Shown one piece after another: positions 1 through 64,000 of a DNA stretch of 64,000 nucleotides. The position numbers and the translations under genes are program-made. Numbering within the stretch: position 1 is the first letter of the stretch; each line of letters begins with the position of its first letter. The DNA is taken from positions 2,432,001 to 2,496,000 of the forward strand of contig CBDCDS010000003.1 of assembly GCA_965215365.1 (NCBI GenBank). The letters run 5' to 3'. The notes under the pieces were generated by a model. It had not been told where the DNA came from, made no database searches, and saw only the letters and a program-made list of their open reading frames with translations. This stretch comes from Gammaproteobacteria bacterium (GTDB lineage: Bacteria; Pseudomonadota; Gammaproteobacteria; Eutrophobiales; Eutrophobiaceae).

Positions 1-296
1 GCCCGACCCGCGCCAACGTCAGCGTGATGGAAACCGATGCGGCGTTCTCCGGCCCTGGTCACACTCTGCACAAATTCAATCCTCTGGCAAACTGGACTTC
101 AAAACAGGTATGGAGCTATATCCGCACCAACGATGTGCCCTATAACGAGCTGCACAGCCGTGGCTACATCAGCATCGGTTGCGAACCCTGCACCCGCCAG
201 GTGCTGCCTAACCAGCATGAACGCGAGGGCCGTTGGTGGTGGGAAGAAGAAACCCTGAAGGAATGCGGGTTGCACGCGGGAAATTTGGAGAGTTAA
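1..296 (+). CDS. cysH: APS/PAPS reductase, C-terminal part (5' truncated by window edge)
   Basis: [13 protein letters not shown][13 protein letters not shown], REGRWWWE and terminal ECGLH motifs; frame open to the window start; next to cysB. Confidence 0.92.
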
Positions 297-303
297 GCCC
301 CCC

Positions 304-1308
<1,005 letters not shown>

Positions 1309-1432
1309 TCAGCACCGTACCAGAGTACATCTATTATATCATTTAGTTCTAAAAATAGTGAAAATTATCACTTTTCAGTATAGATGATTAGCATTAGAGT
1401 GACAATCTTTTTGCTTCGGACATGTTCCAGCC

Positions 1433-2218
1433 GTGGATTTTGCATTTACATTGGCCGGTTTTGTGGTCGGCTTTGTCATTGGTCTTACCGGTGTCGGCGG
1501 CGGTTCCCTGATGACACCGGCGCTGGTGCTGATATTCGGCGTCAAGCCGGCAGTGGCGGTGGGCACCGACCTGTTGTACGCGGCGATTACTAAAGGGGGC
1601 GGGATTTTCCCTCACCACAGGCAGGGAACCATCGACTGGAGAGTCGTCCGGCTGTTGGCAACGGGCAGCATCCCGGCTACCTTGATGGCACTGGTAGTAT
1701 TGAAAAAACTGGCCGCCATGGGCATCAACTATGAATCCGTCATCACCTCCACGCTCAGCATTGCCCTGATTTTGACCTCCCTGGTGATCCTGTTCAAAAG
1801 CCAGTTGCAGTCTCTGGGCAAGGCCGAGCCGTTCCAGTTCATACGCGTCATACACAGACGGTTACGCGTGCCGATAACCATTCTCGCCGGTGTTATCATC
1901 GGCACCTTAGTCACGCTCTCGTCGGTCGGCGCCGGCGCCCTGGGCGCGGCCTTCCTGTTTTTTCTCTATCCCCGCTTTAACACCGTCAGGATCGTAGGCA
2001 CCGATCTGGCTCATGCAGTGCCAATCACCGCAATCGCCGGCCTGGGTCACTGGCACCTGGGTTCGGTGGATTTCCAACTCCTGCTCAGCCTGATCATCGG
2101 CTCGCTACCAGGTATCTACCTGGGCAGCCATGCCGGGGTACAGTTGCCGGAAAAATTCATGCGCACGCTGCTGGCGCTGATGCTGCTGCTGATTGGCGGT
2201 CGCCTGGCAGTGGTGTAA
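1433..2218 (+). CDS. Sulfite exporter TauE/SafE family membrane protein
   Basis: GLTGVGGGSLMTP and AVGTDL motifs, repeated as SVGAGALG / IVGTDLAHAVP; many TM segments. Confidence 0.9.
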   Translation: MDFAFTLAGFVVGFVIGLTGVGGGSLMTPALVLIFGVKPAVAVGTDLLYAAITKGGGIFPHHRQGTIDWRVVRLLATGSIPATLMALVVLKKLAAMGINYESVITSTLSIALILTSLVILFKSQLQSLGKAEPFQFIRVIHRRLRVPITILAGVIIGTLVTLSSVGAGALGAAFLFFLYPRFNTVRIVGTDLAHAVPITAIAGLGHWHLGSVDFQLLLSLIIGSLPGIYLGSHAGVQLPEKFMRTLLALMLLLIGGRLAVV

Positions 2219-2219
2219 A

Positions 2220-2243
2220 AAAACCCCGCTCAGGCGGGGTTTT
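2220..2243. terminator. Bidirectional intrinsic terminator
   Basis: AAAACCCCGC-tcag-GCGGGGTTTT hairpin between convergent genes. Confidence 0.8.
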
Positions 2244-2269
2244 GCATATAAACGCCAGCACCGCAGACC

Positions 2270-2497
2270 TCAGCCGGTATGCGCTTGGCGGTATTGACTG
2301 ATCATTGCCGCCATCTGGTCCTTCACGTGCAGTTTTTCTTTCTTCAGATTGTCCAGGTCATACGCATCCACGGGTGTTGCGCCGGAATTGGCCTGGTTGA
2401 CTTGTTGCTTCAATTCGCCATGCCTTGAATGCAGTCGCTTAAAATTTTCGCTTTCGTTCAATAACACATCGACTATCTCCTGCTCATATTCAAACAT
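2270..2497 (-). CDS. YdcH/DUF465 family small coiled-coil protein
   Basis: FKRLHSRHGELKQQV...LKKEKLHVKDQM pattern; GGAGG RBS upstream. Confidence 0.75.
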   Translation of the reverse strand: MFEYEQEIVDVLLNESENFKRLHSRHGELKQQVNQANSGATPVDAYDLDNLKKEKLHVKDQMAAMISQYRQAHTG

Positions 2498-2632
2498 AGA
2501 GGCCTCCTTCAGGTCAGGTTTTCAGGGTTTACTTATAGCCCGCAGGCAGAACCAATCCGGCTAGTGCCTACAACCTTAAAGTTAGTCCAAATTTTCCCGG
2601 ACTACAAGGAAAAAATTTTTTATCATGGGACC

Positions 2633-3571
2633 ATGCGCGCGGCAATGTTCATCAACATCGTGTTTTATCTGCTGTCTGCTTCAGGCGAATACCTCCATGC
2701 TGCTGAAAAACATGATAAAACGTTCAACCTCACCGAGGTCAGTGCCGGTATTTACGTACACCAGGGCCAGCATGCAGGGCTGGAGCATGACCACAGCGAC
2801 GATATTGCCAACATCGGCTTCATCGTCGGCGAGCAATGTATTGCCGTGATCGACACCGGCGGGTCGGTGGCCATTGGTCGAGCCTTGCAAAAAGCCGTTC
2901 GCAGCGTCTCGTCGCTGCCTGTTTGCTACGTGATCAATACCCATATACATTTTGACCATGTATTGGGCAACGCCGCTTTCAAGGCCACCGAGCCGGTCTT
3001 CGTCGGGCACGAAAACCTGGCCCTGGAAATGGCGCATAACCGCGCGTTTTTCCTGTCAGAGTTTCGCCCCAACCTCGGTGAGAATCCCTCGGCAGACTCG
3101 ATCATCGGCCCGGAGCTCACTGTTACCGATACGCTGGAACTGGACCTGGGTAACCGGATCATTACCCTGCGCGCTTACCCGCCCGCCCATTCCCATACGG
3201 ATGTATCGGTGTATGACCACAACACTGCGACATTATGGCTCTCTGACCTGCTGTTCGTGGACCGGATTCCCGCTCTCGATGGCAGTCTCAAAGGCTGGCT
3301 GGAGACGCTGGACCGGCTAACCACACGGCCGGCCCGGCGCGTTATTCCCGGTCACGGCCCCGTCAGCCTGCCTTGGCCGGATGCAGCCAGCACCCAGCAC
3401 GCCTACCTGCACCTGTTGCTGACCCGTACCAGAGAAGCAATCGCCAAGGGAGCCTTCATGGAAGACATCATTGAGACCGTCGGTAAAACAGAGCAAACCC
3501 AGTGGCTGCTGCACGAGGAAAACCACCGACGCAACGTTACCCGGGCGTTTACTGAGTTGGAGTGGGAGTAG
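2633..3571 (+). CDS. Periplasmic metallo-beta-lactamase-fold hydrolase (SoxH-like, quinoprotein relay system type)
   Basis: DIANIGFIVG, VIDTGGS, INTHIHFDHVLGN, VIPGHG, C-terminal ELEWE; signal-like N-terminus; start moved to the internal ATG. Confidence 0.75.
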   Translation: MRAAMFINIVFYLLSASGEYLHAAEKHDKTFNLTEVSAGIYVHQGQHAGLEHDHSDDIANIGFIVGEQCIAVIDTGGSVAIGRALQKAVRSVSSLPVCYVINTHIHFDHVLGNAAFKATEPVFVGHENLALEMAHNRAFFLSEFRPNLGENPSADSIIGPELTVTDTLELDLGNRIITLRAYPPAHSHTDVSVYDHNTATLWLSDLLFVDRIPALDGSLKGWLETLDRLTTRPARRVIPGHGPVSLPWPDAASTQHAYLHLLLTRTREAIAKGAFMEDIIETVGKTEQTQWLLHEENHRRNVTRAFTELEWE

Positions 3572-3573
3572 CC

Positions 3574-5226
3574 TTACATCTCCGGATAGTTTGGCCCACC
3601 GCCACCTTCCGGGGGCACCCAGACAATGTTCTGGGTGGGGTCTTTGATATCGCAGGTCTTGCAGTGCACGCAGTTCTGGGCGTTGATGCGCAATGCGGGC
3701 GCATCGTCTTCGGTAATAATCTCATAAACACCCGCAGGGCAATAGCGTTGCTCGGGCGCGGCATAGCGTTGCAGGTTGGTGGTAGTCGGGATAGTCTCAT
3801 CTTTCAGCGTAAGATGACAAGGCTGATCTTCTTCGTGGTTGGTGTTGGAGATAAAGACCGATGAGAGTTTGTCGAAACTCAGCTTGCCGTCCGGCTTGGG
3901 ATAATCAACAGATTTGCAGGCCGCGGCGGCCTTCAGGCATGCGTGGTCCGGGCGTCGATCATGCAGGGTGAATGGCAGTCGGCCGGCAAAAACGGACTGG
4001 TCCGCCAGATTGAACGCGGCGCCCAGGTACAGGCCGAACCGGTGCAGGGCGGCGCCGAAATTGCGGGAGCGATAAATATCATCATAGGCCCAGCAGGCGC
4101 GGAAGTTGTCGTCGAATGCCGACAGGTCTGCGGCCGCTTGCTCGGCCCCGGCGCCACTATCGGCTTGCAGCGCGGCGCTCAGGGTTTGCGCGGCGACCAT
4201 ACCGGATTTCATGGCCGTGTGCGTACCCTTGATCTTGGCGAAATTCAAGGTGCCGGCATCACACCCGACCAGTAACGCGCCAGGCATGGACATTTTCGGT
4301 AATGAGTTCAAACCGCCTTTGGTGATGGAGCGAGCACCGTAGGCCAGACGCCGGCCACCGGCCAGGGTCTGCGCAATCAAGGGGTGGTGTTTGAAGCGCT
4401 GGAATTCATCGAATGGGCTGAGGTAGGGGTTAGCGTAATTCAGGTCGATAATTAAACCGACTGCGACCTGATTAGGTGCCAGGTGATACAGGAAAAAACC
4501 GCCGGAGGCCTGTTTGGACAGCGGCCAACCGGAACCATGCACGACCAGGCCGGGCCGGAAGTTGTCTGCGTCCACTTCCCATAACTCCTTGATACCCAAC
4601 CCGTAATGTTGCGGATCACGGCCCTGGTCAAGCTGATACCGGTCAATAAGCTGGCGACCCAGGTGTCCGCGGCTGCCCTCGGCAAAAACCGTGTAGCGCC
4701 CGTGCAGTTCCAGTCCCGGCTCGAAGCTGTCTTTCTCGGCGCCTGTTACGGTGCGCCCCATGTCTCCGGTGGCGACGCCCCGGACCCGCCCCTGGTCGTC
4801 GAACAGCGCTTGGGCGGCGGCAAAGCCGGGGTAAATCTCCACCTCCAGCGCCGCTGCCTGCTCGGCCAGCCAGCGACATACGTTGCCCAGACTGACAATA
4901 TAATTACCCTGGTTGTGCATGCTCGCGGGCACCAACGGGCCGGGAATCTTTATAGCTGAGTGATGACTGGTCAGGAAATAGACCTGGTCCTGGCTGACCG
5001 GCGTGTGTAACGGCGCGCCACGCTCTTTCCAGTCCGGGATCAGCTCATCCAAGGCACGCGTTTCCAGCACCGCGCCGGAAAGGATATGGGCACCGATCTC
5101 AGAGCCTTTTTCCAGCAGGCAAACGCTGAGCTGCTGCGCCAGGGTCTTGAGGTGAATGGCTGTTGCGAGTCCTGCCGGGCCTCCTCCTACGATAACAACA
5201 TCATATTCCATGACCTCACGTTGCAT
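3574..5226 (-). CDS. Electron transfer flavoprotein-ubiquinone oxidoreductase
   Basis: YDVVIVGGGPAGL FAD motif, KIKGTHTAMKSG, C-terminal 4Fe-4S YCPAGVYE / NCVHCKTCDIKDP. Confidence 0.96.
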   Translation of the reverse strand: MQREVMEYDVVIVGGGPAGLATAIHLKTLAQQLSVCLLEKGSEIGAHILSGAVLETRALDELIPDWKERGAPLHTPVSQDQVYFLTSHHSAIKIPGPLVPASMHNQGNYIVSLGNVCRWLAEQAAALEVEIYPGFAAAQALFDDQGRVRGVATGDMGRTVTGAEKDSFEPGLELHGRYTVFAEGSRGHLGRQLIDRYQLDQGRDPQHYGLGIKELWEVDADNFRPGLVVHGSGWPLSKQASGGFFLYHLAPNQVAVGLIIDLNYANPYLSPFDEFQRFKHHPLIAQTLAGGRRLAYGARSITKGGLNSLPKMSMPGALLVGCDAGTLNFAKIKGTHTAMKSGMVAAQTLSAALQADSGAGAEQAAADLSAFDDNFRACWAYDDIYRSRNFGAALHRFGLYLGAAFNLADQSVFAGRLPFTLHDRRPDHACLKAAAACKSVDYPKPDGKLSFDKLSSVFISNTNHEEDQPCHLTLKDETIPTTTNLQRYAAPEQRYCPAGVYEIITEDDAPALRINAQNCVHCKTCDIKDPTQNIVWVPPEGGGGPNYPEM

Positions 5227-5242
5227 GAGGGTTGTTCAGTTA

Positions 5243-5315
5243 TCCGCAGATGACGCGGATAATATCAACTGCAGCTCTGCGTTCATCTGCGTCATCTGCG
5301 GACAATATCAACTGC
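5243..5315. repeat. REP-like inverted repeat with nested direct repeat
   Basis: TCCGCAGATGACGCGGAT (5243-5260) vs ATCTGCGTCATCTGCGGA (5285-5302), 17/18 complementary; AATATCAACTGC at 5261 and 5304. Confidence 0.7.
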
Positions 5316-6660
5316 GGCGGCGTTGTTTCAGGCTCTCTTCCAGTTGTCTCTTGCGTTCTTTTTCGCTGTTGACGTAGCCCAGCCAGGTTTGTGCGGCCTT
5401 GTAGCTGCGCTTGTCCTTGCTGGCTTCGGCGAAGGCTGCGATAGATGCTTCGAACTTCTGTATCTCAAACAGTGCCAGACCCAGCATGATGTTGGCCTGA
5501 TCGCTGCGCTTGAGGCCGCCTTTCCTGAATGCCGTGCGCAATGATGCCACGGCTTCGTCATACCGGTACAGGTTGATATAGGCCTGGGCCAGACGCATAT
5601 CCAATTCGCCGTCCTTGGACAGCCTAGCAGCCTGTATCAACGGCGGGAGTGATTTTTCATTTTCCTGGGCTTGCAACCAGGCTTGCGAAAGTAGCCTTAA
5701 GTTCCTGATATTCTGCTCTATTTTTTCTTCCTTCATACCCTTGTCCAGCAATACTGCTGCCTTGTAGGGTGCTTCATGCAGCAGGTACAGGTTGGCCAGA
5801 TTCAACTGCTGGTTGCCCCGTTGCAGATGACCGGCTTCATACAGCATCTCCAGGATGGACATCTGCTTGTCCAGACGCTTGAGCTCGGAATAGGTGCCGG
5901 CCATGGTCAACCAGTATTCCGGTTTGGGATAATATTCGACCAGCTCCTTGAGTACTGCCAGCATGTTCTCATAATCATTGAGATTGAAATAATCCACGCG
6001 CAACAGCAGCAACAGGTTTTCCCTGGGTATGTCGCCGCGCTCCTTGACCATAGCGTAAGCCTTTTTCAACGGCACCAGCGAGTTCTCATATTCTTCTAGC
6101 TGGTAGTAGCCCTGACCCAGCAGCATGTAGGCATTTTCAGTGGGTTTTTCCGTCACCGCAAACCACTGGTTGATGATGTCCACCGCCTTACGGTAGTTCT
6201 CGATAATAAAATACAACTGGGCCAGGGTATATAAAGAATTGGTCTCCAGTGCTTCGGGCAGGTCGGGCTGTGCCAGCACCTGCTCATACGAGGCAATGGC
6301 ATCTTCGTATCGTTCCAGGGTGAAATACGTGTAAGCAAAGTAATTGTACAACTGTGCCTTTTCGTAGTTCGACAGCTTGGGCTCCCGGGCTAGGTCATTC
6401 AGGGCCGCCAGACCCTCGTCGTAGTTTTTGGCCTCGATCAGTTCCTGCGCTTCGGTCAACTTCTTGTAAACCTTCTCGCTCATGGAAGGGGTTTTGCGGG
6501 TTTTGCGCTTCTTGCCCGAGTCCGCCCCCTCCTGCGCGCTCACAGCCGGCGCAGTGGTCGCGATGAACAGGGGGGAAGTCAGCAGCAATGCACAGGCCAG
6601 CAATGCGCCACGCATCAGAAACGATTTAACCGTCGTATAACCAGTACCCATAAGCATCAA
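5308..6660 (-). CDS. TPR protein of the TonB operon (TtpD-like)
   Basis: Signal peptide, multiple TPR-like helices, last gene of the ttpB-ttpC-exbB-exbD-tonB operon. Confidence 0.8.
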   Translation of the reverse strand: MMLMGTGYTTVKSFLMRGALLACALLLTSPLFIATTAPAVSAQEGADSGKKRKTRKTPSMSEKVYKKLTEAQELIEAKNYDEGLAALNDLAREPKLSNYEKAQLYNYFAYTYFTLERYEDAIASYEQVLAQPDLPEALETNSLYTLAQLYFIIENYRKAVDIINQWFAVTEKPTENAYMLLGQGYYQLEEYENSLVPLKKAYAMVKERGDIPRENLLLLLRVDYFNLNDYENMLAVLKELVEYYPKPEYWLTMAGTYSELKRLDKQMSILEMLYEAGHLQRGNQQLNLANLYLLHEAPYKAAVLLDKGMKEEKIEQNIRNLRLLSQAWLQAQENEKSLPPLIQAARLSKDGELDMRLAQAYINLYRYDEAVASLRTAFRKGGLKRSDQANIMLGLALFEIQKFEASIAAFAEASKDKRSYKAAQTWLGYVNSEKERKRQLEESLKQRRRS

Positions 6661-7286
6661 TCTTCCAGTTCAAAGGTAATTTTGTTCTGCACGCCCGGCA
6701 CTTCGATGGGCTGTCCCTCAACAATGCGCGGCTTGTACTTGAACTTGGCCGCCGCGGCCATGGATGCCCTTTCAAAATAACCCCTCGGCACCGCCTCGAC
6801 CACCCGGATATCCTTGGTAGTACCCGCTTTGGTCACGGTGAACTCAACGATTACGTAGCCCTCGATACCGCGTGACTGCGCGCGGCGCGGATAAATGGGT
6901 TGTACCTTGACGATAGGCAGGTACTCACCGTCGCTGGGCGCCAAACCGAAACCGCTGGCATCCAGGTTGATATTGGTGTTCACCGGCGCTGCCGACACCT
7001 GTACACTCTGCGCTTCCGGCGTGATGTTATCCATGGAGGGCGGTGGCGGTTCCGGTGGTGGCTGATCCGGCGGCGGGGGTTTCTTAGGCGGCGGTTTGCG
7101 GCGGTTGACTATCTCTTCCGGGTCGATCCGCACAAACTCCAGCATTCTGCCCGGATCATCCCGATCCAGTTTCCGATCGGCGATATTAATCAGGTATTGC
7201 ATCAGCCAGAACAGGCTGAATACGACCGTTAGCGCACAGGCGCCGGCGATGAGGTAACGGCCAACAAGAAGTGAACTTGCAACCAT
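6657..7286 (-). CDS. tonB: Energy transducer TonB
   Basis: N-terminal TM, Pro-rich linker, PIYPRRAQSRGIEGYVIVEFTV C-terminal domain. Confidence 0.93.
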   Translation of the reverse strand: MVASSLLVGRYLIAGACALTVVFSLFWLMQYLINIADRKLDRDDPGRMLEFVRIDPEEIVNRRKPPPKKPPPPDQPPPEPPPPSMDNITPEAQSVQVSAAPVNTNINLDASGFGLAPSDGEYLPIVKVQPIYPRRAQSRGIEGYVIVEFTVTKAGTTKDIRVVEAVPRGYFERASMAAAAKFKYKPRIVEGQPIEVPGVQNKITFELED

Positions 7287-7301
7287 CGGGATAACCTGCG
7301 C

Positions 7302-7703
7302 TCAGTTCTCGGCCGCCAGCGCGATATTGAACACGCCGGCCTGGCGCACCGCATCCATGACCTCAACCAGCATCTTGTTCTTGGATTCCTCGTCCGCTTG
7401 TATCACCACTGACCCTTGCGGGTTCTCGGCGCGCAAGCGTTTGATGTTCGGATAGACGGAACGGACATCGATCTTGCGGCGATCCAGCCAGATATTGTTA
7501 TTGGCGTCAATCGCGATCAGTATGTTCGCCTTTTTCTTCACTTCCGCGGTCGGCGCATCGGGTTTGTTGACGTCGATGCCGGTTTCCTTGACGAAGGTTG
7601 CGGTGACGATAAAGAAGATCAGCATGATGAAAACAATGTCGATCAGCGGCGTGATGTTCACTTCTGATTCGTCATCGGCGGCAACACTGGTGATTCTACG
7701 CAT
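7302..7703 (-). CDS. exbD: Biopolymer transport protein ExbD
   Basis: VNITPLIDIVFIMLIFFIVT, VVIQAD, VEVMDAVRQAG. Confidence 0.93.
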   Translation of the reverse strand: MRRITSVAADDESEVNITPLIDIVFIMLIFFIVTATFVKETGIDVNKPDAPTAEVKKKANILIAIDANNNIWLDRRKIDVRSVYPNIKRLRAENPQGSVVIQADEESKNKMLVEVMDAVRQAGVFNIALAAEN

Positions 7704-7742
7704 AGTTATATTCCTCGTTTACCTTCTCCACGGGATGTTGTA

Positions 7743-8324
7743 TCAATGGTCCATAGTCAGGCGCTCACTCAGTTTTTCAACCTCGGAGTCAGCCCTGCTC
7801 TGTAACCAGACACTGATAAAGTAACCGGACAACGCCGCCACCATGCCAGCCATGGTCGGCACCGTCGCCTGCGACACGCCGGCGGCCATGGCCCGGGCAT
7901 TGCCGGTGCCCAGGAACGCCATCACCTCGAACACGGTAACCATACCGGTCACCGTGCCCAGCAAGCCGACTAGCGGGCACAACGCAACACAGACCTTGAT
8001 CGTGCCGAGGAACTGGTTGGCTTGGACCTTGACGTCGGAGAGCATCGCTTCCCGTACCCGGCGGGCGTTCCAGGACACTCGTTCGGCGCGCGCATCCCAG
8101 CGTTTAACTACGTCCCCAGACAGTCGCGGTTGCTGCGTGGAAAAGAAAATCAGCCGTTCCACGATACACAACCACATGACAGCTAGCACTACCGCTACCA
8201 GATACAGCACCGGCCCGCCCAATTCTAGGAAGTCCCGAATGGCTTCCCACATGTCGATGAAGCCTTGCTCCAGACCCACCAGAGAGGTGATGCCGCGCAG
8301 GATTGAATAGATCAGATCAGTCAT
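7743..8324 (-). CDS. exbB: MotA/TolQ/ExbB proton channel protein
   Basis: CPLVGLLGTVTGM, AMAAGVSQATVPTMAG; start moved to the MTDLI ATG. Confidence 0.88.
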   Translation of the reverse strand: MTDLIYSILRGITSLVGLEQGFIDMWEAIRDFLELGGPVLYLVAVVLAVMWLCIVERLIFFSTQQPRLSGDVVKRWDARAERVSWNARRVREAMLSDVKVQANQFLGTIKVCVALCPLVGLLGTVTGMVTVFEVMAFLGTGNARAMAAGVSQATVPTMAGMVAALSGYFISVWLQSRADSEVEKLSERLTMDH

Positions 8325-8352
8325 TATGTCGTTAGCTGGTGCGGCGACGCCT

Positions 8353-9729
8353 TTACGCAGCCTTGTGCTGCCGCTCTGAAGCCTGGGCCACAAAGCCGGT
8401 AGCCTGACCTTCCAGTATTTCAATAATCCTGCGGCTCTGGCCTGCCATCATGCTGTGCAGGAACACTGTGGGAATAGCCACGCACAAGCCCAGCATGGTA
8501 GTGATCAAGGCCTGGGAAATACCGCCGGCCATGAGTTTCGGATCGCCGGTGCCGAACAAGGTGATCGACTGGAACGTAACGATCATGCCGATCACCGTAC
8601 CTAACAGGCCCAGCAACGGTGCCACCACGGAGATCACCTTGATCAACGTGTTCAAACGACTCAGCTTGGGCACTTCCCGCAACACCGCCTCGCCCATCTT
8701 CAATTCCAGCGATTCCACATCGATATCCTTGTTCTCGTGGTAGGTCAGCAACACGCGACCCAACGGATTTTTGGCGGAAGGATCATTCAGGTTGCGCACC
8801 TGATTGTTCACCGACATGCTGACGATCAGCATATAGAGAATCCTGAGCAGGGCCACGGCAATGCCGAAAATACCTAAGCCGATGATGATCCAACCGACCG
8901 TACCGCCCTGGGTGGTGGAGCGTTCGTACCAGCTCGGCACGTCCACCAGTTGCGCCAGCAACTGGCCCTTGGTCGGGTCCAACCCGATAGGAATGAAACC
9001 CGCTTCAGTCCCGGTCAACTCCTCAGCGCCTTTAACAAACCGATCCTCGGGCTGGCGCAGCAACTCGGAGATAGTCTGCGTTTCCGGGTCGTATTTCAGG
9101 TACTTGCCGTCAGCAATCAGGTTAAATACACCTACCCGAATAATTTCCTTTTGCAATTCCTCCCCGTCCGGCATGATAACGTTGCCCTGGAAACGCTTGA
9201 CCTTGCCGGTTTCAGTCATTTCCCGTTGGATCTCGAACCAGAGTTGCTCGATCTCTTCCAGCGACGCCAACTCGCTGCCGGAACCCATCTTCTCAGCCAG
9301 TTCAGTGAGGAAATCACCGCGCCCGGGGTATTCGATATTAGTCAATGAGGCATCGAACGTGGCACGGGAATCGCCGGCCGCAGTCTGCAACACGCCAAAC
9401 AGTTCTTTCAATGAACCCAGTGCCTGCTGCAAGTCCTGCTTCAACAGGTCTATGTCGTCCTGGTTGGCTTCAAACTGCTTTTCCAGGGCTTCACTGATTG
9501 CCTCCTGTGCAGCCCGTTCGTTATTGGCCTGTTGCAGCAGGCCGGACTGTCTGGCCTTGTCCTGTTTGAATTCTTCCTCCCGGGCCTGATTTTCCTTTGA
9601 TTCATCGATCCGGCCCTGTTGCACCTGTTGCAGCAACGCATCTAGGGACAACGCCTCTTGCGCCGCCGCTGCCGGCACCAGCAAGCAGGCAACCAAACCG
9701 CTGAAAACTGTGTGTCTGAAGATTGTCAT
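8353..9729 (-). CDS. TtpC-like large ExbB-family protein
   Basis: Signal peptide, coiled-coil periplasmic region, APLLGLLGTVIGMI and GDPKLMAGGISQAL. Confidence 0.85.
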   Translation of the reverse strand: MTIFRHTVFSGLVACLLVPAAAAQEALSLDALLQQVQQGRIDESKENQAREEEFKQDKARQSGLLQQANNERAAQEAISEALEKQFEANQDDIDLLKQDLQQALGSLKELFGVLQTAAGDSRATFDASLTNIEYPGRGDFLTELAEKMGSGSELASLEEIEQLWFEIQREMTETGKVKRFQGNVIMPDGEELQKEIIRVGVFNLIADGKYLKYDPETQTISELLRQPEDRFVKGAEELTGTEAGFIPIGLDPTKGQLLAQLVDVPSWYERSTTQGGTVGWIIIGLGIFGIAVALLRILYMLIVSMSVNNQVRNLNDPSAKNPLGRVLLTYHENKDIDVESLELKMGEAVLREVPKLSRLNTLIKVISVVAPLLGLLGTVIGMIVTFQSITLFGTGDPKLMAGGISQALITTMLGLCVAIPTVFLHSMMAGQSRRIIEILEGQATGFVAQASERQHKAA

Positions 9730-9742
9730 GTCCGTGTCTCCT

Positions 9743-10522
9743 CTATTCCGCGGCACTGACCGGCAGGATAAAAATGTCGGGGGGAAGTTGCTTCCTGGCG
9801 ATTTTCAAGCCTTGGCGGATGTAGTTGCGGAACTCCGGGGCTGCCAACGGCATCCACTGGCGCGTGGCCTGGTCCCAGACGCCGTTCTCCTTGCCGTCTT
9901 CGGTCTGATAAACCAGCACCAGACGGCCAAAGCGAAGGATGTTCACCGGCCGCTCCTGGCCGTTGATTTCCAGCACTTCGCTGTATTCGTCCAGGTCGCT
10001 ACCATAGCTGGTCTCAATGCGATAAGCTTCCAGTACCAGACGCAGTTTTTCCGCAGCACTGATGCCGGCATCGCCGATATAGGCTTTCAGGTCGGCGACG
10101 CGTTTACGGCGTTCTTCCAGATGGAACGGGCGGTCGAGTTCAACAAACTGTTCTAGGGTATTTGCCATTCTGAGCATGAGCGGAAAGATCTGCCGTTCCA
10201 CTACTGCGATCTCATCGATGGATTCACGAATCGTGAGCTTTTCCTGATTCTGATCATCCACCTGCTTCTGCAGCAGCGCGTTATAGACCTTGAGGCCATC
10301 GATCACTTTCAATTCACGCCGGTAGCGCGAGGCCAGCTTTTCCGTCTCACCGGCAGTGGCATCGATGCGCTGTTGTGACTCCACCGCATCCTGATTGCGG
10401 GCCAGTCCTTCACCCACAACCTGTTCAATCTGATCCTGGGCTGACACAGCCAAACTGAATCCGATCAGCAAACCCAACATTAATAGCTTTCTGCAAGCTA
10501 CTAACAGTTTAGTAGTATCCAT
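9743..10522 (-). CDS. DUF3450 family protein (TtpB-like)
   Basis: PLMLRMANTLEQFVELDRPF, AEKLRLVLEAYRIE, LRFGRLVLVYQT; first gene of the TonB operon. Confidence 0.85.
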   Translation of the reverse strand: MDTTKLLVACRKLLMLGLLIGFSLAVSAQDQIEQVVGEGLARNQDAVESQQRIDATAGETEKLASRYRRELKVIDGLKVYNALLQKQVDDQNQEKLTIRESIDEIAVVERQIFPLMLRMANTLEQFVELDRPFHLEERRKRVADLKAYIGDAGISAAEKLRLVLEAYRIETSYGSDLDEYSEVLEINGQERPVNILRFGRLVLVYQTEDGKENGVWDQATRQWMPLAAPEFRNYIRQGLKIARKQLPPDIFILPVSAAE

Positions 10523-10639
10523 AAGACAATAACCTCCCCGGGGGATTATTCAGAGTCAATTACAAAAACCTGTTTCAAAACGATCTGCGTTCCGTTCCGT
10601 GCGCCACTTTACTATAAACGACAAAGCCGTGCAAACACA

Positions 10640-11771
10640 TGTCCAGGTTCAATACATATGAGACTCAGAGGCAGGCTGTGTGAGTTGTTGATAATACTCC
10701 ATTGGGGTTAATAAACCAATACCGTCATGCGGGCGGTAGGTATTGTAGTATTGCTGATACTCTGCCAGTTTGCGGTTGATGGCGGCCACGGTCAGTGGGC
10801 CCTCGTAGAACGGATAGAACTCATAGCGGCTGGTGGCATTGGCGCGTTCTACACAGCCGTTGTATTCGGGTTTTTTCGGGGGCAGCACGTACAGGGGGAT
10901 TCCTAAGTCCTGGCAAGCCTGCTCGAACTCATCTCGGAACTCCGAGCCGCCATCGACCTGGATAGAACGGATGGGAAACGGCGCCTCACCGAGCAGCGCT
11001 TTTAAGAAGCGCCGGGCATTGCCACTGGTGGCCCGACTGTAGGCTCGCAGCGCACTCCATTTGCTCACCGGACAGACGGCCTTGAACTCCTTCACCGTGA
11101 TGCCGTCCGTGAAGCCGACACTCATGTGGTCTATCTGCATCAACTCCCCTGGCGCCTTAGCCTTCATCCCGTAGCGCCAGCGCTTGGCATGATGGGTAAA
11201 CGCCCGGCGGCGCTTAGGCTTCACCCGGCCATAGTAAAACGCCACCGGCTTGACCCGACCCAGCCGCACCAGCTTCGCCACGATGCGCCCGACCGTACTC
11301 CCGCTCAAAGTCCAGCCCTGCTCGCGCACCCCCACCCGCCAGAGCTTACGCTTACCCCATAACGGATAACGTTGGCGAAGGTGCAAGACCTGCTGCTCGT
11401 GCTGGCGCGTCCATTGCGGCACACGCCGCCGCCGCGGCGCACGAGAGCCACACCCCAGACCCTTCAGCCCATGTTCACGATACCGCTTCAACCAACGGTA
11501 GTAGGTCGCCCTCGACCAACCTACTGCTGCCAGTGCCGTCGCCTCACCACACCCATCCTCGCGTAACGTCGCAACCAATTCCAACTGCTTCAAACGACCG
11601 CGCGCGTCAGCATCGGTAGTATCATCGACGCGCCAACTGCGATATGATTTCACCCGCAGGCTTTTGATCTGCATCGGGTAGTCCTCCTGTGTCAATTAGT
11701 TGAGATTAATTCACACACAGACTACCCGATTTCTTTATCTAAAGAGTCTCACTTGTTTCTGAACCCGGACA
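10640..11771 (-). mobile_element. IS481-family insertion sequence, copy 1 (1132 bp)
   Basis: TGT...ACA ends with imperfect IRs TGTCCAGGTTCAATACATATGAGACTC / TGTCCGGGTTCAGAAACAAGTGAGACTC; 5-bp direct repeat ACACA at 10635-10639 and 11772-11776. Confidence 0.92.
10649..11674 (-). CDS. IS481-family DDE transposase (HTH + rve core)
   Basis: SRATYYRW HTH, QIDH...IQVDGGSEF...NGCVERAN (DDE), YNTYRPH; ATG preceded by GGAGG. Confidence 0.92.
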   Translation of the reverse strand: MQIKSLRVKSYRSWRVDDTTDADARGRLKQLELVATLREDGCGEATALAAVGWSRATYYRWLKRYREHGLKGLGCGSRAPRRRRVPQWTRQHEQQVLHLRQRYPLWGKRKLWRVGVREQGWTLSGSTVGRIVAKLVRLGRVKPVAFYYGRVKPKRRRAFTHHAKRWRYGMKAKAPGELMQIDHMSVGFTDGITVKEFKAVCPVSKWSALRAYSRATSGNARRFLKALLGEAPFPIRSIQVDGGSEFRDEFEQACQDLGIPLYVLPPKKPEYNGCVERANATSRYEFYPFYEGPLTVAAINRKLAEYQQYYNTYRPHDGIGLLTPMEYYQQLTQPASESHMY

Positions 11772-11823
11772 ACACAAATCCGGGAATTGCACAAAGTCTA
11801 TGTGTGTGCGATTCTTCCCTGTC

Positions 11824-12876
11824 ATGTCAGGAACTGCTCACTCCGCACAAATCCGGGCGGTGCTGGCGGCTTACGCCCTTGAGCCGCTGCGGCTGCGACC
11901 GCTTGCGGCCGGATTGGTCAACAAAACCTACCAGGTCACGACCGCATCCGGCCATCATTACATATTGCAGGCCGTCAATGCGATGTTTCCGGCCGCGGTC
12001 AACCTGGATATTGATGTGGTTACCCGCCACCTGGAGCGGTCGGGTCTGCGCACCCCCAGGTTACAGCAAAACCGGTGGGGTGAATTGTATTACCGACATG
12101 ATAACCAGCTGTGGCGGCTGTTCAATCACATCAACGGCAACACCCATAAACGCCTGCGCCAGCCGGTGCTGGCCGCGGCCGCCGGGGCACTGTTGGGACG
12201 CGTGCACGCGTCTCTCAAACACCTTGAGTATGAGCTGCGCTCACCCAGACCGAATGCGCATAATACCCCGCGCTATATGCAACAGCTGCAACAAACCCTG
12301 GCGACGCGCGGCGCCCACCGCAACTATGCGCGCATCAAACCCCTGGGTGAGGCCATCCTCGAACGTTTACGCCAGACACCGGCACTGCCGGATACGGTCC
12401 CGCGGCTGCTGCACGGCGATCCCAAAATTTCCAACTTCATATTCAGCACTGATGACCGGGAAGCGCTGTGCATGGTCGATTTCGATACCCTGAACCGGGC
12501 GCCCGTTTACCTGGAACTGGGTGACGCACTGCGTTCCTGGTGCAATCCGTGCGGAGAGGATCACGCGCACAGCTGTTTTTCCATGGCGCATTGCCGCGCG
12601 GCGCTGACCGGCTATGCCCACCATGCCAAAACGCTGCTCACACCGGCGGAGTGGCGCGCGCTGCCGGCCGCGACCCTGGTCATCTGCCTGGAACTGGCTG
12701 CCCGTTTCTGTGCCGATGCCCTGAATGAAGATTATTTTTCCTGGGATCCGCAACGTTTCACCAGCCACAGCAAACACAGTGAAACCAGGGCGAAGAGCCA
12801 GTTCAACATGGCCGGCTCCCTGCTGGAACAGTACGATGAAATGACCGCTATGGTCATAAAAACAGCAGATTTGTGA
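11824..12876 (+). CDS. APH/choline-kinase-like phosphotransferase (N-acetylhexosamine kinase-like)
   Basis: GLVNKTY, LLHGDPKISN Brenner motif, VDFDT, LGDALRSWCN. Confidence 0.78.
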   Translation: MSGTAHSAQIRAVLAAYALEPLRLRPLAAGLVNKTYQVTTASGHHYILQAVNAMFPAAVNLDIDVVTRHLERSGLRTPRLQQNRWGELYYRHDNQLWRLFNHINGNTHKRLRQPVLAAAAGALLGRVHASLKHLEYELRSPRPNAHNTPRYMQQLQQTLATRGAHRNYARIKPLGEAILERLRQTPALPDTVPRLLHGDPKISNFIFSTDDREALCMVDFDTLNRAPVYLELGDALRSWCNPCGEDHAHSCFSMAHCRAALTGYAHHAKTLLTPAEWRALPAATLVICLELAARFCADALNEDYFSWDPQRFTSHSKHSETRAKSQFNMAGSLLEQYDEMTAMVIKTADL

Positions 12877-12877
12877 G

Positions 12878-12906
12878 TTGACACGTAATTTGCGCCTATT
12901 CACAAT
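12878..12906 (+). promoter_or_regulatory. Putative sigma70 promoter for the cyclase-Crp pair
   Basis: TTGACA-17 nt-CACAAT. Confidence 0.55.
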
Positions 12907-13127
12907 GCCGCGAAACAAGGGGGACTGCTTGCTTGGGGACTCTTGGACAGGAGCCTTCAGGCCACTTCTAAAACCAATAATGATGCTGTTGCTGATGGAA
13001 ATGCTAGGAGTATGCTACAAAAAAATGGAGCTGCCCGTATTGCATCCTGACAGACCGGCGCAACGCCGTAACCTGTTGCTGCGCCCGTAAACACGCGTTT
13101 ATTCCTGTTACCGATAATCCTGGCGCC

Positions 13128-14315
13128 ATGACCGCAACGGAATGCCCCCTGCCTCGCACCCCGGCCTGCCGGTCACACACGCCCACGCCTGCTCACTACC
13201 ATCACCCCGAACGTCGCTACCTGACCATACTGTTCTGCGATCTGGTCAACTCCACGCGTCTGGCCGCCAGCCTGGACCCGGAAGACCTGCTGCAACTGAT
13301 CCGGTTATACCGGCACCTGTGCACCGAAATTATCACTCATCATGGCGGTCGCATCGCCCATTTTGCCGGGGACGGCGTCATGATTTATTTTGGTTATCCC
13401 CGCACCCGTGAAGATGACACGGCGCGGGCAGTACGCGCGGCGCTGGATTTACTCAACACGCTTAATGCCTGTCACTGTGCCCCTGAGGGCGCATGCCGTA
13501 ACAGTATTTCTATACGCATAGGCATCGCCTCCGGCCTAGTGCTGCTCGATGCCGCCAACGCAACGGTTATCGGGGAAACACCGAATCTGGCCGCCAGACT
13601 CCAAACCGCGGCACAACCCGACACCATCGTCATCAGTGACGCGACCCGCAATCTGGTCAAGCACCTGTTCAGGCTGCAAAACGTCGGCAGGTATTCGCTG
13701 CGCGGCTACGAACAACCCATCAGGTTATGGCGGGTTATCAGCAATACCTGCACGCGCAGCCTCGCAACCGCGCCGGTCAACCTGTCCGAACCGCTGAGCC
13801 GTCCGGGCGCGGCGGCACTGATCCGACGCGTTGCCGGCAGCCGCCGTTTGCCGGCTCACATCACTCAGAAAATTATCATCAGGAGTGATGGCATCCCCCT
13901 GTTTCTGAAAGAATTGACCAAGGCGGCGCTACAGGTACCGGGCACCGGCGGCGCGCCGTTGCCGGCACCGGCGGGAGAACCTGCAATACCTGAAAAGGTC
14001 CGCTTCACGTTGATGGCCAAACTGGACCGGCAACCGCTTCAGGCTCGCCGCGCGGCACAGATTGGCGCAATCCTGGGACGCGAGTTCGGTTACGCACTGC
14101 TGGCGACACTGTGGCCGTACCCGCGCACGCAACTCGACCATGCACTGGAGCTGCTGTGCCGCGCCGAAGTGCTGGCGCAAACGGGAACGGGCAATGATGC
14201 CAACTATCGGTTCAAATGGGGCTTGATGCAGGAAGTGGTGTATCAGGGCACGTTAAAAGAGGTGCGACAAGAGTTGCACAGGCAGATAGACCGGCTCAGT
14301 ACAACTTCAGCTTAA
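13128..14315 (+). CDS. Class III adenylate/guanylate cyclase with remnant STAND-type C-terminal helical region
   Basis: ERRYLTILFCDLVNST, FAGDG, IRIGIASG, GETPNLAARLQ; then RSDGIPLFLKELTK, LMAKLDR, GAILGREF; no Walker A and no TPRs. Confidence 0.8.
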   Translation: MTATECPLPRTPACRSHTPTPAHYHHPERRYLTILFCDLVNSTRLAASLDPEDLLQLIRLYRHLCTEIITHHGGRIAHFAGDGVMIYFGYPRTREDDTARAVRAALDLLNTLNACHCAPEGACRNSISIRIGIASGLVLLDAANATVIGETPNLAARLQTAAQPDTIVISDATRNLVKHLFRLQNVGRYSLRGYEQPIRLWRVISNTCTRSLATAPVNLSEPLSRPGAAALIRRVAGSRRLPAHITQKIIIRSDGIPLFLKELTKAALQVPGTGGAPLPAPAGEPAIPEKVRFTLMAKLDRQPLQARRAAQIGAILGREFGYALLATLWPYPRTQLDHALELLCRAEVLAQTGTGNDANYRFKWGLMQEVVYQGTLKEVRQELHRQIDRLSTTSA

Positions 14316-14337
14316 AAGTTTACCGGAGGGGATACCA

Positions 14338-15072
14338 ATGACAAAAACAGCCGTTGAAATATCGGCAGGTTTGTTATCCGCAGTTGAAGTGTTTTATGAC
14401 CTTTCCAGCTATGATCGAAAGGTGATAGCAGAACGGTGTCGCGGGTTCCGGTTCGGATATGGGGATACCATCACCGCTTGTGACGACAGTTACAGCGACG
14501 TTTATTTTATCATCAGCGGCAAGGTGCGCATCACGTTTTATTCATCTGCAGGAAGGGAAATCTATTTTGGCGAACAACGAGCCGGTGGCATGTTCGGTGA
14601 AGTCGCGGCGGTGGACCGGCAACCCCGCTCCGCCTGTGTGGTCAGCGAGGACGAAACCATACTCGCAGCCATGACCGCCGATAACTTTTCCTGGATCATG
14701 CAGCTTTACCCCTCGATTATGACCCGTACCCTGATCCGTTTTGCCGGGCTGGTCAGGCACTTGTCGCAGCGTGTGGTTGAGTTCAGTTCCCTAGATGTCA
14801 GAAACCGACTGCATGCAGAGCTGTTGCGACTGGCCTGGGACAACCTGAACGGCGCCGACAACACTGCAACCATTTCGCCGGCGCCCAGACAACTGGAACT
14901 GGCCAGACGTATCAGCAGCCACCGCGAAGCCGTTTCGCGCGAGATGACGGAACTCACCTCAGCCGGCGTGATACGCAAAGGCCAGAACTGCCTGCGCATC
15001 AACGATGTTGATCGCCTGGAGAATATGGTGCATGAAACTGCGGTGAGGTATAAGGCCACCTCTAAAAATTAG
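14338..15072 (+). CDS. Crp/Fnr-family transcriptional regulator
   Basis: VYFIISGKVRI, FGEVAAVDRQPRSA cNMP pocket, ELARRISSHREAVSRE HTH; GGAGG RBS. Confidence 0.9.
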   Translation: MTKTAVEISAGLLSAVEVFYDLSSYDRKVIAERCRGFRFGYGDTITACDDSYSDVYFIISGKVRITFYSSAGREIYFGEQRAGGMFGEVAAVDRQPRSACVVSEDETILAAMTADNFSWIMQLYPSIMTRTLIRFAGLVRHLSQRVVEFSSLDVRNRLHAELLRLAWDNLNGADNTATISPAPRQLELARRISSHREAVSREMTELTSAGVIRKGQNCLRINDVDRLENMVHETAVRYKATSKN

Positions 15073-15079
15073 GTTCCCT

Positions 15080-16351
15080 TTAGCGAAACGGCGCCGGCAG
15101 CGATTTTTCCCCGGCATAGTACGGGCGCCAGAACTTGATCGCCAGGGGCACCGCCACGTTCAACCAAAAGATGGTGAACATCAGTGTGTAGAAGACTTCC
15201 TCGGTAAAGATGCCGTGTTGCGTATAGGCAATGTTGATGACCACAAACGCCAGTTCTGCCCGACCCAGCATACCCAACCCGATCATGGTGGCATCCGGCC
15301 AGTTGAAACCACCGGTATAACGCGCCGCCAGGGAGGCAGCAAGTATCTGGGCCACCGCCACACAGCCAAGCAGGATCAGGGTTTCCTCCAGCACTGTGGT
15401 AAAAATTGCCGGATCGAAGATAAGTTGCGCGCCGAGGTTGACAAAAAAGATGGGGCCAATCCAGGAGAAAGCCACGTCGTCGATGATCCTGCGGGTGTCT
15501 CGATACAGCGTGCGCTGATTTTCCTTTTTGCCGAAATGAAAATATTCCTCCCTGATGATCAGGCCCGCCATGTAAGCACCGATGGCTGCGTGCAATCCCA
15601 GCTGATGGGCCAGCAGGCTGATGGAAACGGCGACCAGTAAAATAACCAGGGTGGCTTTGCTGCCGTCATCTATGGCAAGCAGGTTGACCATCCCGAACCG
15701 TTGCAATACAGGGTAACGAGACAACAACCCCTGCTCGGCACTGTGCGGCATGAACCAGACCGCAATAATGATGACCAGGATAAAAAATAACAGCGCGCGC
15801 AGTAATGTCATCCCGATCCCGGCGGCGGACAGGTCACCCGGGCCGGTGGCGAGGGGTATCACCACCGCAACCAGCGCCAGGGAGACGAAGCTGTCTATTA
15901 CCGCCGCCGTCATGATGCCACTGGCGGCGCCGGACCGGTGCAGGTTTTCGCTGCGCAACGAAACCATGGTCAGGGATACCGCCGTGGCGGTCATGGTCAG
16001 GCCGCACAGCAAGGCAATTTTGTCATCTCCCCAGAAATACTGCGCGCAGGACCAGGCCGCGAGGCCCGGCGCCAGCGCCCCGAACAGGGCAATCCCCCAA
16101 CTGCGTCTGGCGCTACGCAGAAAATGCCCGGGGTTGGATTCAAACCCCAGCGCGAACATGATCAGGATCAGACCCACCTCAGACAAGCCCTGTATAAAAG
16201 GCGAGCTGTCGCTGGGCAGCCAGCCCAGATTAGCCATGAGGCAACCGGCGGCCAGGAAATACAGCACCGAGGTCAGCCTGGTCTTCGCCGCCAGCCAGGA
16301 AGCGATAAATACGCTGGCCCAGATCAGAGCCAGTTCTTGCAGGTCATGCAT
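15080..16351 (-). CDS. Cation:proton antiporter (CPA2-like)
   Basis: Many TMs, TATAVSLT, AAVID, GAYMAGL, GLGMLGRAELAFVV. Confidence 0.85.
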   Translation of the reverse strand: MHDLQELALIWASVFIASWLAAKTRLTSVLYFLAAGCLMANLGWLPSDSSPFIQGLSEVGLILIMFALGFESNPGHFLRSARRSWGIALFGALAPGLAAWSCAQYFWGDDKIALLCGLTMTATAVSLTMVSLRSENLHRSGAASGIMTAAVIDSFVSLALVAVVIPLATGPGDLSAAGIGMTLLRALLFFILVIIIAVWFMPHSAEQGLLSRYPVLQRFGMVNLLAIDDGSKATLVILLVAVSISLLAHQLGLHAAIGAYMAGLIIREEYFHFGKKENQRTLYRDTRRIIDDVAFSWIGPIFFVNLGAQLIFDPAIFTTVLEETLILLGCVAVAQILAASLAARYTGGFNWPDATMIGLGMLGRAELAFVVINIAYTQHGIFTEEVFYTLMFTIFWLNVAVPLAIKFWRPYYAGEKSLPAPFR

Positions 16352-16463
16352 AGTCAGAGGTTTTTTGGGGACGTTGTGTGGTGCGTCTGTCAGTCTTCCC
16401 GAATAGTATCATCATCGGCGAGACAATGCTGCTGGAACAGGATGGAAAAGATCGGTACCATAA

Positions 16464-16614
16464 GGGTGCCTCTATTAATTAGAGGCACCCGTGCTGCACA
16501 GGGATGTGCTGCCATTTTTAATCACGTAAGTGATTGAAAATGAAGGAAATGAAAAATCACACTTTTTCATTTCCGTCTCTAAAAATACCACGGAGGGTAT
16601 TTTTAGAGGTTCCC
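16464..16614. repeat. MITE-like element with tandem hairpins
   Basis: GGGTGCCTCTA-ttaat-TAGAGGCACCC, GCACAGGGATGTGC, AATCAC-gtaa-GTGATT, GGAAATGAAAAA-6-TTTTTCATTTCC, TCTAAAAATACC-6-GGTATTTTTAGA; right end matches the 45495 and 50276 elements. Confidence 0.7.
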
Positions 16615-16618
16615 ATAA

Positions 16619-17758
<1,140 letters not shown>

Positions 17759-17826
17759 GGCACCGGGTTGGCAAATCACCCCTTCGCCGCCCTTCAGGCT
17801 CATTTCATGTTGGAAAATTCTTCGCC

Positions 17827-18958
17827 TGTCCGGGTTCAGAAACAAGTGAGACTCTTTAGATAAAGAAATCGGGTAGTCTGTGTGTGAATTAATCTCAACT
17901 AATTGACACAGGAGGACTACCCGATGCAGATCAAAAGCCTGCGGGTGAAATCATATCGCAGTTGGCGCGTCGATGATACTACCGATGCTGACGCGCGCGG
18001 TCGTTTGAAGCAGTTGGAATTGGTTGCGACGTTACGCGAGGATGGGTGTGGTGAGGCGACGGCACTGGCAGCAGTAGGTTGGTCGAGGGCGACCTACTAC
18101 CGTTGGTTGAAGCGGTATCGTGAACATGGGCTGAAGGGTCTGGGGTGTGGCTCTCGTGCGCCGCGGCGGCGGCGTGTGCCGCAATGGACGCGCCAGCACG
18201 AGCAGCAGGTCTTGCACCTTCGCCAACGTTATCCGTTATGGGGTAAGCGTAAGCTCTGGCGGGTGGGGGTGCGCGAGCAGGGCTGGACTTTGAGCGAGAG
18301 TACGGTCGGGCGCATCGTGGCGAAGCTGGTGCGGCTGGGTCGGGTCAAGCCGGTGGCGTTTTACTATGGCCGGGTGAAGCCTAAGCGCCGCCGGGCGTTT
18401 ACCCATCATGCCAAGCGCTGGCGCTACGGGATGAAGGCTAAGGCGCCAGGGGAGTTGATGCAGATAGACCACATGAGTGTCGGCTTCACGGACGGCATCA
18501 CGGTGAAGGAGTTCAAGGCCGTCTGTCCGGTGAGCAAATGGAGTGCGCTGCGAGCCTACAGTCGGGCCACCAGTGGCAATGCCCGGCGCTTCTTAAAAGC
18601 GCTGCTCGGTGAGGCGCCGTTTCCCATCCGTTCTATCCAGGTCGATGGCGGCTCGGAGTTCCGAGATGAGTTCGAGCAGGCTTGCCAGGACTTAGGAATC
18701 CCCCTGTACGTGCTGCCCCCGAAAAAACCCGAATACAACGGCTGTGTAGAACGCGCCAATGCCACCAGCCGCTATGAGTTCTATCCGTTCTACGAGGGCC
18801 CACTGACCGTGGCCGCCATCAACCGCAAACTGGCAGAGTATCAGCAATACTACAATACCTACCGCCCGCATGACGGTATTGGTTTATTAACCCCAATGGA
18901 GTATTATCAACAACTCACACAGCCTGCCTCTGAGTCTCATATGTATTGAACCTGGACA
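17827..18958 (+). mobile_element. IS481-family insertion sequence, copy 2 (1132 bp)
   Basis: Reverse complement of copy 1 with one difference noticed (LSGST vs LSEST); flanks TTCGCC / ATCGCC (5 of 6 match). Confidence 0.92.
17924..18949 (+). CDS. IS481-family DDE transposase
   Basis: Same protein as 10649-11674 apart from one residue; GGAGG RBS at 17911. Confidence 0.92.
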   Translation: MQIKSLRVKSYRSWRVDDTTDADARGRLKQLELVATLREDGCGEATALAAVGWSRATYYRWLKRYREHGLKGLGCGSRAPRRRRVPQWTRQHEQQVLHLRQRYPLWGKRKLWRVGVREQGWTLSESTVGRIVAKLVRLGRVKPVAFYYGRVKPKRRRAFTHHAKRWRYGMKAKAPGELMQIDHMSVGFTDGITVKEFKAVCPVSKWSALRAYSRATSGNARRFLKALLGEAPFPIRSIQVDGGSEFRDEFEQACQDLGIPLYVLPPKKPEYNGCVERANATSRYEFYPFYEGPLTVAAINRKLAEYQQYYNTYRPHDGIGLLTPMEYYQQLTQPASESHMY

Positions 18959-19025
18959 ATCGCCTTGACAGTAACTATTAAAATAGTACATACTTAACAT
19001 GTAATAACTCTTTGAGGAGTAAGCC

Positions 19026-19136
19026 ATGTCAAAATATGCGCCCTTAACCGGTTATCTGTCCTCCTCCGGGATGGATTACATTCCCATTACGCAAGATCCG
19101 GCCAGCTGCGAGCACTGGCATGTTAGCTTGAACTGA
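19026..19136 (+). pseudogene. Truncated small protein beginning MSKYAPLTGYL
   Basis: GAGGAG RBS; N-terminus resembles the widespread MSKYxPL small-protein family (recalled as DUF7662, unverified); ends after 36 aa. Confidence 0.4.
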
Positions 19137-19347
19137 TAGCAAGCTGTAATTCCCTCCGCCATCAGTGAAACCGCTCGGCGCCTCTAAAAAGTCATGGGGT
19201 TAAGTCACTCCACTACCCCCTACGAGCTCAAACAGCCGGTCGCTGAGAACGCCGATATAGGGCAATTGTAGTGCCTACGGGTCAGCGCGCCTTAAATAAA
19301 ATCAATCAGTTAGAGAAATAAACCGTCGAAGTCAGGGAATAACCGAG

Positions 19348-20670
19348 CTACTGGCTGGGCGCCTGATCAAACTGTTCCTCTTCCGTGGAACCTGTCAGCG
19401 CCGTGACTGAAGAGCGGCCACCCTGGATCACGGTGGTGACGTCGTCGAAATACCCCGCGCCCACTTCCTGCTGGTGTGAGGCAAAGGTGTAGCCTCGTTT
19501 CGCCGCGGCAAATTCGGGTTCCTGGATCATCTCCACATAGGCGGTCATGCCGCGTTGCACATAGTTTTGCGCCAGATCGAACATGTGGTACCACATGTTA
19601 TGAATGCCCGCCAGGGTGATGAACTGGTATTTGTATCCCATCGCGCCCAGTTCACGCTGGAACTTGGAAATGGTAATGTCGTCCAGATTCTTCTTCCAGT
19701 TGAACGAGGGCGAGCAGTTATAGGCCAGCAGTTGACCCGGATACTCGGCGCGGATGGCTTCGGCAAAGCGTTTTGCCTCGTCCAGGTCCGGCACTGCGGT
19801 CTCGCACCAGAGCAGGTCTGCATAGGGTGCATAAGCCAGCCCGCGGGCAATGGCCTGATCCAGGCCGGCGTGAGTCACGTAAAACCCTTCAGCAGTGCGC
19901 TCACCGGTGATGAACGGGTGATCGCGCGCGTCCACATCGGAGGTCAGCAAGGCCGCGGCATTGGCGTCGGTGCGCGCCAAAACGATGGTCGGCACCCCCA
20001 TGACGTCCGCCGCCAACCGGGCCGCCGACAGCTTGTGCACAGCCTCCTGGGTGGGCACCAGCACTTTCCCGCCCATGTGTCCGCACTTCTTCACGGAGGC
20101 CAACTGATCTTCGAAATGCACGCCTGCAGCGCCGGCCTCGATCATACCTTTCATCAGTTCAAACGCGTTCAACACGCCGCCAAACCCGGCCTCGGCATCG
20201 GCTACGATGGGCGCAAAGTAATCGACATTACCCTCGCCCCGGGCACACTGGATCTCATCGGCGCGTTTGAAGGCGTTGTTGATGCGTCTTACCACGGTAG
20301 GCACCGAGTCGACCGCATACAATGATTGATCAGGATACATGGTCTCGGAGGTGTTGCCATCCGCCGCCACCTGCCAACCGGACAGATAGATGGCCTTCAC
20401 CCCGGCCTTCACCTGTTGCACGGCCTGACCACCGGTCACCGCGCCCAGGCTGTTGATATAGTCTTCCTCGTTGACCAGCTGCCACAACTTCTCGGCGCCA
20501 CGCCGCGCCAGGGTATGCTCAATTTGTACCGACCCGCGCAACCTCACCACATCGGCCCCGCGATAGTCTCTGCTGACATGGTTCCAACGCGGGTTTTCCG
20601 CCCAGTCCCGTTCGATCTGTATTGCATTATCAGCCATTTTTTGCCCATGTCCTGTTGGTAAATTCGCCAT
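19348..20670 (-). CDS. aceA: Isocitrate lyase
   Basis: [11 protein letters not shown] signature, [22 protein letters not shown]; start set at the ATG with GGAGAG RBS. Confidence 0.96.
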
Positions 20671-20772
20671 TTTACTCTCCGTTTTGTTGCTTTGCAATAT
20701 CAAATTCCGCATGGTTATGCAAATCCATAGTTCAACCTTGGTTTTACATAATAATGAGTTATACTGGCGCGT

Positions 20773-21948
20773 ATGATCCCTAGGCAAGTAGCTGCTTTTA
20801 TCCTGGATGCTTTTCGCAAGTATCCGGTTGTCACCGTGACCGGGCCGCGTCAGTCCGGTAAAACCACCTTGTGCCGGCATATCTTTGCCTCGCTGCCATA
20901 CATCAACTTGGAGGCGCCGGACCAACGGCAGTTTGCACAACAGGACCCGCGTGACTTTTTGTCGGGTTTCCCGGCTGGCGCCATTATTGATGAGGTACAG
21001 CGAGTGCCAGAGCTGACATCTTACCTTCAGGTGTTGGTGGATGAGCGCGGGCGCGCCGGGCAGTACGTGTTGACCGGCAGCAGTGACTTCAGCCTGCGTG
21101 CCGCCACCAGTCAGTCACTGGCCGGGCGTACCGCTCTGTTTACGCTGTTGCCACTCAGCCTGACCGAGTTATCTGCCGGTGGCGCTGATAAGGCTGATCT
21201 CAACGAGGTATTGTTACACGGCGGCTACCCGCGTATTTATGATCGGGAACTGATACCGGCCGCGTTCTACCGGGACTATATCGGCACTTACGTGGAACGG
21301 GATTTGAGACAACTGAGCATGATTAAAGATTTGGCTCAATTTCAAACCTTCATGCAGCTTTGTGCCGGCAACGTGGGCCGTATATTGAACCTGCAACGGT
21401 TGGGTTCTGATTGTGGCATCAGCCAGACCACTGCCAGGGAATGGCTGAACCTGCTGGAAGCCAGCTATGTGGTATTCCGCTTGCATCCCTTTCATGCCAA
21501 CACCCGCAAACGCCTGGTCAAGAGCCCCAAGCTTTATTTCTACGACGTTGGCGTGGCTGCGTTTCTGCTCGGTATTTCGGCGCCGGGACACCTGCAGGCG
21601 CATCCCCTGCGTGGTGAACTGTTTGAAAACCTGATAGTGACTGAAATCATTAAAACTGTCTTCAACCACAACCAACGCCCGCAGGTATGCTTTTACCGCG
21701 ACAGTAACGGCAACGAGGTGGACTTGCTGTTACAATCCGGCGCCGGCTGGCTGCCCATAGAGATCAAGGCCGGCAAAACTGTTAACCGGGATTATTTCAA
21801 GGGGTTTCACCACCTTGATAACAAGGTAACCATGCCCGCCGGCAAACTGCTCGTCTATGGCGGTGAGGCGTTGCTTGCGCGCAGGGACGTAAAAATTGCC
21901 ACTGCTTATCAGGTTGCCGGGCACGTCACTCGATTTCTGGACGGATAA
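20773..21948 (+). CDS. AAA_14 ATPase with C-terminal DUF4143 domain
   Basis: [10 protein letters not shown] Walker A, IIDEVQ Walker [25 protein letters not shown]...EVD...IEIK. Confidence 0.9.
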
Positions 21949-22032
21949 TCCAGCGCCACTATTTTCTCCATCAGCCAAGGCGCCACGCCTGCCGTTGGCT
22001 GTACATATCGGCTACCGGCTTGATTGTGCAAC

Positions 22033-22048
22033 TGGCACAAAAATTGCT
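22033..22048 (+). promoter_or_regulatory. Sigma54 (-24/-12) promoter of the urease operon
   Basis: TGGCAC-AAAAA-TTGCT, consensus match about 100 bp upstream of ureD. Confidence 0.7.
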
Positions 22049-22085
22049 GATTAACTGCTCTGCTTATTGAACGGTTATACGAGGT

Positions 22086-22102
22086 CGCGCTAAATTGGTG
22101 CA
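22086..22102. promoter_or_regulatory. Putative NtrC-type site
   Basis: CGCGCTAAATTGGTGCA resembles TGCACC-N5-GGTGCA. Confidence 0.4.
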
Positions 22103-22147
22103 TGAAACGACACTGTACACTCTTGCCAATACAACTGTGGCGCCCTG

Positions 22148-22993
22148 ATGTCAGGCGCGACACAAACTTGGCCGGCCAGTGTTGAACTGCGGCTGTGCTC
22201 CGAAGCCGGCAGAACGCGCTTGGCTCGGTGCGAGCATCAGGGCCCCTTGTACGTGCAAAGACCGTTTTATCCGGAAGGGCCGGCTCACCCGCATTTTTAC
22301 CTGCTGCACCCGCCCGGTGGTATTGTGTCAGGCGACCGGCTGCAGATACGAGTGGACCTGGCCACCAACAGTAGCGCCCTGATAACCACCCCCGGCGCAG
22401 CCAGGGTTTACCGCGCACGTGACCACAACCCCCAACAATGCCAGAGCAGCAGCTTGCGACTGGACACCGGCGCAACCCTGGAGTGGTTTCCCATGGAGAC
22501 TATCGTCTATGATGGCGCTTCGGTGGCATTGGAAACAACGGTAGAACTGGCCGAGAGCAGTCGTTTTATCGGCTGGGAACTGAGCTGTTTTGGCCTGCCT
22601 GCGAGCAACCAACCCTTTGCCAACGGGCGCTTTTCGCAACGCTACCGCATTATGCGAGAGGGGGCGCCGGTCTTTGTTGACAATTTTTCCCTGGATGACA
22701 GCAACCACTCCTTGATGTTGAACGGGCCGGCCGGACTACGCGGACAACCTGTTACCGGCCTCTTCCTAGCGGGGTCCTTTGCCGACGGAGATTGCGCGTC
22801 CCTGTTGCGAGCGTTGCGCGACGCCACGCCCGATAGCGGCGTGGCGCTGAGCTGGTCGGATGATTGGCTGGTTGGCCGCTACCTGGGCGCCAGCGCTGAG
22901 CAGGCGCGCAAACTGTATCGGGCCTGGTGGCGCATCTTGCGTCCGGCGCTGCTTGGGCGCGCTGCCTGCGTGCCTCGAATCTGGTTTACATAA
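22148..22993 (+). CDS. ureD: Urease accessory protein UreD
   Basis: HQGPLYVQRPFYPEG, LLHPPGGIVSGD, ITTPGA, PRIW. Confidence 0.95.
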   Translation: MSGATQTWPASVELRLCSEAGRTRLARCEHQGPLYVQRPFYPEGPAHPHFYLLHPPGGIVSGDRLQIRVDLATNSSALITTPGAARVYRARDHNPQQCQSSSLRLDTGATLEWFPMETIVYDGASVALETTVELAESSRFIGWELSCFGLPASNQPFANGRFSQRYRIMREGAPVFVDNFSLDDSNHSLMLNGPAGLRGQPVTGLFLAGSFADGDCASLLRALRDATPDSGVALSWSDDWLVGRYLGASAEQARKLYRAWWRILRPALLGRAACVPRIWFT

Positions 22994-23005
22994 CGGTAAC
23001 GTAAC

Positions 23006-23308
23006 ATGGAACTGCTGCCCAGAGAAAAAGACAAACTGTTGATATTCACCGCCGCGCTGCTGGCGGAACGCCGACTGCAACGGGGACTCAAGCTCAACTA
23101 CCCGGAGACGGTAGCGTACCTGAGCATGGAGATTATGGAGGGTGCCCGCGCCGGCAAAACCGTGGCGGAACTGATGAGCTACGGCAAAGGCCTACTACGC
23201 GCCGACCAGGTCATGGATGGCGTCACGGCCATGTTGCGCGAGGTGCAAGTGGAAGCCACCTTCCCCGATGGCACTAAACTGGTCACCGTGCATGACCCCG
23301 TGAGCTGA
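23006..23308 (+). CDS. ureA: Urease gamma subunit
   Basis: [40 protein letters not shown]. Confidence 0.98.
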
Positions 23309-23310
23309 GC

Positions 23311-23652
23311 ATGAGCGGTCCTATAATACCCGGCGAAATGTTTCCGGCAGCGAGTGACATTAACCTGAACCAGGGGCGCGACACACGGGTGGTGCTGGTA
23401 AAAAACAGCGGCGATCGTCCGATTCAGGTGAGCTCCCACTACCATTTCCTGGAAACCAACCCCGCCCTGGTGTTCGCGCGTGAACAGACCCGGGGTTATC
23501 GCCTCAATATCCCTCCCGGCACTGCGGTGCGGTTTGAGCCCGGCCAGGACCGGGAGGTGGAACTGGTTGCCTACGCAGGCATCCGCAGGATCTACGGTTT
23601 TCGCGGCGAGATTATGGGTGCGCTGGATGAGCCCGCGGAAAGTGGGCATTAG
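23311..23652 (+). CDS. ureB: Urease beta subunit
   Basis: [35 protein letters not shown]. Confidence 0.97.
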
Positions 23653-23690
23653 AAAACAGGTGCCGAAACTCAGGCAGCAAAAACTGAAAC

Positions 23691-25394
23691 ATGAAAACCA
23701 TTGACCGCGAAACTTACGTATCAATGTTCGGGCCCACCACCGGCGATCGGGTGCGGCTAGGTGACACCGCGTTGATTATCGAAGTGGAGAAAGACTTCAG
23801 CCAGTACGGGGAAGAGGTGAAGTTTGGTGGCGGTAAAGTGATTCGCGACGGTATGGGGCAGGGGCAACTCGGCGGCCGAGGCTGTGTGGACACGGTGATC
23901 ACCAACGCCTTGATTCTGGACCACTGGGGGATTGTAAAAGCCAATGTCGGCATCAAGAACGGGCGTATCTACGCCATCGGCAAGGCCGGGAACCCGGATA
24001 TACAGGACGACGTCAAGGTAGTGATCGGCCCCGGCACCGAGGTCATTGCCGGCGAGGGACAGATACTGACCGCCGGCGCGATAGACGCCCATATCCATTT
24101 CATCTGTCCGCAACAGGTTGACGAAGCCCTCATGTCCGGGGTGACTACCATGATCGGCGGCGGCACCGGACCTGCCACCGGCACCAATGCCACCACCTGC
24201 ACCCCTGGTCCCTGGAATATCGGCAAGATGTTGCAAGCCGTTGACAGCCTGCCCATGAACTTCGGACTGCTTGGCAAGGGTAATGCCAGCTTACCCCTGG
24301 CATTGGAAGAGCAGTTGACGGCCGGCGCCTGCGGGCTCAAGCTGCATGAAGACTGGGGTACCACGCCCGCGGCCATAGACACCTGCCTGAGAGTGGCCGA
24401 GGACTTCGACGTACAAGTGGCTATCCATACCGACACCTTGAACGAATCGGGTTTTGTTGACGATACCCTGGCGGCATTCAAAGGCAGAACCATACACACC
24501 TACCACACGGAAGGCGCCGGGGGCGGTCATGCGCCTGACATTATCCGCGCCTGCGGCGCGCCCAATGTGCTGCCTTCATCGACGAACCCCACCCGGCCCT
24601 ATACGCGCAACACCGTGGATGAGCATCTGGACATGCTCATGGTGTGCCACCACCTAGACCCTGCCATACCGGAGGATGTGGCTTTTGCCGATTCACGTAT
24701 TCGCAAGGAAACCATCGCAGCCGAAGACATCTTCCATGATTTGGGCGCGTTCAGCATGATCGCTTCGGATTCACAGGCTATGGGGCGCGTGGGAGAGGTC
24801 ATCACCCGTACCTGGCAGACTGCGCATAAGATGAAGCTGCAACGCGGCGCGCTGGCCGGAGACAGCGAACGCAACGACAACCTGCGGGCGCGCAGATATG
24901 TCGCAAAATATACCATCAACCCGGCCATTGCGCACGGCATCTCCAGGGAAGTGGGTTCCATTGAGGTCGGTAAACTTGCTGATCTGGTATTATGGAAGCC
25001 GGCTTTTTTCGGCATAAAACCGACGCTGATCATCAAGGGCGGGTTTATCGCCGCGGCCGCCATGGGCGATCCCAACGGGTCGATACCCACTACGCAGCCG
25101 GTGCACTACCGCCCCATGTTCGGCGGTTACGGCGGGGTGCCGCGCAGCACCTCGGTCACGTTCACCAGCGCCGCGGCCATTGAGTCCGGTGTCAGACATC
25201 ACTTGAACCTCGGGCGCCGTCTGGTTGCCTGTCAGGATTGCCGTAGCGTGACCAAAACCGACATGATCCACAATAACTGGATGCCGACGGTGACGGTGGA
25301 CCCGCAAACCTATGAGGTACGGGCCGACGGCGAACTGCTGACCTGCGAGCCACTTGACACCCTGCCGCTGGCGCAACTCTACAATCTATTTTAA
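23691..25394 (+). CDS. ureC: Urease alpha subunit
   Basis: [46 protein letters not shown]. Confidence 0.98.
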
Positions 25395-25398
25395 CCCG

Positions 25399-25851
25399 AT
25401 GCTGGAAGTCTGTGAGCGATTGCCTTCGCTGGCACCGGGTTGCGTGGCGGCGGAGCTGGCGCTTGACCACCTGCAACGCGAGAAAGGACGCTTCAAATCC
25501 CGTCTGGCGGATGGCACCGAGGTGCGCGTATTGCTGGAACGGGGTCGCACCCTGCCCATCGGCCAGGTTTTGCGTAGTGTCTGCGGCCGCTATCTGGTAG
25601 TCACAGGGACGCCGGAACCGGTGACGCTGGCGCGCGCGCGTGACTGGACGATGTTCGCCCATGCCTGTTACCACCTCGGCAATCGGCACGTTCGGGTACA
25701 GATAGGAGAACGCTGGTTGCGCATCATGCCCGACCATGTGCTGGAGCTTATGCTGGCGCAACTGGGCCTTGAAGTGTTGTCTGAGCAGGCCGTATTTGAG
25801 CCGACATCCGGCGCCTACAGGGGGAGTGGCCATGTCCATCACCACCACTGA
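25399..25851 (+). CDS. ureE: Urease accessory protein UreE
   Basis: ACYHLGNRHV, DHVLELML, His-rich C-terminus GHVHHHH; start at ATG 25399. Confidence 0.93.
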   Translation: MLEVCERLPSLAPGCVAAELALDHLQREKGRFKSRLADGTEVRVLLERGRTLPIGQVLRSVCGRYLVVTGTPEPVTLARARDWTMFAHACYHLGNRHVRVQIGERWLRIMPDHVLELMLAQLGLEVLSEQAVFEPTSGAYRGSGHVHHHH

Positions 25852-26509
25852 CGGCGCGTTATTGCGCCTGCTGCAACTGAGCAGCGCCACCTTGCCCGTG
25901 GGCGGCTATTCTTTTTCCCAGGGGCTGGAGGCCGCCGTGGAGCAGCACTGGTTGCGCACGGATCGGGAGCTGCGCGCCTGGCTGTCAGCACAATTAAGCG
26001 AGGGACATGCCAAAGTCGATTTGCCCTTGCTGTTGCGCCTGTTCGATGCCGCCCGGCATCGCGATGCCGATTGTTTACGGCGCTGGAATGCCTGGGTTCT
26101 TGCCTGCCGGGACACCACCGAACTGCGTGCTGCAGAAATTGCCATGGGTGATGCGTTGTTGCGTCTGGTACCCCCTCTTGGTATTGACGTGCCCTGGCAG
26201 GAGCAAGGTAAAACCGCATTCGTGACAGCGTTTGCGATGGTAGCCGCCAACTGGCAGATCAAACCCCGACTCGCCTGCCATGGCTATCTTTGGAGTTGGC
26301 TGGAAAACCAGGTCGCCGCCGCCACGCGCCTGATGGCGCTGGGACAGACAGCCGCCCAACAGTTACTGGATGCACTGATGCCGGAACTACCGGCAACCGT
26401 CAAGCGCGCGAGTACGCTTGCCGACGACGCCATAGGCAGTTCCCTGCCGGCCTTGTCCATAGCCAGTTGTCGGCACGAACAACAATACTGCCGGTTATTC
26501 AGATCCTGA
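25832..26509 (+). CDS. ureF: Urease accessory protein UreF
   Basis: LQLSSATLPVGGYSFSQGLE, LGQTAAQ, HEQQYCRLFRS. Confidence 0.94.
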   Translation: MSITTTDGALLRLLQLSSATLPVGGYSFSQGLEAAVEQHWLRTDRELRAWLSAQLSEGHAKVDLPLLLRLFDAARHRDADCLRRWNAWVLACRDTTELRAAEIAMGDALLRLVPPLGIDVPWQEQGKTAFVTAFAMVAANWQIKPRLACHGYLWSWLENQVAAATRLMALGQTAAQQLLDALMPELPATVKRASTLADDAIGSSLPALSIASCRHEQQYCRLFRS

Positions 26510-26582
26510 ACAGAACCTCTGAAAATGCCCTCTATGGTATTTTTTCATGCGCCCTGAACAAAAACGAACCCCGAGATATTCC

Positions 26583-27215
<633 letters not shown>

Positions 27216-27329
27216 CACACCTTGCATGACTAATGTCGCATAGTGTACAATAAGCATGCTGCTTGGGATTAAGGTACGCATCCCGTTCGTCATCATCACA
27301 CTAATCAGGTATAACCTAGGGGGGACTGT

Positions 27330-30218
27330 ATGTCAAAGCCGCTGGACATCAAGCGCAATAAACTGAACCAAGCCATAGTCACCGCCATCGCCGCAACGGC
27401 TGTCAATACTCCCGCCAACGCCCAAATCGAAGAGCTCATCGTCACTGCCACCAAGCGCGCCGAATCCACCCAGGACATCCCGGTCGCAGTCTCCGCTTTG
27501 AGGGGAGATGACCTAGAAGAACTGCGCATCAGCAACTTTGATGATTACGTCCGCTACCTGCCTAACGTGGTAAGCATGGGCACCGGCCCGGGGCAGAGCG
27601 AGCTTTACATCCGCGGCGCCGCTACCGAGCAATCAAAAAACACCATCGCGGCCATTCAGGGGTCAGCCCCGGCAGTGGCGCTGTATGTGGATGAGATGCC
27701 GGTCGCATTCGGCGGCCGCAACCTAGATGTGTACGCGACCGATCTGGCGCGCGTCGAGGTATTGCCCGGCCCGCAAGGCACCCTGTTCGGCGCCAGCTCG
27801 CAGTCTGGTACGGTGCGCCTGATTACCAACAAACCGGTGCAGGGCGAGTTCCAGGCCGGTGCCAGAACGGATGTATCCGTCACCAGAGGCGGCGGTGTCA
27901 ACAACTCTCAGGAGGCTTATTTGAATCTGGCCGTCACTGATGAGCTGGCGCTGCGCATTGCGGCCTACCATGATGAGCAAGCCGGCTGGATAGATAACGT
28001 CAGCAATCTGGACGCAAACGGCAACGTCATCCCCGGCGGTTGGGACACCAACGGCGGCGGCCTCATTGAGGTGATCAACCGCAATGATATATCGGCTGCG
28101 CCGGTAAATCCGGACAGCCGGTTTGAGCTTGCCGATAACAGCCAGCTGGTGGAGGAAGACTTCAACGACGCCAGGTATATCGGTGGACGGTTCAGTCTGG
28201 CCTACCAACCCACCGACAGTTTCGGTTTGCTGGCACAACATACCCAACAATCCCTGGAGGCCGACGGCGTGTTCGCCTACGACCCCAACCTGGACGGCCG
28301 CAGCAGCGTCACCCGTTTCACCGACGATACCAGCGAGGATGAATTCGGGCTGACCACCCTGACCCTGAACGGCCGCATCGGCCAGCTGGACCTGATTTAC
28401 ACGGCCGGTTATCTGCAGCGCGACATGGATGCACGCATCGACTATTCATCCTATACCACCGGCGGCGGCTATCAGGTGTATTACCTGTGCCCGGATGTCA
28501 GGGCCGGCGCCGGTGTCAGCCCCAATGATATTGCACCGGTGACCTGCTACGACCCGGAGTCACAATATACCGACAACAATTCAAACCAGCGCGTCACTCA
28601 GGAGTTCCGGGTGTCCATGCCGGATGAGTTCCGTATGCGGGTGACCGCCGGTGCGTTCTTCGATGAACAGACTACGCGCGGCACCGCCGCCTTCGAGCTG
28701 GCCGGCACCCGGGATGACGGCGACGGCGCCTGGCCGGCACTCGGACTGGTAGGCGATGCAGTGGAAGGAACCAATGCCGGGGGGAAATTATTCAACCCCA
28801 GAGTCAGTTTCGTCAACGACTATACTCGCAAAACCGAGCAGCTGGCCTTGTTCGGCCAGTTGGATTTTGACATTACCCCCACGGTGACCGCCAGTTTCGG
28901 CGCGCGCTGGTATGACATTGATTTTGATTTCAAGGGCGCCAGCAGCTTCTCCTTCCGCTGCAAGGGTGGCGAAGACGGCTGTGATAATTCCGACCAGTAC
29001 CCGGAACGAACTCGTTTTCCCGATGCCCCCAGAGGTTCCGATGTGTTTGATCCTACCACCCCGGCTGGCGGCAATAACGTGACGGCGCGGCTGCGCGCCT
29101 TGGGCTGCGGGGAAGCAGGCCTGCGGGCAATTCAGGCTGCCGGCGGTAACGGCACCGGCGGCGGCGACTTCAGGACCGAAGCCAATATTGCCGCAGTCAT
29201 GGCCGATATTGAGGCCGGCCTCTTAAATGTGGACGGTCTGAATTGTGATGGCGTTTTGAATGAGTCCGATGTCATATTCCGCGCCTCGCTGGACTGGAAG
29301 GTAACCGATGATATCCTATTGTTCACTACTTTCGGTCAGGGTTTCCGGCCACCGGTGACTAACCGAAACGCCGGCAGAGCCGCGCTTAATCCACGCGCCG
29401 AACCGGTTTATGACAACTACCGGGTGCCAGCTGTGGCCGTCACCGACAAAATGGACAACTACGAGTGGGGCATTAAGGCAGACTTCTTTGACCGCACCTT
29501 GCGCGTGAACGCCACCGGCTACTATTCCGAGATTGACGACCTGCAGGTATCCCGTTTCGACCCGGCCAATGTGGCCTTTCTGGTATTCATTGAGAATGTG
29601 GGCGATGCCGAGATCCTGGGCGCCGACGGCGATTTCACCTGGGCGCCGACCGACAACCTCACGATTGCCGGCGCCTTCAGTATTGTCGATAGCGAAATTA
29701 CCCGTTTGAACGCGCAGCTGGACGGTATTGCCGTGCCGGTGGGCAGCGAACTGCCGTTCACCCCGGACTTTTCCGGCAACCTGCGTGCGCGCTATGAGTT
29801 TGACGTGCCGCTGCTGGGCGGGGCAAGCGCTTATCTGTCGGGCGGCATCAGTTATACCGGAGCAAGCAAATCCGGCATCGCCGGCAGCGCGTTTCAGGTC
29901 GAGGATACCCTGGTGCGCGCCCACGGTCGTGGTTCGGGGCTCGACATCGCCGCCGAGGGCGGCGACTTTGCCGGCGGTAATTGCGGTACGGTCAGCGCTC
30001 CCGTCATCTGTAAAAACGGCCGCTATATACAGGATGACTATGTGCTGCTGGATTTAGCCGTAGGTATGAAGAGCGCAAGTTGGGGCGCCGAGTTATTCGT
30101 CGATAATGTCACCGACGAGCGGGCCGAACTGCATGTCGATACCTTGCAGTTCATCCCCAAGGTAGTCACCAACCGCCCGCGTTCCTTTGGCGTCCGGTTT
30201 TCCTACGACTATCACTGA
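27330..30218 (+). CDS. TonB-dependent receptor
   Basis: Signal peptide, IEELIVTATKR TonB box, RVEVLPGPQGTLFG, C-terminal PRSFGVRFSYDY. Confidence 0.92.
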   Translation: MSKPLDIKRNKLNQAIVTAIAATAVNTPANAQIEELIVTATKRAESTQDIPVAVSALRGDDLEELRISNFDDYVRYLPNVVSMGTGPGQSELYIRGAATEQSKNTIAAIQGSAPAVALYVDEMPVAFGGRNLDVYATDLARVEVLPGPQGTLFGASSQSGTVRLITNKPVQGEFQAGARTDVSVTRGGGVNNSQEAYLNLAVTDELALRIAAYHDEQAGWIDNVSNLDANGNVIPGGWDTNGGGLIEVINRNDISAAPVNPDSRFELADNSQLVEEDFNDARYIGGRFSLAYQPTDSFGLLAQHTQQSLEADGVFAYDPNLDGRSSVTRFTDDTSEDEFGLTTLTLNGRIGQLDLIYTAGYLQRDMDARIDYSSYTTGGGYQVYYLCPDVRAGAGVSPNDIAPVTCYDPESQYTDNNSNQRVTQEFRVSMPDEFRMRVTAGAFFDEQTTRGTAAFELAGTRDDGDGAWPALGLVGDAVEGTNAGGKLFNPRVSFVNDYTRKTEQLALFGQLDFDITPTVTASFGARWYDIDFDFKGASSFSFRCKGGEDGCDNSDQYPERTRFPDAPRGSDVFDPTTPAGGNNVTARLRALGCGEAGLRAIQAAGGNGTGGGDFRTEANIAAVMADIEAGLLNVDGLNCDGVLNESDVIFRASLDWKVTDDILLFTTFGQGFRPPVTNRNAGRAALNPRAEPVYDNYRVPAVAVTDKMDNYEWGIKADFFDRTLRVNATGYYSEIDDLQVSRFDPANVAFLVFIENVGDAEILGADGDFTWAPTDNLTIAGAFSIVDSEITRLNAQLDGIAVPVGSELPFTPDFSGNLRARYEFDVPLLGGASAYLSGGISYTGASKSGIAGSAFQVEDTLVRAHGRGSGLDIAAEGGDFAGGNCGTVSAPVICKNGRYIQDDYVLLDLAVGMKSASWGAELFVDNVTDERAELHVDTLQFIPKVVTNRPRSFGVRFSYDYH

Positions 30219-30277
30219 GCAGCAACCCGATACCAACCCTCAACCAATCAGCGCGTCCTCCCCGGCCAGAATACGGG

Positions 30278-31147
30278 CTAACCAATCCAGCCGGTGATGG
30301 TCATCAGACCGAGGACGATCAACCAGACGATCAGGGTGCGGTTGATCAAGCCCATGGTGTCTTTGATGCGGCTGATGAAATCGGCGTTGTCCTTGTCCTG
30401 CGCCGCGGTGCCGATCGGTTCGTAGTTCAGCGCGCCCAAACCGGCCCGGGCGATCACGTCGCGGCTGCTTGCCAGGGTGTGGCCAGATACCGTGCGCCAG
30501 CTGTCCAGAGCGCTGACCAGACTGCCGCCCAGGGCAAACCCCAGGGCCAGCAGGCGCGCCGATGGCCACATCAGTATCCGATGCAGGGCCCGTACTGCGT
30601 CGGCATAACCGTCTGCGCGCGGCTCGTGACGCAGCGCCAGATTCACCACCAGACAGTACAGCAGCGCACCCACTGCGCCCAGCAGCAGGAACCAGAAGAC
30701 GACGGCAAACAGGTACTCATGCGCGCGTAACATAAGGGCAGTGAGTACCTGCTGCTCAGCAACGGCGCCGTCTTCGGGCTGATCGTACAGTATCTCTGCC
30801 AGGATTTTCTCGGCGGCAGCTTCATCAGCGTTGCCCAGCGCCGCGGTATAGCTGTCCACCCGCGCGCCTAGGGCCGGGCCGAAGCTGTACACTAGCACTA
30901 GGAAGGATAACAGGAACCCCAGCAGAAAACTCACCTCACCCGCCAGATAAACCAGTGTCGCCAGTGTCGCCAGCGGGATGAACAAGGTCAGCAGCAGGCC
31001 GCAAGGTCCCTGCCACCACGCAACGCCCGCCAGCCTGCCCCCCAGCCAGTCACTGTAACGCACAAACCAAGACAGATTCCGATAACGGTCGAAACCTCCC
31101 AGCCAGAATTCCACTCCCAACGCAATCAGTACTGTGATCAGGTTCAT
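30278..31147 (-). CDS. ampE: Regulatory membrane protein AmpE
   Basis: FAVVFWF, ILMWPSARLLALGFALGG; directly downstream of ampD. Confidence 0.8.
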   Translation of the reverse strand: MNLITVLIALGVEFWLGGFDRYRNLSWFVRYSDWLGGRLAGVAWWQGPCGLLLTLFIPLATLATLVYLAGEVSFLLGFLLSFLVLVYSFGPALGARVDSYTAALGNADEAAAEKILAEILYDQPEDGAVAEQQVLTALMLRAHEYLFAVVFWFLLLGAVGALLYCLVVNLALRHEPRADGYADAVRALHRILMWPSARLLALGFALGGSLVSALDSWRTVSGHTLASSRDVIARAGLGALNYEPIGTAAQDKDNADFISRIKDTMGLINRTLIVWLIVLGLMTITGWIG

Positions 31148-31209
31148 AGAGTCATAATAGTACATTTACTGAAAAAATGATATGTGTGGAACTGCTGCGT
31201 TCGGAGTTT

Positions 31210-31779
31210 TTACTCTGACCTCATACTTTTCAGCCTTGCATACAAGCGCTCCCAATCGAAGGCCGGGCCGGGGTCGGTCTTGCGACCCGGGGCGATGTGG
31301 CAATGCCCCCTGATGGTTTCCGGGGTCAGCTGCGGCCAGGCCTGTTGCAATGCTGTTATAACCCGAACCAGAGTGTGATACTGCTCGGGCTGGTAGGCGA
31401 TATCATCCGCACCTTCCAGTTCGATGCCGATGGAGAAGTCGTTACAGTTCTCCCTGCCGTTAAATTCCGAGCGACCGGCATGCCAGGCGCGCCGGTGGAA
31501 TGGCACGAACTGCACGACGTTCCCCGGTCGGTCGATTAACAGGTGCGCGGATACCCGCAAGTCTTTGATATCCTGCAACCGGGGATACGCGTGATAGTCT
31601 AGGGCGTTGCAGAACAACTGCTCGATGCAGGGCGTGCCGAACTCCCCCGGCGGCAGACTGATGCCGTGAATAACGAGCAGGTCTATCTCAACCCCCTGCG
31701 GCCGGTCGTCGCAGTTCGGCGACGGCGCACGCCGGGCGCCGCACAGCCACTGCGCCTTGTCGTCAAGTAACATGTTCAT
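31210..31779 (-). CDS. ampD: 1,6-anhydro-N-acetylmuramyl-L-alanine amidase AmpD
   Basis: LLVIHGISLPPGEFG, VSAHLLI, AWHAG, CNDFSIGIELEG, IAPGRKTDPG. Confidence 0.96.
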   Translation of the reverse strand: MNMLLDDKAQWLCGARRAPSPNCDDRPQGVEIDLLVIHGISLPPGEFGTPCIEQLFCNALDYHAYPRLQDIKDLRVSAHLLIDRPGNVVQFVPFHRRAWHAGRSEFNGRENCNDFSIGIELEGADDIAYQPEQYHTLVRVITALQQAWPQLTPETIRGHCHIAPGRKTDPGPAFDWERLYARLKSMRSE

Positions 31780-31890
31780 GTTATACAGGATGTTACCGGC
31801 TGCCCACCGTGAAATAAAGTATCATGTTCGTTATTCCGGGCTTGGCCGGTTCAAGACATCATTCCTCAAAGTTGAGTAAAATGACAGGCT

Positions 31891-32742
31891 ATGCCAGACA
31901 CTACGAACAGGCCGCCGCTGCCGGCCGATATTGGCAGCGCCGTGCGCCGCGCCTTGAACGAAGACCTAGGTACGGGCGATCTGACTGCCGGGCTGCTCCC
32001 GGCGCAAGGCGCAGTCAAGGCGCAGGTCATAAGCCGTGCGCGCGCGCTCCTGTGCGGCGTGCCCTGGTTTGACGAGGTATATCGGCAACTGGATGAACGC
32101 GTGCACATCGACTGGCACAGCCAGGACGGCGGCGCCCTTGAACCCGAGCAGGTCGTTTGTACCCTGTCCGGCCCGGCGCCGGCATTACTCAGCGGCGAGC
32201 GCACCGCGCTGAACTTCCTGCAACTGTTGTCCGGCACGGCTACCGTCACCGGCGAGTATGTCGCCCTCATCGCGCATACCGCCACCCGCCTGCTGGATAC
32301 GCGCAAGACCTTACCCGGTCTGCGCTCGGCGCAGAAATACGCGGTGCTGTGCGGCGGCGGCGGCAATCATCGTATGGGGCTGTATGATGCCATCCTGCTC
32401 AAGGAAAACCATATCCGTGCCTGTGGTTCCGTCAGCGCCGCGCTGGTGGCGGCGCGGGCAACCCGGCGGACGGTCGAAATCGAGGTGGAAAACGAGACAC
32501 AACTCAAAGCCGCGCTGGCCGGCGGTGCCGACATCATCATGCTGGACAATTTCAGCCTGAAACAGGTGCGGCGGGCGGTACAACTGAATAACGGCCGGGC
32601 GCGCCTGGAAGTATCCGGCGGCGTCACGCGGCAGGCGCTGGCGGAACTGGCTGCGACCGGTGTTGATTACATCTCGGTGGGAGCGTTGACCAAGCATGTG
32701 CGCGCGGTGGATTTTTCCATGTTGGTGAGCGACCAACCTTGA
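31891..32742 (+). CDS. nadC: Nicotinate-nucleotide diphosphorylase (carboxylating)
   Basis: ERTALNFLQ, LLDTRKTLPGLR, NHRMGLYD, KENH, EIEVE; divergent from ampD as usual. Confidence 0.96.
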   Translation: MPDTTNRPPLPADIGSAVRRALNEDLGTGDLTAGLLPAQGAVKAQVISRARALLCGVPWFDEVYRQLDERVHIDWHSQDGGALEPEQVVCTLSGPAPALLSGERTALNFLQLLSGTATVTGEYVALIAHTATRLLDTRKTLPGLRSAQKYAVLCGGGGNHRMGLYDAILLKENHIRACGSVSAALVAARATRRTVEIEVENETQLKAALAGGADIIMLDNFSLKQVRRAVQLNNGRARLEVSGGVTRQALAELAATGVDYISVGALTKHVRAVDFSMLVSDQP

Positions 32743-33396
32743 GCCTGCGCGTCCGTCTCGCCTTGCTGATCACGCTGCTGTTTGTCGCAGTGCTGGGCGC
32801 CGGCAGTATTTATGCGATCACCAACGCGCGTAAGACGATTACGGAAGAAATCCGGTCGGCGGCGCTGCTGACCTCCAACATGCTTGCAGCCTCCGTCACG
32901 GCCATACAGGATGCGGGGGACCCCGGCCTGTACACTGAGCTGTTGTCGGAACTGGAGCGGCTGGAAACAACGCGCCACCTGCAGATTATCATTTCACTGG
33001 ACCCGGGCGCCGGCCGCGCGCAACCGTTGCAACCCTCTCCGCCCCTTGATACCGAAGCGCCGCGCTGGTTTGTCAATCTGGTCAAGCCGCCGCCACTGGA
33101 GTTCAAGCGCGTAATCACCCGTCCGGGCTCAGCCGGGACCGGGATACTCATCCGCGCCGACCCTGCCGACGAGATCGACGAAGCCTGGCAGGAAACCCGT
33201 AATTTCCTGCTGCTGCTGGTATTGTTCACGGCACTGGCCAACCTGCTGGTCTATTTTATCCTGGGCCGGGACCTGCAGCCCATCGAAGCCATCGCGGGAT
33301 GACGACACGCTGGCGCTGGAAATCCGGGATGACGGCGCCGGGTTCGACCCCAGCCGCACCCGCGCCGGCATGGGCCTGACCGGCATCCGCGAACGG
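32739..33396 (+). pseudogene. Internally deleted sensor histidine kinase (MxcQ/MoxY-like)
   Basis: TM-periplasmic-TM N-terminus (APRWF, ADPADEIDEAW) stops at 33302; out-of-frame HATPase fragment LEIRDDGAGFDP...GMGLTGIRER at 33298-33396; HAMP/HisKA region missing. Confidence 0.75.
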
Positions 33397-33509
33397 TACG
33401 GAGGCCGTATATCCAGTCTGCCCCCATATCCCCGAACTCCTCCCTCTCCATTGTCAACATAGCCAGCAAGCAGTTCGCTTACTGTGATTGCCAACGGCTG
33501 TATTTTCAT
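33396..33509 (-). pseudogene. 5' fragment of a DUF262/HNH restriction endonuclease
   Basis: MKIQPLAITVSELLAGYVDNGEGGVRGYGGRLDIRPPY matches the usual N-terminus (normally ...LDIRPPYQR); ATGA-coupled to the methylase. Confidence 0.65.
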
Positions 33510-33946
33510 GCCTGCAATTCCTTGTTTCGGATAAAAATTCGCCCATAAAGAGAATGGACTACATCGCCGTCTTTTACAAAGAAATTTTGTGAAGCCCTTT
33601 TGGGCTTTCCTTTCAAAGGGGCATTTCCCTTTTTCTCCCCGTTGTATTCATACCAGATTGCCGTTTTGGAATCATGCTTGCTGAACATGTCCCTTTCCTT
33701 GCTCTTGTAACAAGAGCCAATCAACCGCTTCAGCTTCAAACGATGAAAGTTCTGGGCAAAATATTGAACAAAATTGGATACTGTCGGATCGTCGCAATTA
33801 CAATATACGGTCCCTCCCTCAAAGTGAGGTTCGTAATACTGCAATTCGTTCGCAATGTCGGTCAGTTGAGTATAAAACTCATCATCCTTTTTGTTTTTTG
33901 CCGTGTGCAGGTTCCGATTAAGCGACGCTAACGGCGGCGGGCTCAC
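33506..33946 (-). pseudogene. EcoRI-family adenine methyltransferase, internally deleted
   Basis: LHTAKNKKDDEFYTQL, VYCNCDDP, SNF..YF..NF..LKLKRLI, then terminal YGRIFIRNK; central NPPF catalytic region absent; AT-richer than flanks. Confidence 0.75.
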
Positions 33947-34107
33947 TTGACCTCCCGGATAACCGGGCCTCCATCCGGCTTGAAATCCATCTTGAAAGTA
34001 CGCTCCAGATCCTCTTGCGTCGGATACGGCATTTCCTTTTCCCGCTTGCAGTCTACCCGCATGGGCAACAGGGCCTTGACCGCCAAATCAATGTCTCTCC
34101 TCATCAT
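33943..34107 (-). CDS. Small hypothetical protein (54 aa)
   Basis: AGGAG RBS, MMRRDIDLAVKALL...VIREVK; stop overlaps methylase start (GTGA). Confidence 0.5.
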   Translation of the reverse strand: MMRRDIDLAVKALLPMRVDCKREKEMPYPTQEDLERTFKMDFKPDGGPVIREVK

Positions 34108-34141
34108 CGTTTCTCCTACCTGTGTGTCATGTATCAGGCCG

Positions 34142-34183
34142 TTAGTTGATCTTATGATATATCCCGTTGTATCCCTTTTTCAA
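34142..34183 (-). pseudogene. Possible IS1595-family transposase remnant
   Basis: LKKGYNGIYHKIN resembles the conserved LKRGxxGxYHKxS segment of IS1595/ISXO2 transposases. Confidence 0.45.
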
Positions 34184-34264
34184 GACCTGCTTATCCTTGA
34201 TAATTCCATCAAAAACGGCAGCATATCCCTGTACTGCGCGGCCACGTCTAATTTTTGAGGTGGC

Positions 34265-34888
34265 CTAAAGTTTACTCTTCACCAGTTCATACACGAGTTC
34301 TGTAGCCGTGCCGGTGCCGGACAGTACGAACTCCAGCTTGCTGCGCCGGTCATAGACAAATGCCTCGTCTTTAATGCCGCCGATGTTGATATAAACGTTC
34401 AGGGCTGCGCTGCGTAGCGCAGCGTGGGCGGCGAGCACCGCGACGCCGGCGTCGCTGATGACATTGAGGTTGCCCTGCTCTGCCACCGGGCGACATAACT
34501 CGATGATATCCGCACACAGTTGCGCACAGGCCAGCGGCACGTCGGTCGCTTCTTTCAGGGCCGCCTGTATGGCTGCCGACCGTGTCGCCTGTGCGGCCTC
34601 GGTTTCCTTGCTCATGCCGTACGCGGCCATAACCCGGTCAAATACCTCAACATCGGCCTGAATCATACCGGTGACCTCGGCGCGCAGCGCTTCTGAACGC
34701 GCCAGGAATTCCCGCATCTGTGCGTCAACGTGTGCGTAATTTTTCTTGCCTGCAGTAAAATTGGCCACCATGCTGAGCAGGGCCGCGCCCATGGCGCCCA
34801 TGATCGCAGCCGCGCTGCCCCCGCCCGGCGTGGATGACCTTGAGGCAAGCTGGTCGAGAAACGTTTGGAGTTGCTGTTCGGTAGACAT
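34265..34888 (-). CDS. fchA: Methenyltetrahydrofolate cyclohydrolase
   Basis: FLDQLASRSSTPGGGSAAA, ATDVPL, GNLNVISDAGV; divergent from mtdA. Confidence 0.88.
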   Translation of the reverse strand: MSTEQQLQTFLDQLASRSSTPGGGSAAAIMGAMGAALLSMVANFTAGKKNYAHVDAQMREFLARSEALRAEVTGMIQADVEVFDRVMAAYGMSKETEAAQATRSAAIQAALKEATDVPLACAQLCADIIELCRPVAEQGNLNVISDAGVAVLAAHAALRSAALNVYINIGGIKDEAFVYDRRSKLEFVLSGTGTATELVYELVKSKL

Positions 34889-34995
34889 CTGGCGCTCCGT
34901 TGTGGTTTTTCTGGATTGTCAGGAATGCGTGTTGTAGACTCGCCTCTGATTTTGTGAGGCGTCTGTAAGTTGGCGCAAAGTATAGAGGAAATAAA

Positions 34996-35853
34996 ATGAA
35001 AAAACTTCTGTTTCAACTCGACACCGACGCCCACGCCGCAGTCTTCGATACCGTGGTCGGCTATGACGGCGGCGCCGACCACGTGATAGGGCATGGCGGT
35101 TGCACCCCGGACAATGTGCGGGCGCTGGTGGACGGCGCCATCTTCACCCGCAGTCCCAAGGAGAAGAAAAACACCGCCTTGTTTATCGGCGGCAGCGACA
35201 TGGTGGCCGGGGAACAACTGCTGGATGCAGTGCAAAAAGTATTCTTTGCCAATTTTCGCGTCTCCGTCATGCTCGACAGTAACGGCAGCAACACCACCGC
35301 CGCGGCCGCAGCCGCCAAGCTGCTGGGTAGCGGCGGAGTGACCGGCAAGAAGGTGGTGATCCTGGGCGGCACCGGCCCGGTTGGTCAGCGCGCCGCGGTC
35401 ATGCTGACCCGGGAAGGCGCCGAGGTGGTGTTATGTTCGCGTGGGCAGGCCCGCGCCGAGGCCGCCGGCACGGCTATCAAGGGCCGTTTCGGTGTTGATG
35501 TCACCCCCCTGGGCACTGCCACTGATGAAGAACGCGCCGCCGCCGTGGCGGACGCGCAGATCGTGATCGCCACCGGCGCCGCCGGCGTGCAGCTGTTGAG
35601 CCGGGAGGCCTGGGAGAACAACCCGTCCATTGAGATGCTGGCGGACGCCAATGCCACCCCGCCGCTGGGTATTGAAGGTGTGGACATGATGGATCGCGGC
35701 GAGGTGCGCAACGGCAAGACCTGCTGGGGCGCGATTGGCTTCGGCACCCTGAAACTGGCCCTGCATCGGGCCTGCATCGCCAGGCTGTTCGCAAGCAACG
35801 ACCAGGTGTTCGATGCCGAGGAAATCTTCGCCCTGGCGAAGACTATGAGTTGA
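34996..35853 (+). CDS. mtdA: NADP-dependent methylene-H4F/H4MPT dehydrogenase
   Basis: MKKLLFQLDTD, VGYDGGADH, FRVSVMLDSNGSNTTAAA, GGTGPVG, NATPPLGIEG. Confidence 0.92.
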   Translation: MKKLLFQLDTDAHAAVFDTVVGYDGGADHVIGHGGCTPDNVRALVDGAIFTRSPKEKKNTALFIGGSDMVAGEQLLDAVQKVFFANFRVSVMLDSNGSNTTAAAAAAKLLGSGGVTGKKVVILGGTGPVGQRAAVMLTREGAEVVLCSRGQARAEAAGTAIKGRFGVDVTPLGTATDEERAAAVADAQIVIATGAAGVQLLSREAWENNPSIEMLADANATPPLGIEGVDMMDRGEVRNGKTCWGAIGFGTLKLALHRACIARLFASNDQVFDAEEIFALAKTMS

Positions 35854-35882
35854 ACTGTATGTAGCGACAGAAATAGTGCCGT

Positions 35883-35916
35883 GTTCATCATTCCGGCTTG
35901 CGCCGGAATGATGAAC
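35883..35916. terminator. REP-like hairpin / bidirectional terminator
   Basis: Perfect 15-bp stem GTTCATCATTCCGGC-ttgc-GCCGGAATGATGAAC between convergent genes; related degenerate copy near 31826. Confidence 0.7.
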
Positions 35917-35947
35917 GAAGGGTGATAACATGTTTCTCAACTTATTA

Positions 35948-36934
35948 TCAGTCTGCTGTTTCAAACAGTTCCAGCTCGTTGCCGTCCGGGTCCAGCACGT
36001 AGATAGACTTGCCGTAAGGGCCGGGGCCGAGTTCCCCTCTGGGAAACTCTGCGCCGGTTTGTTTGAGCTTTTCATACAGGGCTTCGACGTTCCGAACTGC
36101 AAACGCCAAGTGGTCCAGCTGCTTCATGTCGCCGGGGCCGCCGGCGGTCAGCCCCAGTCCTTCCATCGTGGCAATGAACGGACGCCCGTCAGGCAGCGGC
36201 TTGGCATCTACGCGTCGGGTGAAGCCCAGGGTATTCAGGTAAAAATCCATGGCTCTTTCCAGGTCGCTTACCATCAACAGCAGATGATGCACATACACGG
36301 GCTTAGGTTGCAGTTGTTGCTCCACCCACCCCAAGAAGTCCGCTGACTGACAGGTCACCCCCAGATATTGGCGCCATACCTCCCGGGCGCTCTGCTCCCA
36401 GGCCGGATTGACGCCGGAGATACAGTCTTCGATTGCAACCACGTCGAAATCACGCAGGTAGGCCTCCCGCATCGTGGTTTCAACGCAAGCGTTGGCCGTC
36501 AACCCGGTAATGAACAGGGCTTCGACCCCCAGTTGTTCCAGCACCAGTTGCAGGCGCGTTTCATAAAAGCCGCCAAAACGGTGTTTGCGAATCATGTATG
36601 TCGGGTTGGTCACCAGATCTTGCAATTCATCCACGATCTGCGCGTCCCAGCTGCCGGCCAGGGCCGACACGCCCTTGCGTTTGGACGTATGTGATGGAAG
36701 ACGCTTACGCGCCCGTCGGGAGTCGGTGGCAAAGTGTTCCTGCACCGTCCATAACACCGGCATGCCCACCGCATGACAGCGTTCAATGACGGTGCGCAAC
36801 GGTTTGATAACGCTGCCCAGACGCTCGGTATCCAGGCCGGACTGGCCCAGCGTGCCGTCCTGGTGACAAAACGCATTCTGCAAGTCGATGACGAGCAGTG
36901 CCGATTTTTTCAGCTCCAGCAATTCCAGTGACAT
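35948..36934 (-). CDS. Isochorismatase-family cysteine hydrolase fused to a VOC/glyoxalase domain
   Basis: ALLVIDLQNAF, KHRFGGF, TANACVETT (D-K-C triad); C-terminal VHHLLLMVSD...DHLAF...DPDGNELE. Confidence 0.85.
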   Translation of the reverse strand: MSLELLELKKSALLVIDLQNAFCHQDGTLGQSGLDTERLGSVIKPLRTVIERCHAVGMPVLWTVQEHFATDSRRARKRLPSHTSKRKGVSALAGSWDAQIVDELQDLVTNPTYMIRKHRFGGFYETRLQLVLEQLGVEALFITGLTANACVETTMREAYLRDFDVVAIEDCISGVNPAWEQSAREVWRQYLGVTCQSADFLGWVEQQLQPKPVYVHHLLLMVSDLERAMDFYLNTLGFTRRVDAKPLPDGRPFIATMEGLGLTAGGPGDMKQLDHLAFAVRNVEALYEKLKQTGAEFPRGELGPGPYGKSIYVLDPDGNELELFETAD

Positions 36935-36936
36935 GT

Positions 36937-37131
36937 TCAGCCCCCCTTCCGGTCCAATCCGAGCACGCCGGCGCGCGCCCAATCCTCCAGTTCATATTCC
37001 TGGATGATGACATGCAGGCCATCCGGTTTTGCGTCAGCGTGTTCGACCATGGCGTCGGTAATCGCCTTGGCCAGTTTTCGTTTTTGCTCAACACTGCGAC
37101 CTTTCCACATCTGTACGGTTACTACAGGCAT
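36937..37131 (-). CDS. 4-oxalocrotonate tautomerase family protein
   Basis: Catalytic Pro after Met, GRSVEQKRKL, 64 aa. Confidence 0.9.
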   Translation of the reverse strand: MPVVTVQMWKGRSVEQKRKLAKAITDAMVEHADAKPDGLHVIIQEYELEDWARAGVLGLDRKGG

Positions 37132-37149
37132 ATTTAGTCCTCTATATAG

Positions 37150-38589
37150 TCAATTCCCGGCGTCATACAACGTCGTGGTGGTCGGCACGTTTTCATCTGC
37201 AAGGCCGGCGCGGATGACGGCGGCGGCGGCGAGTTCCCGCGCCTTACATTTTATCTCCTGCTCAGCAACGCCGACAACCTTGCCGTCGCGGTACAAGGCA
37301 TTACCGTCCACCCAGGTTTCCCTGATGCTGGCCGTCGAGGCGGAAAATACCAGCGCCTGCAAGGGGTCGTGAAACGGCGTCCATTCAACATGCTCCAGAT
37401 CAAACACAATGAAGTCAGCCTTTTTGCCGATTTCAAGCGACCCGATCTCATCGTCCCACAACAATGCCTTAGCGCCTTCAATCGTGGCCGCGCGCAAGGC
37501 CTGGCGCACCGTTACCACATCCGCTTGCAGACGCGCATCCTTGAACATGCCCGCGCACAGGAACAGCTGGCGCATCAGGTTCATATTCCCGGCTGCGGAA
37601 ACACCATCGGTGCCCAGGGCAACCGTTACGCCGGCGTTGATCAGTTCCGGATATTTGCCGATTGCGGTGGCGCCCTTGCCCAGCTTGAAAGAGGAAGAAG
37701 GACAAAAAGCCACCTTCGTGCCATAACTCGCCAGGGTCTCCACCTCCTCCTCAGCTACGGCTGCGCCATGGGCAATGACTAGGTTGTTGCCCAGCCCGCC
37801 GGCCTGCTCGATACGGGTGATCGGCCAGACTCCGTATTTGTTTTCACAGACCCGCGCCTCTTCGATGCTGGTCGCCAGATGATAAGTGGTGCCCACCCCC
37901 AGCTTTTCGGCCAGCTCCCGGGCGCCCACGTGCAACCCCAGGGTGCACGGCTCCTTGCCTTCGATATTCACCCAGCAACGCACCCGGCCATCGAGGGCAC
38001 CATGATAGGTTTCCACACAGTGCTGTAGTTCACGCAGCGCGGTGGGCGCGTCGGCGAAGAAATGGTGTTTAACCATGCTGTCGGTCCAGCCCCTGGGCCT
38101 GACCTCGGGCGGGTTATCAGCGGCGTGGCGCCCGGTAATCCCGCGTATGCCCGTTTGTTCCATCGCCCGCACGGTAATGCCGGGGTCGTATTGTGAACCC
38201 ATGTCCAAAAAACAGGTGGTGCCACAACGCAACATCTCGGTGATACCCAACAGCGCGCCCCAGTATTCATCCTCGGCACTGATATGCGCATAAAATGGCT
38301 TGGCCCAGTGGAACACCCAGGCGCGGGTATTGAGGTTGTCCGGAAACACCGCCCGCGACAGGGTTTCCGACAGGTGCACATGGGCATCAATAAAACCCGG
38401 ACAAATCCCGTTCAGGGTTCCGTCCCGGACCTGGTCGAAGCCTGCCCGGGCATGTCTTTGTGCAACCTCGGAGGTAGCGCCCAGGTCGATAATTCTGTCA
38501 TCTTCAATGACGATGGCCGCATCACGTATTACGCGGTCGTCCTTATCCACCGTCAGGATGAACTCAAGATGTTCAATAAGCGTTTTCAT
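37150..38589 (-). CDS. Amidohydrolase (Atz/Trz/SsnA deaminase-like)
   Basis: PGFIDAHVH, GTTCFLD, ALGTDG, GSLEIGKKAD; E of the usual HxxE replaced (YHLATS). Confidence 0.85.
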   Translation of the reverse strand: MKTLIEHLEFILTVDKDDRVIRDAAIVIEDDRIIDLGATSEVAQRHARAGFDQVRDGTLNGICPGFIDAHVHLSETLSRAVFPDNLNTRAWVFHWAKPFYAHISAEDEYWGALLGITEMLRCGTTCFLDMGSQYDPGITVRAMEQTGIRGITGRHAADNPPEVRPRGWTDSMVKHHFFADAPTALRELQHCVETYHGALDGRVRCWVNIEGKEPCTLGLHVGARELAEKLGVGTTYHLATSIEEARVCENKYGVWPITRIEQAGGLGNNLVIAHGAAVAEEEVETLASYGTKVAFCPSSSFKLGKGATAIGKYPELINAGVTVALGTDGVSAAGNMNLMRQLFLCAGMFKDARLQADVVTVRQALRAATIEGAKALLWDDEIGSLEIGKKADFIVFDLEHVEWTPFHDPLQALVFSASTASIRETWVDGNALYRDGKVVGVAEQEIKCKARELAAAAVIRAGLADENVPTTTTLYDAGN

Positions 38590-39704
38590 TATTGAACAGC
38601 CAGCAACCGGTCGGTATCGGTGTAGTCGGATAACAGTTCGGCGCCGGTTTCGGTCACCAGTACCATATCCTTGTTCTGCATGCCGAAGCCATGGCCGGTG
38701 TCATAGACCAGTGGCTCTATTCCCAATACCATGCCCGCTACCAACGGCACATCGGAATACATCCCCAGATACGGCTCCTCGTGCAAATGTAGGCCGATGC
38801 CGTGGCCGATGAATTGTATCGGCGGCAAGTTCAGCTTTGCCAGGTGACGGCTGAATGCCTGATAGATTTTTTTGGAACTGGCGCCGGGTTTGATCAGGTC
38901 CAGCACCAGATATTTGCACTCCACCAGGTTTTGCCAGATTTCCTCTGCGTGGCGCGGCGCAGCCTGCACCCGGGCGGTGCGACAAACGCCGGCATGGTAG
39001 CCGTTAATGACCGGAAATATTTCCACCCGGCAGATATCGCCCGGCTCCAGCGTGCGCATGGAAGGCCCGACATTGGGATAGACACTCCTGGGGCCGGTGG
39101 CGACTATCATCAATTTGAAGTCCGCGGCGCCCAGGGTATAAATATGCCTGGTCAACCCTGCGGCGATGTCCATTTCAGTAGCGCCGGCGCTGACCCCCTG
39201 CAACGCCTTGCCGATCGATTCATCGGCGATACGCGCCAGACGCCGCAGCAATTCTATTTCATCCGGGGTCTTGATTTGGCGCAACCGCTGCAGGTCGGTA
39301 TCGGCTGCGACGAAACGGGCCTCAGGCAAAGCCTGACACAAGGCCTGATAGTCATTGGCAAACAGGTAATTCAACTCGGTGCCGACTGTTGCGCGCGCCA
39401 AGCCCTGATCGCGCAACAACTGTGCAAGCACCTGCATGGGTTGCTCGGTAAATTCTCCCCATACCCTGACCTCGGCGCCGTCAACCCGGCTGCTGACCGT
39501 GGTTTCTTCCATATCCACCGCCAGGTAGGCGCAGTTGCCGTCGGCCGTGACCACCACGGCCGCATGGCGCCAGCGCATCAACGGCTGGGACGGGACGACA
39601 AAACCGGATACATAAGCAAAGTTTTCCGGCGACAGACAAACCAGGCCGTCCAGGCCAGAGGCCTGCATGGTTGCCGTCAGTTTTGTTACTATTTCATTAT
39701 GCAT
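38589..39704 (-). CDS. M24 Xaa-Pro peptidase/creatinase-family hydrolase
   Basis: Creatinase-type N-domain, RQIKTPDEI, GHGIGLHLHEEP, GMVLGIEP; several metal ligands substituted. Confidence 0.82.
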   Translation of the reverse strand: MHNEIVTKLTATMQASGLDGLVCLSPENFAYVSGFVVPSQPLMRWRHAAVVVTADGNCAYLAVDMEETTVSSRVDGAEVRVWGEFTEQPMQVLAQLLRDQGLARATVGTELNYLFANDYQALCQALPEARFVAADTDLQRLRQIKTPDEIELLRRLARIADESIGKALQGVSAGATEMDIAAGLTRHIYTLGAADFKLMIVATGPRSVYPNVGPSMRTLEPGDICRVEIFPVINGYHAGVCRTARVQAAPRHAEEIWQNLVECKYLVLDLIKPGASSKKIYQAFSRHLAKLNLPPIQFIGHGIGLHLHEEPYLGMYSDVPLVAGMVLGIEPLVYDTGHGFGMQNKDMVLVTETGAELLSDYTDTDRLLAVQ

Positions 39705-39781
39705 AGCTGTGACCGTTATTCTGTTGCGCGTCAGGGCACCTTTTTTTGAAGGTTAATAGAATTATAATGAATGATCGAAGT

Positions 39782-39793
39782 TTGTAATCACAA
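39782..39793. promoter_or_regulatory. Cluster operator copy 1
   Basis: TTGTAATCACAA upstream of the M24 operon, with minus-strand TATAAT at 39761-39766. Confidence 0.6.
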
Positions 39794-39800
39794 TTTATTG

Positions 39801-40985
39801 TTATGGACTGCATGGCCGACCTTGACGGATAATAATACGTTCATCGGGTCGTCTTGACAGAATGTCATCAAAACTCTGCCCCTTTACCAGCACCATATCG
39901 GCGCTGTCGTTCACGGCCGGCGCCACCTTGCCATCGCACAAGGCCTTGACCAGGTCATCGGTGGCATCGAGTTGCGCGGCCAGCATGGCAATATAGCCGG
40001 CGTCCAGCAAGTCTGCATCGCCATAGGGATAAAAGACATCGCAAACATTATCGCTGGCAATGCGTACGGCAACGCCGGCGGCGAGCAACTCGTGCACGCA
40101 GGCCAGACCGCGTCGTAGCGGCGCGCCCTGCCGGCGGTCTTGCAGGTACAGGTTAGTGGTGGGCAGTACCACCACTTCAATGCTGGCTTGCGCCAGTTTC
40201 TCCAGCAGCCGGTTGCGCGTCCCGGCCTCCAGCACCGACAGCACGCAACCGTGGCTCAGGGTCACGCGTCCCTGGCAGCCGTTGGCGCAGGTGGCGTCAG
40301 CCAGATACTCAATGGAGGCGCGTTCGGCCTCCAGGTGTTCGTCCTGATGCAGGTCGATGGCCGCGTCCTGCTCGACAGCCAGTTCGAGCACGGCGTCAAT
40401 GGCGCGGTGCGGCTGCGGGTAGAGCGACGGCGCCGCGCCGAGCAGCGCGGCGCCGCGCGCCAGGGCTTCCCGGAGCATCGATTTTCCATCGCTGCCGGCG
40501 GGGTCAAGTCGCGACGAGGCAAAGGCAACGACCTCTATGTCCATGTTCGCGCCCATGGCGGCTTTCGCATCCAGGGTACCTTGCACCGCCCTGAAGCGGG
40601 TCTCAGGATCAATATCGGCGTGCGTTCTGAGGCCGGTGGTACCGTGGGAACAGGCTCGCCGAAACAGCTTGAGGGCGTGCGCGCAGTGTTGTTCGACAGT
40701 AAAGTGCCGGAGTAATTCCAACGCCTGGGCCACGGCATGTGCAAACGAAGCAGGTTTTTGTTCGGCCCGCGTGAAGGCCCGGTTGGCGTGGACATGCTTG
40801 TCCACTAGGGGTGGCAGGCACACCCATGCAGCCGGCGTTGCGAGTTCTGTTATTGCTGTTATGGCGCCGTCGGCGATGACAATTTCCAGCGCTTGTTCGG
40901 AACCGGCAAAAGCGACGTTGCGCAGCACGGCAGCGCCATTTTCCAAGGTGCTGACAGGGTTATCGACGGCGCTCACTGTCAGCAT
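39801..40985 (-). CDS. Cytosine/creatinine deaminase-like amidohydrolase
   Basis: DKHVH, HGTTGLRTHAD, DLHQDE, TLSHG, LPTTNLYLQDR, ASDNVCDVFYPYG. Confidence 0.83.
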   Translation of the reverse strand: MLTVSAVDNPVSTLENGAAVLRNVAFAGSEQALEIVIADGAITAITELATPAAWVCLPPLVDKHVHANRAFTRAEQKPASFAHAVAQALELLRHFTVEQHCAHALKLFRRACSHGTTGLRTHADIDPETRFRAVQGTLDAKAAMGANMDIEVVAFASSRLDPAGSDGKSMLREALARGAALLGAAPSLYPQPHRAIDAVLELAVEQDAAIDLHQDEHLEAERASIEYLADATCANGCQGRVTLSHGCVLSVLEAGTRNRLLEKLAQASIEVVVLPTTNLYLQDRRQGAPLRRGLACVHELLAAGVAVRIASDNVCDVFYPYGDADLLDAGYIAMLAAQLDATDDLVKALCDGKVAPAVNDSADMVLVKGQSFDDILSRRPDERIIIRQGRPCSP

Positions 40986-42328
40986 CCGGGGCGCGTGATG
41001 CAGCTGCCGCGTCCGTACTGGTCTTCATCCACGGCCCCGTTCTCATAGACGATACGGCCGTTGGCGACCGTCATAACCGGCCAGCCTTGCAGTTTCATCC
41101 CTTCATAGATGCAGGTGCCGTGGCCGTCGTGGGTCACCTCGCGTTCTTCATCCAGGTCCACCAGTACCAGGTCGGCATCCGAGCCCGGTTCCAGTGAGCC
41201 CTTACGCGGATAGAAACCGAAGCGCTTGGCCGGGCCGTAGGAATTGACCCGCACCAGTTGCTGCAAAGTGAGCCCGCGCCGCAGCACGCCATGGGTGATG
41301 AGCAACGGCAACTCCCAGGGAAAACTGACCACGCCGGGAAACTCGGTCCACAGGTCTTCGCCCTTCTTGGGCAGGAACGGCACGTGGTCGCTGCCGATGG
41401 AATTGACCCGGTCCGCCAGCATCCCGCGCCACAACCATTCCTTTTGTTCGGCATCGCGCAACGGCGGTGAAATCTTCGCCGTCATATCCAGGTCTTCGTC
41501 GTAACAGGTGCGGGTCAGGTAATGCGGGCAGGTTTCCACGGTCACGTCCACCCCTCTGGCCCGCGCCTCCAGCGCCAGCTCCGGGCCGGCGCCCACCGAG
41601 GTATGCACCAGTTGCAGGGAACAACCGGTGCGTTCGGCCAGGAAGATCATGCGTTTGATAGTCTCCACCTCACAGAAGGCGGGGCGCGATTCGGTATAGG
41701 CACCCAAGTCCTGGCGCCCGGAGGCCATCATATCCTTTTTCACCCAGCCGGCAATGGCGGTATTTTCACAATGCACCGAAACTACGCCCTTGGGCAGCCT
41801 GGCTACCTGCAACATGGTGGCATACACCCAGCCGTCATTGGCCGGCACGATACCAATGGGGTTATCCGGCTCGTAGCCGAAATACAGCTTAAAAGACTGC
41901 ACCCCGGTATGTTCGACTATACGCGGAATTTCATGGATGTGTTCTTCGCGCTGTATGCCGAAGTGAAAACCGAAGTCGATGCAGACGTTTTCCTCACCGA
42001 TACGGCGGCGCTCATCGTAAAACGGCAGATAGGACTCCTTTTTGTTACGGATATACAAAAATATGGTGGAAATGCCGCCGCGCGCCGCTTGCGCAGTCTC
42101 GGTGCGCATGTCCTCGTCATAAGGATACGCCACCCCCAAGTGACAATGGGTATCTATCACGCCCGGCAACAGGCAGCGGCCTTCGGCATCGATCACGCGC
42201 CGCGCCGGCGGCAGGGCATCATTGACGCCGGCCATGAGTATCTTACCCTCCTTGACCGCGATGCCGCCGAAGAATTCGCCGGTGTGATCGACTACCCGGG
42301 CATTGCGAATAACCAGCTCAGCTTTCAT
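40979..42328 (-). CDS. Cyclic amidohydrolase (dihydroorotase/allantoinase/hydantoinase family)
   Basis: LPGVIDTHCH, SFKLY, VHCEN, VETCPHYL, KISPPLR, GSDH; start at MKAELVI. Confidence 0.88.
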   Translation of the reverse strand: MKAELVIRNARVVDHTGEFFGGIAVKEGKILMAGVNDALPPARRVIDAEGRCLLPGVIDTHCHLGVAYPYDEDMRTETAQAARGGISTIFLYIRNKKESYLPFYDERRRIGEENVCIDFGFHFGIQREEHIHEIPRIVEHTGVQSFKLYFGYEPDNPIGIVPANDGWVYATMLQVARLPKGVVSVHCENTAIAGWVKKDMMASGRQDLGAYTESRPAFCEVETIKRMIFLAERTGCSLQLVHTSVGAGPELALEARARGVDVTVETCPHYLTRTCYDEDLDMTAKISPPLRDAEQKEWLWRGMLADRVNSIGSDHVPFLPKKGEDLWTEFPGVVSFPWELPLLITHGVLRRGLTLQQLVRVNSYGPAKRFGFYPRKGSLEPGSDADLVLVDLDEEREVTHDGHGTCIYEGMKLQGWPVMTVANGRIVYENGAVDEDQYGRGSCITRPGC

Positions 42329-43233
42329 TGCCGTTGTGCCTCCAGTGCCTTGCCGATGATTTTGCGAATGCCCGTCCATTGACTGCCGCCTACCGTGATC
42401 GGCGCCCGGCGCCCCAGCGCCCGGGCCCAGATCGCCTTGCGACCGGTGCTTTGTGCATAATCCAGGTCCACGCCTCCCGGTGGCGCCGATAAATCCATGA
42501 CCAGGGCCGTGGCCGGTAATTCATCGATGATGTGCCGGGTTACGATGGGGGCCGGCACGGTTGACAGAACCATATCAAAATCGGATGCCGCGGCGCCCAA
42601 TCGGTCTAACGGCAACCCTTCGGCGCCAAGCGTATAGGCCGCCGCGCGCTGTACCGGATTGCGCGCCGCCACCGTCACCCGGGCGCCCAGGGCCACCAGA
42701 GTATGCGTCAATACCGAGCCGATATTACCCTGACCCACCACGCAGATATTTGCATTGTGAATGGTGATAGCGGTGTTTTCGATGATGATTCTGAGGGCCG
42801 CCTCAACAATGGCCGGGGCGCGCAACAGCATGAGTTCCTGGTCGTGTTCGTATTCGTGAATACCAATGCCAAGCTCCTGCGCGGCCCGGGTCAGCCCTGC
42901 ATCCGCCTTGCCCAGGATAATATGGGCGCCGGCCGCCATGACCGACAGCAGGTCGGCCCTGGGGATGATTTTCTCATTGGCAAAAATACTGCCGTCCACG
43001 GCGATGCCCGGTATCGGCATGAGGCAAAAGTCAGCATTGCGCAGACACTCCGTTGCAGTCGTTGCCAGGGTCGCCCCGGTGACCCCGCAGACAGGCCAGG
43101 GGAAGCCATAAGCCGTCACGGTGGCGCCGGTCGCCGCGGCCAGACGCGCGATCTCCTGCTCACGGTCATCGCCGCCGAGTATGGCGATTTTCAACGCCTC
43201 CCAGGTGATGGACGTATCGTGTTTTTCGGACAT
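42325..43233 (-). CDS. Dipicolinate synthase subunit A (DpaA/SpoVFA)-like NAD(P)-binding oxidoreductase
   Basis: KIAILGGDDRE, ENTAITIH, VVGQGNIG, TVPAPIV, DLSAPPGGVD parallel to Bacillus DpaA. Confidence 0.75.
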   Translation of the reverse strand: MSEKHDTSITWEALKIAILGGDDREQEIARLAAATGATVTAYGFPWPVCGVTGATLATTATECLRNADFCLMPIPGIAVDGSIFANEKIIPRADLLSVMAAGAHIILGKADAGLTRAAQELGIGIHEYEHDQELMLLRAPAIVEAALRIIIENTAITIHNANICVVGQGNIGSVLTHTLVALGARVTVAARNPVQRAAAYTLGAEGLPLDRLGAAASDFDMVLSTVPAPIVTRHIIDELPATALVMDLSAPPGGVDLDYAQSTGRKAIWARALGRRAPITVGGSQWTGIRKIIGKALEAQRQ

Positions 43234-43249
43234 TGTATCGTTATCTCTT

Positions 43250-44329
43250 TCAGTTATGTCTTACCAGACCAAGTAATTGTTCCTTGCTCAAGCCGTCGAT
43301 GCCCATTGTTGCGGCAGAGCGGCCGGGGTTATTGTCACCCACCAACAGCTGCGCCAGTTGCATCAATGATCGGGCGACCGGCGTGCGGACGCCAGCAATG
43401 CCGGCCAACGCCAGCAAAGGTTTTAGCCCGTACCAGAAGTCTTCACGGTAATAGCGATGCGCCAGGGAATCCGGCGCCTTGATTTTACTGTTGGCGGCGC
43501 CACCGCGAATCGCCGCGGCCAGCCCGGCGCCGCGGTCGGCATCACTTTCAATGGTGCCAATGGCTTGCATTTCGGTGAACAGGTCGGGCAACCGGTGTCC
43601 GTAGGCGGCGGCAACGGCCAGGCGTTCGGCGTCCAGCGCCGCCATGATGCGCCCTACGCCGTCCGGCAGTCCTTGCACGTAAAACGTAAAATCACCGTGG
43701 CACGATTCCACCCAGGCTGCGCCCAGGATAGCGCCCGGCGGGTGCAGGATCATATTGACGTTAGCCAGACCGGTGGCGAGCACGTCGGCGGCGGGGGTTG
43801 CAACCGGGTACAGGTCTTGGGCCCGGCTCAGCGCCGCCGCGCCGCCCGGCAGCGCCGCCACCCGCACCTGTTTGGCCGCGCCCGTAATCCACACCGTATC
43901 AGGCTGTGGTTTCCTTGCCACATACGTCAAGGTGGAAAACTCGGCCGTAGGCGGCGGCGCCAGGTTATGGCGCTTGAATACTGCAACAAATTCCAGCGCG
44001 CCGCCGGTGTGACCGGGGTTCAGCACGACCGGGACGGCGTTGGCGCCGAGTTTGACCAGGGCCTCGGCAACGGGGGTGTGCGCCGGCACCGGCAGGCAAA
44101 TGAGAATAACCTGCGCGCCGGCAAGCGCCTCGGCCAGATTTGAGGTCATCAGCTCCGGCGTTGCCAGCCCCTCGCCCAGGACGCCGCGGTAGCGGATACC
44201 CCCGGCCCGTTGAAAAGGCGCCAGCGTTGCCGCGGAACGGTTCCACCAGTGCGTCCTGAAACCGCGTTGCCCCAGTTCCACCGCCGCCGCGGCGCCGCCG
44301 TTGCCGGCGCCCAGGATAGCCACGATCAT
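43250..44329 (-). CDS. NAD/NADP opine (octopine/nopaline) dehydrogenase family protein
   Basis: LGAGNGG, LNPGHTGGALE, NMILHPP, FYVQG, LDAERLA, HRYYRED..YGL. Confidence 0.85.
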   Translation of the reverse strand: MIVAILGAGNGGAAAAVELGQRGFRTHWWNRSAATLAPFQRAGGIRYRGVLGEGLATPELMTSNLAEALAGAQVILICLPVPAHTPVAEALVKLGANAVPVVLNPGHTGGALEFVAVFKRHNLAPPPTAEFSTLTYVARKPQPDTVWITGAAKQVRVAALPGGAAALSRAQDLYPVATPAADVLATGLANVNMILHPPGAILGAAWVESCHGDFTFYVQGLPDGVGRIMAALDAERLAVAAAYGHRLPDLFTEMQAIGTIESDADRGAGLAAAIRGGAANSKIKAPDSLAHRYYREDFWYGLKPLLALAGIAGVRTPVARSLMQLAQLLVGDNNPGRSAATMGIDGLSKEQLLGLVRHN

Positions 44330-45483
44330 GAGGCCGCGTAGCGTTTTATCTTGTCCATATCCACTTCAATGCCAAGCCCCGGCCCTTGCGGCACCAGCAC
44401 ACAGCCGTCTTCAAACCCGAACGGTTCGGTAATAAGGTCATCCAGATAATAAACGCCTGCGACCGCCGGCCCGGTTGCGCCTTTGGGGCTGGATACGGGA
44501 GATACGCTGGGCAAGGTTGCGATCTTCGAGGCGGCGCCCAGATGCAGATTGGCTGCATTGCCGATACCGGACTCTATCGAACCGCCTATATCACTGTACA
44601 TACCCAGCGCGCTGGCAATATGCGCTTGCTGCATAGCCCGGTACAACCCGCCGGGTTTGGTCACGTAACAGGAAAAACAGGAAGCAGCCTTGAGCTCATG
44701 GAGTTCCAGAATGTCGTGGATGGTCCAGGCGGATTCATCAGCCATGACCGGGCAATCGATGCGCGCGGCCACGAAAGCCAGTTGCTTGTTATCCATCAAC
44801 GGCTGTTCACAGAGCAGGATATTGTATTCCTGCTGGCGCCGGGTTACGTTAATCGCCTCCCAGACGTTATCGTAGCCTTCATTGCCATCGACTCTGATTT
44901 TTACTTCGTCTCCGAGCCGTTCACGCAAGCGCCTGACTACTTCGACATCACGCGCCGGGTCCAGGCCGGTCTTGCATTTCAGCGTTTTTGCACCTTCCTC
45001 AACCGCAGTCACCGCCTCATCGACACATTTCTCCACCGGCATAATACCCAGCGAGTGCGCCACTTCGATGCGGTCGCGAAATTGCCCTCCCAACAGCCGG
45101 TACACCGGCACGTTGGCGGCCTTGCCGGCGATGTCGTAACAGGCCATGTCCAGGGCTGCCTTGGCGTAAGGGTTGCCTTTTACCGTCTTGTCCATGGCGC
45201 TGTGAATGACGGCGATGTCGCGCGGATCCAGGCCTTTGACAGCTTCAATCAGGTGCCCGGCGATGACATGCCGGACGGTCTCCGGTGATTCACCGTAATA
45301 GCGATTATGCGGACCACCCCAGGAAATCCCGGCCGGCGCCTCACCCCAGCCGCTTAGTCCCTCATCGGTATCCAGCCGCACTACGGCGTGATAGCCAATC
45401 GGCGCCGTCATCTTGCTCGCCCAGGTATGGTGCCGCCGATTCGGCAACGCCACCAGAAATATTTTACAACCGGTAATTTTCAT
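44326..45483 (-). CDS. Enolase superfamily enzyme (muconate cycloisomerase / dipeptide epimerase subgroup)
   Basis: KCK motif, RVDGNE, EQP, MADES metal ligands, PQGPGLGIEVD; second catalytic Lys position reads YVTKPGG. Confidence 0.85.
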   Translation of the reverse strand: MKITGCKIFLVALPNRRHHTWASKMTAPIGYHAVVRLDTDEGLSGWGEAPAGISWGGPHNRYYGESPETVRHVIAGHLIEAVKGLDPRDIAVIHSAMDKTVKGNPYAKAALDMACYDIAGKAANVPVYRLLGGQFRDRIEVAHSLGIMPVEKCVDEAVTAVEEGAKTLKCKTGLDPARDVEVVRRLRERLGDEVKIRVDGNEGYDNVWEAINVTRRQQEYNILLCEQPLMDNKQLAFVAARIDCPVMADESAWTIHDILELHELKAASCFSCYVTKPGGLYRAMQQAHIASALGMYSDIGGSIESGIGNAANLHLGAASKIATLPSVSPVSSPKGATGPAVAGVYYLDDLITEPFGFEDGCVLVPQGPGLGIEVDMDKIKRYAAS

Positions 45484-45494
45484 GATTCTCTCTT

Positions 45495-45664
45495 AGTAAC
45501 CTCTAAAAATGCCTTCCGTGGCATTTTTGCTGTGTAAATTTACCCTTCCCTGCCTGCCTGTTCACGTCCCTGTGGCTGGATACCGGCCAATCCTTGGCCA
45601 GCATGACGAACTTGCATGCCAGCGGGGTGTGCAGCGTCCTGAGCATGGGGGTTTAGAGGCGCCC
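45495..45664. mobile_element. MITE-like element (~170 bp)
   Basis: Terminal inverted AACCTCTAAA / TTTAGAGGCGCCC; internal hairpins GCCTTCCGTGGC, CACGTCCCTGTG, GGCCAATCCTTGGCC; first ~100 bp similar to 50276-50374. Confidence 0.7.
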
Positions 45665-45716
45665 TCTTGTTCACAGTGGCTGTCGGGGTGACGCCGGGAA
45701 GGCTTATTATACCGAG

Positions 45717-45743
45717 ATATTGATCACAATGTGTGATCAATAT
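45717..45743. promoter_or_regulatory. Cluster operator copy 2 (double site)
   Basis: Perfect ATATTGATCACA-atg-TGTGATCAATAT palindrome next to minus-strand TATAAT (45706-45711). Confidence 0.7.
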
Positions 45744-45754
45744 ATTGGTTGGGA

Positions 45755-46513
45755 TCAGATGCCGCCGAACGTGGCGCCGCCATTAACCAGGATAGTTTGT
45801 CCTGACACCATTGCGGCTTCCGGACTACACAGGAAGGCAACGGCGGCGGCCACGTCGGTAGCGGCCAGCGGTTGCCGAATGGCCTGATTTTGCACGGCTT
45901 GTTCGAGTATCTCGGCGCCAATGGCTTGCCTGGCGGTGGCGGTGGGCACCAGCCCCGGCGCTACTGCGTTGACGCTGACACCAAACGGGCCCAATTCCGC
46001 AGCCATGCTGCGGGTCATGCCCGCAACCGCGGATTTGGCCGCTACATAGTGCATCAGGTTGGGCAGGCCGAAGGTAATGACTGCGGAGGACAGGTTGATA
46101 ATGCGTCCCCATCGCTGCTGTCGCATCGGCGCTGAGGCGACGCGGCTGCACAGGAACACCGAGCGCACATTGACCATGATGACCTGCTCCCATTCACTCA
46201 GGTCGAGCTCCCAGAACGGCCGGCGCGCAACCGCATAAAAGCCGGCGTTATTAACCAGTATGTCTGTACTTTTGTGCCGCCTGAGAATGGTGTCGAAGGT
46301 GTCGGTCACCTGCGCTTCATCAGTCAGGTCGGCGCAGTACCAGGCGGCGCTGCCCCCGGCCTCTTCGATCATGGCAACCGTGTCGGTCGCAGCGTCCAGA
46401 TCGATTATAACCAAATCAGCGCCACGCGCAGCCAGCGTCCGGGCTATGGCCTGCCCCAGCCCGGTCGCGCCGCCGGTGACGACTGCGGTTTTTCCCTTCA
46501 GCGCTGTTGCCAA
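45755..46513 (-). CDS. SDR-family oxidoreductase
   Basis: TGGATGLG, LVNNAG, YVAAK, VNAVAPG; probable TTG start at 46513. Confidence 0.88.
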   Translation of the reverse strand: MATALKGKTAVVTGGATGLGQAIARTLAARGADLVIIDLDAATDTVAMIEEAGGSAAWYCADLTDEAQVTDTFDTILRRHKSTDILVNNAGFYAVARRPFWELDLSEWEQVIMVNVRSVFLCSRVASAPMRQQRWGRIINLSSAVITFGLPNLMHYVAAKSAVAGMTRSMAAELGPFGVSVNAVAPGLVPTATARQAIGAEILEQAVQNQAIRQPLAATDVAAAVAFLCSPEAAMVSGQTILVNGGATFGGI

Positions 46514-46547
46514 GTGATATTGACCGGGTTGGGGCCACAGTGCGGTG

Positions 46548-47810
46548 TCATAGCGGCCATTCGACCTGTACCGCGCGCGGACCGTGGAAGCAGATGTTGG
46601 GCAGATAGTCAAAGTGTTGGCCGGCGACCAGTTGCATGTCGGGTAAGCGCCGGCTCAGTACCTCCAGCGTGACTCGAGCCTCCAGCTGCGCCAGCGCCGC
46701 GCCCAGGCAGCGGTGGATGCCACTGCCGAAGGACAGGTGTTGAGCGGCGTTGTGCCGGGTTATATCCAGTTGTTCCGCGTTCTCAAACACTTCGTCGTCG
46801 CGGTTGGCGGCGCCCAGCAGCAACAACAGTTGCGCCCCTGCGGGGACTTTCACGCCGGCAATGTCCAGCTCCCGTTTGGCCTTACGGCGCCAGCTGATGA
46901 CCGACGAGTCATAACGCAGAATTTCCTCGACGGCGCCGGGTATCAGGGCCGGCTCGGCCACGATCCGCGCCCATGCCTGCGGCTGACTGAGCAACTGTAC
47001 GATACTGTTGCCCAGCAGGCTGGAGGTCGTTTCGTGACCGGCGGTAAAAAAGGCAAACAGGATGCTGGCGATAACGTCCAGGCTGAGAATTTCGTCCTTG
47101 CCGGCGCGCACCCGCAGCAGCTCGCTGGTCAAGTCATTGGTGGGAGCGGCCAGACGCGCGTCCACCAGTTGGCGGCACAGTCGGAAGAAACCCGCAAGCC
47201 CGCGTGCCAGTCGCGTCTGCTCTGCCTCAGTCGGGCGCCCCCAGACAAACAGGATACGGTTCTGCGCGCCTTGCTTGATCGCTGGGACCTGATCGTCGGG
47301 GAACCCCAGCATCTTCAAGATAACCAGGGCCGGCAGGTCAAACAACAATTCGCCCATGAGCTCGGCCTTGCCGTTTTGCTGAAAGCCGTCAACGGCATTA
47401 TTCACCACCGCGCAAACATAAGGTTCCAGCCCGGCGATACGACGCGGGGTAAACGCCTTGACCACATTCATGCGCGTTTTGGTATGCTGCGGGCGGTCGG
47501 CATTACCCAACGCCGGCAGCATGTTCCAGCCGCCGTCTGTTAACGCCTGTTGGGCCGCTGCGCACAGGGGATGCAGCGGCGCAATGGTATTCTGCGCCGA
47601 ATAATTGTCGTAATCCCGGAGTATCTGCTTCACGTCCTGATAACGGCTGACCACCCAGTGGTCGATGTCTTCTGCGTAAAACACCGGCGCCTGATCTCTG
47701 AGCAACCTGAAGCAAGGATAGGGATCAGATAATTGCGGCTCCCGGAACAGGTCAAAACGACCGCCGATCGTGCCGGGCAGCGAGGTGTCAGTGTCAGTCG
47801 TCAGCGCCAT
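46548..47810 (-). CDS. Cytochrome P450
   Basis: AGHETT I-helix, EEILR (ExxR), FGSGIHRCLG heme motif. Confidence 0.95.
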   Translation of the reverse strand: MALTTDTDTSLPGTIGGRFDLFREPQLSDPYPCFRLLRDQAPVFYAEDIDHWVVSRYQDVKQILRDYDNYSAQNTIAPLHPLCAAAQQALTDGGWNMLPALGNADRPQHTKTRMNVVKAFTPRRIAGLEPYVCAVVNNAVDGFQQNGKAELMGELLFDLPALVILKMLGFPDDQVPAIKQGAQNRILFVWGRPTEAEQTRLARGLAGFFRLCRQLVDARLAAPTNDLTSELLRVRAGKDEILSLDVIASILFAFFTAGHETTSSLLGNSIVQLLSQPQAWARIVAEPALIPGAVEEILRYDSSVISWRRKAKRELDIAGVKVPAGAQLLLLLGAANRDDEVFENAEQLDITRHNAAQHLSFGSGIHRCLGAALAQLEARVTLEVLSRRLPDMQLVAGQHFDYLPNICFHGPRAVQVEWPL

Positions 47811-47860
47811 GAATTACTTTACCCTTATGATAGATGTTATACTATAACACCACGAGTAAA

Positions 47861-47887
47861 GGTCACCTCTATTAATTAGAGGCAACC
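47861..47887. repeat. Minimal MITE-end palindrome
   Basis: GGTCACCTCTA-ttaat-TAGAGGCAACC; similar to 16464 and 57750 copies. Confidence 0.6.
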
Positions 47888-47912
47888 TGAACTCAACAAC
47901 GCGAGGCTTTGA

Positions 47913-48188
47913 ATGAACATAGGGTTTAATGTGGTTGTTCACACAGATGAGGATGGCGGCTATTGGGCAGAAGTAGAAAATATGCCCGGATGCATCACGG
48001 AAGGAGATACGATTCCAGAGCTGACGAGTAATTTGCAAGAGGCTATATCCGGCTGGCTGTCAGTCATGGTGGATAATATGAAAGTGAACCTGGAAAAGCA
48101 TATACAGGAGACAGATTTTGAAACGGATCAGCGGGAGACGTATGTGTACTCTTGTCCAACAGAATGGATGGAAGCGAAAGCGCATTAG
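47913..48188 (+). CDS. hicB: HicB-family antitoxin
   Basis: VVHTDEDGGYWAEVENMPGCITEGDTIPELTSNLQEAISGWL. Confidence 0.88.
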   Translation: MNIGFNVVVHTDEDGGYWAEVENMPGCITEGDTIPELTSNLQEAISGWLSVMVDNMKVNLEKHIQETDFETDQRETYVYSCPTEWMEAKAH

Positions 48189-48324
48189 CGGCAGCCACCA
48201 CATCTTCGGCAAAGAAGGCATTGATTTTCCGCTCACCATTCCGGTACATGGCAACAGGATTTTAAAGCCGGGGACGCAGGCAGCGATAATGAAAACCGCT
48301 GGCATATCATCTACAGACCTGTAG
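48118..48324 (+). CDS. hicA: HicA-family toxin
   Basis: GWKRKRISGSHHIF, IPVHGNRILKPGT...IMKTAG. Confidence 0.88.
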   Translation: MKRISGRRMCTLVQQNGWKRKRISGSHHIFGKEGIDFPLTIPVHGNRILKPGTQAAIMKTAGISSTDL

Positions 48325-49353
48325 ACAAGTCCGATAAACCCGATACCGATCAATATCATAACCGGCTTCCTCGGCAGCGGCAAGACGACCGTGTTGAATC
48401 AATTACTGTCGTCGCCGGCACTGGCGGACACGGCCGTGCTTATCAACGAGTTCGGCGAGGTCGGGCTTGACCACCTGCTGGTGCGCGCCGTGGATGACGA
48501 TATTGTGCTGCTGGAGTCGGGCTGTGTGTGCTGCAGCGTGCGTGATGACTTTTGCGCGTCCCTGCTCAGGCTGCATGGGCAACGCGCGGCCGGGAATATC
48601 CCTGCGTTTCAACGGGTGATACTCGAAACCACGGGTATCGCCGACCCCATTGCCATCAGCGAGTTGATACTAGCGGACGCGGACCTCGCCCGGCGTTATG
48701 CGTGTCGGCAAATCCTTACCATTGTCGATGCGGTGCATGGTCGCGGTAACCTTGACCGGCATATCGAGGCGGTGAAACAGGTGAGTGTTGCCGACCGTAT
48801 CATCCTGTCCAAAACCGACCTGTGCGAGCGCGTACAGCTTGACCGCGTGGAGGAACGGCTGCAACGGCTGAACCCGTTGGCGCCGCGTGCATATTGCGGC
48901 GCCGAGCCCGTGGACCCTGGTATCCTGCCCGCCGATGGCGGCGCCGATGACGCCCCGGAAACCGGTCAACTGCCGCCGTCGGGTGGATTGGGAGAGAAAG
49001 CCGGGGCAGCGCCACCTGAGCAGCTCCACGCAGCGCCGCATGACCATCGCTTTGCCACGTTTTCCCTGACCTGGCCGGAGGCGGTGCAATGGGATGATTT
49101 TGTCGCCTGGCTGGAGGGGTTGCTGATTGTGCGCGGCGACAGTATTCACCGAGTGAAGGGGCTGTTGAGCGTGTTTGGTGAGACGCGCCCGCTGGTCATC
49201 CAGGGCGTGCAACATTCATTTTATGCGCCGGTGAAGCTGGCTGACTGGCCGAACGGCCAGGCGCTAACCCGGCTGGTTTTTATCACCAGTGACTTCAGCA
49301 AACAGGCCGCCATAAACAGCCTGGAAACTATCCTGGACGTCAGCGCGGGTTAA
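48325..49353 (+). CDS. CobW/COG0523 metallochaperone GTPase, canonical start codon apparently missing
   Basis: IPINIITGFLGSGKTT (48343-48390), INEFGEVGLD, SGCVCC, ILETTG, SKTD, RVKG; no ATG/GTG/TTG between the hicA stop and Walker A. Confidence 0.8.
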   Translation, partial: TSPINPIPINIITGFLGSGKTTVLNQLLSSPALADTAVLINEFGEVGLDHLLVRAVDDDIVLLESGCVCCSVRDDFCASLLRLHGQRAAGNIPAFQRVILETTGIADPIAISELILADADLARRYACRQILTIVDAVHGRGNLDRHIEAVKQVSVADRIILSKTDLCERVQLDRVEERLQRLNPLAPRAYCGAEPVDPGILPADGGADDAPETGQLPPSGGLGEKAGAAPPEQLHAAPHDHRFATFSLTWPEAVQWDDFVAWLEGLLIVRGDSIHRVKGLLSVFGETRPLVIQGVQHSFYAPVKLADWPNGQALTRLVFITSDFSKQAAINSLETILDVSAG

Positions 49354-49378
49354 CCCGCAGATCTCACCAGGCCGCGAT

Positions 49379-50170
49379 ATGACCCTGTCCAAGTCCGTAC
49401 CGTCAGGTGAAAATCAGGCGCCGCCCGGGGGCTGCTCCACGGCGACAACCATTCCGGTAGTGGTGGTGAAGGACTACCTGCCCTTTTTGCAGGAACAGCT
49501 GGCCGTGCTTGCTCAACCCGGCCGCAAAATACGCCCCTGGCAGCTGTGGGAATTGCACAACCCCTGGAGCCGCGCCGCCCAGGTGGTGGACAGTTGGACA
49601 TTCCTGGACCTGTGCCAGTCCCAAGCGCTGCTGCAACGCATTACACCGTTTATCGGCGCGGATATTATCCTGTTTGACAGCCAGTTTTCACCAGACCTGC
49701 TCAATGTCGGCCAACCCGCTCGGGCATGGCAAAATGACCGCCTGCGCTGCCCGATCACTCCCCTGCGCGCGCTGGTAGTGCGCATTCCCGTTCCAGGCCG
49801 CATTGACGCCGGTGCAACGTTCCGTTATAAAGCAGGACAAGGTGAAGCGCGGGCGCTCGACTATACTGGCGACACTATCATCTGCCACGACGCGGATTTG
49901 GATTACCGTATTGAGGACACTGTGATTGATGGCTCTGGGATTGATGGCCCTGGGCAGCAACCGTCGGAGTATGTAATACGCTACTTTCCGGCCACGTCCC
50001 GTTACCTGCGCGACCCGGCGGCGACCGTACACCGGCAATTAACGGAACGCTATCCCCTGCTGAATTATGCAAAAATGCCACTGTGGCTGGTGCAGGGTAA
50101 AGACCAGGCCGACAATGATTTTGTAACCGGTTTTCAACCGAAGGCGGGCCGATGGGTAGCGGGCGGCTAA
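49379..50170 (+). CDS. Degenerate phytanoyl-CoA dioxygenase (PhyH)-like protein
   Basis: FLDLCQ...IGADIILFDSQF, IRYFPATS, PLWLVQGKDQADNDFVTG resemble PhyH-type proteins; HxD replaced by WQND. Confidence 0.5.
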   Translation: MTLSKSVPSGENQAPPGGCSTATTIPVVVVKDYLPFLQEQLAVLAQPGRKIRPWQLWELHNPWSRAAQVVDSWTFLDLCQSQALLQRITPFIGADIILFDSQFSPDLLNVGQPARAWQNDRLRCPITPLRALVVRIPVPGRIDAGATFRYKAGQGEARALDYTGDTIICHDADLDYRIEDTVIDGSGIDGPGQQPSEYVIRYFPATSRYLRDPAATVHRQLTERYPLLNYAKMPLWLVQGKDQADNDFVTGFQPKAGRWVAGG

Positions 50171-50275
50171 CCCGCAGTGCGATAATAACAGGCAGTATGC
50201 CGCACACCTGCTGCGTTGAGTGTGCGCAATATTTCCTCAATCACCAGTCCTTCCCAACTTGCTCCCATAAGTTAC

Positions 50276-50433
50276 GGTAACCTCTAAAAATACCCTCCAT
50301 GGTATTTTTGCTGTGTAAATTTACCTGCCCCTGCCTGTTTACGTCCCTGTAACTGGATACCGGCCATTCCCTGGAGTACTATCAACCACTCACACAGCCC
50401 GCCCCTGAGTCTCATAGGTATTGAACCTGGACA
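50276..50433 (+). mobile_element. Chimeric relic: MITE left part fused to a diverged IS481 right end
   Basis: 50276-50374 similar to the 45495 element; 50372-50433 matches the last ~62 bp of the IS (...TTGAACCTGGACA) with several substitutions. Confidence 0.75.
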
Positions 50434-50439
50434 TAAGTG

Positions 50440-50468
50440 TTGACTTTCTCTGGCCATTATGGTATAGC
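50440..50468 (+). promoter_or_regulatory. Putative sigma70 promoter
   Basis: TTGACT-17 nt-TATAGC with extended TGn. Confidence 0.55.
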
Positions 50469-50509
50469 TTGATATTGAGGTACCTAACTTGATCATCAGG
50501 AGAGAGATA

Positions 50510-51030
50510 ATGAAACCATTTACCCTTTTACCCCCCCCCCCCCCCCACTTATGCTGACCGCCGCCCTGGTGGCGTTGGTCCTGCCGATGACAACATATGC
50601 GCAGTGCCCGGATGGATTGGTCCAGAGAGATAACGTCTTTCTGAACATAACCGTGGGTCAGAACCGAGGGTCGATATACAACCCGACTACAAACGAGTTT
50701 ATGACCGACACGACAAAGCATTCGGCCATGGTTACGCTCAACCCAGCAGCCGAGCAGGCTATCAAACTCCAGTACACCCGTGCCCAATTCCTTTATGCGG
50801 TGCAGGGCGAAGAAGGCGAAGGCGAGACCCTTGTCCACAACGGCGCCTACGTGTCCGCCGGACGCCTTCATAATGGTCAGCTCTCGGAGATTTTCATTCC
50901 GATCTCCTTCCATAACCTGGAACCGGGCAAAAAGTACGCTGCGGAAATTCATGTACAGAATACCAATCACTTCCCTGAGCGGCGCCTATTATTCCGGCGA
51001 TGTTTCCAGACACCAACGCCCGCGCCCTGA
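50510..51030 (+). pseudogene. Exported hypothetical protein frameshifted in a C16 tract (putative phase-variable gene)
   Basis: AGGAG RBS + ATG 50510; C16 at 50531-50546 gives a stop at 50555-50557; C14 or C17 would join the signal-peptide ORF 50551-51030. Confidence 0.65.
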
Positions 51031-51186
51031 CCGCCCGACATCCTCCCATATCCGCGGGGCAGCACCCGGTGCCCCGCAGAATTATATTCGACAGTACAAT
51101 TCCCCAGTCAAGTGCCCATTTCGTGTGCACCGTGTAGGTGAGATCTGCGGGCTAAAAATGCCACGGAAGACATTTTAAGCGATTCC

Positions 51187-51297
51187 TCAAACTTGGTCGG
51201 ATTTACGATCGGCGCGGTCTTGTGCGCGGGCGACATACAACATGACCAAGGCGCCCAAGCCGGCGATCAATCCCGCGGTGAGTAATGCGAGGTTCAT
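51187..51297 (-). CDS. Small single-TM protein (36 aa)
   Basis: MNLALLTAGLIAGLGALVMLYVARAQDRADRKSDQV; ATGA overlap with the upstream ORF. Confidence 0.45.
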   Translation of the reverse strand: MNLALLTAGLIAGLGALVMLYVARAQDRADRKSDQV

Positions 51298-51467
51298 TTA
51301 CGTTGCTCCAGGTTACCGTACCACGACACGACCAAACCAATCCCAGTGAGCAGACCAGCACTGAGAACCTGGCCTTCTTCCAGGAAACCGGCCACCAGAC
51401 CAGCAGCGATCAGGATGATACCGAGACGCCGGCAGTCCTCGGCCGTGGTGATAAGGTTCAACTTCAT
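51294..51467 (-). CDS. Small two-TM membrane protein (57 aa)
   Basis: MKLNLITTAEDCRRLGIILIAAGLVAGFL...LSAGLLTGIGLVVSWYG. Confidence 0.5.
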   Translation of the reverse strand: MKLNLITTAEDCRRLGIILIAAGLVAGFLEEGQVLSAGLLTGIGLVVSWYGNLEQRK

Positions 51468-51544
51468 TGCCTGGCAAGTGTAGCACAAATTGGATAGTGC
51501 CTGCCAACATAAGATGAGTTTCAGGTGCAAACAATTCGCCCGCA

Positions 51545-51553
51545 TTGTGATCA
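51545..51553. promoter_or_regulatory. Cluster operator copy 3
   Basis: TTGTGATCA about 70 bp upstream of the permease start. Confidence 0.5.
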
Positions 51554-51620
51554 GGACAAGAAAGTGTCACTATTCCGATTGTGAAAACCATACCAACATG
51601 GCACGAAGCTGTCAGACAAC

Positions 51621-53210
51621 ATGAAACCGTTTGTTAAAGGCGACTGGGAGGGCTTTTTTGCCTTTGGGCTGGATGCGCTGCTGGCGTTTATCCTGATGAG
51701 CAAGCTGTGCCTGGATTTTCTGGGTTTCTCCGCGGAGCTTTTTTACTACCGCATCCTGCCCGCCTCGGCCATTGGCCTGATCATCGGCAACGGCTTTTAT
51801 GCCTGGCAGGCCCTGCAACTGGCAAAACGGGAAAACCGTAATGATGTGTGCGCCATTCCCTACGGTACCAGCACCATTACCATCATCATTTACGTGTTCC
51901 TGGTCATGTTTCCAACCCAGCAAAAGGCCTTAGCCCTGGGGATGAGCAAGGAGACGGCCGACATCATTGCCTGGCATACCGGGCTGCTGGCCTGTATGGT
52001 GTCCGGCAGCATAGAATTCCTGGGCTCATTTGTGGTGCACCATATCCGTAAAGTGACGCCGCGGGCGGTCATGCTGGTCGCGATTGCCGGCACCGGTCTG
52101 GCCTTCATCAGTATGGATTATGTCTTTCGCACGTTCGCCTACCCGTTGATCGGGTTTACCTCGCTGGCGCTGATGTTGGTTTTTTACTTAGGTGGAGCAA
52201 AGTCAAAAGGCGGCATCCCAGGCGGTTTTATCATTCTGTCGGTGGGCGCCCTGATGGCCTGGGCGCTGTACTGGTTCGGGCTGCCCAGCGTAGTGCCGTC
52301 CACGGAATTTACCCTGCTCCATCTGGGGCTGCACCTGCCCAGCCTGGAAGTCATGCGGGTATTTGCGTCGGTGGAATTTATCGTTGAATTTCTGCCGGTG
52401 GTGATCCCGTTCGGCTTCATATTCCTCATCGGCTCGTTACAGAACATAGAAGCAGCGGCGGCGGCCGGCGATTCCTACCAGCCCAGGCCACTGTTGCTGA
52501 TGAACGGCGCCGGCAGCCTGGGCGCGGCCTGTTTTGGCTCGCCGTTTCCGACCTCTATCTTTCTCGGCCATCCGGGCTACAAGAAGATCGGCGCCCGGGC
52601 CGGTTACTCCACTATCAACGCCATAGTCTGGACACTGGTCTGCATCACCGGCACCTTGAGTGTTTTTACCTGGCTGATACCCATCGAGGCCTTAATGCCC
52701 ATTTTGATCTGGATCGGCGTGGTAGTCTGCGCGCAGAACTTCCAGGTGGCTGAAAAACGCCATATCCCCGCGGTAGTGCTGGGACTGACCCCGGCTATCG
52801 CAGGCTACGTCAGTCTGGCGGTCAAGCACACTATGTCAGTGGCGGAAAGCATCACCGGCGCGCAGTTGTATAACCAGGGTTTTATCGACAGCTTTACCAC
52901 GCTGCGCAGTTTTTATGCCGAGGGCATGTTTGCCCTGGGTCAAGGGTTCATTTATACCTGCATGGTGCTCGCCGGCATTACTTATTTTGTGATAGAAAAA
53001 CGCTTTACCGTTGCCGCGAACTGGTGTGTCGTAGGGGCGCTGCTGTCACTGATCGGTTTCACCCACAGCTACCTGTTCACCGCCGGCGACGTGATCGGAC
53101 AACTGGCATTACCGTTACCAATCTGGACCAAATGGACTACCGGCTATCTGGCCATGGCGATGGTGTTATATCTGGCCCCCTACTTCACCCGCAATGATAC
53201 GCCTCTTTAA
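51621..53210 (+). CDS. Xanthine/uracil (NCS2-like) permease
   Basis: KGDWEGFFA, CAIPYG, GSLQNIEAAAAAGDSY, FGSPFPTSIFLGHPGYKKIGARAGYS; many TMs. Confidence 0.82.
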   Translation: MKPFVKGDWEGFFAFGLDALLAFILMSKLCLDFLGFSAELFYYRILPASAIGLIIGNGFYAWQALQLAKRENRNDVCAIPYGTSTITIIIYVFLVMFPTQQKALALGMSKETADIIAWHTGLLACMVSGSIEFLGSFVVHHIRKVTPRAVMLVAIAGTGLAFISMDYVFRTFAYPLIGFTSLALMLVFYLGGAKSKGGIPGGFIILSVGALMAWALYWFGLPSVVPSTEFTLLHLGLHLPSLEVMRVFASVEFIVEFLPVVIPFGFIFLIGSLQNIEAAAAAGDSYQPRPLLLMNGAGSLGAACFGSPFPTSIFLGHPGYKKIGARAGYSTINAIVWTLVCITGTLSVFTWLIPIEALMPILIWIGVVVCAQNFQVAEKRHIPAVVLGLTPAIAGYVSLAVKHTMSVAESITGAQLYNQGFIDSFTTLRSFYAEGMFALGQGFIYTCMVLAGITYFVIEKRFTVAANWCVVGALLSLIGFTHSYLFTAGDVIGQLALPLPIWTKWTTGYLAMAMVLYLAPYFTRNDTPL

Positions 53211-53910
53211 TCCTTCTCAGTCTTGGCTGCATGTACAGGCCGTTGTCTTTGAGAAATTTTGCGGTACTGGTTATGTCGCTCCTGACAGCCTTGGCCACGC
53301 GCCCCTCGTCTCCGGCTTTCAAGGAGGCAATAATTTCTTCGTGATGCTCGCCGTCCCAAAGGTGTCTGGGAGATGCCAACGAGTAATAGGTAAACGGTCC
53401 GCACTGCAACCACAAACTCTCAATCATGGGCAGCAGTATGGTGGATTTTGAGTGGCGGTAGATAGCGAAGTGAAATTTGTAGTTCTCGTGCAACAGGTCT
53501 TTTCTGTCCCTGCCCCGCTGAACCACCTTGTAGATCTTTCTGTTAATACTCTCAATGCTGGTGATCAGACCCTTGTTCGCATGCGCGCAGGCGCGGCGGG
53601 TCGCTTCCATCTCAAGGCGGATGCGCCAGTGTATGATCTCGTCAAATTTCTCTTCGGTCATAGACGGAATCATCACCCAACGATTGGGCAACACTTCAAA
53701 AGCGCCTTCGGCAATAAGGCGGTTTACCGCGCCACGCACGGGGGTCAGACTGGTACCTAGCTGCTGCGCCAGACTGCGCAGGCTGACTTTTTCACCGGGA
53801 GTAAAAGTCCCGACCATAATGCTTTGCCGCAGCTCCTGGTAAACCAGTTCATGCACCGCTCTGCGGTTATCGTTTTCCCGACCCGGGCCGGGTTCAGTGT
53901 TCGCTACCAT
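53185..53910 (-). CDS. GntR-family regulator (FCD domain)
   Basis: VYQELRQSIMVGTFTPGE, LAQQLGTSLTPVRGA, NYKFHFAIY, IESLWLQCGP, HHEEI. Confidence 0.92.
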   Translation of the reverse strand: MVANTEPGPGRENDNRRAVHELVYQELRQSIMVGTFTPGEKVSLRSLAQQLGTSLTPVRGAVNRLIAEGAFEVLPNRWVMIPSMTEEKFDEIIHWRIRLEMEATRRACAHANKGLITSIESINRKIYKVVQRGRDRKDLLHENYKFHFAIYRHSKSTILLPMIESLWLQCGPFTYYSLASPRHLWDGEHHEEIIASLKAGDEGRVAKAVRSDITSTAKFLKDNGLYMQPRLRRIKEAYHCG

Positions 53911-53939
53911 TCGTCTGCCCCCCCCTGCAGATATGCAGG

Positions 53940-54440
53940 CTAATACTCCCGATCCTCCGACACCAACAGGATTAAAATCAACAGGAATGAAGCCGCAAAA
54001 TAAAACGCCGGCTGTTGTGCATTCCAGGATTGTGATTGCCACATCAGGAACCATTCGCCGGCAATCGCGATGAAGCCGGTAAACCAGAGCAGAACGCCCA
54101 GGGTCAGCGCCAGCGCCGGCTTGGTTTTTTGCCTGTTAAACGTCGCCGCGTCGTGGCGCGCCTGCCAGAGTTCGAACGCACCCCAAAAGCCCAACACTGC
54201 AATGGCAAGTTCAACGGCAATAATCAGCCAGTAGGCCAAGTGGTGCAACCAGGGTGCGCGCAGGGCGCGCCAGGTGATATTGCTATCGGGAAACACCGTA
54301 TCCATCAGCAGCACATGGCGCACACCGGCGAAGTTGATCTGATAATCCAGCAGGTTATTTATGGCCACCAGTGCCGCAAACAACGCCGCCGACAACACTA
54401 GTAAAATTTTGCTGAGCCTTAATGCCGATATGTGTGTCAT
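53940..54440 (-). CDS. DUF2165 family membrane protein
   Basis: NNLLDYQINF..VRHVLLMDT, WRAL, IAGEWFLMWQSQSWNAQ. Confidence 0.85.
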   Translation of the reverse strand: MTHISALRLSKILLVLSAALFAALVAINNLLDYQINFAGVRHVLLMDTVFPDSNITWRALRAPWLHHLAYWLIIAVELAIAVLGFWGAFELWQARHDAATFNRQKTKPALALTLGVLLWFTGFIAIAGEWFLMWQSQSWNAQQPAFYFAASFLLILILLVSEDREY

Positions 54441-54451
54441 TGAATGAAAAG

Positions 54452-55231
54452 CTAATACTGGTAGATACCACCGTTTACGTGCAATGATTGACCGGTAATA
54501 TAGTCTGCGTCGGCGCTGCAGAAAAAACTGACGACGTTGGCGATGTCTTCCGGCAGGCCCAGTCGGCCCAAGGGAATATCTTCATTCCTTTGCTGCAGCC
54601 AGGAGCCTGCTTGCAGTCCGTCTCGCTGTTCTATCGCCCGCCCGGTCTGCTCCAGCATCGGAGTCAGCACATTGCCCGGACAGATGGTGTTGACACAGAT
54701 ATTGTGTTGTGCCAGTTCCGCCGCCAGTGAGCGGGTCAACCCTGCCACGCCTGACTTTGCGGCACAATAAGCGAGGTCCTCACCGTAAGCCACATGGCCC
54801 ATCATTGAGCCTAAATTGACGATCCGCCCCCAACCGGCCCGGATCAGGTGCGGCGCCACCGCTTGTGACATCAGCAAGGTGCCTTTCAACATCACGTCCA
54901 GGCTTAAATTCCAGGTCTCGGCAGCGGTGTCGAGCAATGGCGTACTTTTGTAGATGCCGGCATTGTTGACCAGTATCGCCGGCACCCCCAGTTCTGCCGT
55001 GATGGCGGCAACGCCCTCGGCGACGCCGGCGCGGTCGGTGACGTCGATGACGGCCGACGCGGCGCGGGCGCCGGTCTCCCGCAACGCCGCAGCGACACTT
55101 TCAGCCTGCTTGCCGTTCACGTCAATGACGGCAACCGCAGCGCCATCACGCGCAAGCCGCTGTGCAATGGCCGCGCCGATACCTTGGCCGGCGCCGGTGA
55201 CCAAAGCAGTCTTGTTTGTTAATCCCATCAT
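54452..55231 (-). CDS. SDR-family oxidoreductase
   Basis: TGAGQGIG, LVNNAG, YCAAK, VNTICPG. Confidence 0.9.
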   Translation of the reverse strand: MMGLTNKTALVTGAGQGIGAAIAQRLARDGAAVAVIDVNGKQAESVAAALRETGARAASAVIDVTDRAGVAEGVAAITAELGVPAILVNNAGIYKSTPLLDTAAETWNLSLDVMLKGTLLMSQAVAPHLIRAGWGRIVNLGSMMGHVAYGEDLAYCAAKSGVAGLTRSLAAELAQHNICVNTICPGNVLTPMLEQTGRAIEQRDGLQAGSWLQQRNEDIPLGRLGLPEDIANVVSFFCSADADYITGQSLHVNGGIYQY

Positions 55232-55286
55232 CAAGATACGCAAAAAACCAGCGCCGGGGCGCCGGTTTCAAGTCCACGGCAACTCG

Positions 55287-57689
55287 TTAGAAGCTGTAAG
55301 AAATACGGCCCATAATCTGTCGTGGCCGCACGAATTCTTCACTGGTCTGGGCAGTGGAGAAGTTGTTGGTCCAGCGTGAGTTGACGGCATCTTCATCGGT
55401 CAGGTTATAGACCAACAGACCTACGGTGATATTTTCATAGCTGGCAGGCGTCAGATAGACACTCAGGTTAAGCAGGTCATACGCTTTGGTAGTATCCAAC
55501 GAACGACTATTGTTGTCTGTTTCCGTGGTGGAAAACACGCGTGAAGCGAAGCTGTCCCGATGGATATACGACAACCTGGAATTGAACTCGCCCAACGCCG
55601 TGTTGACCGTGTAGTTCAAGGCTATGTTGGCAGTGAAGTCCGGGGCCTTGGGGAGAGGGTTGCCTCGGATGTTCTGGCCTAAAGCCGAGGTGCAATCTCT
55701 GAATTTTTGATTGTCCGCGGGTGCAAAGTTAACATTTTCTCCTCTCAAGAACCCGGGAACAGCGCAATCTCTCCATTTTGTTACATTATCCAAAGCATTT
55801 TGATCCGCAGTGATTTCGGTATCCAAGAGGGTGAATCCGGCATCCAGCGTAAAGTTTTCATTCAGCAGTGCCTGTAATTCCAGCTCCGCACCGAGCACTT
55901 CTGCTTCATTCAAATTACCGACACCGCCGGTAAACGTCTGATTACCACCAGAGGCAAGAAATTGCATCCCGCGGTAATCATAATAAAACGCAGCTACGCT
56001 TAAGTTCAGTCGATTGTCTATAAACTGCCCTTTGGCGCCGATCTCAAAAGCATCCACTTTTTCCGGCCCGGAAGCGTCTGTTATAAATTCATCATTAATA
56101 TCCCCGGTGAGATTGCCGGTGGCTGGCTTGAATCCACGAGTCCAGGAGAAATAAGCCATAAGGTCATCGGTCACATCATATTCCAGCCCGGCCTTGCCGG
56201 TGACCTCTTTACCTTTGCTGGGATCAAAAGAAGGGGTAGCTGGCGGCATAGCGGAGAAGCCGCCGTTGTATAATGTCAGGGTATCGTCTGTGTAACGCAC
56301 GCCACCGGTGAGACGCAAATTGTCCATCAGAGAGTAGGTGACCTGACCATAAAGAGACCAGGATTCCCGTTCTGAATACTGGTTGATGCAAAAATCGCGG
56401 TCGGCAATACGTTGCCCGGGGCCAAATCCACACTCTCCAGGCGACATATCCCCTCCTTTCCAGGTAGTCGCTCCCGGGTCATACATGCCATTACCGTTCA
56501 GATCGCGCACGGAGTCGTACCAAACCTCGTTTTCGGAGTACAGATAGAATCCGCCAACTACCCAGTCAACCCTGCCCTCGGTATTGGAGACAATGTTGAT
56601 TTCCTGCGTCCAGGTCTTGCTGTCACGCGTGGAGACGCTCTCTGCAGCTAACCCGGCAAACGGCAAATATCCATCCGCTTGATATGGCAGAGTGTCGTCG
56701 ATGCCATACGCTCCTTTATCCGCATCAAGATAGTTTGACTGATCGAATTCAAGATATCCGGTGATAGACTTCATTGTGACACTACCGGCATCATACTCTA
56801 GGGTCAAAGAGTACAGCTGACTCTCGGAGTCATAGTAACCGGGCACGTCCGAGGTGACATCCCGGCTGTCGCCGCTGGGGTCGTTTACGTGGCGTTGCGC
56901 GCGGTCACCCACGTCATTGATGGAGAATACCGTGGCACCGAAAATAGCGGAAAAATCATCGACAGGCTGCCATAGCAGCTTGCCCTGGAACTGGAAATTG
57001 TCCGCCTCATCAAGGTCGTAGCCGTCATTGACATTGCCGTTGATGTCCTCAGCTCCGCCGACAATCTCGGCGAAGCCGTTGTGGTTGAGATAGGTGACCG
57101 AGGCCCGGGCCGCCAGCGTCTCGCCCAGGGGCACGTTGATCGTAGCGCGCGGCTGCACCAGACTGTAGTTGCCAAAAGCAATATCAGCCTTGCCACTGAA
57201 CTCCCCCAGCTCCGGGATATTGTTCACCACGTTAATAGCGCCGCCGGTGGAGTTCTGCCCGAACAAGGTGCCTTGCGGGCCGCGCAAGACCTCAATACGG
57301 TTCACGTCGATAAACTCTAGGTTGGTGGCATTCGGGTCGGCGACAAACACCCCGTCAATATGGAATGCCACAGACGGATATGCATTAATGTTCTGGGTAG
57401 ACTCAAAACCGATGCCACGTATGGCCACCGCTCTGGAAAAACCCTCGTTCCTAGCAACCACCAGCCCCGGCGCCATGGCGCTCATGTCGGCCAGACTCCG
57501 AATGTTATCGTTATCGAGCGTCTCTGCCGTCAGTGCGGTAATGGAAATCGGCACATCCAACAGGGATTCTTCACGTTTCTGGGCGGTGACTACTATCTCT
57601 TCTATCCCGGCTTGAGCCAACAGCGCGCCGGGGGACATCAAAAAGGCCAGCAGGGCCAGGAACAATGGGGTTTTGGTTGAATATTGCAT
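55287..57689 (-). CDS. TonB-dependent receptor
   Basis: IEEIVVTAQKRE, RIEVLRGPQGTLFGQN, C-terminal PRQIMGRISYSF. Confidence 0.93.
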   Translation of the reverse strand: MQYSTKTPLFLALLAFLMSPGALLAQAGIEEIVVTAQKREESLLDVPISITALTAETLDNDNIRSLADMSAMAPGLVVARNEGFSRAVAIRGIGFESTQNINAYPSVAFHIDGVFVADPNATNLEFIDVNRIEVLRGPQGTLFGQNSTGGAINVVNNIPELGEFSGKADIAFGNYSLVQPRATINVPLGETLAARASVTYLNHNGFAEIVGGAEDINGNVNDGYDLDEADNFQFQGKLLWQPVDDFSAIFGATVFSINDVGDRAQRHVNDPSGDSRDVTSDVPGYYDSESQLYSLTLEYDAGSVTMKSITGYLEFDQSNYLDADKGAYGIDDTLPYQADGYLPFAGLAAESVSTRDSKTWTQEINIVSNTEGRVDWVVGGFYLYSENEVWYDSVRDLNGNGMYDPGATTWKGGDMSPGECGFGPGQRIADRDFCINQYSERESWSLYGQVTYSLMDNLRLTGGVRYTDDTLTLYNGGFSAMPPATPSFDPSKGKEVTGKAGLEYDVTDDLMAYFSWTRGFKPATGNLTGDINDEFITDASGPEKVDAFEIGAKGQFIDNRLNLSVAAFYYDYRGMQFLASGGNQTFTGGVGNLNEAEVLGAELELQALLNENFTLDAGFTLLDTEITADQNALDNVTKWRDCAVPGFLRGENVNFAPADNQKFRDCTSALGQNIRGNPLPKAPDFTANIALNYTVNTALGEFNSRLSYIHRDSFASRVFSTTETDNNSRSLDTTKAYDLLNLSVYLTPASYENITVGLLVYNLTDEDAVNSRWTNNFSTAQTSEEFVRPRQIMGRISYSF

Positions 57690-57749
57690 GGGGGGACCTC
57701 TTTCTCAGCACTGGTTAACGATTACACTGCCGCCTCGGATGAATTTTAA

Positions 57750-57776
57750 GGTCACCTCTATTACACGAGGCACCCT
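57750..57776. repeat. Minimal MITE-end palindrome
   Basis: GGTCACCTCTA-ttaca-CGAGGCACCC followed by TGAATCATAAACGC, parallel to the 47861 copy. Confidence 0.55.
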
Positions 57777-57811
57777 GAATCATAAACGCCGAGCAAACAG
57801 CCGTACCCGCC

Positions 57812-57840
57812 ATTGTGATCACATTTAGTGATTGTGTCAA
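57812..57840 (-). promoter_or_regulatory. Sigma70 promoter of the TonB receptor overlapped by operator copy 4
   Basis: Minus strand TTGACA (57835-57840)-17 nt-CACAAT (57812-57817); perfect TGTGATCACA at 57814-57823. Confidence 0.7.
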
Positions 57841-57913
57841 TAAAAAACATCAACCGGCAGTACAGTTGTGTCTAAAAAGCCACGAAAAGGCGTTATGGCA
57901 TGTCAGTCTCTTG

Positions 57914-58441
57914 CTAACCGACTTCCTCGTCGGAAAAACGCAGGCACAAAAATACGATGATCAACACCGTGGCGTAGTTCAGTGAGTCGCCCTGAAAAAA
58001 CAGCAGGTCTTCGTTTTTCCAAGACAGCAGCCAGTCGCCGCCGACGGTGAAAAAGATAAAGCAGTAAATAAACACACCAAACATACAGGCCAAGCAGGCA
58101 ATATGGCTGTATTGACGGAATTCGATAAAAGTACTGCGGCAGTGGCGCGCCATGCCTGCGACTGCATACGCGGCTATCAATCCCATACACAATTCCAGGC
58201 TGGTGACGAAACCGTAGGCCAGGTGTGCGAGAAATGTTATGTCGAGTGCCCGCCAACCCTGCGTAACGCCAGAGACATTATCGGTCATGGACAATAACGG
58301 CCACACCACCCGTTGCATGGTGTCATGCCAATGGGTGACATTGTTGATAAAGGCAAACAAGCCCAAGCAAGCGGGGATAAGCGCCAAACCTGTCTGCAGG
58401 AGCCGGTTGCAGTAAACGAGTCTGTTTTCAGCCATGGTCAA
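57914..58441 (-). CDS. DUF2165 family membrane protein (divergent paralog)
   Basis: INNVTHW, LLSM, WRAL, VGGDWLLSWK parallel the 53940 protein. Confidence 0.7.
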   Translation of the reverse strand: MTMAENRLVYCNRLLQTGLALIPACLGLFAFINNVTHWHDTMQRVVWPLLSMTDNVSGVTQGWRALDITFLAHLAYGFVTSLELCMGLIAAYAVAGMARHCRSTFIEFRQYSHIACLACMFGVFIYCFIFFTVGGDWLLSWKNEDLLFFQGDSLNYATVLIIVFLCLRFSDEEVG

Positions 58442-58447
58442 ACTCCA

Positions 58448-58873
58448 TTATATTGATTTTTTACGAGAAATAACTTCCAGGGTAATGCCGTCAGGGTCGC
58501 GAAAAAAAAAGTAGAAGTAAGAGGGGTTGTTATCAAAAATTTCTGACAGGTTAACGACCCCGTGCGCAGCTAGGTGTTGGTGGAAAGCCTGTGGATCTGC
58601 CACCTCGAAGGCGATATGTTTGGTCCCCACGACCTGGAAATCAGTGAGGTTGTCTTTACAAAAATCCGGTAACGGCCGGGCCTGCTCATGGCAGAATAAT
58701 TCCAGGTAGTTGTCACCCTTGTTAATGAATACGATCTCCAGGGAGAGTTCCGGCACCGACACGCGGCTGGACTCCTTAAAGCCCAATACCCGCTCATAAA
58801 ATGCCATGGCGCGCGGCAGATTACTCACCGACAGGGCACCGTGGTGTAGTTTGAATGCCGGTAGTTCGCTCAT
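58448..58873 (-). CDS. VOC/glyoxalase family protein
   Basis: HHGALSVSNL...FYERVLGF, YLELF, KHIAF, FFRDPDGITLE. Confidence 0.9.
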   Translation of the reverse strand: MSELPAFKLHHGALSVSNLPRAMAFYERVLGFKESSRVSVPELSLEIVFINKGDNYLELFCHEQARPLPDFCKDNLTDFQVVGTKHIAFEVADPQAFHQHLAAHGVVNLSEIFDNNPSYFYFFFRDPDGITLEVISRKKSI

Positions 58874-58880
58874 TAGGAGG

Positions 58881-60389
58881 TCAAACCAGCAGTTGGTACG
58901 GGTGTTCTACCCGTTCCTTGAAGAGCTGCAGAAAACGGGCGCCGGTGGCGCCGTCGATGACACGATGATCGCAGGACAAAGTGGCGGTGAGCAGGGTGGC
59001 GGTCAGGTCCCCGTCGGCGCTAAGGATGCGGCGTGGCTCGGCGGCGCCGACTGCGAGGATCGCAGCCTGCGGCGGATTGATGATCGCATCGAATGACTTG
59101 ATACCGAACATACCTAGGTTTGATACGGTGAAGGTGCCGCCTTCAAATTCTGCACGTGTCAACGACCTGGCCCTGGCGCGTTCACTCAACCCGGTTATTT
59201 CACGGGAAATCTCCAGCACACTTTTCTTGTTGGCCGCGCGCACAATCGGCGTCAACAACCCCTCGTCCAGGGCCACTGCGACGGCTACGTGGGCGTCGTG
59301 GTAACGGCGTATCACCTTGCCGTCAAACTGGACATTCATGGCCGGCGCTTTCACCAGCGTCATGGCGACCGCCTTGACCAGCAGATCGTTGATGGAAATT
59401 TTTCCGTGTGCTTCATCCCGATTCAGATCTGCGCGCAAGCTGAGCAGCGGGTCGATATTCACCTCCACCACCAGACGGAAATGCGGCGCAGTCTGTTTTG
59501 ATTCGGTCAGGCGCGCGGCAATGGCGCGCCGCATTGGTGTCAGCGGCTGCTCAGCAAAGGCGGCTTCGTAGTCCTCGGCAGATAACGCCTCGTCTGGCAT
59601 CGGCGGCGGCGCCGACGACCTGGCAGCGATGGCATTTTCCACATCGGATTTGGTCACGCGCCCGCGCGCACCGGTCGGCGTCACCCCGGCCAGGTCAAGG
59701 CCCGCTGCCGTTGCCAACCTGCGCGCCGATGGCGTGGTGCGGATGTGAGACTCGTCCGGCTTCTCTACCGGCGCAGCCGGAGGCGCGTCGGCAGCAGGCA
59801 ACTGCCCGCCGGCGGCCGTTAGCGCGCGTTCAACATCCTGTTTCGACACACGGCTGCGGCGGCCACTGCCGGCCACCTTGCTGAGGTTGATGCCAAGACG
59901 TGCGGCCAGTTTGCGGGCCAGATGGGTAGCCGGAATTTCAGTGTCATCGGCAGTGCCGCACAGGCTATCGGGAATGATGCCGGCCGCTGCAGACGCGCCT
60001 TGTTCCGCCTCAGTGGCTGCTTCCGAAGCAATCACATCCGCCGCCGGGGCAGCCCCCGGACTGGTGTCGGCAGCCTCCATCCCGCCATCCTGCGTCGGTA
60101 CAAAGCCGGCAATAAATTCTTCGATTTGCTGCCCGCCAACGGCCTCGTCGGCGAGCACGCACAACAAGGCGCCGACCGGCAAATCGACCTGCGGCGCGGC
60201 CAGTCCCCCCCGGATCACGCCGGCGCCGGGCGCTTCCAGCTCGGTGGTGAGCTTGCTGGTCTCGAGGTCGGCGATGATGTCGCCCGGTGCCACCCGGGTG
60301 CCGGTTGCCACGCGCCACTTCGCCACCATGCCCTCGGTCATGGACAAGCCCAGCTTGGGCATTACTATTGGTTGAATTATCTCAGCCAT
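58881..60389 (-). CDS. Dihydrolipoamide acyltransferase E2 (AcoC-like)
   Basis: MPKLGLSMTEG, lipoyl ETSK, two E3-binding repeats, GTFTVSNLG, DHRVIDG. Confidence 0.9.
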   Translation of the reverse strand: MAEIIQPIVMPKLGLSMTEGMVAKWRVATGTRVAPGDIIADLETSKLTTELEAPGAGVIRGGLAAPQVDLPVGALLCVLADEAVGGQQIEEFIAGFVPTQDGGMEAADTSPGAAPAADVIASEAATEAEQGASAAAGIIPDSLCGTADDTEIPATHLARKLAARLGINLSKVAGSGRRSRVSKQDVERALTAAGGQLPAADAPPAAPVEKPDESHIRTTPSARRLATAAGLDLAGVTPTGARGRVTKSDVENAIAARSSAPPPMPDEALSAEDYEAAFAEQPLTPMRRAIAARLTESKQTAPHFRLVVEVNIDPLLSLRADLNRDEAHGKISINDLLVKAVAMTLVKAPAMNVQFDGKVIRRYHDAHVAVAVALDEGLLTPIVRAANKKSVLEISREITGLSERARARSLTRAEFEGGTFTVSNLGMFGIKSFDAIINPPQAAILAVGAAEPRRILSADGDLTATLLTATLSCDHRVIDGATGARFLQLFKERVEHPYQLLV

Positions 60390-60392
60390 GGC

Positions 60393-61400
60393 TCAGACTC
60401 CCAGCGCTTCTTTGATGCCTTGCTTGATCCGTTCCACACTCGGAATATAGAGCTCCTCCAGCACCGGCGCAAACGGTATCGTAGTATGCGGCGGCGTAAC
60501 CAGTTTGACCGGCGCGCGCAACGCCGACTGCGCCTGCACCGCCGCCAGGGCGGCAATATCCGCAGCAAAGCCGCAGCGCGGGTAGCCTTCATCGACCACC
60601 ACAAGATGACCGGTCTCGTCGATGGATTCACAGATGGACTCTTCATCCAGCGGCGAGGTGCAGCGCAGGTCGATGACGGTACAGTGAATATTCTCTGCCT
60701 GCAATTCGTCCGCGGCCTGATTGCACAGGTTGACCATGCGCCCCAGCGAGCAGACGGTAATGTCCTCACCATCCCGGCTGTAATGGGCCTCGCCCAGCGG
60801 GATGGTGTAACTTTCATCCGGCGCCTCGCCCCGGTCATCGTACATGAATTTGTGTTCCATATACATCACCGGGTCATCGTCGCGGATCGCCTCGATCAAC
60901 AGGCCTTTGGCTTCATAGGGGTTGGAGGGCATGACCACCTTAAGGCCGGGAATGTGGGTAAACAGGCCGTGCAAGGTCTGGCTGTGTTGGGCTGCGGCAT
61001 TGAAACCGCCGCCGCACTGCGTGCGTATTACCAGCGGCACTTTGGCCTGCCCGCCCAGCATATAGCGCAGCTTGGCGGCCTGATTCATGATCTGATCGAA
61101 ACAGACGCCGGCAAAGTCACAGAACATCAGTTCGGCCACCGGGCGCAGGCCGGTTGCGGCGGCGCCGATGGCGGCACCGATATAGGCGGTTTCACTGATG
61201 GGCGTATCGATAACCCGCCGGGCGCCAAACTCGCCCAGTAAACCCTTGGTGACACCCATGACACCGCCCCAGGCATCCTCTTCACCCTCACCGCCGGTGC
61301 CGCCGGCAATGTCTTCCCCGATCAGGAACACGTTCGGGTCGCGGCGCATTTCCATGCGTAACGCCTCATTGATGGCCTGGCGGAAGGACTTTTCGCTCAT
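60393..61400 (-). CDS. ThDP-dependent dehydrogenase E1 beta (AcoB-like)
   Basis: DTPISE, RPVAELMF.DF, DQIMNQAAK, AAQHSQ. Confidence 0.92.
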   Translation of the reverse strand: MSEKSFRQAINEALRMEMRRDPNVFLIGEDIAGGTGGEGEEDAWGGVMGVTKGLLGEFGARRVIDTPISETAYIGAAIGAAATGLRPVAELMFCDFAGVCFDQIMNQAAKLRYMLGGQAKVPLVIRTQCGGGFNAAAQHSQTLHGLFTHIPGLKVVMPSNPYEAKGLLIEAIRDDDPVMYMEHKFMYDDRGEAPDESYTIPLGEAHYSRDGEDITVCSLGRMVNLCNQAADELQAENIHCTVIDLRCTSPLDEESICESIDETGHLVVVDEGYPRCGFAADIAALAAVQAQSALRAPVKLVTPPHTTIPFAPVLEELYIPSVERIKQGIKEALGV

Positions 61401-61457
61401 GGTTGTCGGCTCATGGTGTCTGGCTCAGGGTTGCTCACTGTTACGGTGCGTGCGCGC

Positions 61458-62438
61458 TCAATATGAGACATAAACGTCGGCAAGCAGGTCCTCAGCCGTC
61501 GGCAACGGCGCCTGGCGGGCGTGTTCCAGCGCATCGTCCAGTTGCCGGATGACCTCCTCATCCACCTGTTCCAATGCCTCAGCGGTCACCAGCCCGGCAG
61601 CGACAGCCTTATCCCGGAAAATCATCAGGCAGTCTTTCTTATCACGTATCCGCTCCACCTCACCCTGGGGCCGGTAGCTGGCAGCGTCTCCTTCAAAATG
61701 ACCGTAGTAGCGGGACAGGTTGATATGTAAAAATGCCGGTCCCTTGCCGGCCCTGACATCTGCAATGACGGCGCCGGCGGTTTGGTACATCTGGAAAAAA
61801 TCATGACCATCAAGCGAGTGGGTTGCCAGTCCGAAGCCCCGCGCGCGCGCCGGCGCGTCCCCACCGATGGCCCAACTGGAAGGAGTCGCCTCGCCGTAGC
61901 CGTTGTCTTCCATGGCAAAGATCATCGGCAAATTCAGCACCTTGGCGAGATTCATGGTTTCCATGGTGGCGCCCTCGTTTAAGGCGCCGTCACCGAAGAA
62001 GGCTACAGCTACCCGATCGCTGCCGAGCACTTTCGACTTCAGCGCCGCGCCCGCGGCCAGCGGCACGCCGCCGCCGACGATACCGTTGGCACCGATCATG
62101 CCCTTACTCAGGTCAGCGAGGTGCATGGAACCGCCCTTGCCGGCGCACAGGCCGCTACGCTTGGCATAAATCTCATCCATCATGGCGACCACATCACACC
62201 CTTTGGCCAGACTGTGGCCGTGACCCCGGTGGGTGCTGGCGATATGATCCTGCTCGTTCAGGTGCAGACATATTCCCACCGCGCTGGCCTCCTGGCCGGC
62301 AGACAAGTGAATAAAGCCGGGAATCTCACCCTTGCTGTTATTCAGGTGGATGCGGTCTTCAAACTCGCGGATAGTGCGCATCGTGCGATAAGCCGCCAGC
62401 GCAGCTTCGGGCGACAGTTTAATGGCAGGGTCAGTCAT
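61458..62438 (-). CDS. ThDP-dependent dehydrogenase E1 alpha (AcoA-like)
   Basis: IPGFIHL..GQEA, STHRGHGH, GKGGSMH, FFGDGA...EDNGY, RYYGHFEGD. Confidence 0.92.
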   Translation of the reverse strand: MTDPAIKLSPEAALAAYRTMRTIREFEDRIHLNNSKGEIPGFIHLSAGQEASAVGICLHLNEQDHIASTHRGHGHSLAKGCDVVAMMDEIYAKRSGLCAGKGGSMHLADLSKGMIGANGIVGGGVPLAAGAALKSKVLGSDRVAVAFFGDGALNEGATMETMNLAKVLNLPMIFAMEDNGYGEATPSSWAIGGDAPARARGFGLATHSLDGHDFFQMYQTAGAVIADVRAGKGPAFLHINLSRYYGHFEGDAASYRPQGEVERIRDKKDCLMIFRDKAVAAGLVTAEALEQVDEEVIRQLDDALEHARQAPLPTAEDLLADVYVSY

Positions 62439-62501
62439 GCTTAACAGGTTATACGGGTGCAATACAAGATATTCGGCGACGCGCGCCAAGACTTCGGACG
62501 C

Positions 62502-62530
62502 AGTATATTGTGATCATGATTTGTAGTCAA
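62502..62530 (-). promoter_or_regulatory. Sigma70 promoter of the E1/E2 operon with operator copy 5 in the spacer
   Basis: Minus strand TTGACT (62525-62530)-17 nt-TATACT (62502-62507); ATTGTGATCA at 62507-62516. Confidence 0.7.
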
Positions 62531-62698
62531 AGTTTTTCAGGCTGAAGATTATTTCCGATGCAACGGACAGACATGGGAAAAATTCCTGATTATTTTTTCT
62601 CTTTTCCACGTATTAGCCCACAGCCTGAAACGCTATACTATCTCATTTTCAGCGCTTCGGTCACGTAACCACCACAATTTTTCAGGAGATTTTGCTGT

Positions 62699-64000
62699 AT
62701 GAAGACACCAGCTATCGCCCTGTTCCCGTCTCTGCTTATCTTGCTTGCGCTGTCCGGCGCCGGCGCCGCGCAGGAAACGTTGGAGGAGCTCAAGGTCATC
62801 GGCGTGACGCCGGCACGTGACGGGGTGGGATTATCAGCAGACAAAATTCCCTATCGGGTGCAGTCCTCTTCGGCGGCGGATATCGACCGCTCACAGAGCC
62901 TGGATATTTCCGACTATCTGCGCCACAATCTGGCCAGCGTTACCCACAACGACGCGCAGAACAACCCCTTGCAGCCGGATATACAGTACCGCGGTTACAC
63001 CGCCTCGCCGTTGCTGGGTCTGGCGCAGGGCATGTCGGTCTATCAGAACGGCGTGCGCATCAACGGGCCGCTGGGCGACACGGTGAACTGGGACCTGCTG
63101 CCCGAATCAGCCATTTACAGCATCGACCTGAGCGGCGGCGCCAACCCCCTGTTCGGCCTGAACACGGTAGGCGGCGCGCTGTCGCTGAAAATGAAGGACG
63201 GCTTTAACAGCGAAGGCCATAGCGCTGAGGTTTACGGTGGTTCCTTCGGGCGTATCGTCACCTCGGCGGAAAGCGGCGGCAACAACGGTGCCATGGGTTA
63301 TTACGCCAATGTGAGCTATTTTGAAGAGGACGGCTGGCGCGATGAATCACCCTCCGATGCCCTCAACCTTTACGGCAGCCTGAGCTGGCGTAGCAAGCTG
63401 TCACGCCTGAACCTGAATGTGCAGCACGGCAATAGTGATCTGATCGGCAACGGCGCCATCCCCGAGGAACTGCTGGCTGATGACCGCGCTGCCATCTTTA
63501 CCGCCCCCGATGTCACTGAGAACGACCTTATCATGGTCAGCCTGGACGGCAGCCATCACTTCAACGACAGGATTAAGCTGGACTTCAACTTCTTCTACCG
63601 CGAAAACGACGGTTCCTCATTCAATGGTGACGGCAGTGAATTTGGCCTGGAGTTCGATGATGACGATATGTGGATGCTGGTCGAAGAAGACGATGATGAT
63701 GATGACAACGGCGGTCACGATGACGATGACGACGATAACGGCCATGACGATGATGACCATGACCACGGCGACGATGATCACGATGAGGAAGAAGGCGTTG
63801 CAACCTATGGCGACGGCGATCCGTCGGACCTTGACTATGTAGCTATCAACAATACCAGCAGCCGCCGCCAGCAAAGCTACGGCGCCGACTTACAGTTGAC
63901 CTTCCTGAACGAACTGATGGGCAGGGAGAACCAGTTGCTCATGGGCTTCACTTACTACCAGGGTGACAGCGCTTTCCACTCTGAAACTGAATTGGCAGGC
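62699..64000 (+). CDS. TonB-dependent receptor, LutH-like, 3' truncated by window edge (absent from ORF track)
   Basis: MKTPAIALFPSLLILLALSGAGAAQETLEELKVIG; NPLQPDIQYRGYTASPLLG, VYQNGVRIN.PLGDTVNWDLLP, GGANPLFGLN; open to the window end. Confidence 0.85.
   Translation, partial: MKTPAIALFPSLLILLALSGAGAAQETLEELKVIGVTPARDGVGLSADKIPYRVQSSSAADIDRSQSLDISDYLRHNLASVTHNDAQNNPLQPDIQYRGYTASPLLGLAQGMSVYQNGVRINGPLGDTVNWDLLPESAIYSIDLSGGANPLFGLNTVGGALSLKMKDGFNSEGHSAEVYGGSFGRIVTSAESGGNNGAMGYYANVSYFEEDGWRDESPSDALNLYGSLSWRSKLSRLNLNVQHGNSDLIGNGAIPEELLADDRAAIFTAPDVTENDLIMVSLDGSHHFNDRIKLDFNFFYRENDGSSFNGDGSEFGLEFDDDDMWMLVEEDDDDDDNGGHDDDDDDNGHDDDDHDHGDDDHDEEEGVATYGDGDPSDLDYVAINNTSSRRQQSYGADLQLTFLNELMGRENQLLMGFTYYQGDSAFHSETELAG

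What the first reader, a model, noticed from the sequence alone, without database searches (positions are those of the whole stretch)
35948..62530. Candidate undescribed ~26 kb uptake-and-degradation pathway for an N-heterocyclic compound
Seen: TonB receptor, NCS2-like permease, P450, two SDRs, three amidohydrolases (deaminase-like, cytosine deaminase-like, cyclic amidase), M24 hydrolase, isochorismatase-VOC fusion, 4-OT, enolase-superfamily enzyme, opine dehydrogenase, DpaA-like enzyme, VOC, two DUF2165, CobW, PhyH-like, E1a/E1b/E2 and GntR, with several overlapping stop/start codons and one shared upstream motif. Established: NCS2 permeases carry nucleobase-like solutes, and these hydrolase families deaminate or open C-N rings. 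Inference: stepwise oxidation, deamination, ring opening, C-N cleavage and oxo-acid/ketol decarboxylation of a substituted purine-, pterin- or pyrimidine-like molecule. I do not recognise this gene set as a characterised pathway (not rut, nic, allantoin, ectoine or hyd). The substrate cannot be read from sequence.
Basis: partly seen in the sequence, partly recalled or inferred. Interest (0 to 1): 0.88.

Follow-up and report, generated by a model that had tools for sequence, protein, structure and literature searches.

The report
Orphan nitrogen-heterocycle breakdown island, substrate unknown
A 27-kb block of about two dozen genes, switched by one shared DNA operator and present or absent as a unit among close relatives, most likely imports and dismantles a nitrogen-rich ring compound that has not been identified.

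Summary

The region behaves as one unit:
- **Indel.** Three same-genus genomes without the DpaA-like gene join MtdB to the next TonB receptor across 264-369 bp. The window has about 26.9 kb there, and a fourth congener carries the same genes in the same order.
- **Operator.** The palindrome TTGTGATCACAA lies upstream of five transcription units (M24, MLE, permease, TonB receptor, E1a). The genome's only two sites with one mismatch or fewer are both here.
- **Conserved core.** MLE, opine DH, DpaA-like, hydantoinase-like, M24, atypical TRZ/ATZ hydrolase, 4-OT and isochorismatase-VOC recur in syntenic order in 42 loci. These span Gamma-, Alpha- and Betaproteobacteria, Bacteroidota, Actinomycetota and Acidobacteriota.
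- **Rarity.** The DpaA-like gene was found in 0 of 400 other sampled genomes of the phylum.

None of my ten literature searches found this gene set. The nearest characterised logic is the lumichrome pathway of Nocardioides simplex, which uses a P450, ring-opening hydrolase, urea hydrolase, imidamide hydrolase and TPP decarboxylase. Its molybdenum and Rieske enzymes have no counterpart here.

The best reading is a GntR-controlled catabolic island for a nucleobase-like cyclic ureide or amidine. The substrate is unresolved.

The parts
35948..36934 (-). Isochorismatase-like Cys-hydrolase domain fused to a VOC domain (IsoVOC), 328 aa from the ATG at 36934
   Evidence: Pfam PF00857 at 2.9e-37 plus PF00903 at 6e-15. 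Best PDB match is RutB 8bkd at 1.5e-21; other matches are an N-carbamoylsarcosine-amidase-related protein and biuret hydrolase. D-K-C and the VOC residues H/H/E are at least 95% conserved in 22 orthologues. Found in 30 of 42 loci.
36937..37131 (-). 4-oxalocrotonate tautomerase family protein, 64 aa, with Pro after the initiator Met
   Evidence: PF01361 at 1.6e-18. Found in 33 of 42 loci. It lies directly upstream of IsoVOC in 28 of the 30 loci that have both.
37150..38589 (-). AH479, a TRZ/ATZ (cog0402)-like amidohydrolase with an atypical active site
   Evidence: PF01979 at 6e-51. The best NCBIfam hits are all below cut-off. The HxxE motif reads HLAT, against HLAE in 3hpa. Found in 27 of 42 loci at 60-95% identity.
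38589..39704 (-). M24 / Creatinase_N hydrolase lacking the canonical dinuclear metal site
   Evidence: Pfam. In the alignment to prolidase 5cdl the five ligands read E, G, H, E, K instead of D, D, H, E, E. Found in 26 of 42 loci.
39782..39793 (.). Operator TTGTAATCACAA, 78 nt upstream of the M24 start
   Evidence: The same position between AHcd and M24 carries the palindrome in L001, L002, L003, L011, L016 and L041.
39801..40985 (-). AHcd, a cytosine/creatinine-deaminase-like amidohydrolase
   Evidence: NCBIfam PRK07583 at 193 bits (cut-off 403). HxH, H213, E216, H245 and D312 are conserved. Found in 17 of 42 loci, with variable identity (26-88%).
40979..42379 (-). HYD, a hydantoinase/allantoinase/dihydropyrimidinase-like cyclic amidohydrolase
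   Evidence: NCBIfam allantoinase PRK06189 at 285 bits (cut-off 631) and D-hydantoinase at 263 bits (cut-off 393). PDB match 1gkr at 2.7e-62. HxH, K164, H203, H259 and D331 are conserved. Found in 37 of 42 loci at 59-96% identity.
42325..43233 (-). DpaA-like NAD(P)-binding protein with no DpaB partner
   Evidence: PF16924 at 1e-18. NF006162 scores 198.6 bits against a cut-off of 261. PDB match 2rir at 7e-33. This protein was the query that recovered the 42 loci.
43250..44329 (-). Opine-dehydrogenase family enzyme
   Evidence: PF02317 at 5.7e-35. The only PDB hit is CENDH 1bg6 at 1.2e-42. Found in 39 of 42 loci.
44326..45483 (-). Enolase-superfamily enzyme of the MLE subgroup
   Evidence: Pfam. 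The best PDB match is 2p88 at 6.6e-55. KxK, D199, E226, D249 and K276 are conserved. Found in 35 of 42 loci.
45718..45745 (.). Operator region with two overlapping palindromes (TATTGATCACAATGTGTGATCAATATA), upstream of MLE
   Evidence: Equivalent sites between SDR and MLE, or between CobW and MLE, occur in L002-L004, L014, L015 and L040.
45755..46612 (-). SDR (SDR285), a lineage-specific front-end enzyme
   Evidence: Pfam. Found in 7 of 42 loci.
46548..47810 (-). Cytochrome P450 with no redox partner in the island; lineage-specific
   Evidence: PF00067 at 2.9e-27. Found in 8 of 42 loci, all gammaproteobacterial MAGs.
47913..48324 (+). hicB-hicA toxin-antitoxin pair; an insertion, not part of the pathway
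   Evidence: PF15919 and PF07927 at 9e-16. Present only in L001 and absent from congener G405.
48325..49353 (+). COG0523/CobW-type GTPase. The P-loop codons follow the hicA stop in the same frame, with no ATG, GTG or TTG before them
   Evidence: PF02492 and PF07683. The sequence is shown. Orthologue N-termini carry GFLGSGKTT and CxCC. Found in 18 of 42 loci.
49379..50170 (+). u263, a PhyH-like double-stranded beta-helix protein that partners the CobW GTPase
   Evidence: Fold. Only one invariant His. Fused to CobW in L020, L021 and L022. Complex prediction scored 0.82 against a best control of 0.00. Found in 17 of 42 loci.
51545..51556 (.). Operator TTGTGATCAGGA, 65 nt upstream of the permease
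51621..53210 (+). AzgA/NCS2-like inner-membrane permease
   Evidence: Found in 4 of 42 loci. Other lineages carry an ABC transporter with an NMT1/THI5-type binding protein instead.
53185..54054 (-). GntR/FCD regulator, the presumed binder of the palindrome
   Evidence: PF00392 and PF07729. Found in 13 of 42 loci.
53940..54440 (-). DUF2165 small membrane protein
   Evidence: PF09933 at 5.8e-56. Found in 7 of 42 loci.
54452..55243 (-). SDR (SDR263)
   Evidence: Pfam. Orthologues in L003 (80%), L011 (55%) and L016 (52%).
55287..57689 (-). TonB-dependent outer-membrane receptor
   Evidence: Pfam. 77% orthologue in G405. Distant receptors adjoin the cluster in L012-L015.
57813..57824 (.). Operator TTGTGATCACAT, 124 nt upstream of the receptor
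   Evidence: Also present in G405.
57914..58441 (-). Second DUF2165 protein
   Evidence: PF09933 at 2.6e-18. Orthologue found only in G405.
58448..58873 (-). Stand-alone VOC protein
   Evidence: PF00903 at 5.7e-19. Orthologue found only in G405.
58881..62489 (-). E1alpha (61458-62489), E1beta (60393-61400) and E2 (58881-60389) of a thiamin-dependent 2-oxoacid-dehydrogenase-type complex that is additional to the housekeeping one
   Evidence: Pfam and NCBIfam. E1a and E1b are each next to the core in 8 of 42 loci, including Bacteroidota and Actinomycetota. The genome has a separate AceE at 1483 bits elsewhere.
62508..62519 (.). Operator TTGTGATCATGA, 19 nt upstream of E1a
   Evidence: No such site lies in the MtdB-receptor spacer of congeners that lack the island.

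Best explanation
Window positions from about 35.86 kb to about 62.76 kb are one accessory genomic island. It forms a single GntR(FCD)-controlled regulon of five or six transcription units. It most likely imports an N-rich heterocycle carrying a cyclic ureide or amidine ring, most plausibly nucleobase-like, and breaks it down to ammonia, CO2 or urea, and C2/C3 oxo-acids.

**Shown here**
- The gene families present.
- The island's insertion/deletion behaviour within the genus.
- The shared operator.
- Conservation of the core across phyla.
- The CobW-u263 fusion and the modelled complex.

**Inferred order of steps**
1. Uptake by the TonB receptor plus the AzgA/NCS2-like permease. Other lineages use an NMT1-type ABC system.
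2. In this lineage only, side-chain or ring oxidation by the P450 and SDR285.
3. Deamination of an exocyclic amino or imino group by the canonical AHcd.
4. Saturation of C=N bonds, or later oxidative C-N cleavage, by the NAD(P) enzymes OpDH and DpaA-like.
5. Hydrolytic ring opening by the binuclear-metal HYD.
6. Removal of the ureido group by the RutB/biuret-hydrolase-like Cys-hydrolase domain, with 4-OT handling the enamine/imine tautomer and the fused VOC domain catalysing a further metal-dependent step.
7. Amidine or amide hydrolysis by the atypical AH479 and by the metal-poor, creatinase-like M24.
8. Epimerisation or cycloisomerisation of a carboxylate intermediate by MLE.
9. Thiamin-dependent (oxidative) decarboxylation by the dedicated E1/E2.

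CobW with its beta-helix partner u263 probably loads a metal into one of the hydrolases, or forms an auxiliary metalloenzyme.

**My odds for the substrate class**
- Fused pyrimidinedione (pteridine, lumazine, flavin-derived or oxopurine-like): about 0.35.
- Modified purine: about 0.2.
- Monocyclic creatinine-, hydantoin- or pyrimidine-like: about 0.25.
- Other: about 0.2.
For: **Unit behaviour**
- DpaA-like was found in 5 of 18 other same-genus genomes and in 0 of 12 others of the class.
- In G404, G414 and G403, which had no DpaA-like match at E<=1e-50, MtdB and the next TonB receptor are 264, 369 and 280 bp apart. The window has about 26.9 kb there.
- G405 carries IsoVOC...E1a in the same order.

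**Regulon**
- 6 operator hits with up to 2 mismatches in the window, against 1.76 expected.
- Genome-wide there are 42 hits with up to 2 mismatches in 2.73 Mb. Six lie in these 26.8 kb, where about 0.36 would be expected (Poisson 2e-6).
- Both of the only two hits with up to 1 mismatch are here.
- 5 of the 11 intergenic hits genome-wide lie upstream of M24, MLE, the permease, the receptor and E1a.
- The palindrome recurs with up to 1 mismatch in 16 of 42 related loci. 27 of those 29 sites are intergenic, in front of MLE, M24, CobW/u263, ALDH or a TonB receptor.

**Conservation in 42 loci**
- OpDH 39, HYD 37, MLE 35, 4-OT 33, IsoVOC 30, AH479 27, M24 26, CobW 18, u263 17, AHcd 17, ALDH 14, GntR 13, E1a and E1b 8 each.
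- A Saprospiraceae locus (L011) packs SDR, GntR, permease, DUF2165, ALDH, u263, CobW, MLE, OpDH, DpaA, HYD, AHcd, M24, AH479, IsoVOC, E1a, E1b and E2 contiguously.

**Catabolic direction**
- Uptake transporters of three kinds are attached to the core.
- Aminobacter carries a D-amino-acid dehydrogenase, malate synthase G and a RidA protein inside the cluster.
- Eight loci carry a hydroxypyruvate-isomerase-like TIM barrel.

**Catalytic sets**
The catalytic residues are intact in HYD, AHcd, the isochorismatase domain and MLE.

**CobW-u263**
- The two are fused in 3 loci.
- Complex prediction scored 0.82, with the best of 3 controls at 0.00. That mark was reached by 58 of 80 solved complexes and 2 of 110 mismatched pairs. 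The runs agree in at least 84% of contacts and the partner's pLDDT is at least 83. My own alignments were used, so the calibration counts hold only roughly.

**Dedicated E1/E2**
The genome has a separate AceE elsewhere.

**Analogy in print**
The lumichrome pathway uses a P450, then a ring-opening hydrolase, urea hydrolase, imidamide hydrolase and TPP decarboxylase (PMC12746152, sections 6 and 16 read).
Against: - No experiment and no expression data bear on this. No RNA run was listed.
- No substrate-specific element was found. Rfam found no riboswitch in the window or in four related loci.
- AH479 lacks the family's catalytic Glu, M24 lacks 3 of the 5 metal ligands, and u263 lacks a 2-His-1-carboxylate triad. 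Three assigned activities are therefore uncertain.
- VOC, 4-OT, MLE and ALDH are also typical of aromatic ring-cleavage pathways. Part of the substrate may be carbocyclic.
- A TonB receptor is unexpected for a solute the size of a nucleobase.
- The genome already has Mo-hydroxylases, OHCU decarboxylase and ureidoglycolate lyase elsewhere. Ordinary purines are therefore probably not the substrate.
- The operator was not found in the actinobacterial loci.
- P450, SDR285, the TonB receptor, VOC141 and the second DUF2165 are not conserved outside close relatives.
- Many loci are cut by contig ends, so the counts are lower bounds.
- The loci were all recovered with one query (DpaA-like), which biases them towards clusters that contain it.
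Confidence: 0.7

Rival explanations
1. The same island acts on a non-aromatic guanidino or ureido amino acid of the creatinine/hydantoin/opine type, for example a 5-substituted glycocyamidine or an N-carboxyalkyl-guanidine. The sequence would be deiminase, hydantoinase, N-carbamoyl-amino-acid racemase (MLE), carbamoylase (Iso), creatinase-like amidinohydrolase (M24), and then opine-type dehydrogenases releasing glyoxylate or pyruvate.
For: - Four core families have precedents in creatine/creatinine breakdown (family roles recalled, not from a call): a cytosine/creatinine-deaminase-like AHcd, a hydantoinase, an N-carbamoylsarcosine-amidase-related Iso domain, and a creatinase-like, metal-poor M24 (creatinase 1chm at 5.6e-17).
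- The MLE protein's nearest structure is 2p88, which I recall as an N-succinyl-Arg/Lys racemase.
- OpDH's only PDB relative is an N-carboxyethyl-amino-acid dehydrogenase.
- Glyoxylate-handling genes sit inside the Aminobacter cluster.
Against: - The transporters point to planar bases. Permease homologues are named adenine/guanine/hypoxanthine permease, and the ABC binding protein is of the NMT1/THI5 type.
- Creatinine itself has no stereocentre and needs far fewer enzymes.
- No sarcosine oxidase and no ATP-dependent N-methylhydantoinase lies in the island.
Confidence: 0.15
2. It is a variant of an already characterised pathway: purine/allantoin, Rut, reductive pyrimidine, ectoine, lumichrome (lum), or the Cupriavidus pterin/lumazine cluster.
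For: - The best NCBIfam hit of HYD is an allantoinase model, and that of the Iso domain is RutB.
- The lum operon shares enzyme types: P450, several amidases, a TPP enzyme, an extradiol dioxygenase, and a hydrolase of about 40 kDa that the authors discuss alongside cobalt-dependent prolidase.
Against: - All equivalog models score below their cut-offs: RutB 90.6 vs 378, AllB 257 vs 358, dihydropyrimidinase 263 vs 393, DoeA 74-78 vs 575-613, DpsA 199 vs 261.
- The island has no RutA/RutF, no DPD, no allantoicase, no xanthine-oxidase-type or Rieske enzyme and no UbiD decarboxylase.
- Canonical purine genes lie elsewhere in the genome.
- The authors report the lum clusters only from soil bacteria.
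Confidence: 0.07
3. The 26 kb are a mosaic of independent operons (an N-compound hydrolase operon, a zinc-starvation CobW/TonB module, and an acetoin/pyruvate dehydrogenase operon) that happen to be neighbours.
For: - CobW with TonB receptors resembles Zur-type modules (recalled).
- GTP cyclohydrolase I follows the next receptor.
- E2, VOC141, the receptor and the second DUF2165 are rarely or never found next to the core in other phyla.
- hicBA and IS remnants show the region has been reshuffled.
Against: - One operator precedes units from all three supposed modules.
- The block is gained or lost as a whole within the genus.
- L011 has the E1/E2, permease, CobW and core genes contiguous.
- CobW/u263 adjoin the core in 17-18 loci and E1a/E1b in 8.
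Confidence: 0.05
4. It is a biosynthetic cluster for an opine-type metallophore or another N-heterocyclic natural product, with its receptor for re-uptake.
For: - Opine dehydrogenases make staphylopine-type metallophores (recalled).
- A TonB receptor and a COG0523 GTPase are present.
Against: - There is no nicotianamine-synthase-like enzyme, ATP-grasp, NRPS or exporter gene.
- Five hydrolases, a GntR/FCD repressor-type regulator, uptake permeases and binding proteins, and downstream glyoxylate genes all point to breakdown.
Confidence: 0.03

Closest known systems
Lumichrome (vitamin B2) catabolic operon lum of Nocardioides simplex (Sinha et al. 2025, PMC12746152; abstract and sections 6 and 16 read)
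   Same: - A P450 acts first.
- The fused pyrimidinedione ring is then removed hydrolytically in three steps: a ring-opening hydrolase (LumH), a urea hydrolase (LumI, 24 kDa) and an imidamide hydrolase (LumM, 52 kDa).
- A thiamin-dependent decarboxylation of the heteroaryl carboxylate follows.
- Further parallels are extra alcohol/aldehyde oxidases, an extradiol dioxygenase, a hydrolase of about 40 kDa that the authors discuss alongside cobalt-dependent prolidase and MetAP, and transport genes.
- The island offers the same enzyme types: P450+SDR, HYD, Iso, AH479 (479 aa), E1/E2, VOC and M24 (371 aa).
   Different: - The island has no xanthine-oxidase-type LumJ, no Rieske LumABCD and no aldolase.
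- Its P450 is a plain 420-aa protein, not the self-sufficient 81-kDa LumU.
- Its thiamin enzyme is an E1alpha/beta+E2 complex, not the 20+23-kDa LumK/L.
- It adds DpaA-like, OpDH, MLE, 4-OT, AHcd and CobW-u263.
Creatinine / N-methylhydantoin / N-carbamoylsarcosine and creatine-creatinase routes (recalled from textbook knowledge)
   Same: The hydrolase families match: a cytosine/creatinine deaminase type, a hydantoin-ring hydrolase, an isochorismatase-family carbamoyl amidase, and a metal-free M24 amidinohydrolase.
   Different: - The known N-methylhydantoinase is ATP-dependent and of another family.
- The island has no sarcosine oxidase.
- The island has six further conserved enzymes and nucleobase-type transporters.
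Rut pyrimidine pathway (RutA-G)
   Same: - A RutB-like ureido amidohydrolase.
- An enamine/imine-handling small protein: 4-OT here, and RidA in the Hyphomicrobiales clusters (RutC is of the RidA family).
- An NCS2-type permease.
- A semialdehyde-level SDR or ALDH.
   Different: - There is no RutA/RutF oxygenase pair; ring opening here is by a hydantoinase-type metalloenzyme.
- The RutB model scores 90.6 bits against a cut-off of 378.
Hydantoin-utilisation (hyu) and reductive pyrimidine modules
   Same: The sequence of a cyclic amidohydrolase, a racemase and an N-carbamoyl hydrolase; NAD(P)H-dependent ring saturation before hydrolysis.
   Different: - The racemase is an enolase-superfamily protein, not of the Asp/Glu-racemase type.
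- The carbamoylase is of the isochorismatase type, not nitrilase or M20.
- The reductases are OpDH and DpaA-like, not flavin/FeS DPD.
Cupriavidus sp. LA-1 pterin/lumazine cluster I (Doi et al. 2025, PMC12391406; abstract only)
   Same: It degrades a purine-like bicyclic base, beginning with a deaminase, and contains an enzyme with the amidohydrolase signature.
   Different: That route needs a molybdenum lumazine dehydrogenase and a prenyl-FMN decarboxylase and proceeds via xanthine. Neither enzyme type is in the island.
Dipicolinate synthase subunit A (DpaA/SpoVFA; PDB 2rir, 3d4o)
   Same: The DpaA_N domain plus a Rossmann domain, with GxGxxG conserved.
   Different: - No DpaB flavoprotein partner was seen in the window or in the gene-order maps and annotated clusters.
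- The hosts are not spore formers.
- It is always adjacent to an opine dehydrogenase.
- It scores below both DpaA equivalog cut-offs.

Membership tests
GntR/FCD-controlled regulon | A GntR HTH plus FCD domain regulator, and a GT-N-AC palindromic operator in front of the regulated units (operator rule recalled) | tested here: met
   - PF00392 and PF07729.
- TTGTGATCACAA lies upstream of 5 units.
- The only 2 genome-wide sites with up to 1 mismatch are here.
- It is conserved in 16 of 42 loci.
- Binding itself was not tested.
Hydantoinase/dihydropyrimidinase/allantoinase (cyclic amidohydrolases) | HxH, carboxylated Lys, two further His and an Asp of the binuclear centre; a score above an equivalog cut-off | tested here: inconclusive
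   The residues H78, H80, K164, H203, H259 and D331 are conserved in 34 sequences. All equivalog models score below cut-off: 285 vs 631, 263 vs 393 and 257 vs 358. It belongs to the superfamily but to no named subfamily.
cog0402 TRZ/ATZ deaminases (guanine, 8-oxoguanine, MTA deaminases) | An HxxE motif with the catalytic Glu after strand 5 | tested here: not met
   AH479 reads HLAT where 3hpa has HLAE and 4f0r has HIHE. All NCBIfam models score below cut-off.
Cytosine/creatinine deaminase type | HxH, His-x-x-Glu, His and Asp | tested here: met
   H64, H66, H213, E216, H245 and D312 are at least 95% conserved in 16 sequences. However, PRK07583 scores 193 bits against a cut-off of 403.
M24B prolidase / aminopeptidase P | Five metal ligands: D, D, H, E, E | tested here: not met
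   The aligned positions read E, G, H, E, K against 5cdl. Like creatinase, it probably lacks a dinuclear centre (creatinase's state is recalled).
Isochorismatase-like cysteine hydrolases (RutB, BiuH, CSHase) | An Asp-Lys-Cys triad | tested here: met
   D33, K133 and C166 (numbering from the TTG start) are at least 95% conserved in 22 sequences. RutB scores 90.6 vs 378 and BiuH 84.6 vs 370, so it is neither equivalog.
Enolase superfamily, MLE subgroup | KxK, D/E/D metal ligands, and a second Lys on strand 6 | tested here: met
   K169, K171, D199, E226, D249 and K276 are conserved in 25 sequences. The muconate cycloisomerase subfamily model scores 233 bits against a cut-off of 335.
Dipicolinate synthase (DpaA+DpaB) | A DpaB flavoprotein partner; a score above the equivalog cut-off | tested here: not met
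   No DpaB-like family appears in the island, and none appears in the gene-order maps or the annotated clusters. Scores are 198.6 vs 261 and 169.6 vs 319.65.
Fe(II)/2-oxoglutarate (PhyH-type) dioxygenases | The DSBH fold with an HxD/E...H facial triad | tested here: not met
   The fold is met. The triad is not: H60 is the only invariant His in 13 sequences. No Pfam hit even at E<=1.
COG0523 metallochaperone GTPases | A Walker A motif GxxGxGKT and the CxCC motif | tested here: met
   Both motifs are invariant in 11 orthologues. In the window the P-loop codons have no canonical start codon before them.
Lumichrome (lum) operon | A xanthine-oxidase-type LumJ, Rieske LumABCD, and the two-subunit TPP decarboxylase LumK/L | tested here: not met
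   None of these families is in the island. Orthology of HYD, Iso, AH479 and M24 to LumH, LumI, LumM and LumW cannot be tested here, because the supplements are closed.
Canonical purine/allantoin catabolism | XDH, OHCU decarboxylase, allantoinase or allantoicase, and ureidoglycolate lyase clustered or used together | tested here: not met
   MoCoBD proteins, OHCU decarboxylase and ureidoglycolate lyase lie elsewhere in the genome, at C3 positions 2.16-2.27 Mb, 2.52 Mb and 0.18 Mb, and not in the island.

The most novel reading that the evidence does not exclude
The island encodes a molybdenum-independent, hydrolytic-reductive route that removes the pyrimidine ring first from a fused pyrimidinedione. 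Candidates are a pterin or lumazine, or a flavin-derived base, as in the gene-less 'C-ring-first' riboflavin pathway of Pseudomonas RF described in the 1960s.

Under this reading three components have unprecedented roles:
- The lone DpaA-like protein and an opine dehydrogenase act as heterocycle imine reductases or C-N cleaving dehydrogenases.
- An E1/E2 complex decarboxylates a heteroaryl alpha-imino acid.
- A COG0523 GTPase works with a dedicated beta-helix partner.
Probability: 0.15. Interest if true: 0.85.

Novelty: new variant of a known kind. Interest (0 to 1): 0.64.

Why it matters
**Scale of the gap.** A gene set of about 12 to 24 genes is kept in order across at least five phyla, moves horizontally (it sits on megaplasmids in Aminobacter, Shinella and Phyllobacterium), and has no known substrate. 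That is a sizeable blank in the map of nitrogen-compound turnover.

**Testability.** The finding is directly testable because cultured carriers exist and the operator and regulator are defined. A ligand screen on the GntR protein, or an induction screen, could name the substrate.

**New enzymology on offer**
- A DpaA-like protein outside sporulation.
- A TRZ/ATZ hydrolase without its catalytic Glu.
- A metal-poor M24 hydrolase.
- An isochorismatase-VOC fusion coupled to 4-OT.
- A COG0523 GTPase with an identified candidate partner. Clients of this family are scarce: a 2024 review names only CobW and Nha3 as having known clients (PMC11672702, passages read).

Tried and rejected
**Literature.** They combined opine/nopaline dehydrogenase, dipicolinate synthase/DpaA, hydantoinase, isochorismatase, creatinase, enolase superfamily, tautomerase, COG0523, DUF2165, sponge and creatinine, pterin deaminase and lumazine, and lumichrome and riboflavin catabolism. 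None returned a paper describing this gene set. Searches gave the two analogous pathways cited.

**Expression.** No RNA holder was listed, and read laying was not run.

**Riboswitches.** Rfam at gathering threshold, run on the window plus L011, L020, L024 and L038, found nothing in the cluster.

**Ordinary purine catabolism.** Rejected as the function, because canonical genes lie elsewhere in the genome.

**Second 'shared motif'.** The hairpin AAGGTCACCTCTATTA..TAGAGG upstream of the P450 and the receptor was rejected as regulatory. It matches 38 places (<=2 mismatches, both strands) across the genome.

**ORFs treated as unconfirmed or not part of the island**
- The 228-aa ORF at 50284-50970 and the 159-aa ORF at 50551-51030 have no family hit, and the 159-aa ORF (the one queried) had no orthologue in any of the 42 loci.
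- The 477-aa 'c25' ORF next to AH479 in four actinobacterial loci has no Pfam hit and no similarity to the permease. It may be a shadow ORF.
- Clusters c15, c27 and c31 are probably antisense shadow ORFs from my crude gene caller.

**Earlier scan notes.** The look-up by place found nothing, and so did the look-up by words.

**Not attempted.** A phylogeny, and a test of OpDH-DpaA binding.

Full report
**What is there**

The minus strand from 35948 to 47810 carries a tight gene row. In order it holds the P450, SDR285, MLE-type enolase-superfamily enzyme, opine dehydrogenase, DpaA-like protein, hydantoinase-like amidohydrolase (HYD), cytosine-deaminase-like amidohydrolase (AHcd), M24/Creatinase_N hydrolase, TRZ/ATZ-like amidohydrolase (AH479), a 64-aa 4-OT and an isochorismatase-VOC fusion (Pfam; 4-OT found).

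Several junctions overlap or abut:
- Base 38589 is shared by M24 and AH479.
- MLE and OpDH overlap by 4 nt.
- HYD and AHcd overlap by 7 nt.

Downstream lie, in order:
- a hicBA pair;
- a COG0523/CobW GTPase and a 263-aa protein without any Pfam hit (u263);
- 1.4 kb of repeat and IS remnants;
- a 529-aa permease without a Pfam hit;
- an operon of TonB receptor, SDR263, DUF2165 and GntR/FCD;
- an operon of E1alpha, E1beta, E2, VOC and DUF2165.

All NCBIfam hits to named equivalogs fall below their curated cut-offs. Only the E1beta match to a subfamily-level model passes (332.6 bits against 321).

**The two proteins without a family**

Homologues of the permease are named 'NCS2 family permease' by NCBI, and 'adenine/guanine/hypoxanthine permease' or AGZA family by JGI. 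The Atlas agrees at 0.99.

u263 folds with confidence (pLDDT 79, pTM 0.82, 13-row alignment) into a double-stranded beta-helix. Its best matches are ThoJ, PhyH, SnoN, CytC3 and EctD. It has only one invariant histidine, so it lacks the dioxygenase facial triad.

**Is it one unit? Test 1: presence or absence within the genus**

The DpaA-like gene was found in 5 of 18 other same-genus genomes and in 0 of 12 others of the class. It was found in 0 of 400 other genomes sampled across the phylum at E<=1e-50.

In three congeners without a DpaA-like match (G404, G414, G403), homology to the window stops at the end of MtdB (about 35.86 kb). It resumes at the start of the next TonB receptor (62.76-62.84 kb). 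Only 264, 369 and 280 bp lie between.

In congener G405 the same interval is 27 kb. It holds IsoVOC, 4-OT, AH479, M24, AHcd, HYD, DpaA, OpDH, MLE, SDR285, P450, CobW, permease, GntR, DUF2165, SDR263, receptor, DUF2165, VOC, E2, E1b and E1a in the window's order. u263 straddles my two fetched pieces there; it is present in the overlapping locus L003.

**Is it one unit? Test 2: a shared operator**

The perfect palindrome TTGTGATCACAA has six hits with up to 2 mismatches in the window, against 1.76 expected. Five of them lie upstream of M24 (39782), MLE (45718), the permease (51545), the receptor (57813) and E1a (62508). The sixth, at 58527 inside VOC141, may be chance.

In the whole 2.73-Mb genome:
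- there are 42 such hits, and 6 lie in these 26.8 kb (about 0.36 expected; Poisson 2e-6, my calculation);
- the only two hits with up to 1 mismatch are both here;
- 5 of the 11 intergenic hits are these.

With up to 1 mismatch the palindrome occurs in 16 of 42 related loci. That is 29 sites, of which 27 are intergenic by my crude gene calls. They sit in front of MLE, M24, CobW/u263, ALDH or a TonB receptor, in Gamma-, Alpha- and Betaproteobacteria and a Saprospiraceae MAG. None was found in the actinobacterial loci. No shuffle control was run on the loci.

A second shared hairpin upstream of the P450 and the receptor is a genome-wide REP-like element and was discarded.

**Is it one unit? Test 3: other genomes**

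A profile of the DpaA-like protein recovered 42 loci from species-representative genomes. Many loci are cut by contig ends.

Counting tblastn matches over at least half of each query, with identity floors, gives the following out of 42:

| Gene | Loci | Gene | Loci |
|---|---|---|---|
| OpDH | 39 | AHcd | 17 |
| HYD | 37 | ALDH | 14 |
| MLE | 35 | GntR | 13 |
| 4-OT | 33 | E1a, E1b | 8 each |
| IsoVOC | 30 | hydroxypyruvate-isomerase-like TIM barrel | 8 |
| AH479 | 27 | P450 | 8 |
| M24 | 26 | DUF2165 | 7 |
| CobW | 18 | permease, receptor | 4 each |
| u263 | 17 | E2 | 1 |
| | | VOC141, second DUF2165 | 0 each |

- Gene order MLE-OpDH-DpaA-HYD-(AHcd)-M24-AH479-4OT-IsoVOC is kept.
- One Saprospiraceae locus holds 18 of the window's genes contiguously, including the permease, CobW/u263 and E1/E2.
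- Identities such as HYD at 84% to the Saprospiraceae copy, against 76-79% to several gammaproteobacterial copies, point to horizontal spread.
- The cluster also sits on megaplasmids of Aminobacter (10 records), Shinella (3) and Phyllobacterium (1).
- There RefSeq annotates MLE, M24, amidohydrolase, OpDH, DpsA, amidohydrolase, 'resolvase' or hypothetical (in the position u263 holds elsewhere; I did not compare the sequences), 2-hydroxymuconate tautomerase, isochorismatase, cytosine deaminase, GntR, RidA, a GTP-binding protein, an ABC transporter and PntAB.
- In Aminobacter aminovorans a D-amino-acid dehydrogenase, malate synthase G and a heme-binding protein are also inserted.

**What the enzymes can and cannot be**

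Catalytic sets are intact in four enzymes:
- HYD: HxH, Lys, 2 His, Asp.
- AHcd: HxH, HxxE, His, Asp.
- The isochorismatase domain (D-K-C) and its VOC partner (H, H, E).
- MLE: KxK, D/E/D, Lys.

Three assignments need caution:
- AH479 has Thr where its family has the catalytic Glu (HLAT against HLAE or HIHE).
- The M24 protein has E, G, H, E, K at the five prolidase metal-ligand positions. It is unlikely to be a dinuclear peptidase and resembles metal-free amidinohydrolases (creatinase's state is recalled).
- u263 is not a canonical oxygenase.

CobW orthologues keep GFLGSGKTT and CxCC. In the window and in L001, hicBA has replaced the 5' end. The P-loop codons follow the hicA stop in the same frame with no ATG, GTG or TTG before them.

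CobW and u263 are fused into proteins of 546-584 aa in three alphaproteobacterial loci. A complex model passed:
- score 0.82, with the best of 3 controls at 0.00;
- the mark was reached by 58 of 80 solved complexes and 2 of 110 mismatched pairs;
- the runs agree in at least 84% of contacts, and the partner's pLDDT is at least 83;
- my own alignments were used, so the calibration counts hold only roughly.

The island's E1/E2 is additional to a housekeeping AceE (1483 bits) elsewhere in the genome.

**How it most likely works**

Shown: it is one regulon and one mobile unit, with uptake proteins attached.

Inferred: it is a breakdown pathway. The grounds are five hydrolases, a GntR/FCD regulator, and three alternative uptake systems. 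Those systems are a TonB receptor with an AzgA-like permease, or an ABC system with an NMT1/THI5-type binding protein. Glyoxylate- and hydroxypyruvate-level genes are also recruited into some versions.

The transporters favour a planar, nucleobase-like solute. The hydrolase set fits this sequence:
1. Deamination (AHcd).
2. Opening of a cyclic ureide (HYD).
3. Loss of the ureido group (Iso domain), with 4-OT or RidA handling an enamine.
4. Amidine or amide hydrolysis (AH479, M24).

OpDH and the DpaA-like protein would either saturate C=N bonds before hydrolysis or cleave secondary amines afterwards. PntAB lies next to the cluster in the three annotated Hyphomicrobiales plasmid regions, which suggests NADPH demand. 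MLE would epimerise or cyclise a carboxylate intermediate. E1/E2 would decarboxylate an oxo or imino acid.

Ordinary purines are unlikely substrates, because three MoCoBD proteins, OHCU decarboxylase and ureidoglycolate lyase lie elsewhere in the genome.

**Comparison with what is known**

The closest published logic is the lumichrome pathway of Nocardioides simplex (PMC12746152; abstract and sections 6 and 16 read). Its steps are:
1. A P450 oxidation.
2. LumH, which opens the ring.
3. LumI, which hydrolyses the urea.
4. LumM, which hydrolyses the imidamide.
5. LumK/L, a TPP-dependent heterocycle decarboxylase.
6. Xanthine-oxidase-type, Rieske and catechol dioxygenase steps.
7. A cobalt-dependent hydrolase of about 40 kDa.

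The island has the enzyme types of the first half. It has none of the Mo or Rieske enzymes, and it adds six conserved proteins absent from that account. Homology could not be tested because the supplements are closed.

The same paper notes that the Pseudomonas RF route, which removes the flavin C-ring first, has no known genes. That keeps a flavin, lumazine or pterin reading open.

The Cupriavidus pterin/lumazine route (PMC12391406, abstract only) depends on a molybdenum dehydrogenase and a prenyl-FMN decarboxylase, which are absent here.

The Rut, reductive pyrimidine/hyu, allantoin, ectoine and creatinine routes share single families but fail their membership tests.

It is not independent evidence. 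I re-derived the co-occurrence here.

**Verdict**

This is a real, horizontally mobile, co-regulated catabolic island of about 27 kb, with no description found in the searched literature. Its substrate cannot be read from sequence.

It is a new variant of a known kind of system (a catabolic island built from known superfamilies). It is of above-average interest because cultured carriers and a defined operator and regulator make it directly testable.

Noticed in passing
window 10640-11771 and 17827-18958: Two 1132-nt copies, 100% complementary and in inverted orientation, flank about 6 kb. Each encodes a 348-aa transposase with HTH_32, rve and IS481-type leucine-zipper hits. This may be a composite transposon. 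Similar 63-73-nt IS ends recur at 50372-50444.
   Followed up: partly
window 47913-48390: A hicB-hicA pair is inserted between the P450 and CobW. The hicA stop is in frame with the CobW P-loop codons, and no ATG, GTG or TTG precedes them. CobW may therefore start at a non-canonical codon, or be made without its Walker A motif from the GTG at 48391. The close relative L001 likewise carries hicB (95%), and its CobW ORF also begins after the P-loop.
   Followed up: partly
window 45496-45597 and 50277-50374; 50.2-51.6 kb: A repeat of about 100 nt (89% identity) lies upstream of MLE and again after u263. The 1.4-kb stretch that follows has lower G+C, a run of 16 C and unconserved ORFs. It is probably debris of mobile elements.
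   Followed up: partly
window 47859 and 57748; genome-wide: A REP-like hairpin (AAGGTCACCTCTATTA..TAGAGGTGACCTT) matches 38 places (<=2 mismatches, both strands) in the 2.73-Mb genome. Two of them lie upstream of the P450 and the TonB receptor.
   Followed up: yes
window 23843-24124 (-) and ORF 23691-25394 (+): An Rfam 5_ureB_sRNA match (106.5 bits against a gathering score of 40) lies antisense within a 567-aa ORF. This suggests a urease operon about 10 kb from the island, where it could use any urea released. The ORFs themselves were not annotated.
   Followed up: no
window 34265-35853: Methylene-H4MPT dehydrogenase (Mpt_N, 1.3e-32) and an FTCD_C-family cyclohydrolase-like gene adjoin the island, so the host has C1-transfer genes. 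They are conserved in congeners with and without the island.
   Followed up: partly
window 62699 to beyond the end (L046 699-3742): A second TonB receptor (814 aa) is followed 54 nt later by GTP cyclohydrolase I. This pair is kept in congeners that lack the island. It is divergent from E1a and shares that intergenic region.
   Followed up: partly
window 33506-33946 (-): A 146-aa ORF matches only the first 107 of the 345 positions of the EcoRI-type adenine methylase model. It is probably a truncated remnant.
   Followed up: no
L020, L021, L022: In three alphaproteobacterial MAG loci the CobW GTPase and the u263 beta-helix protein form one polypeptide of 546-584 aa.
   Followed up: yes
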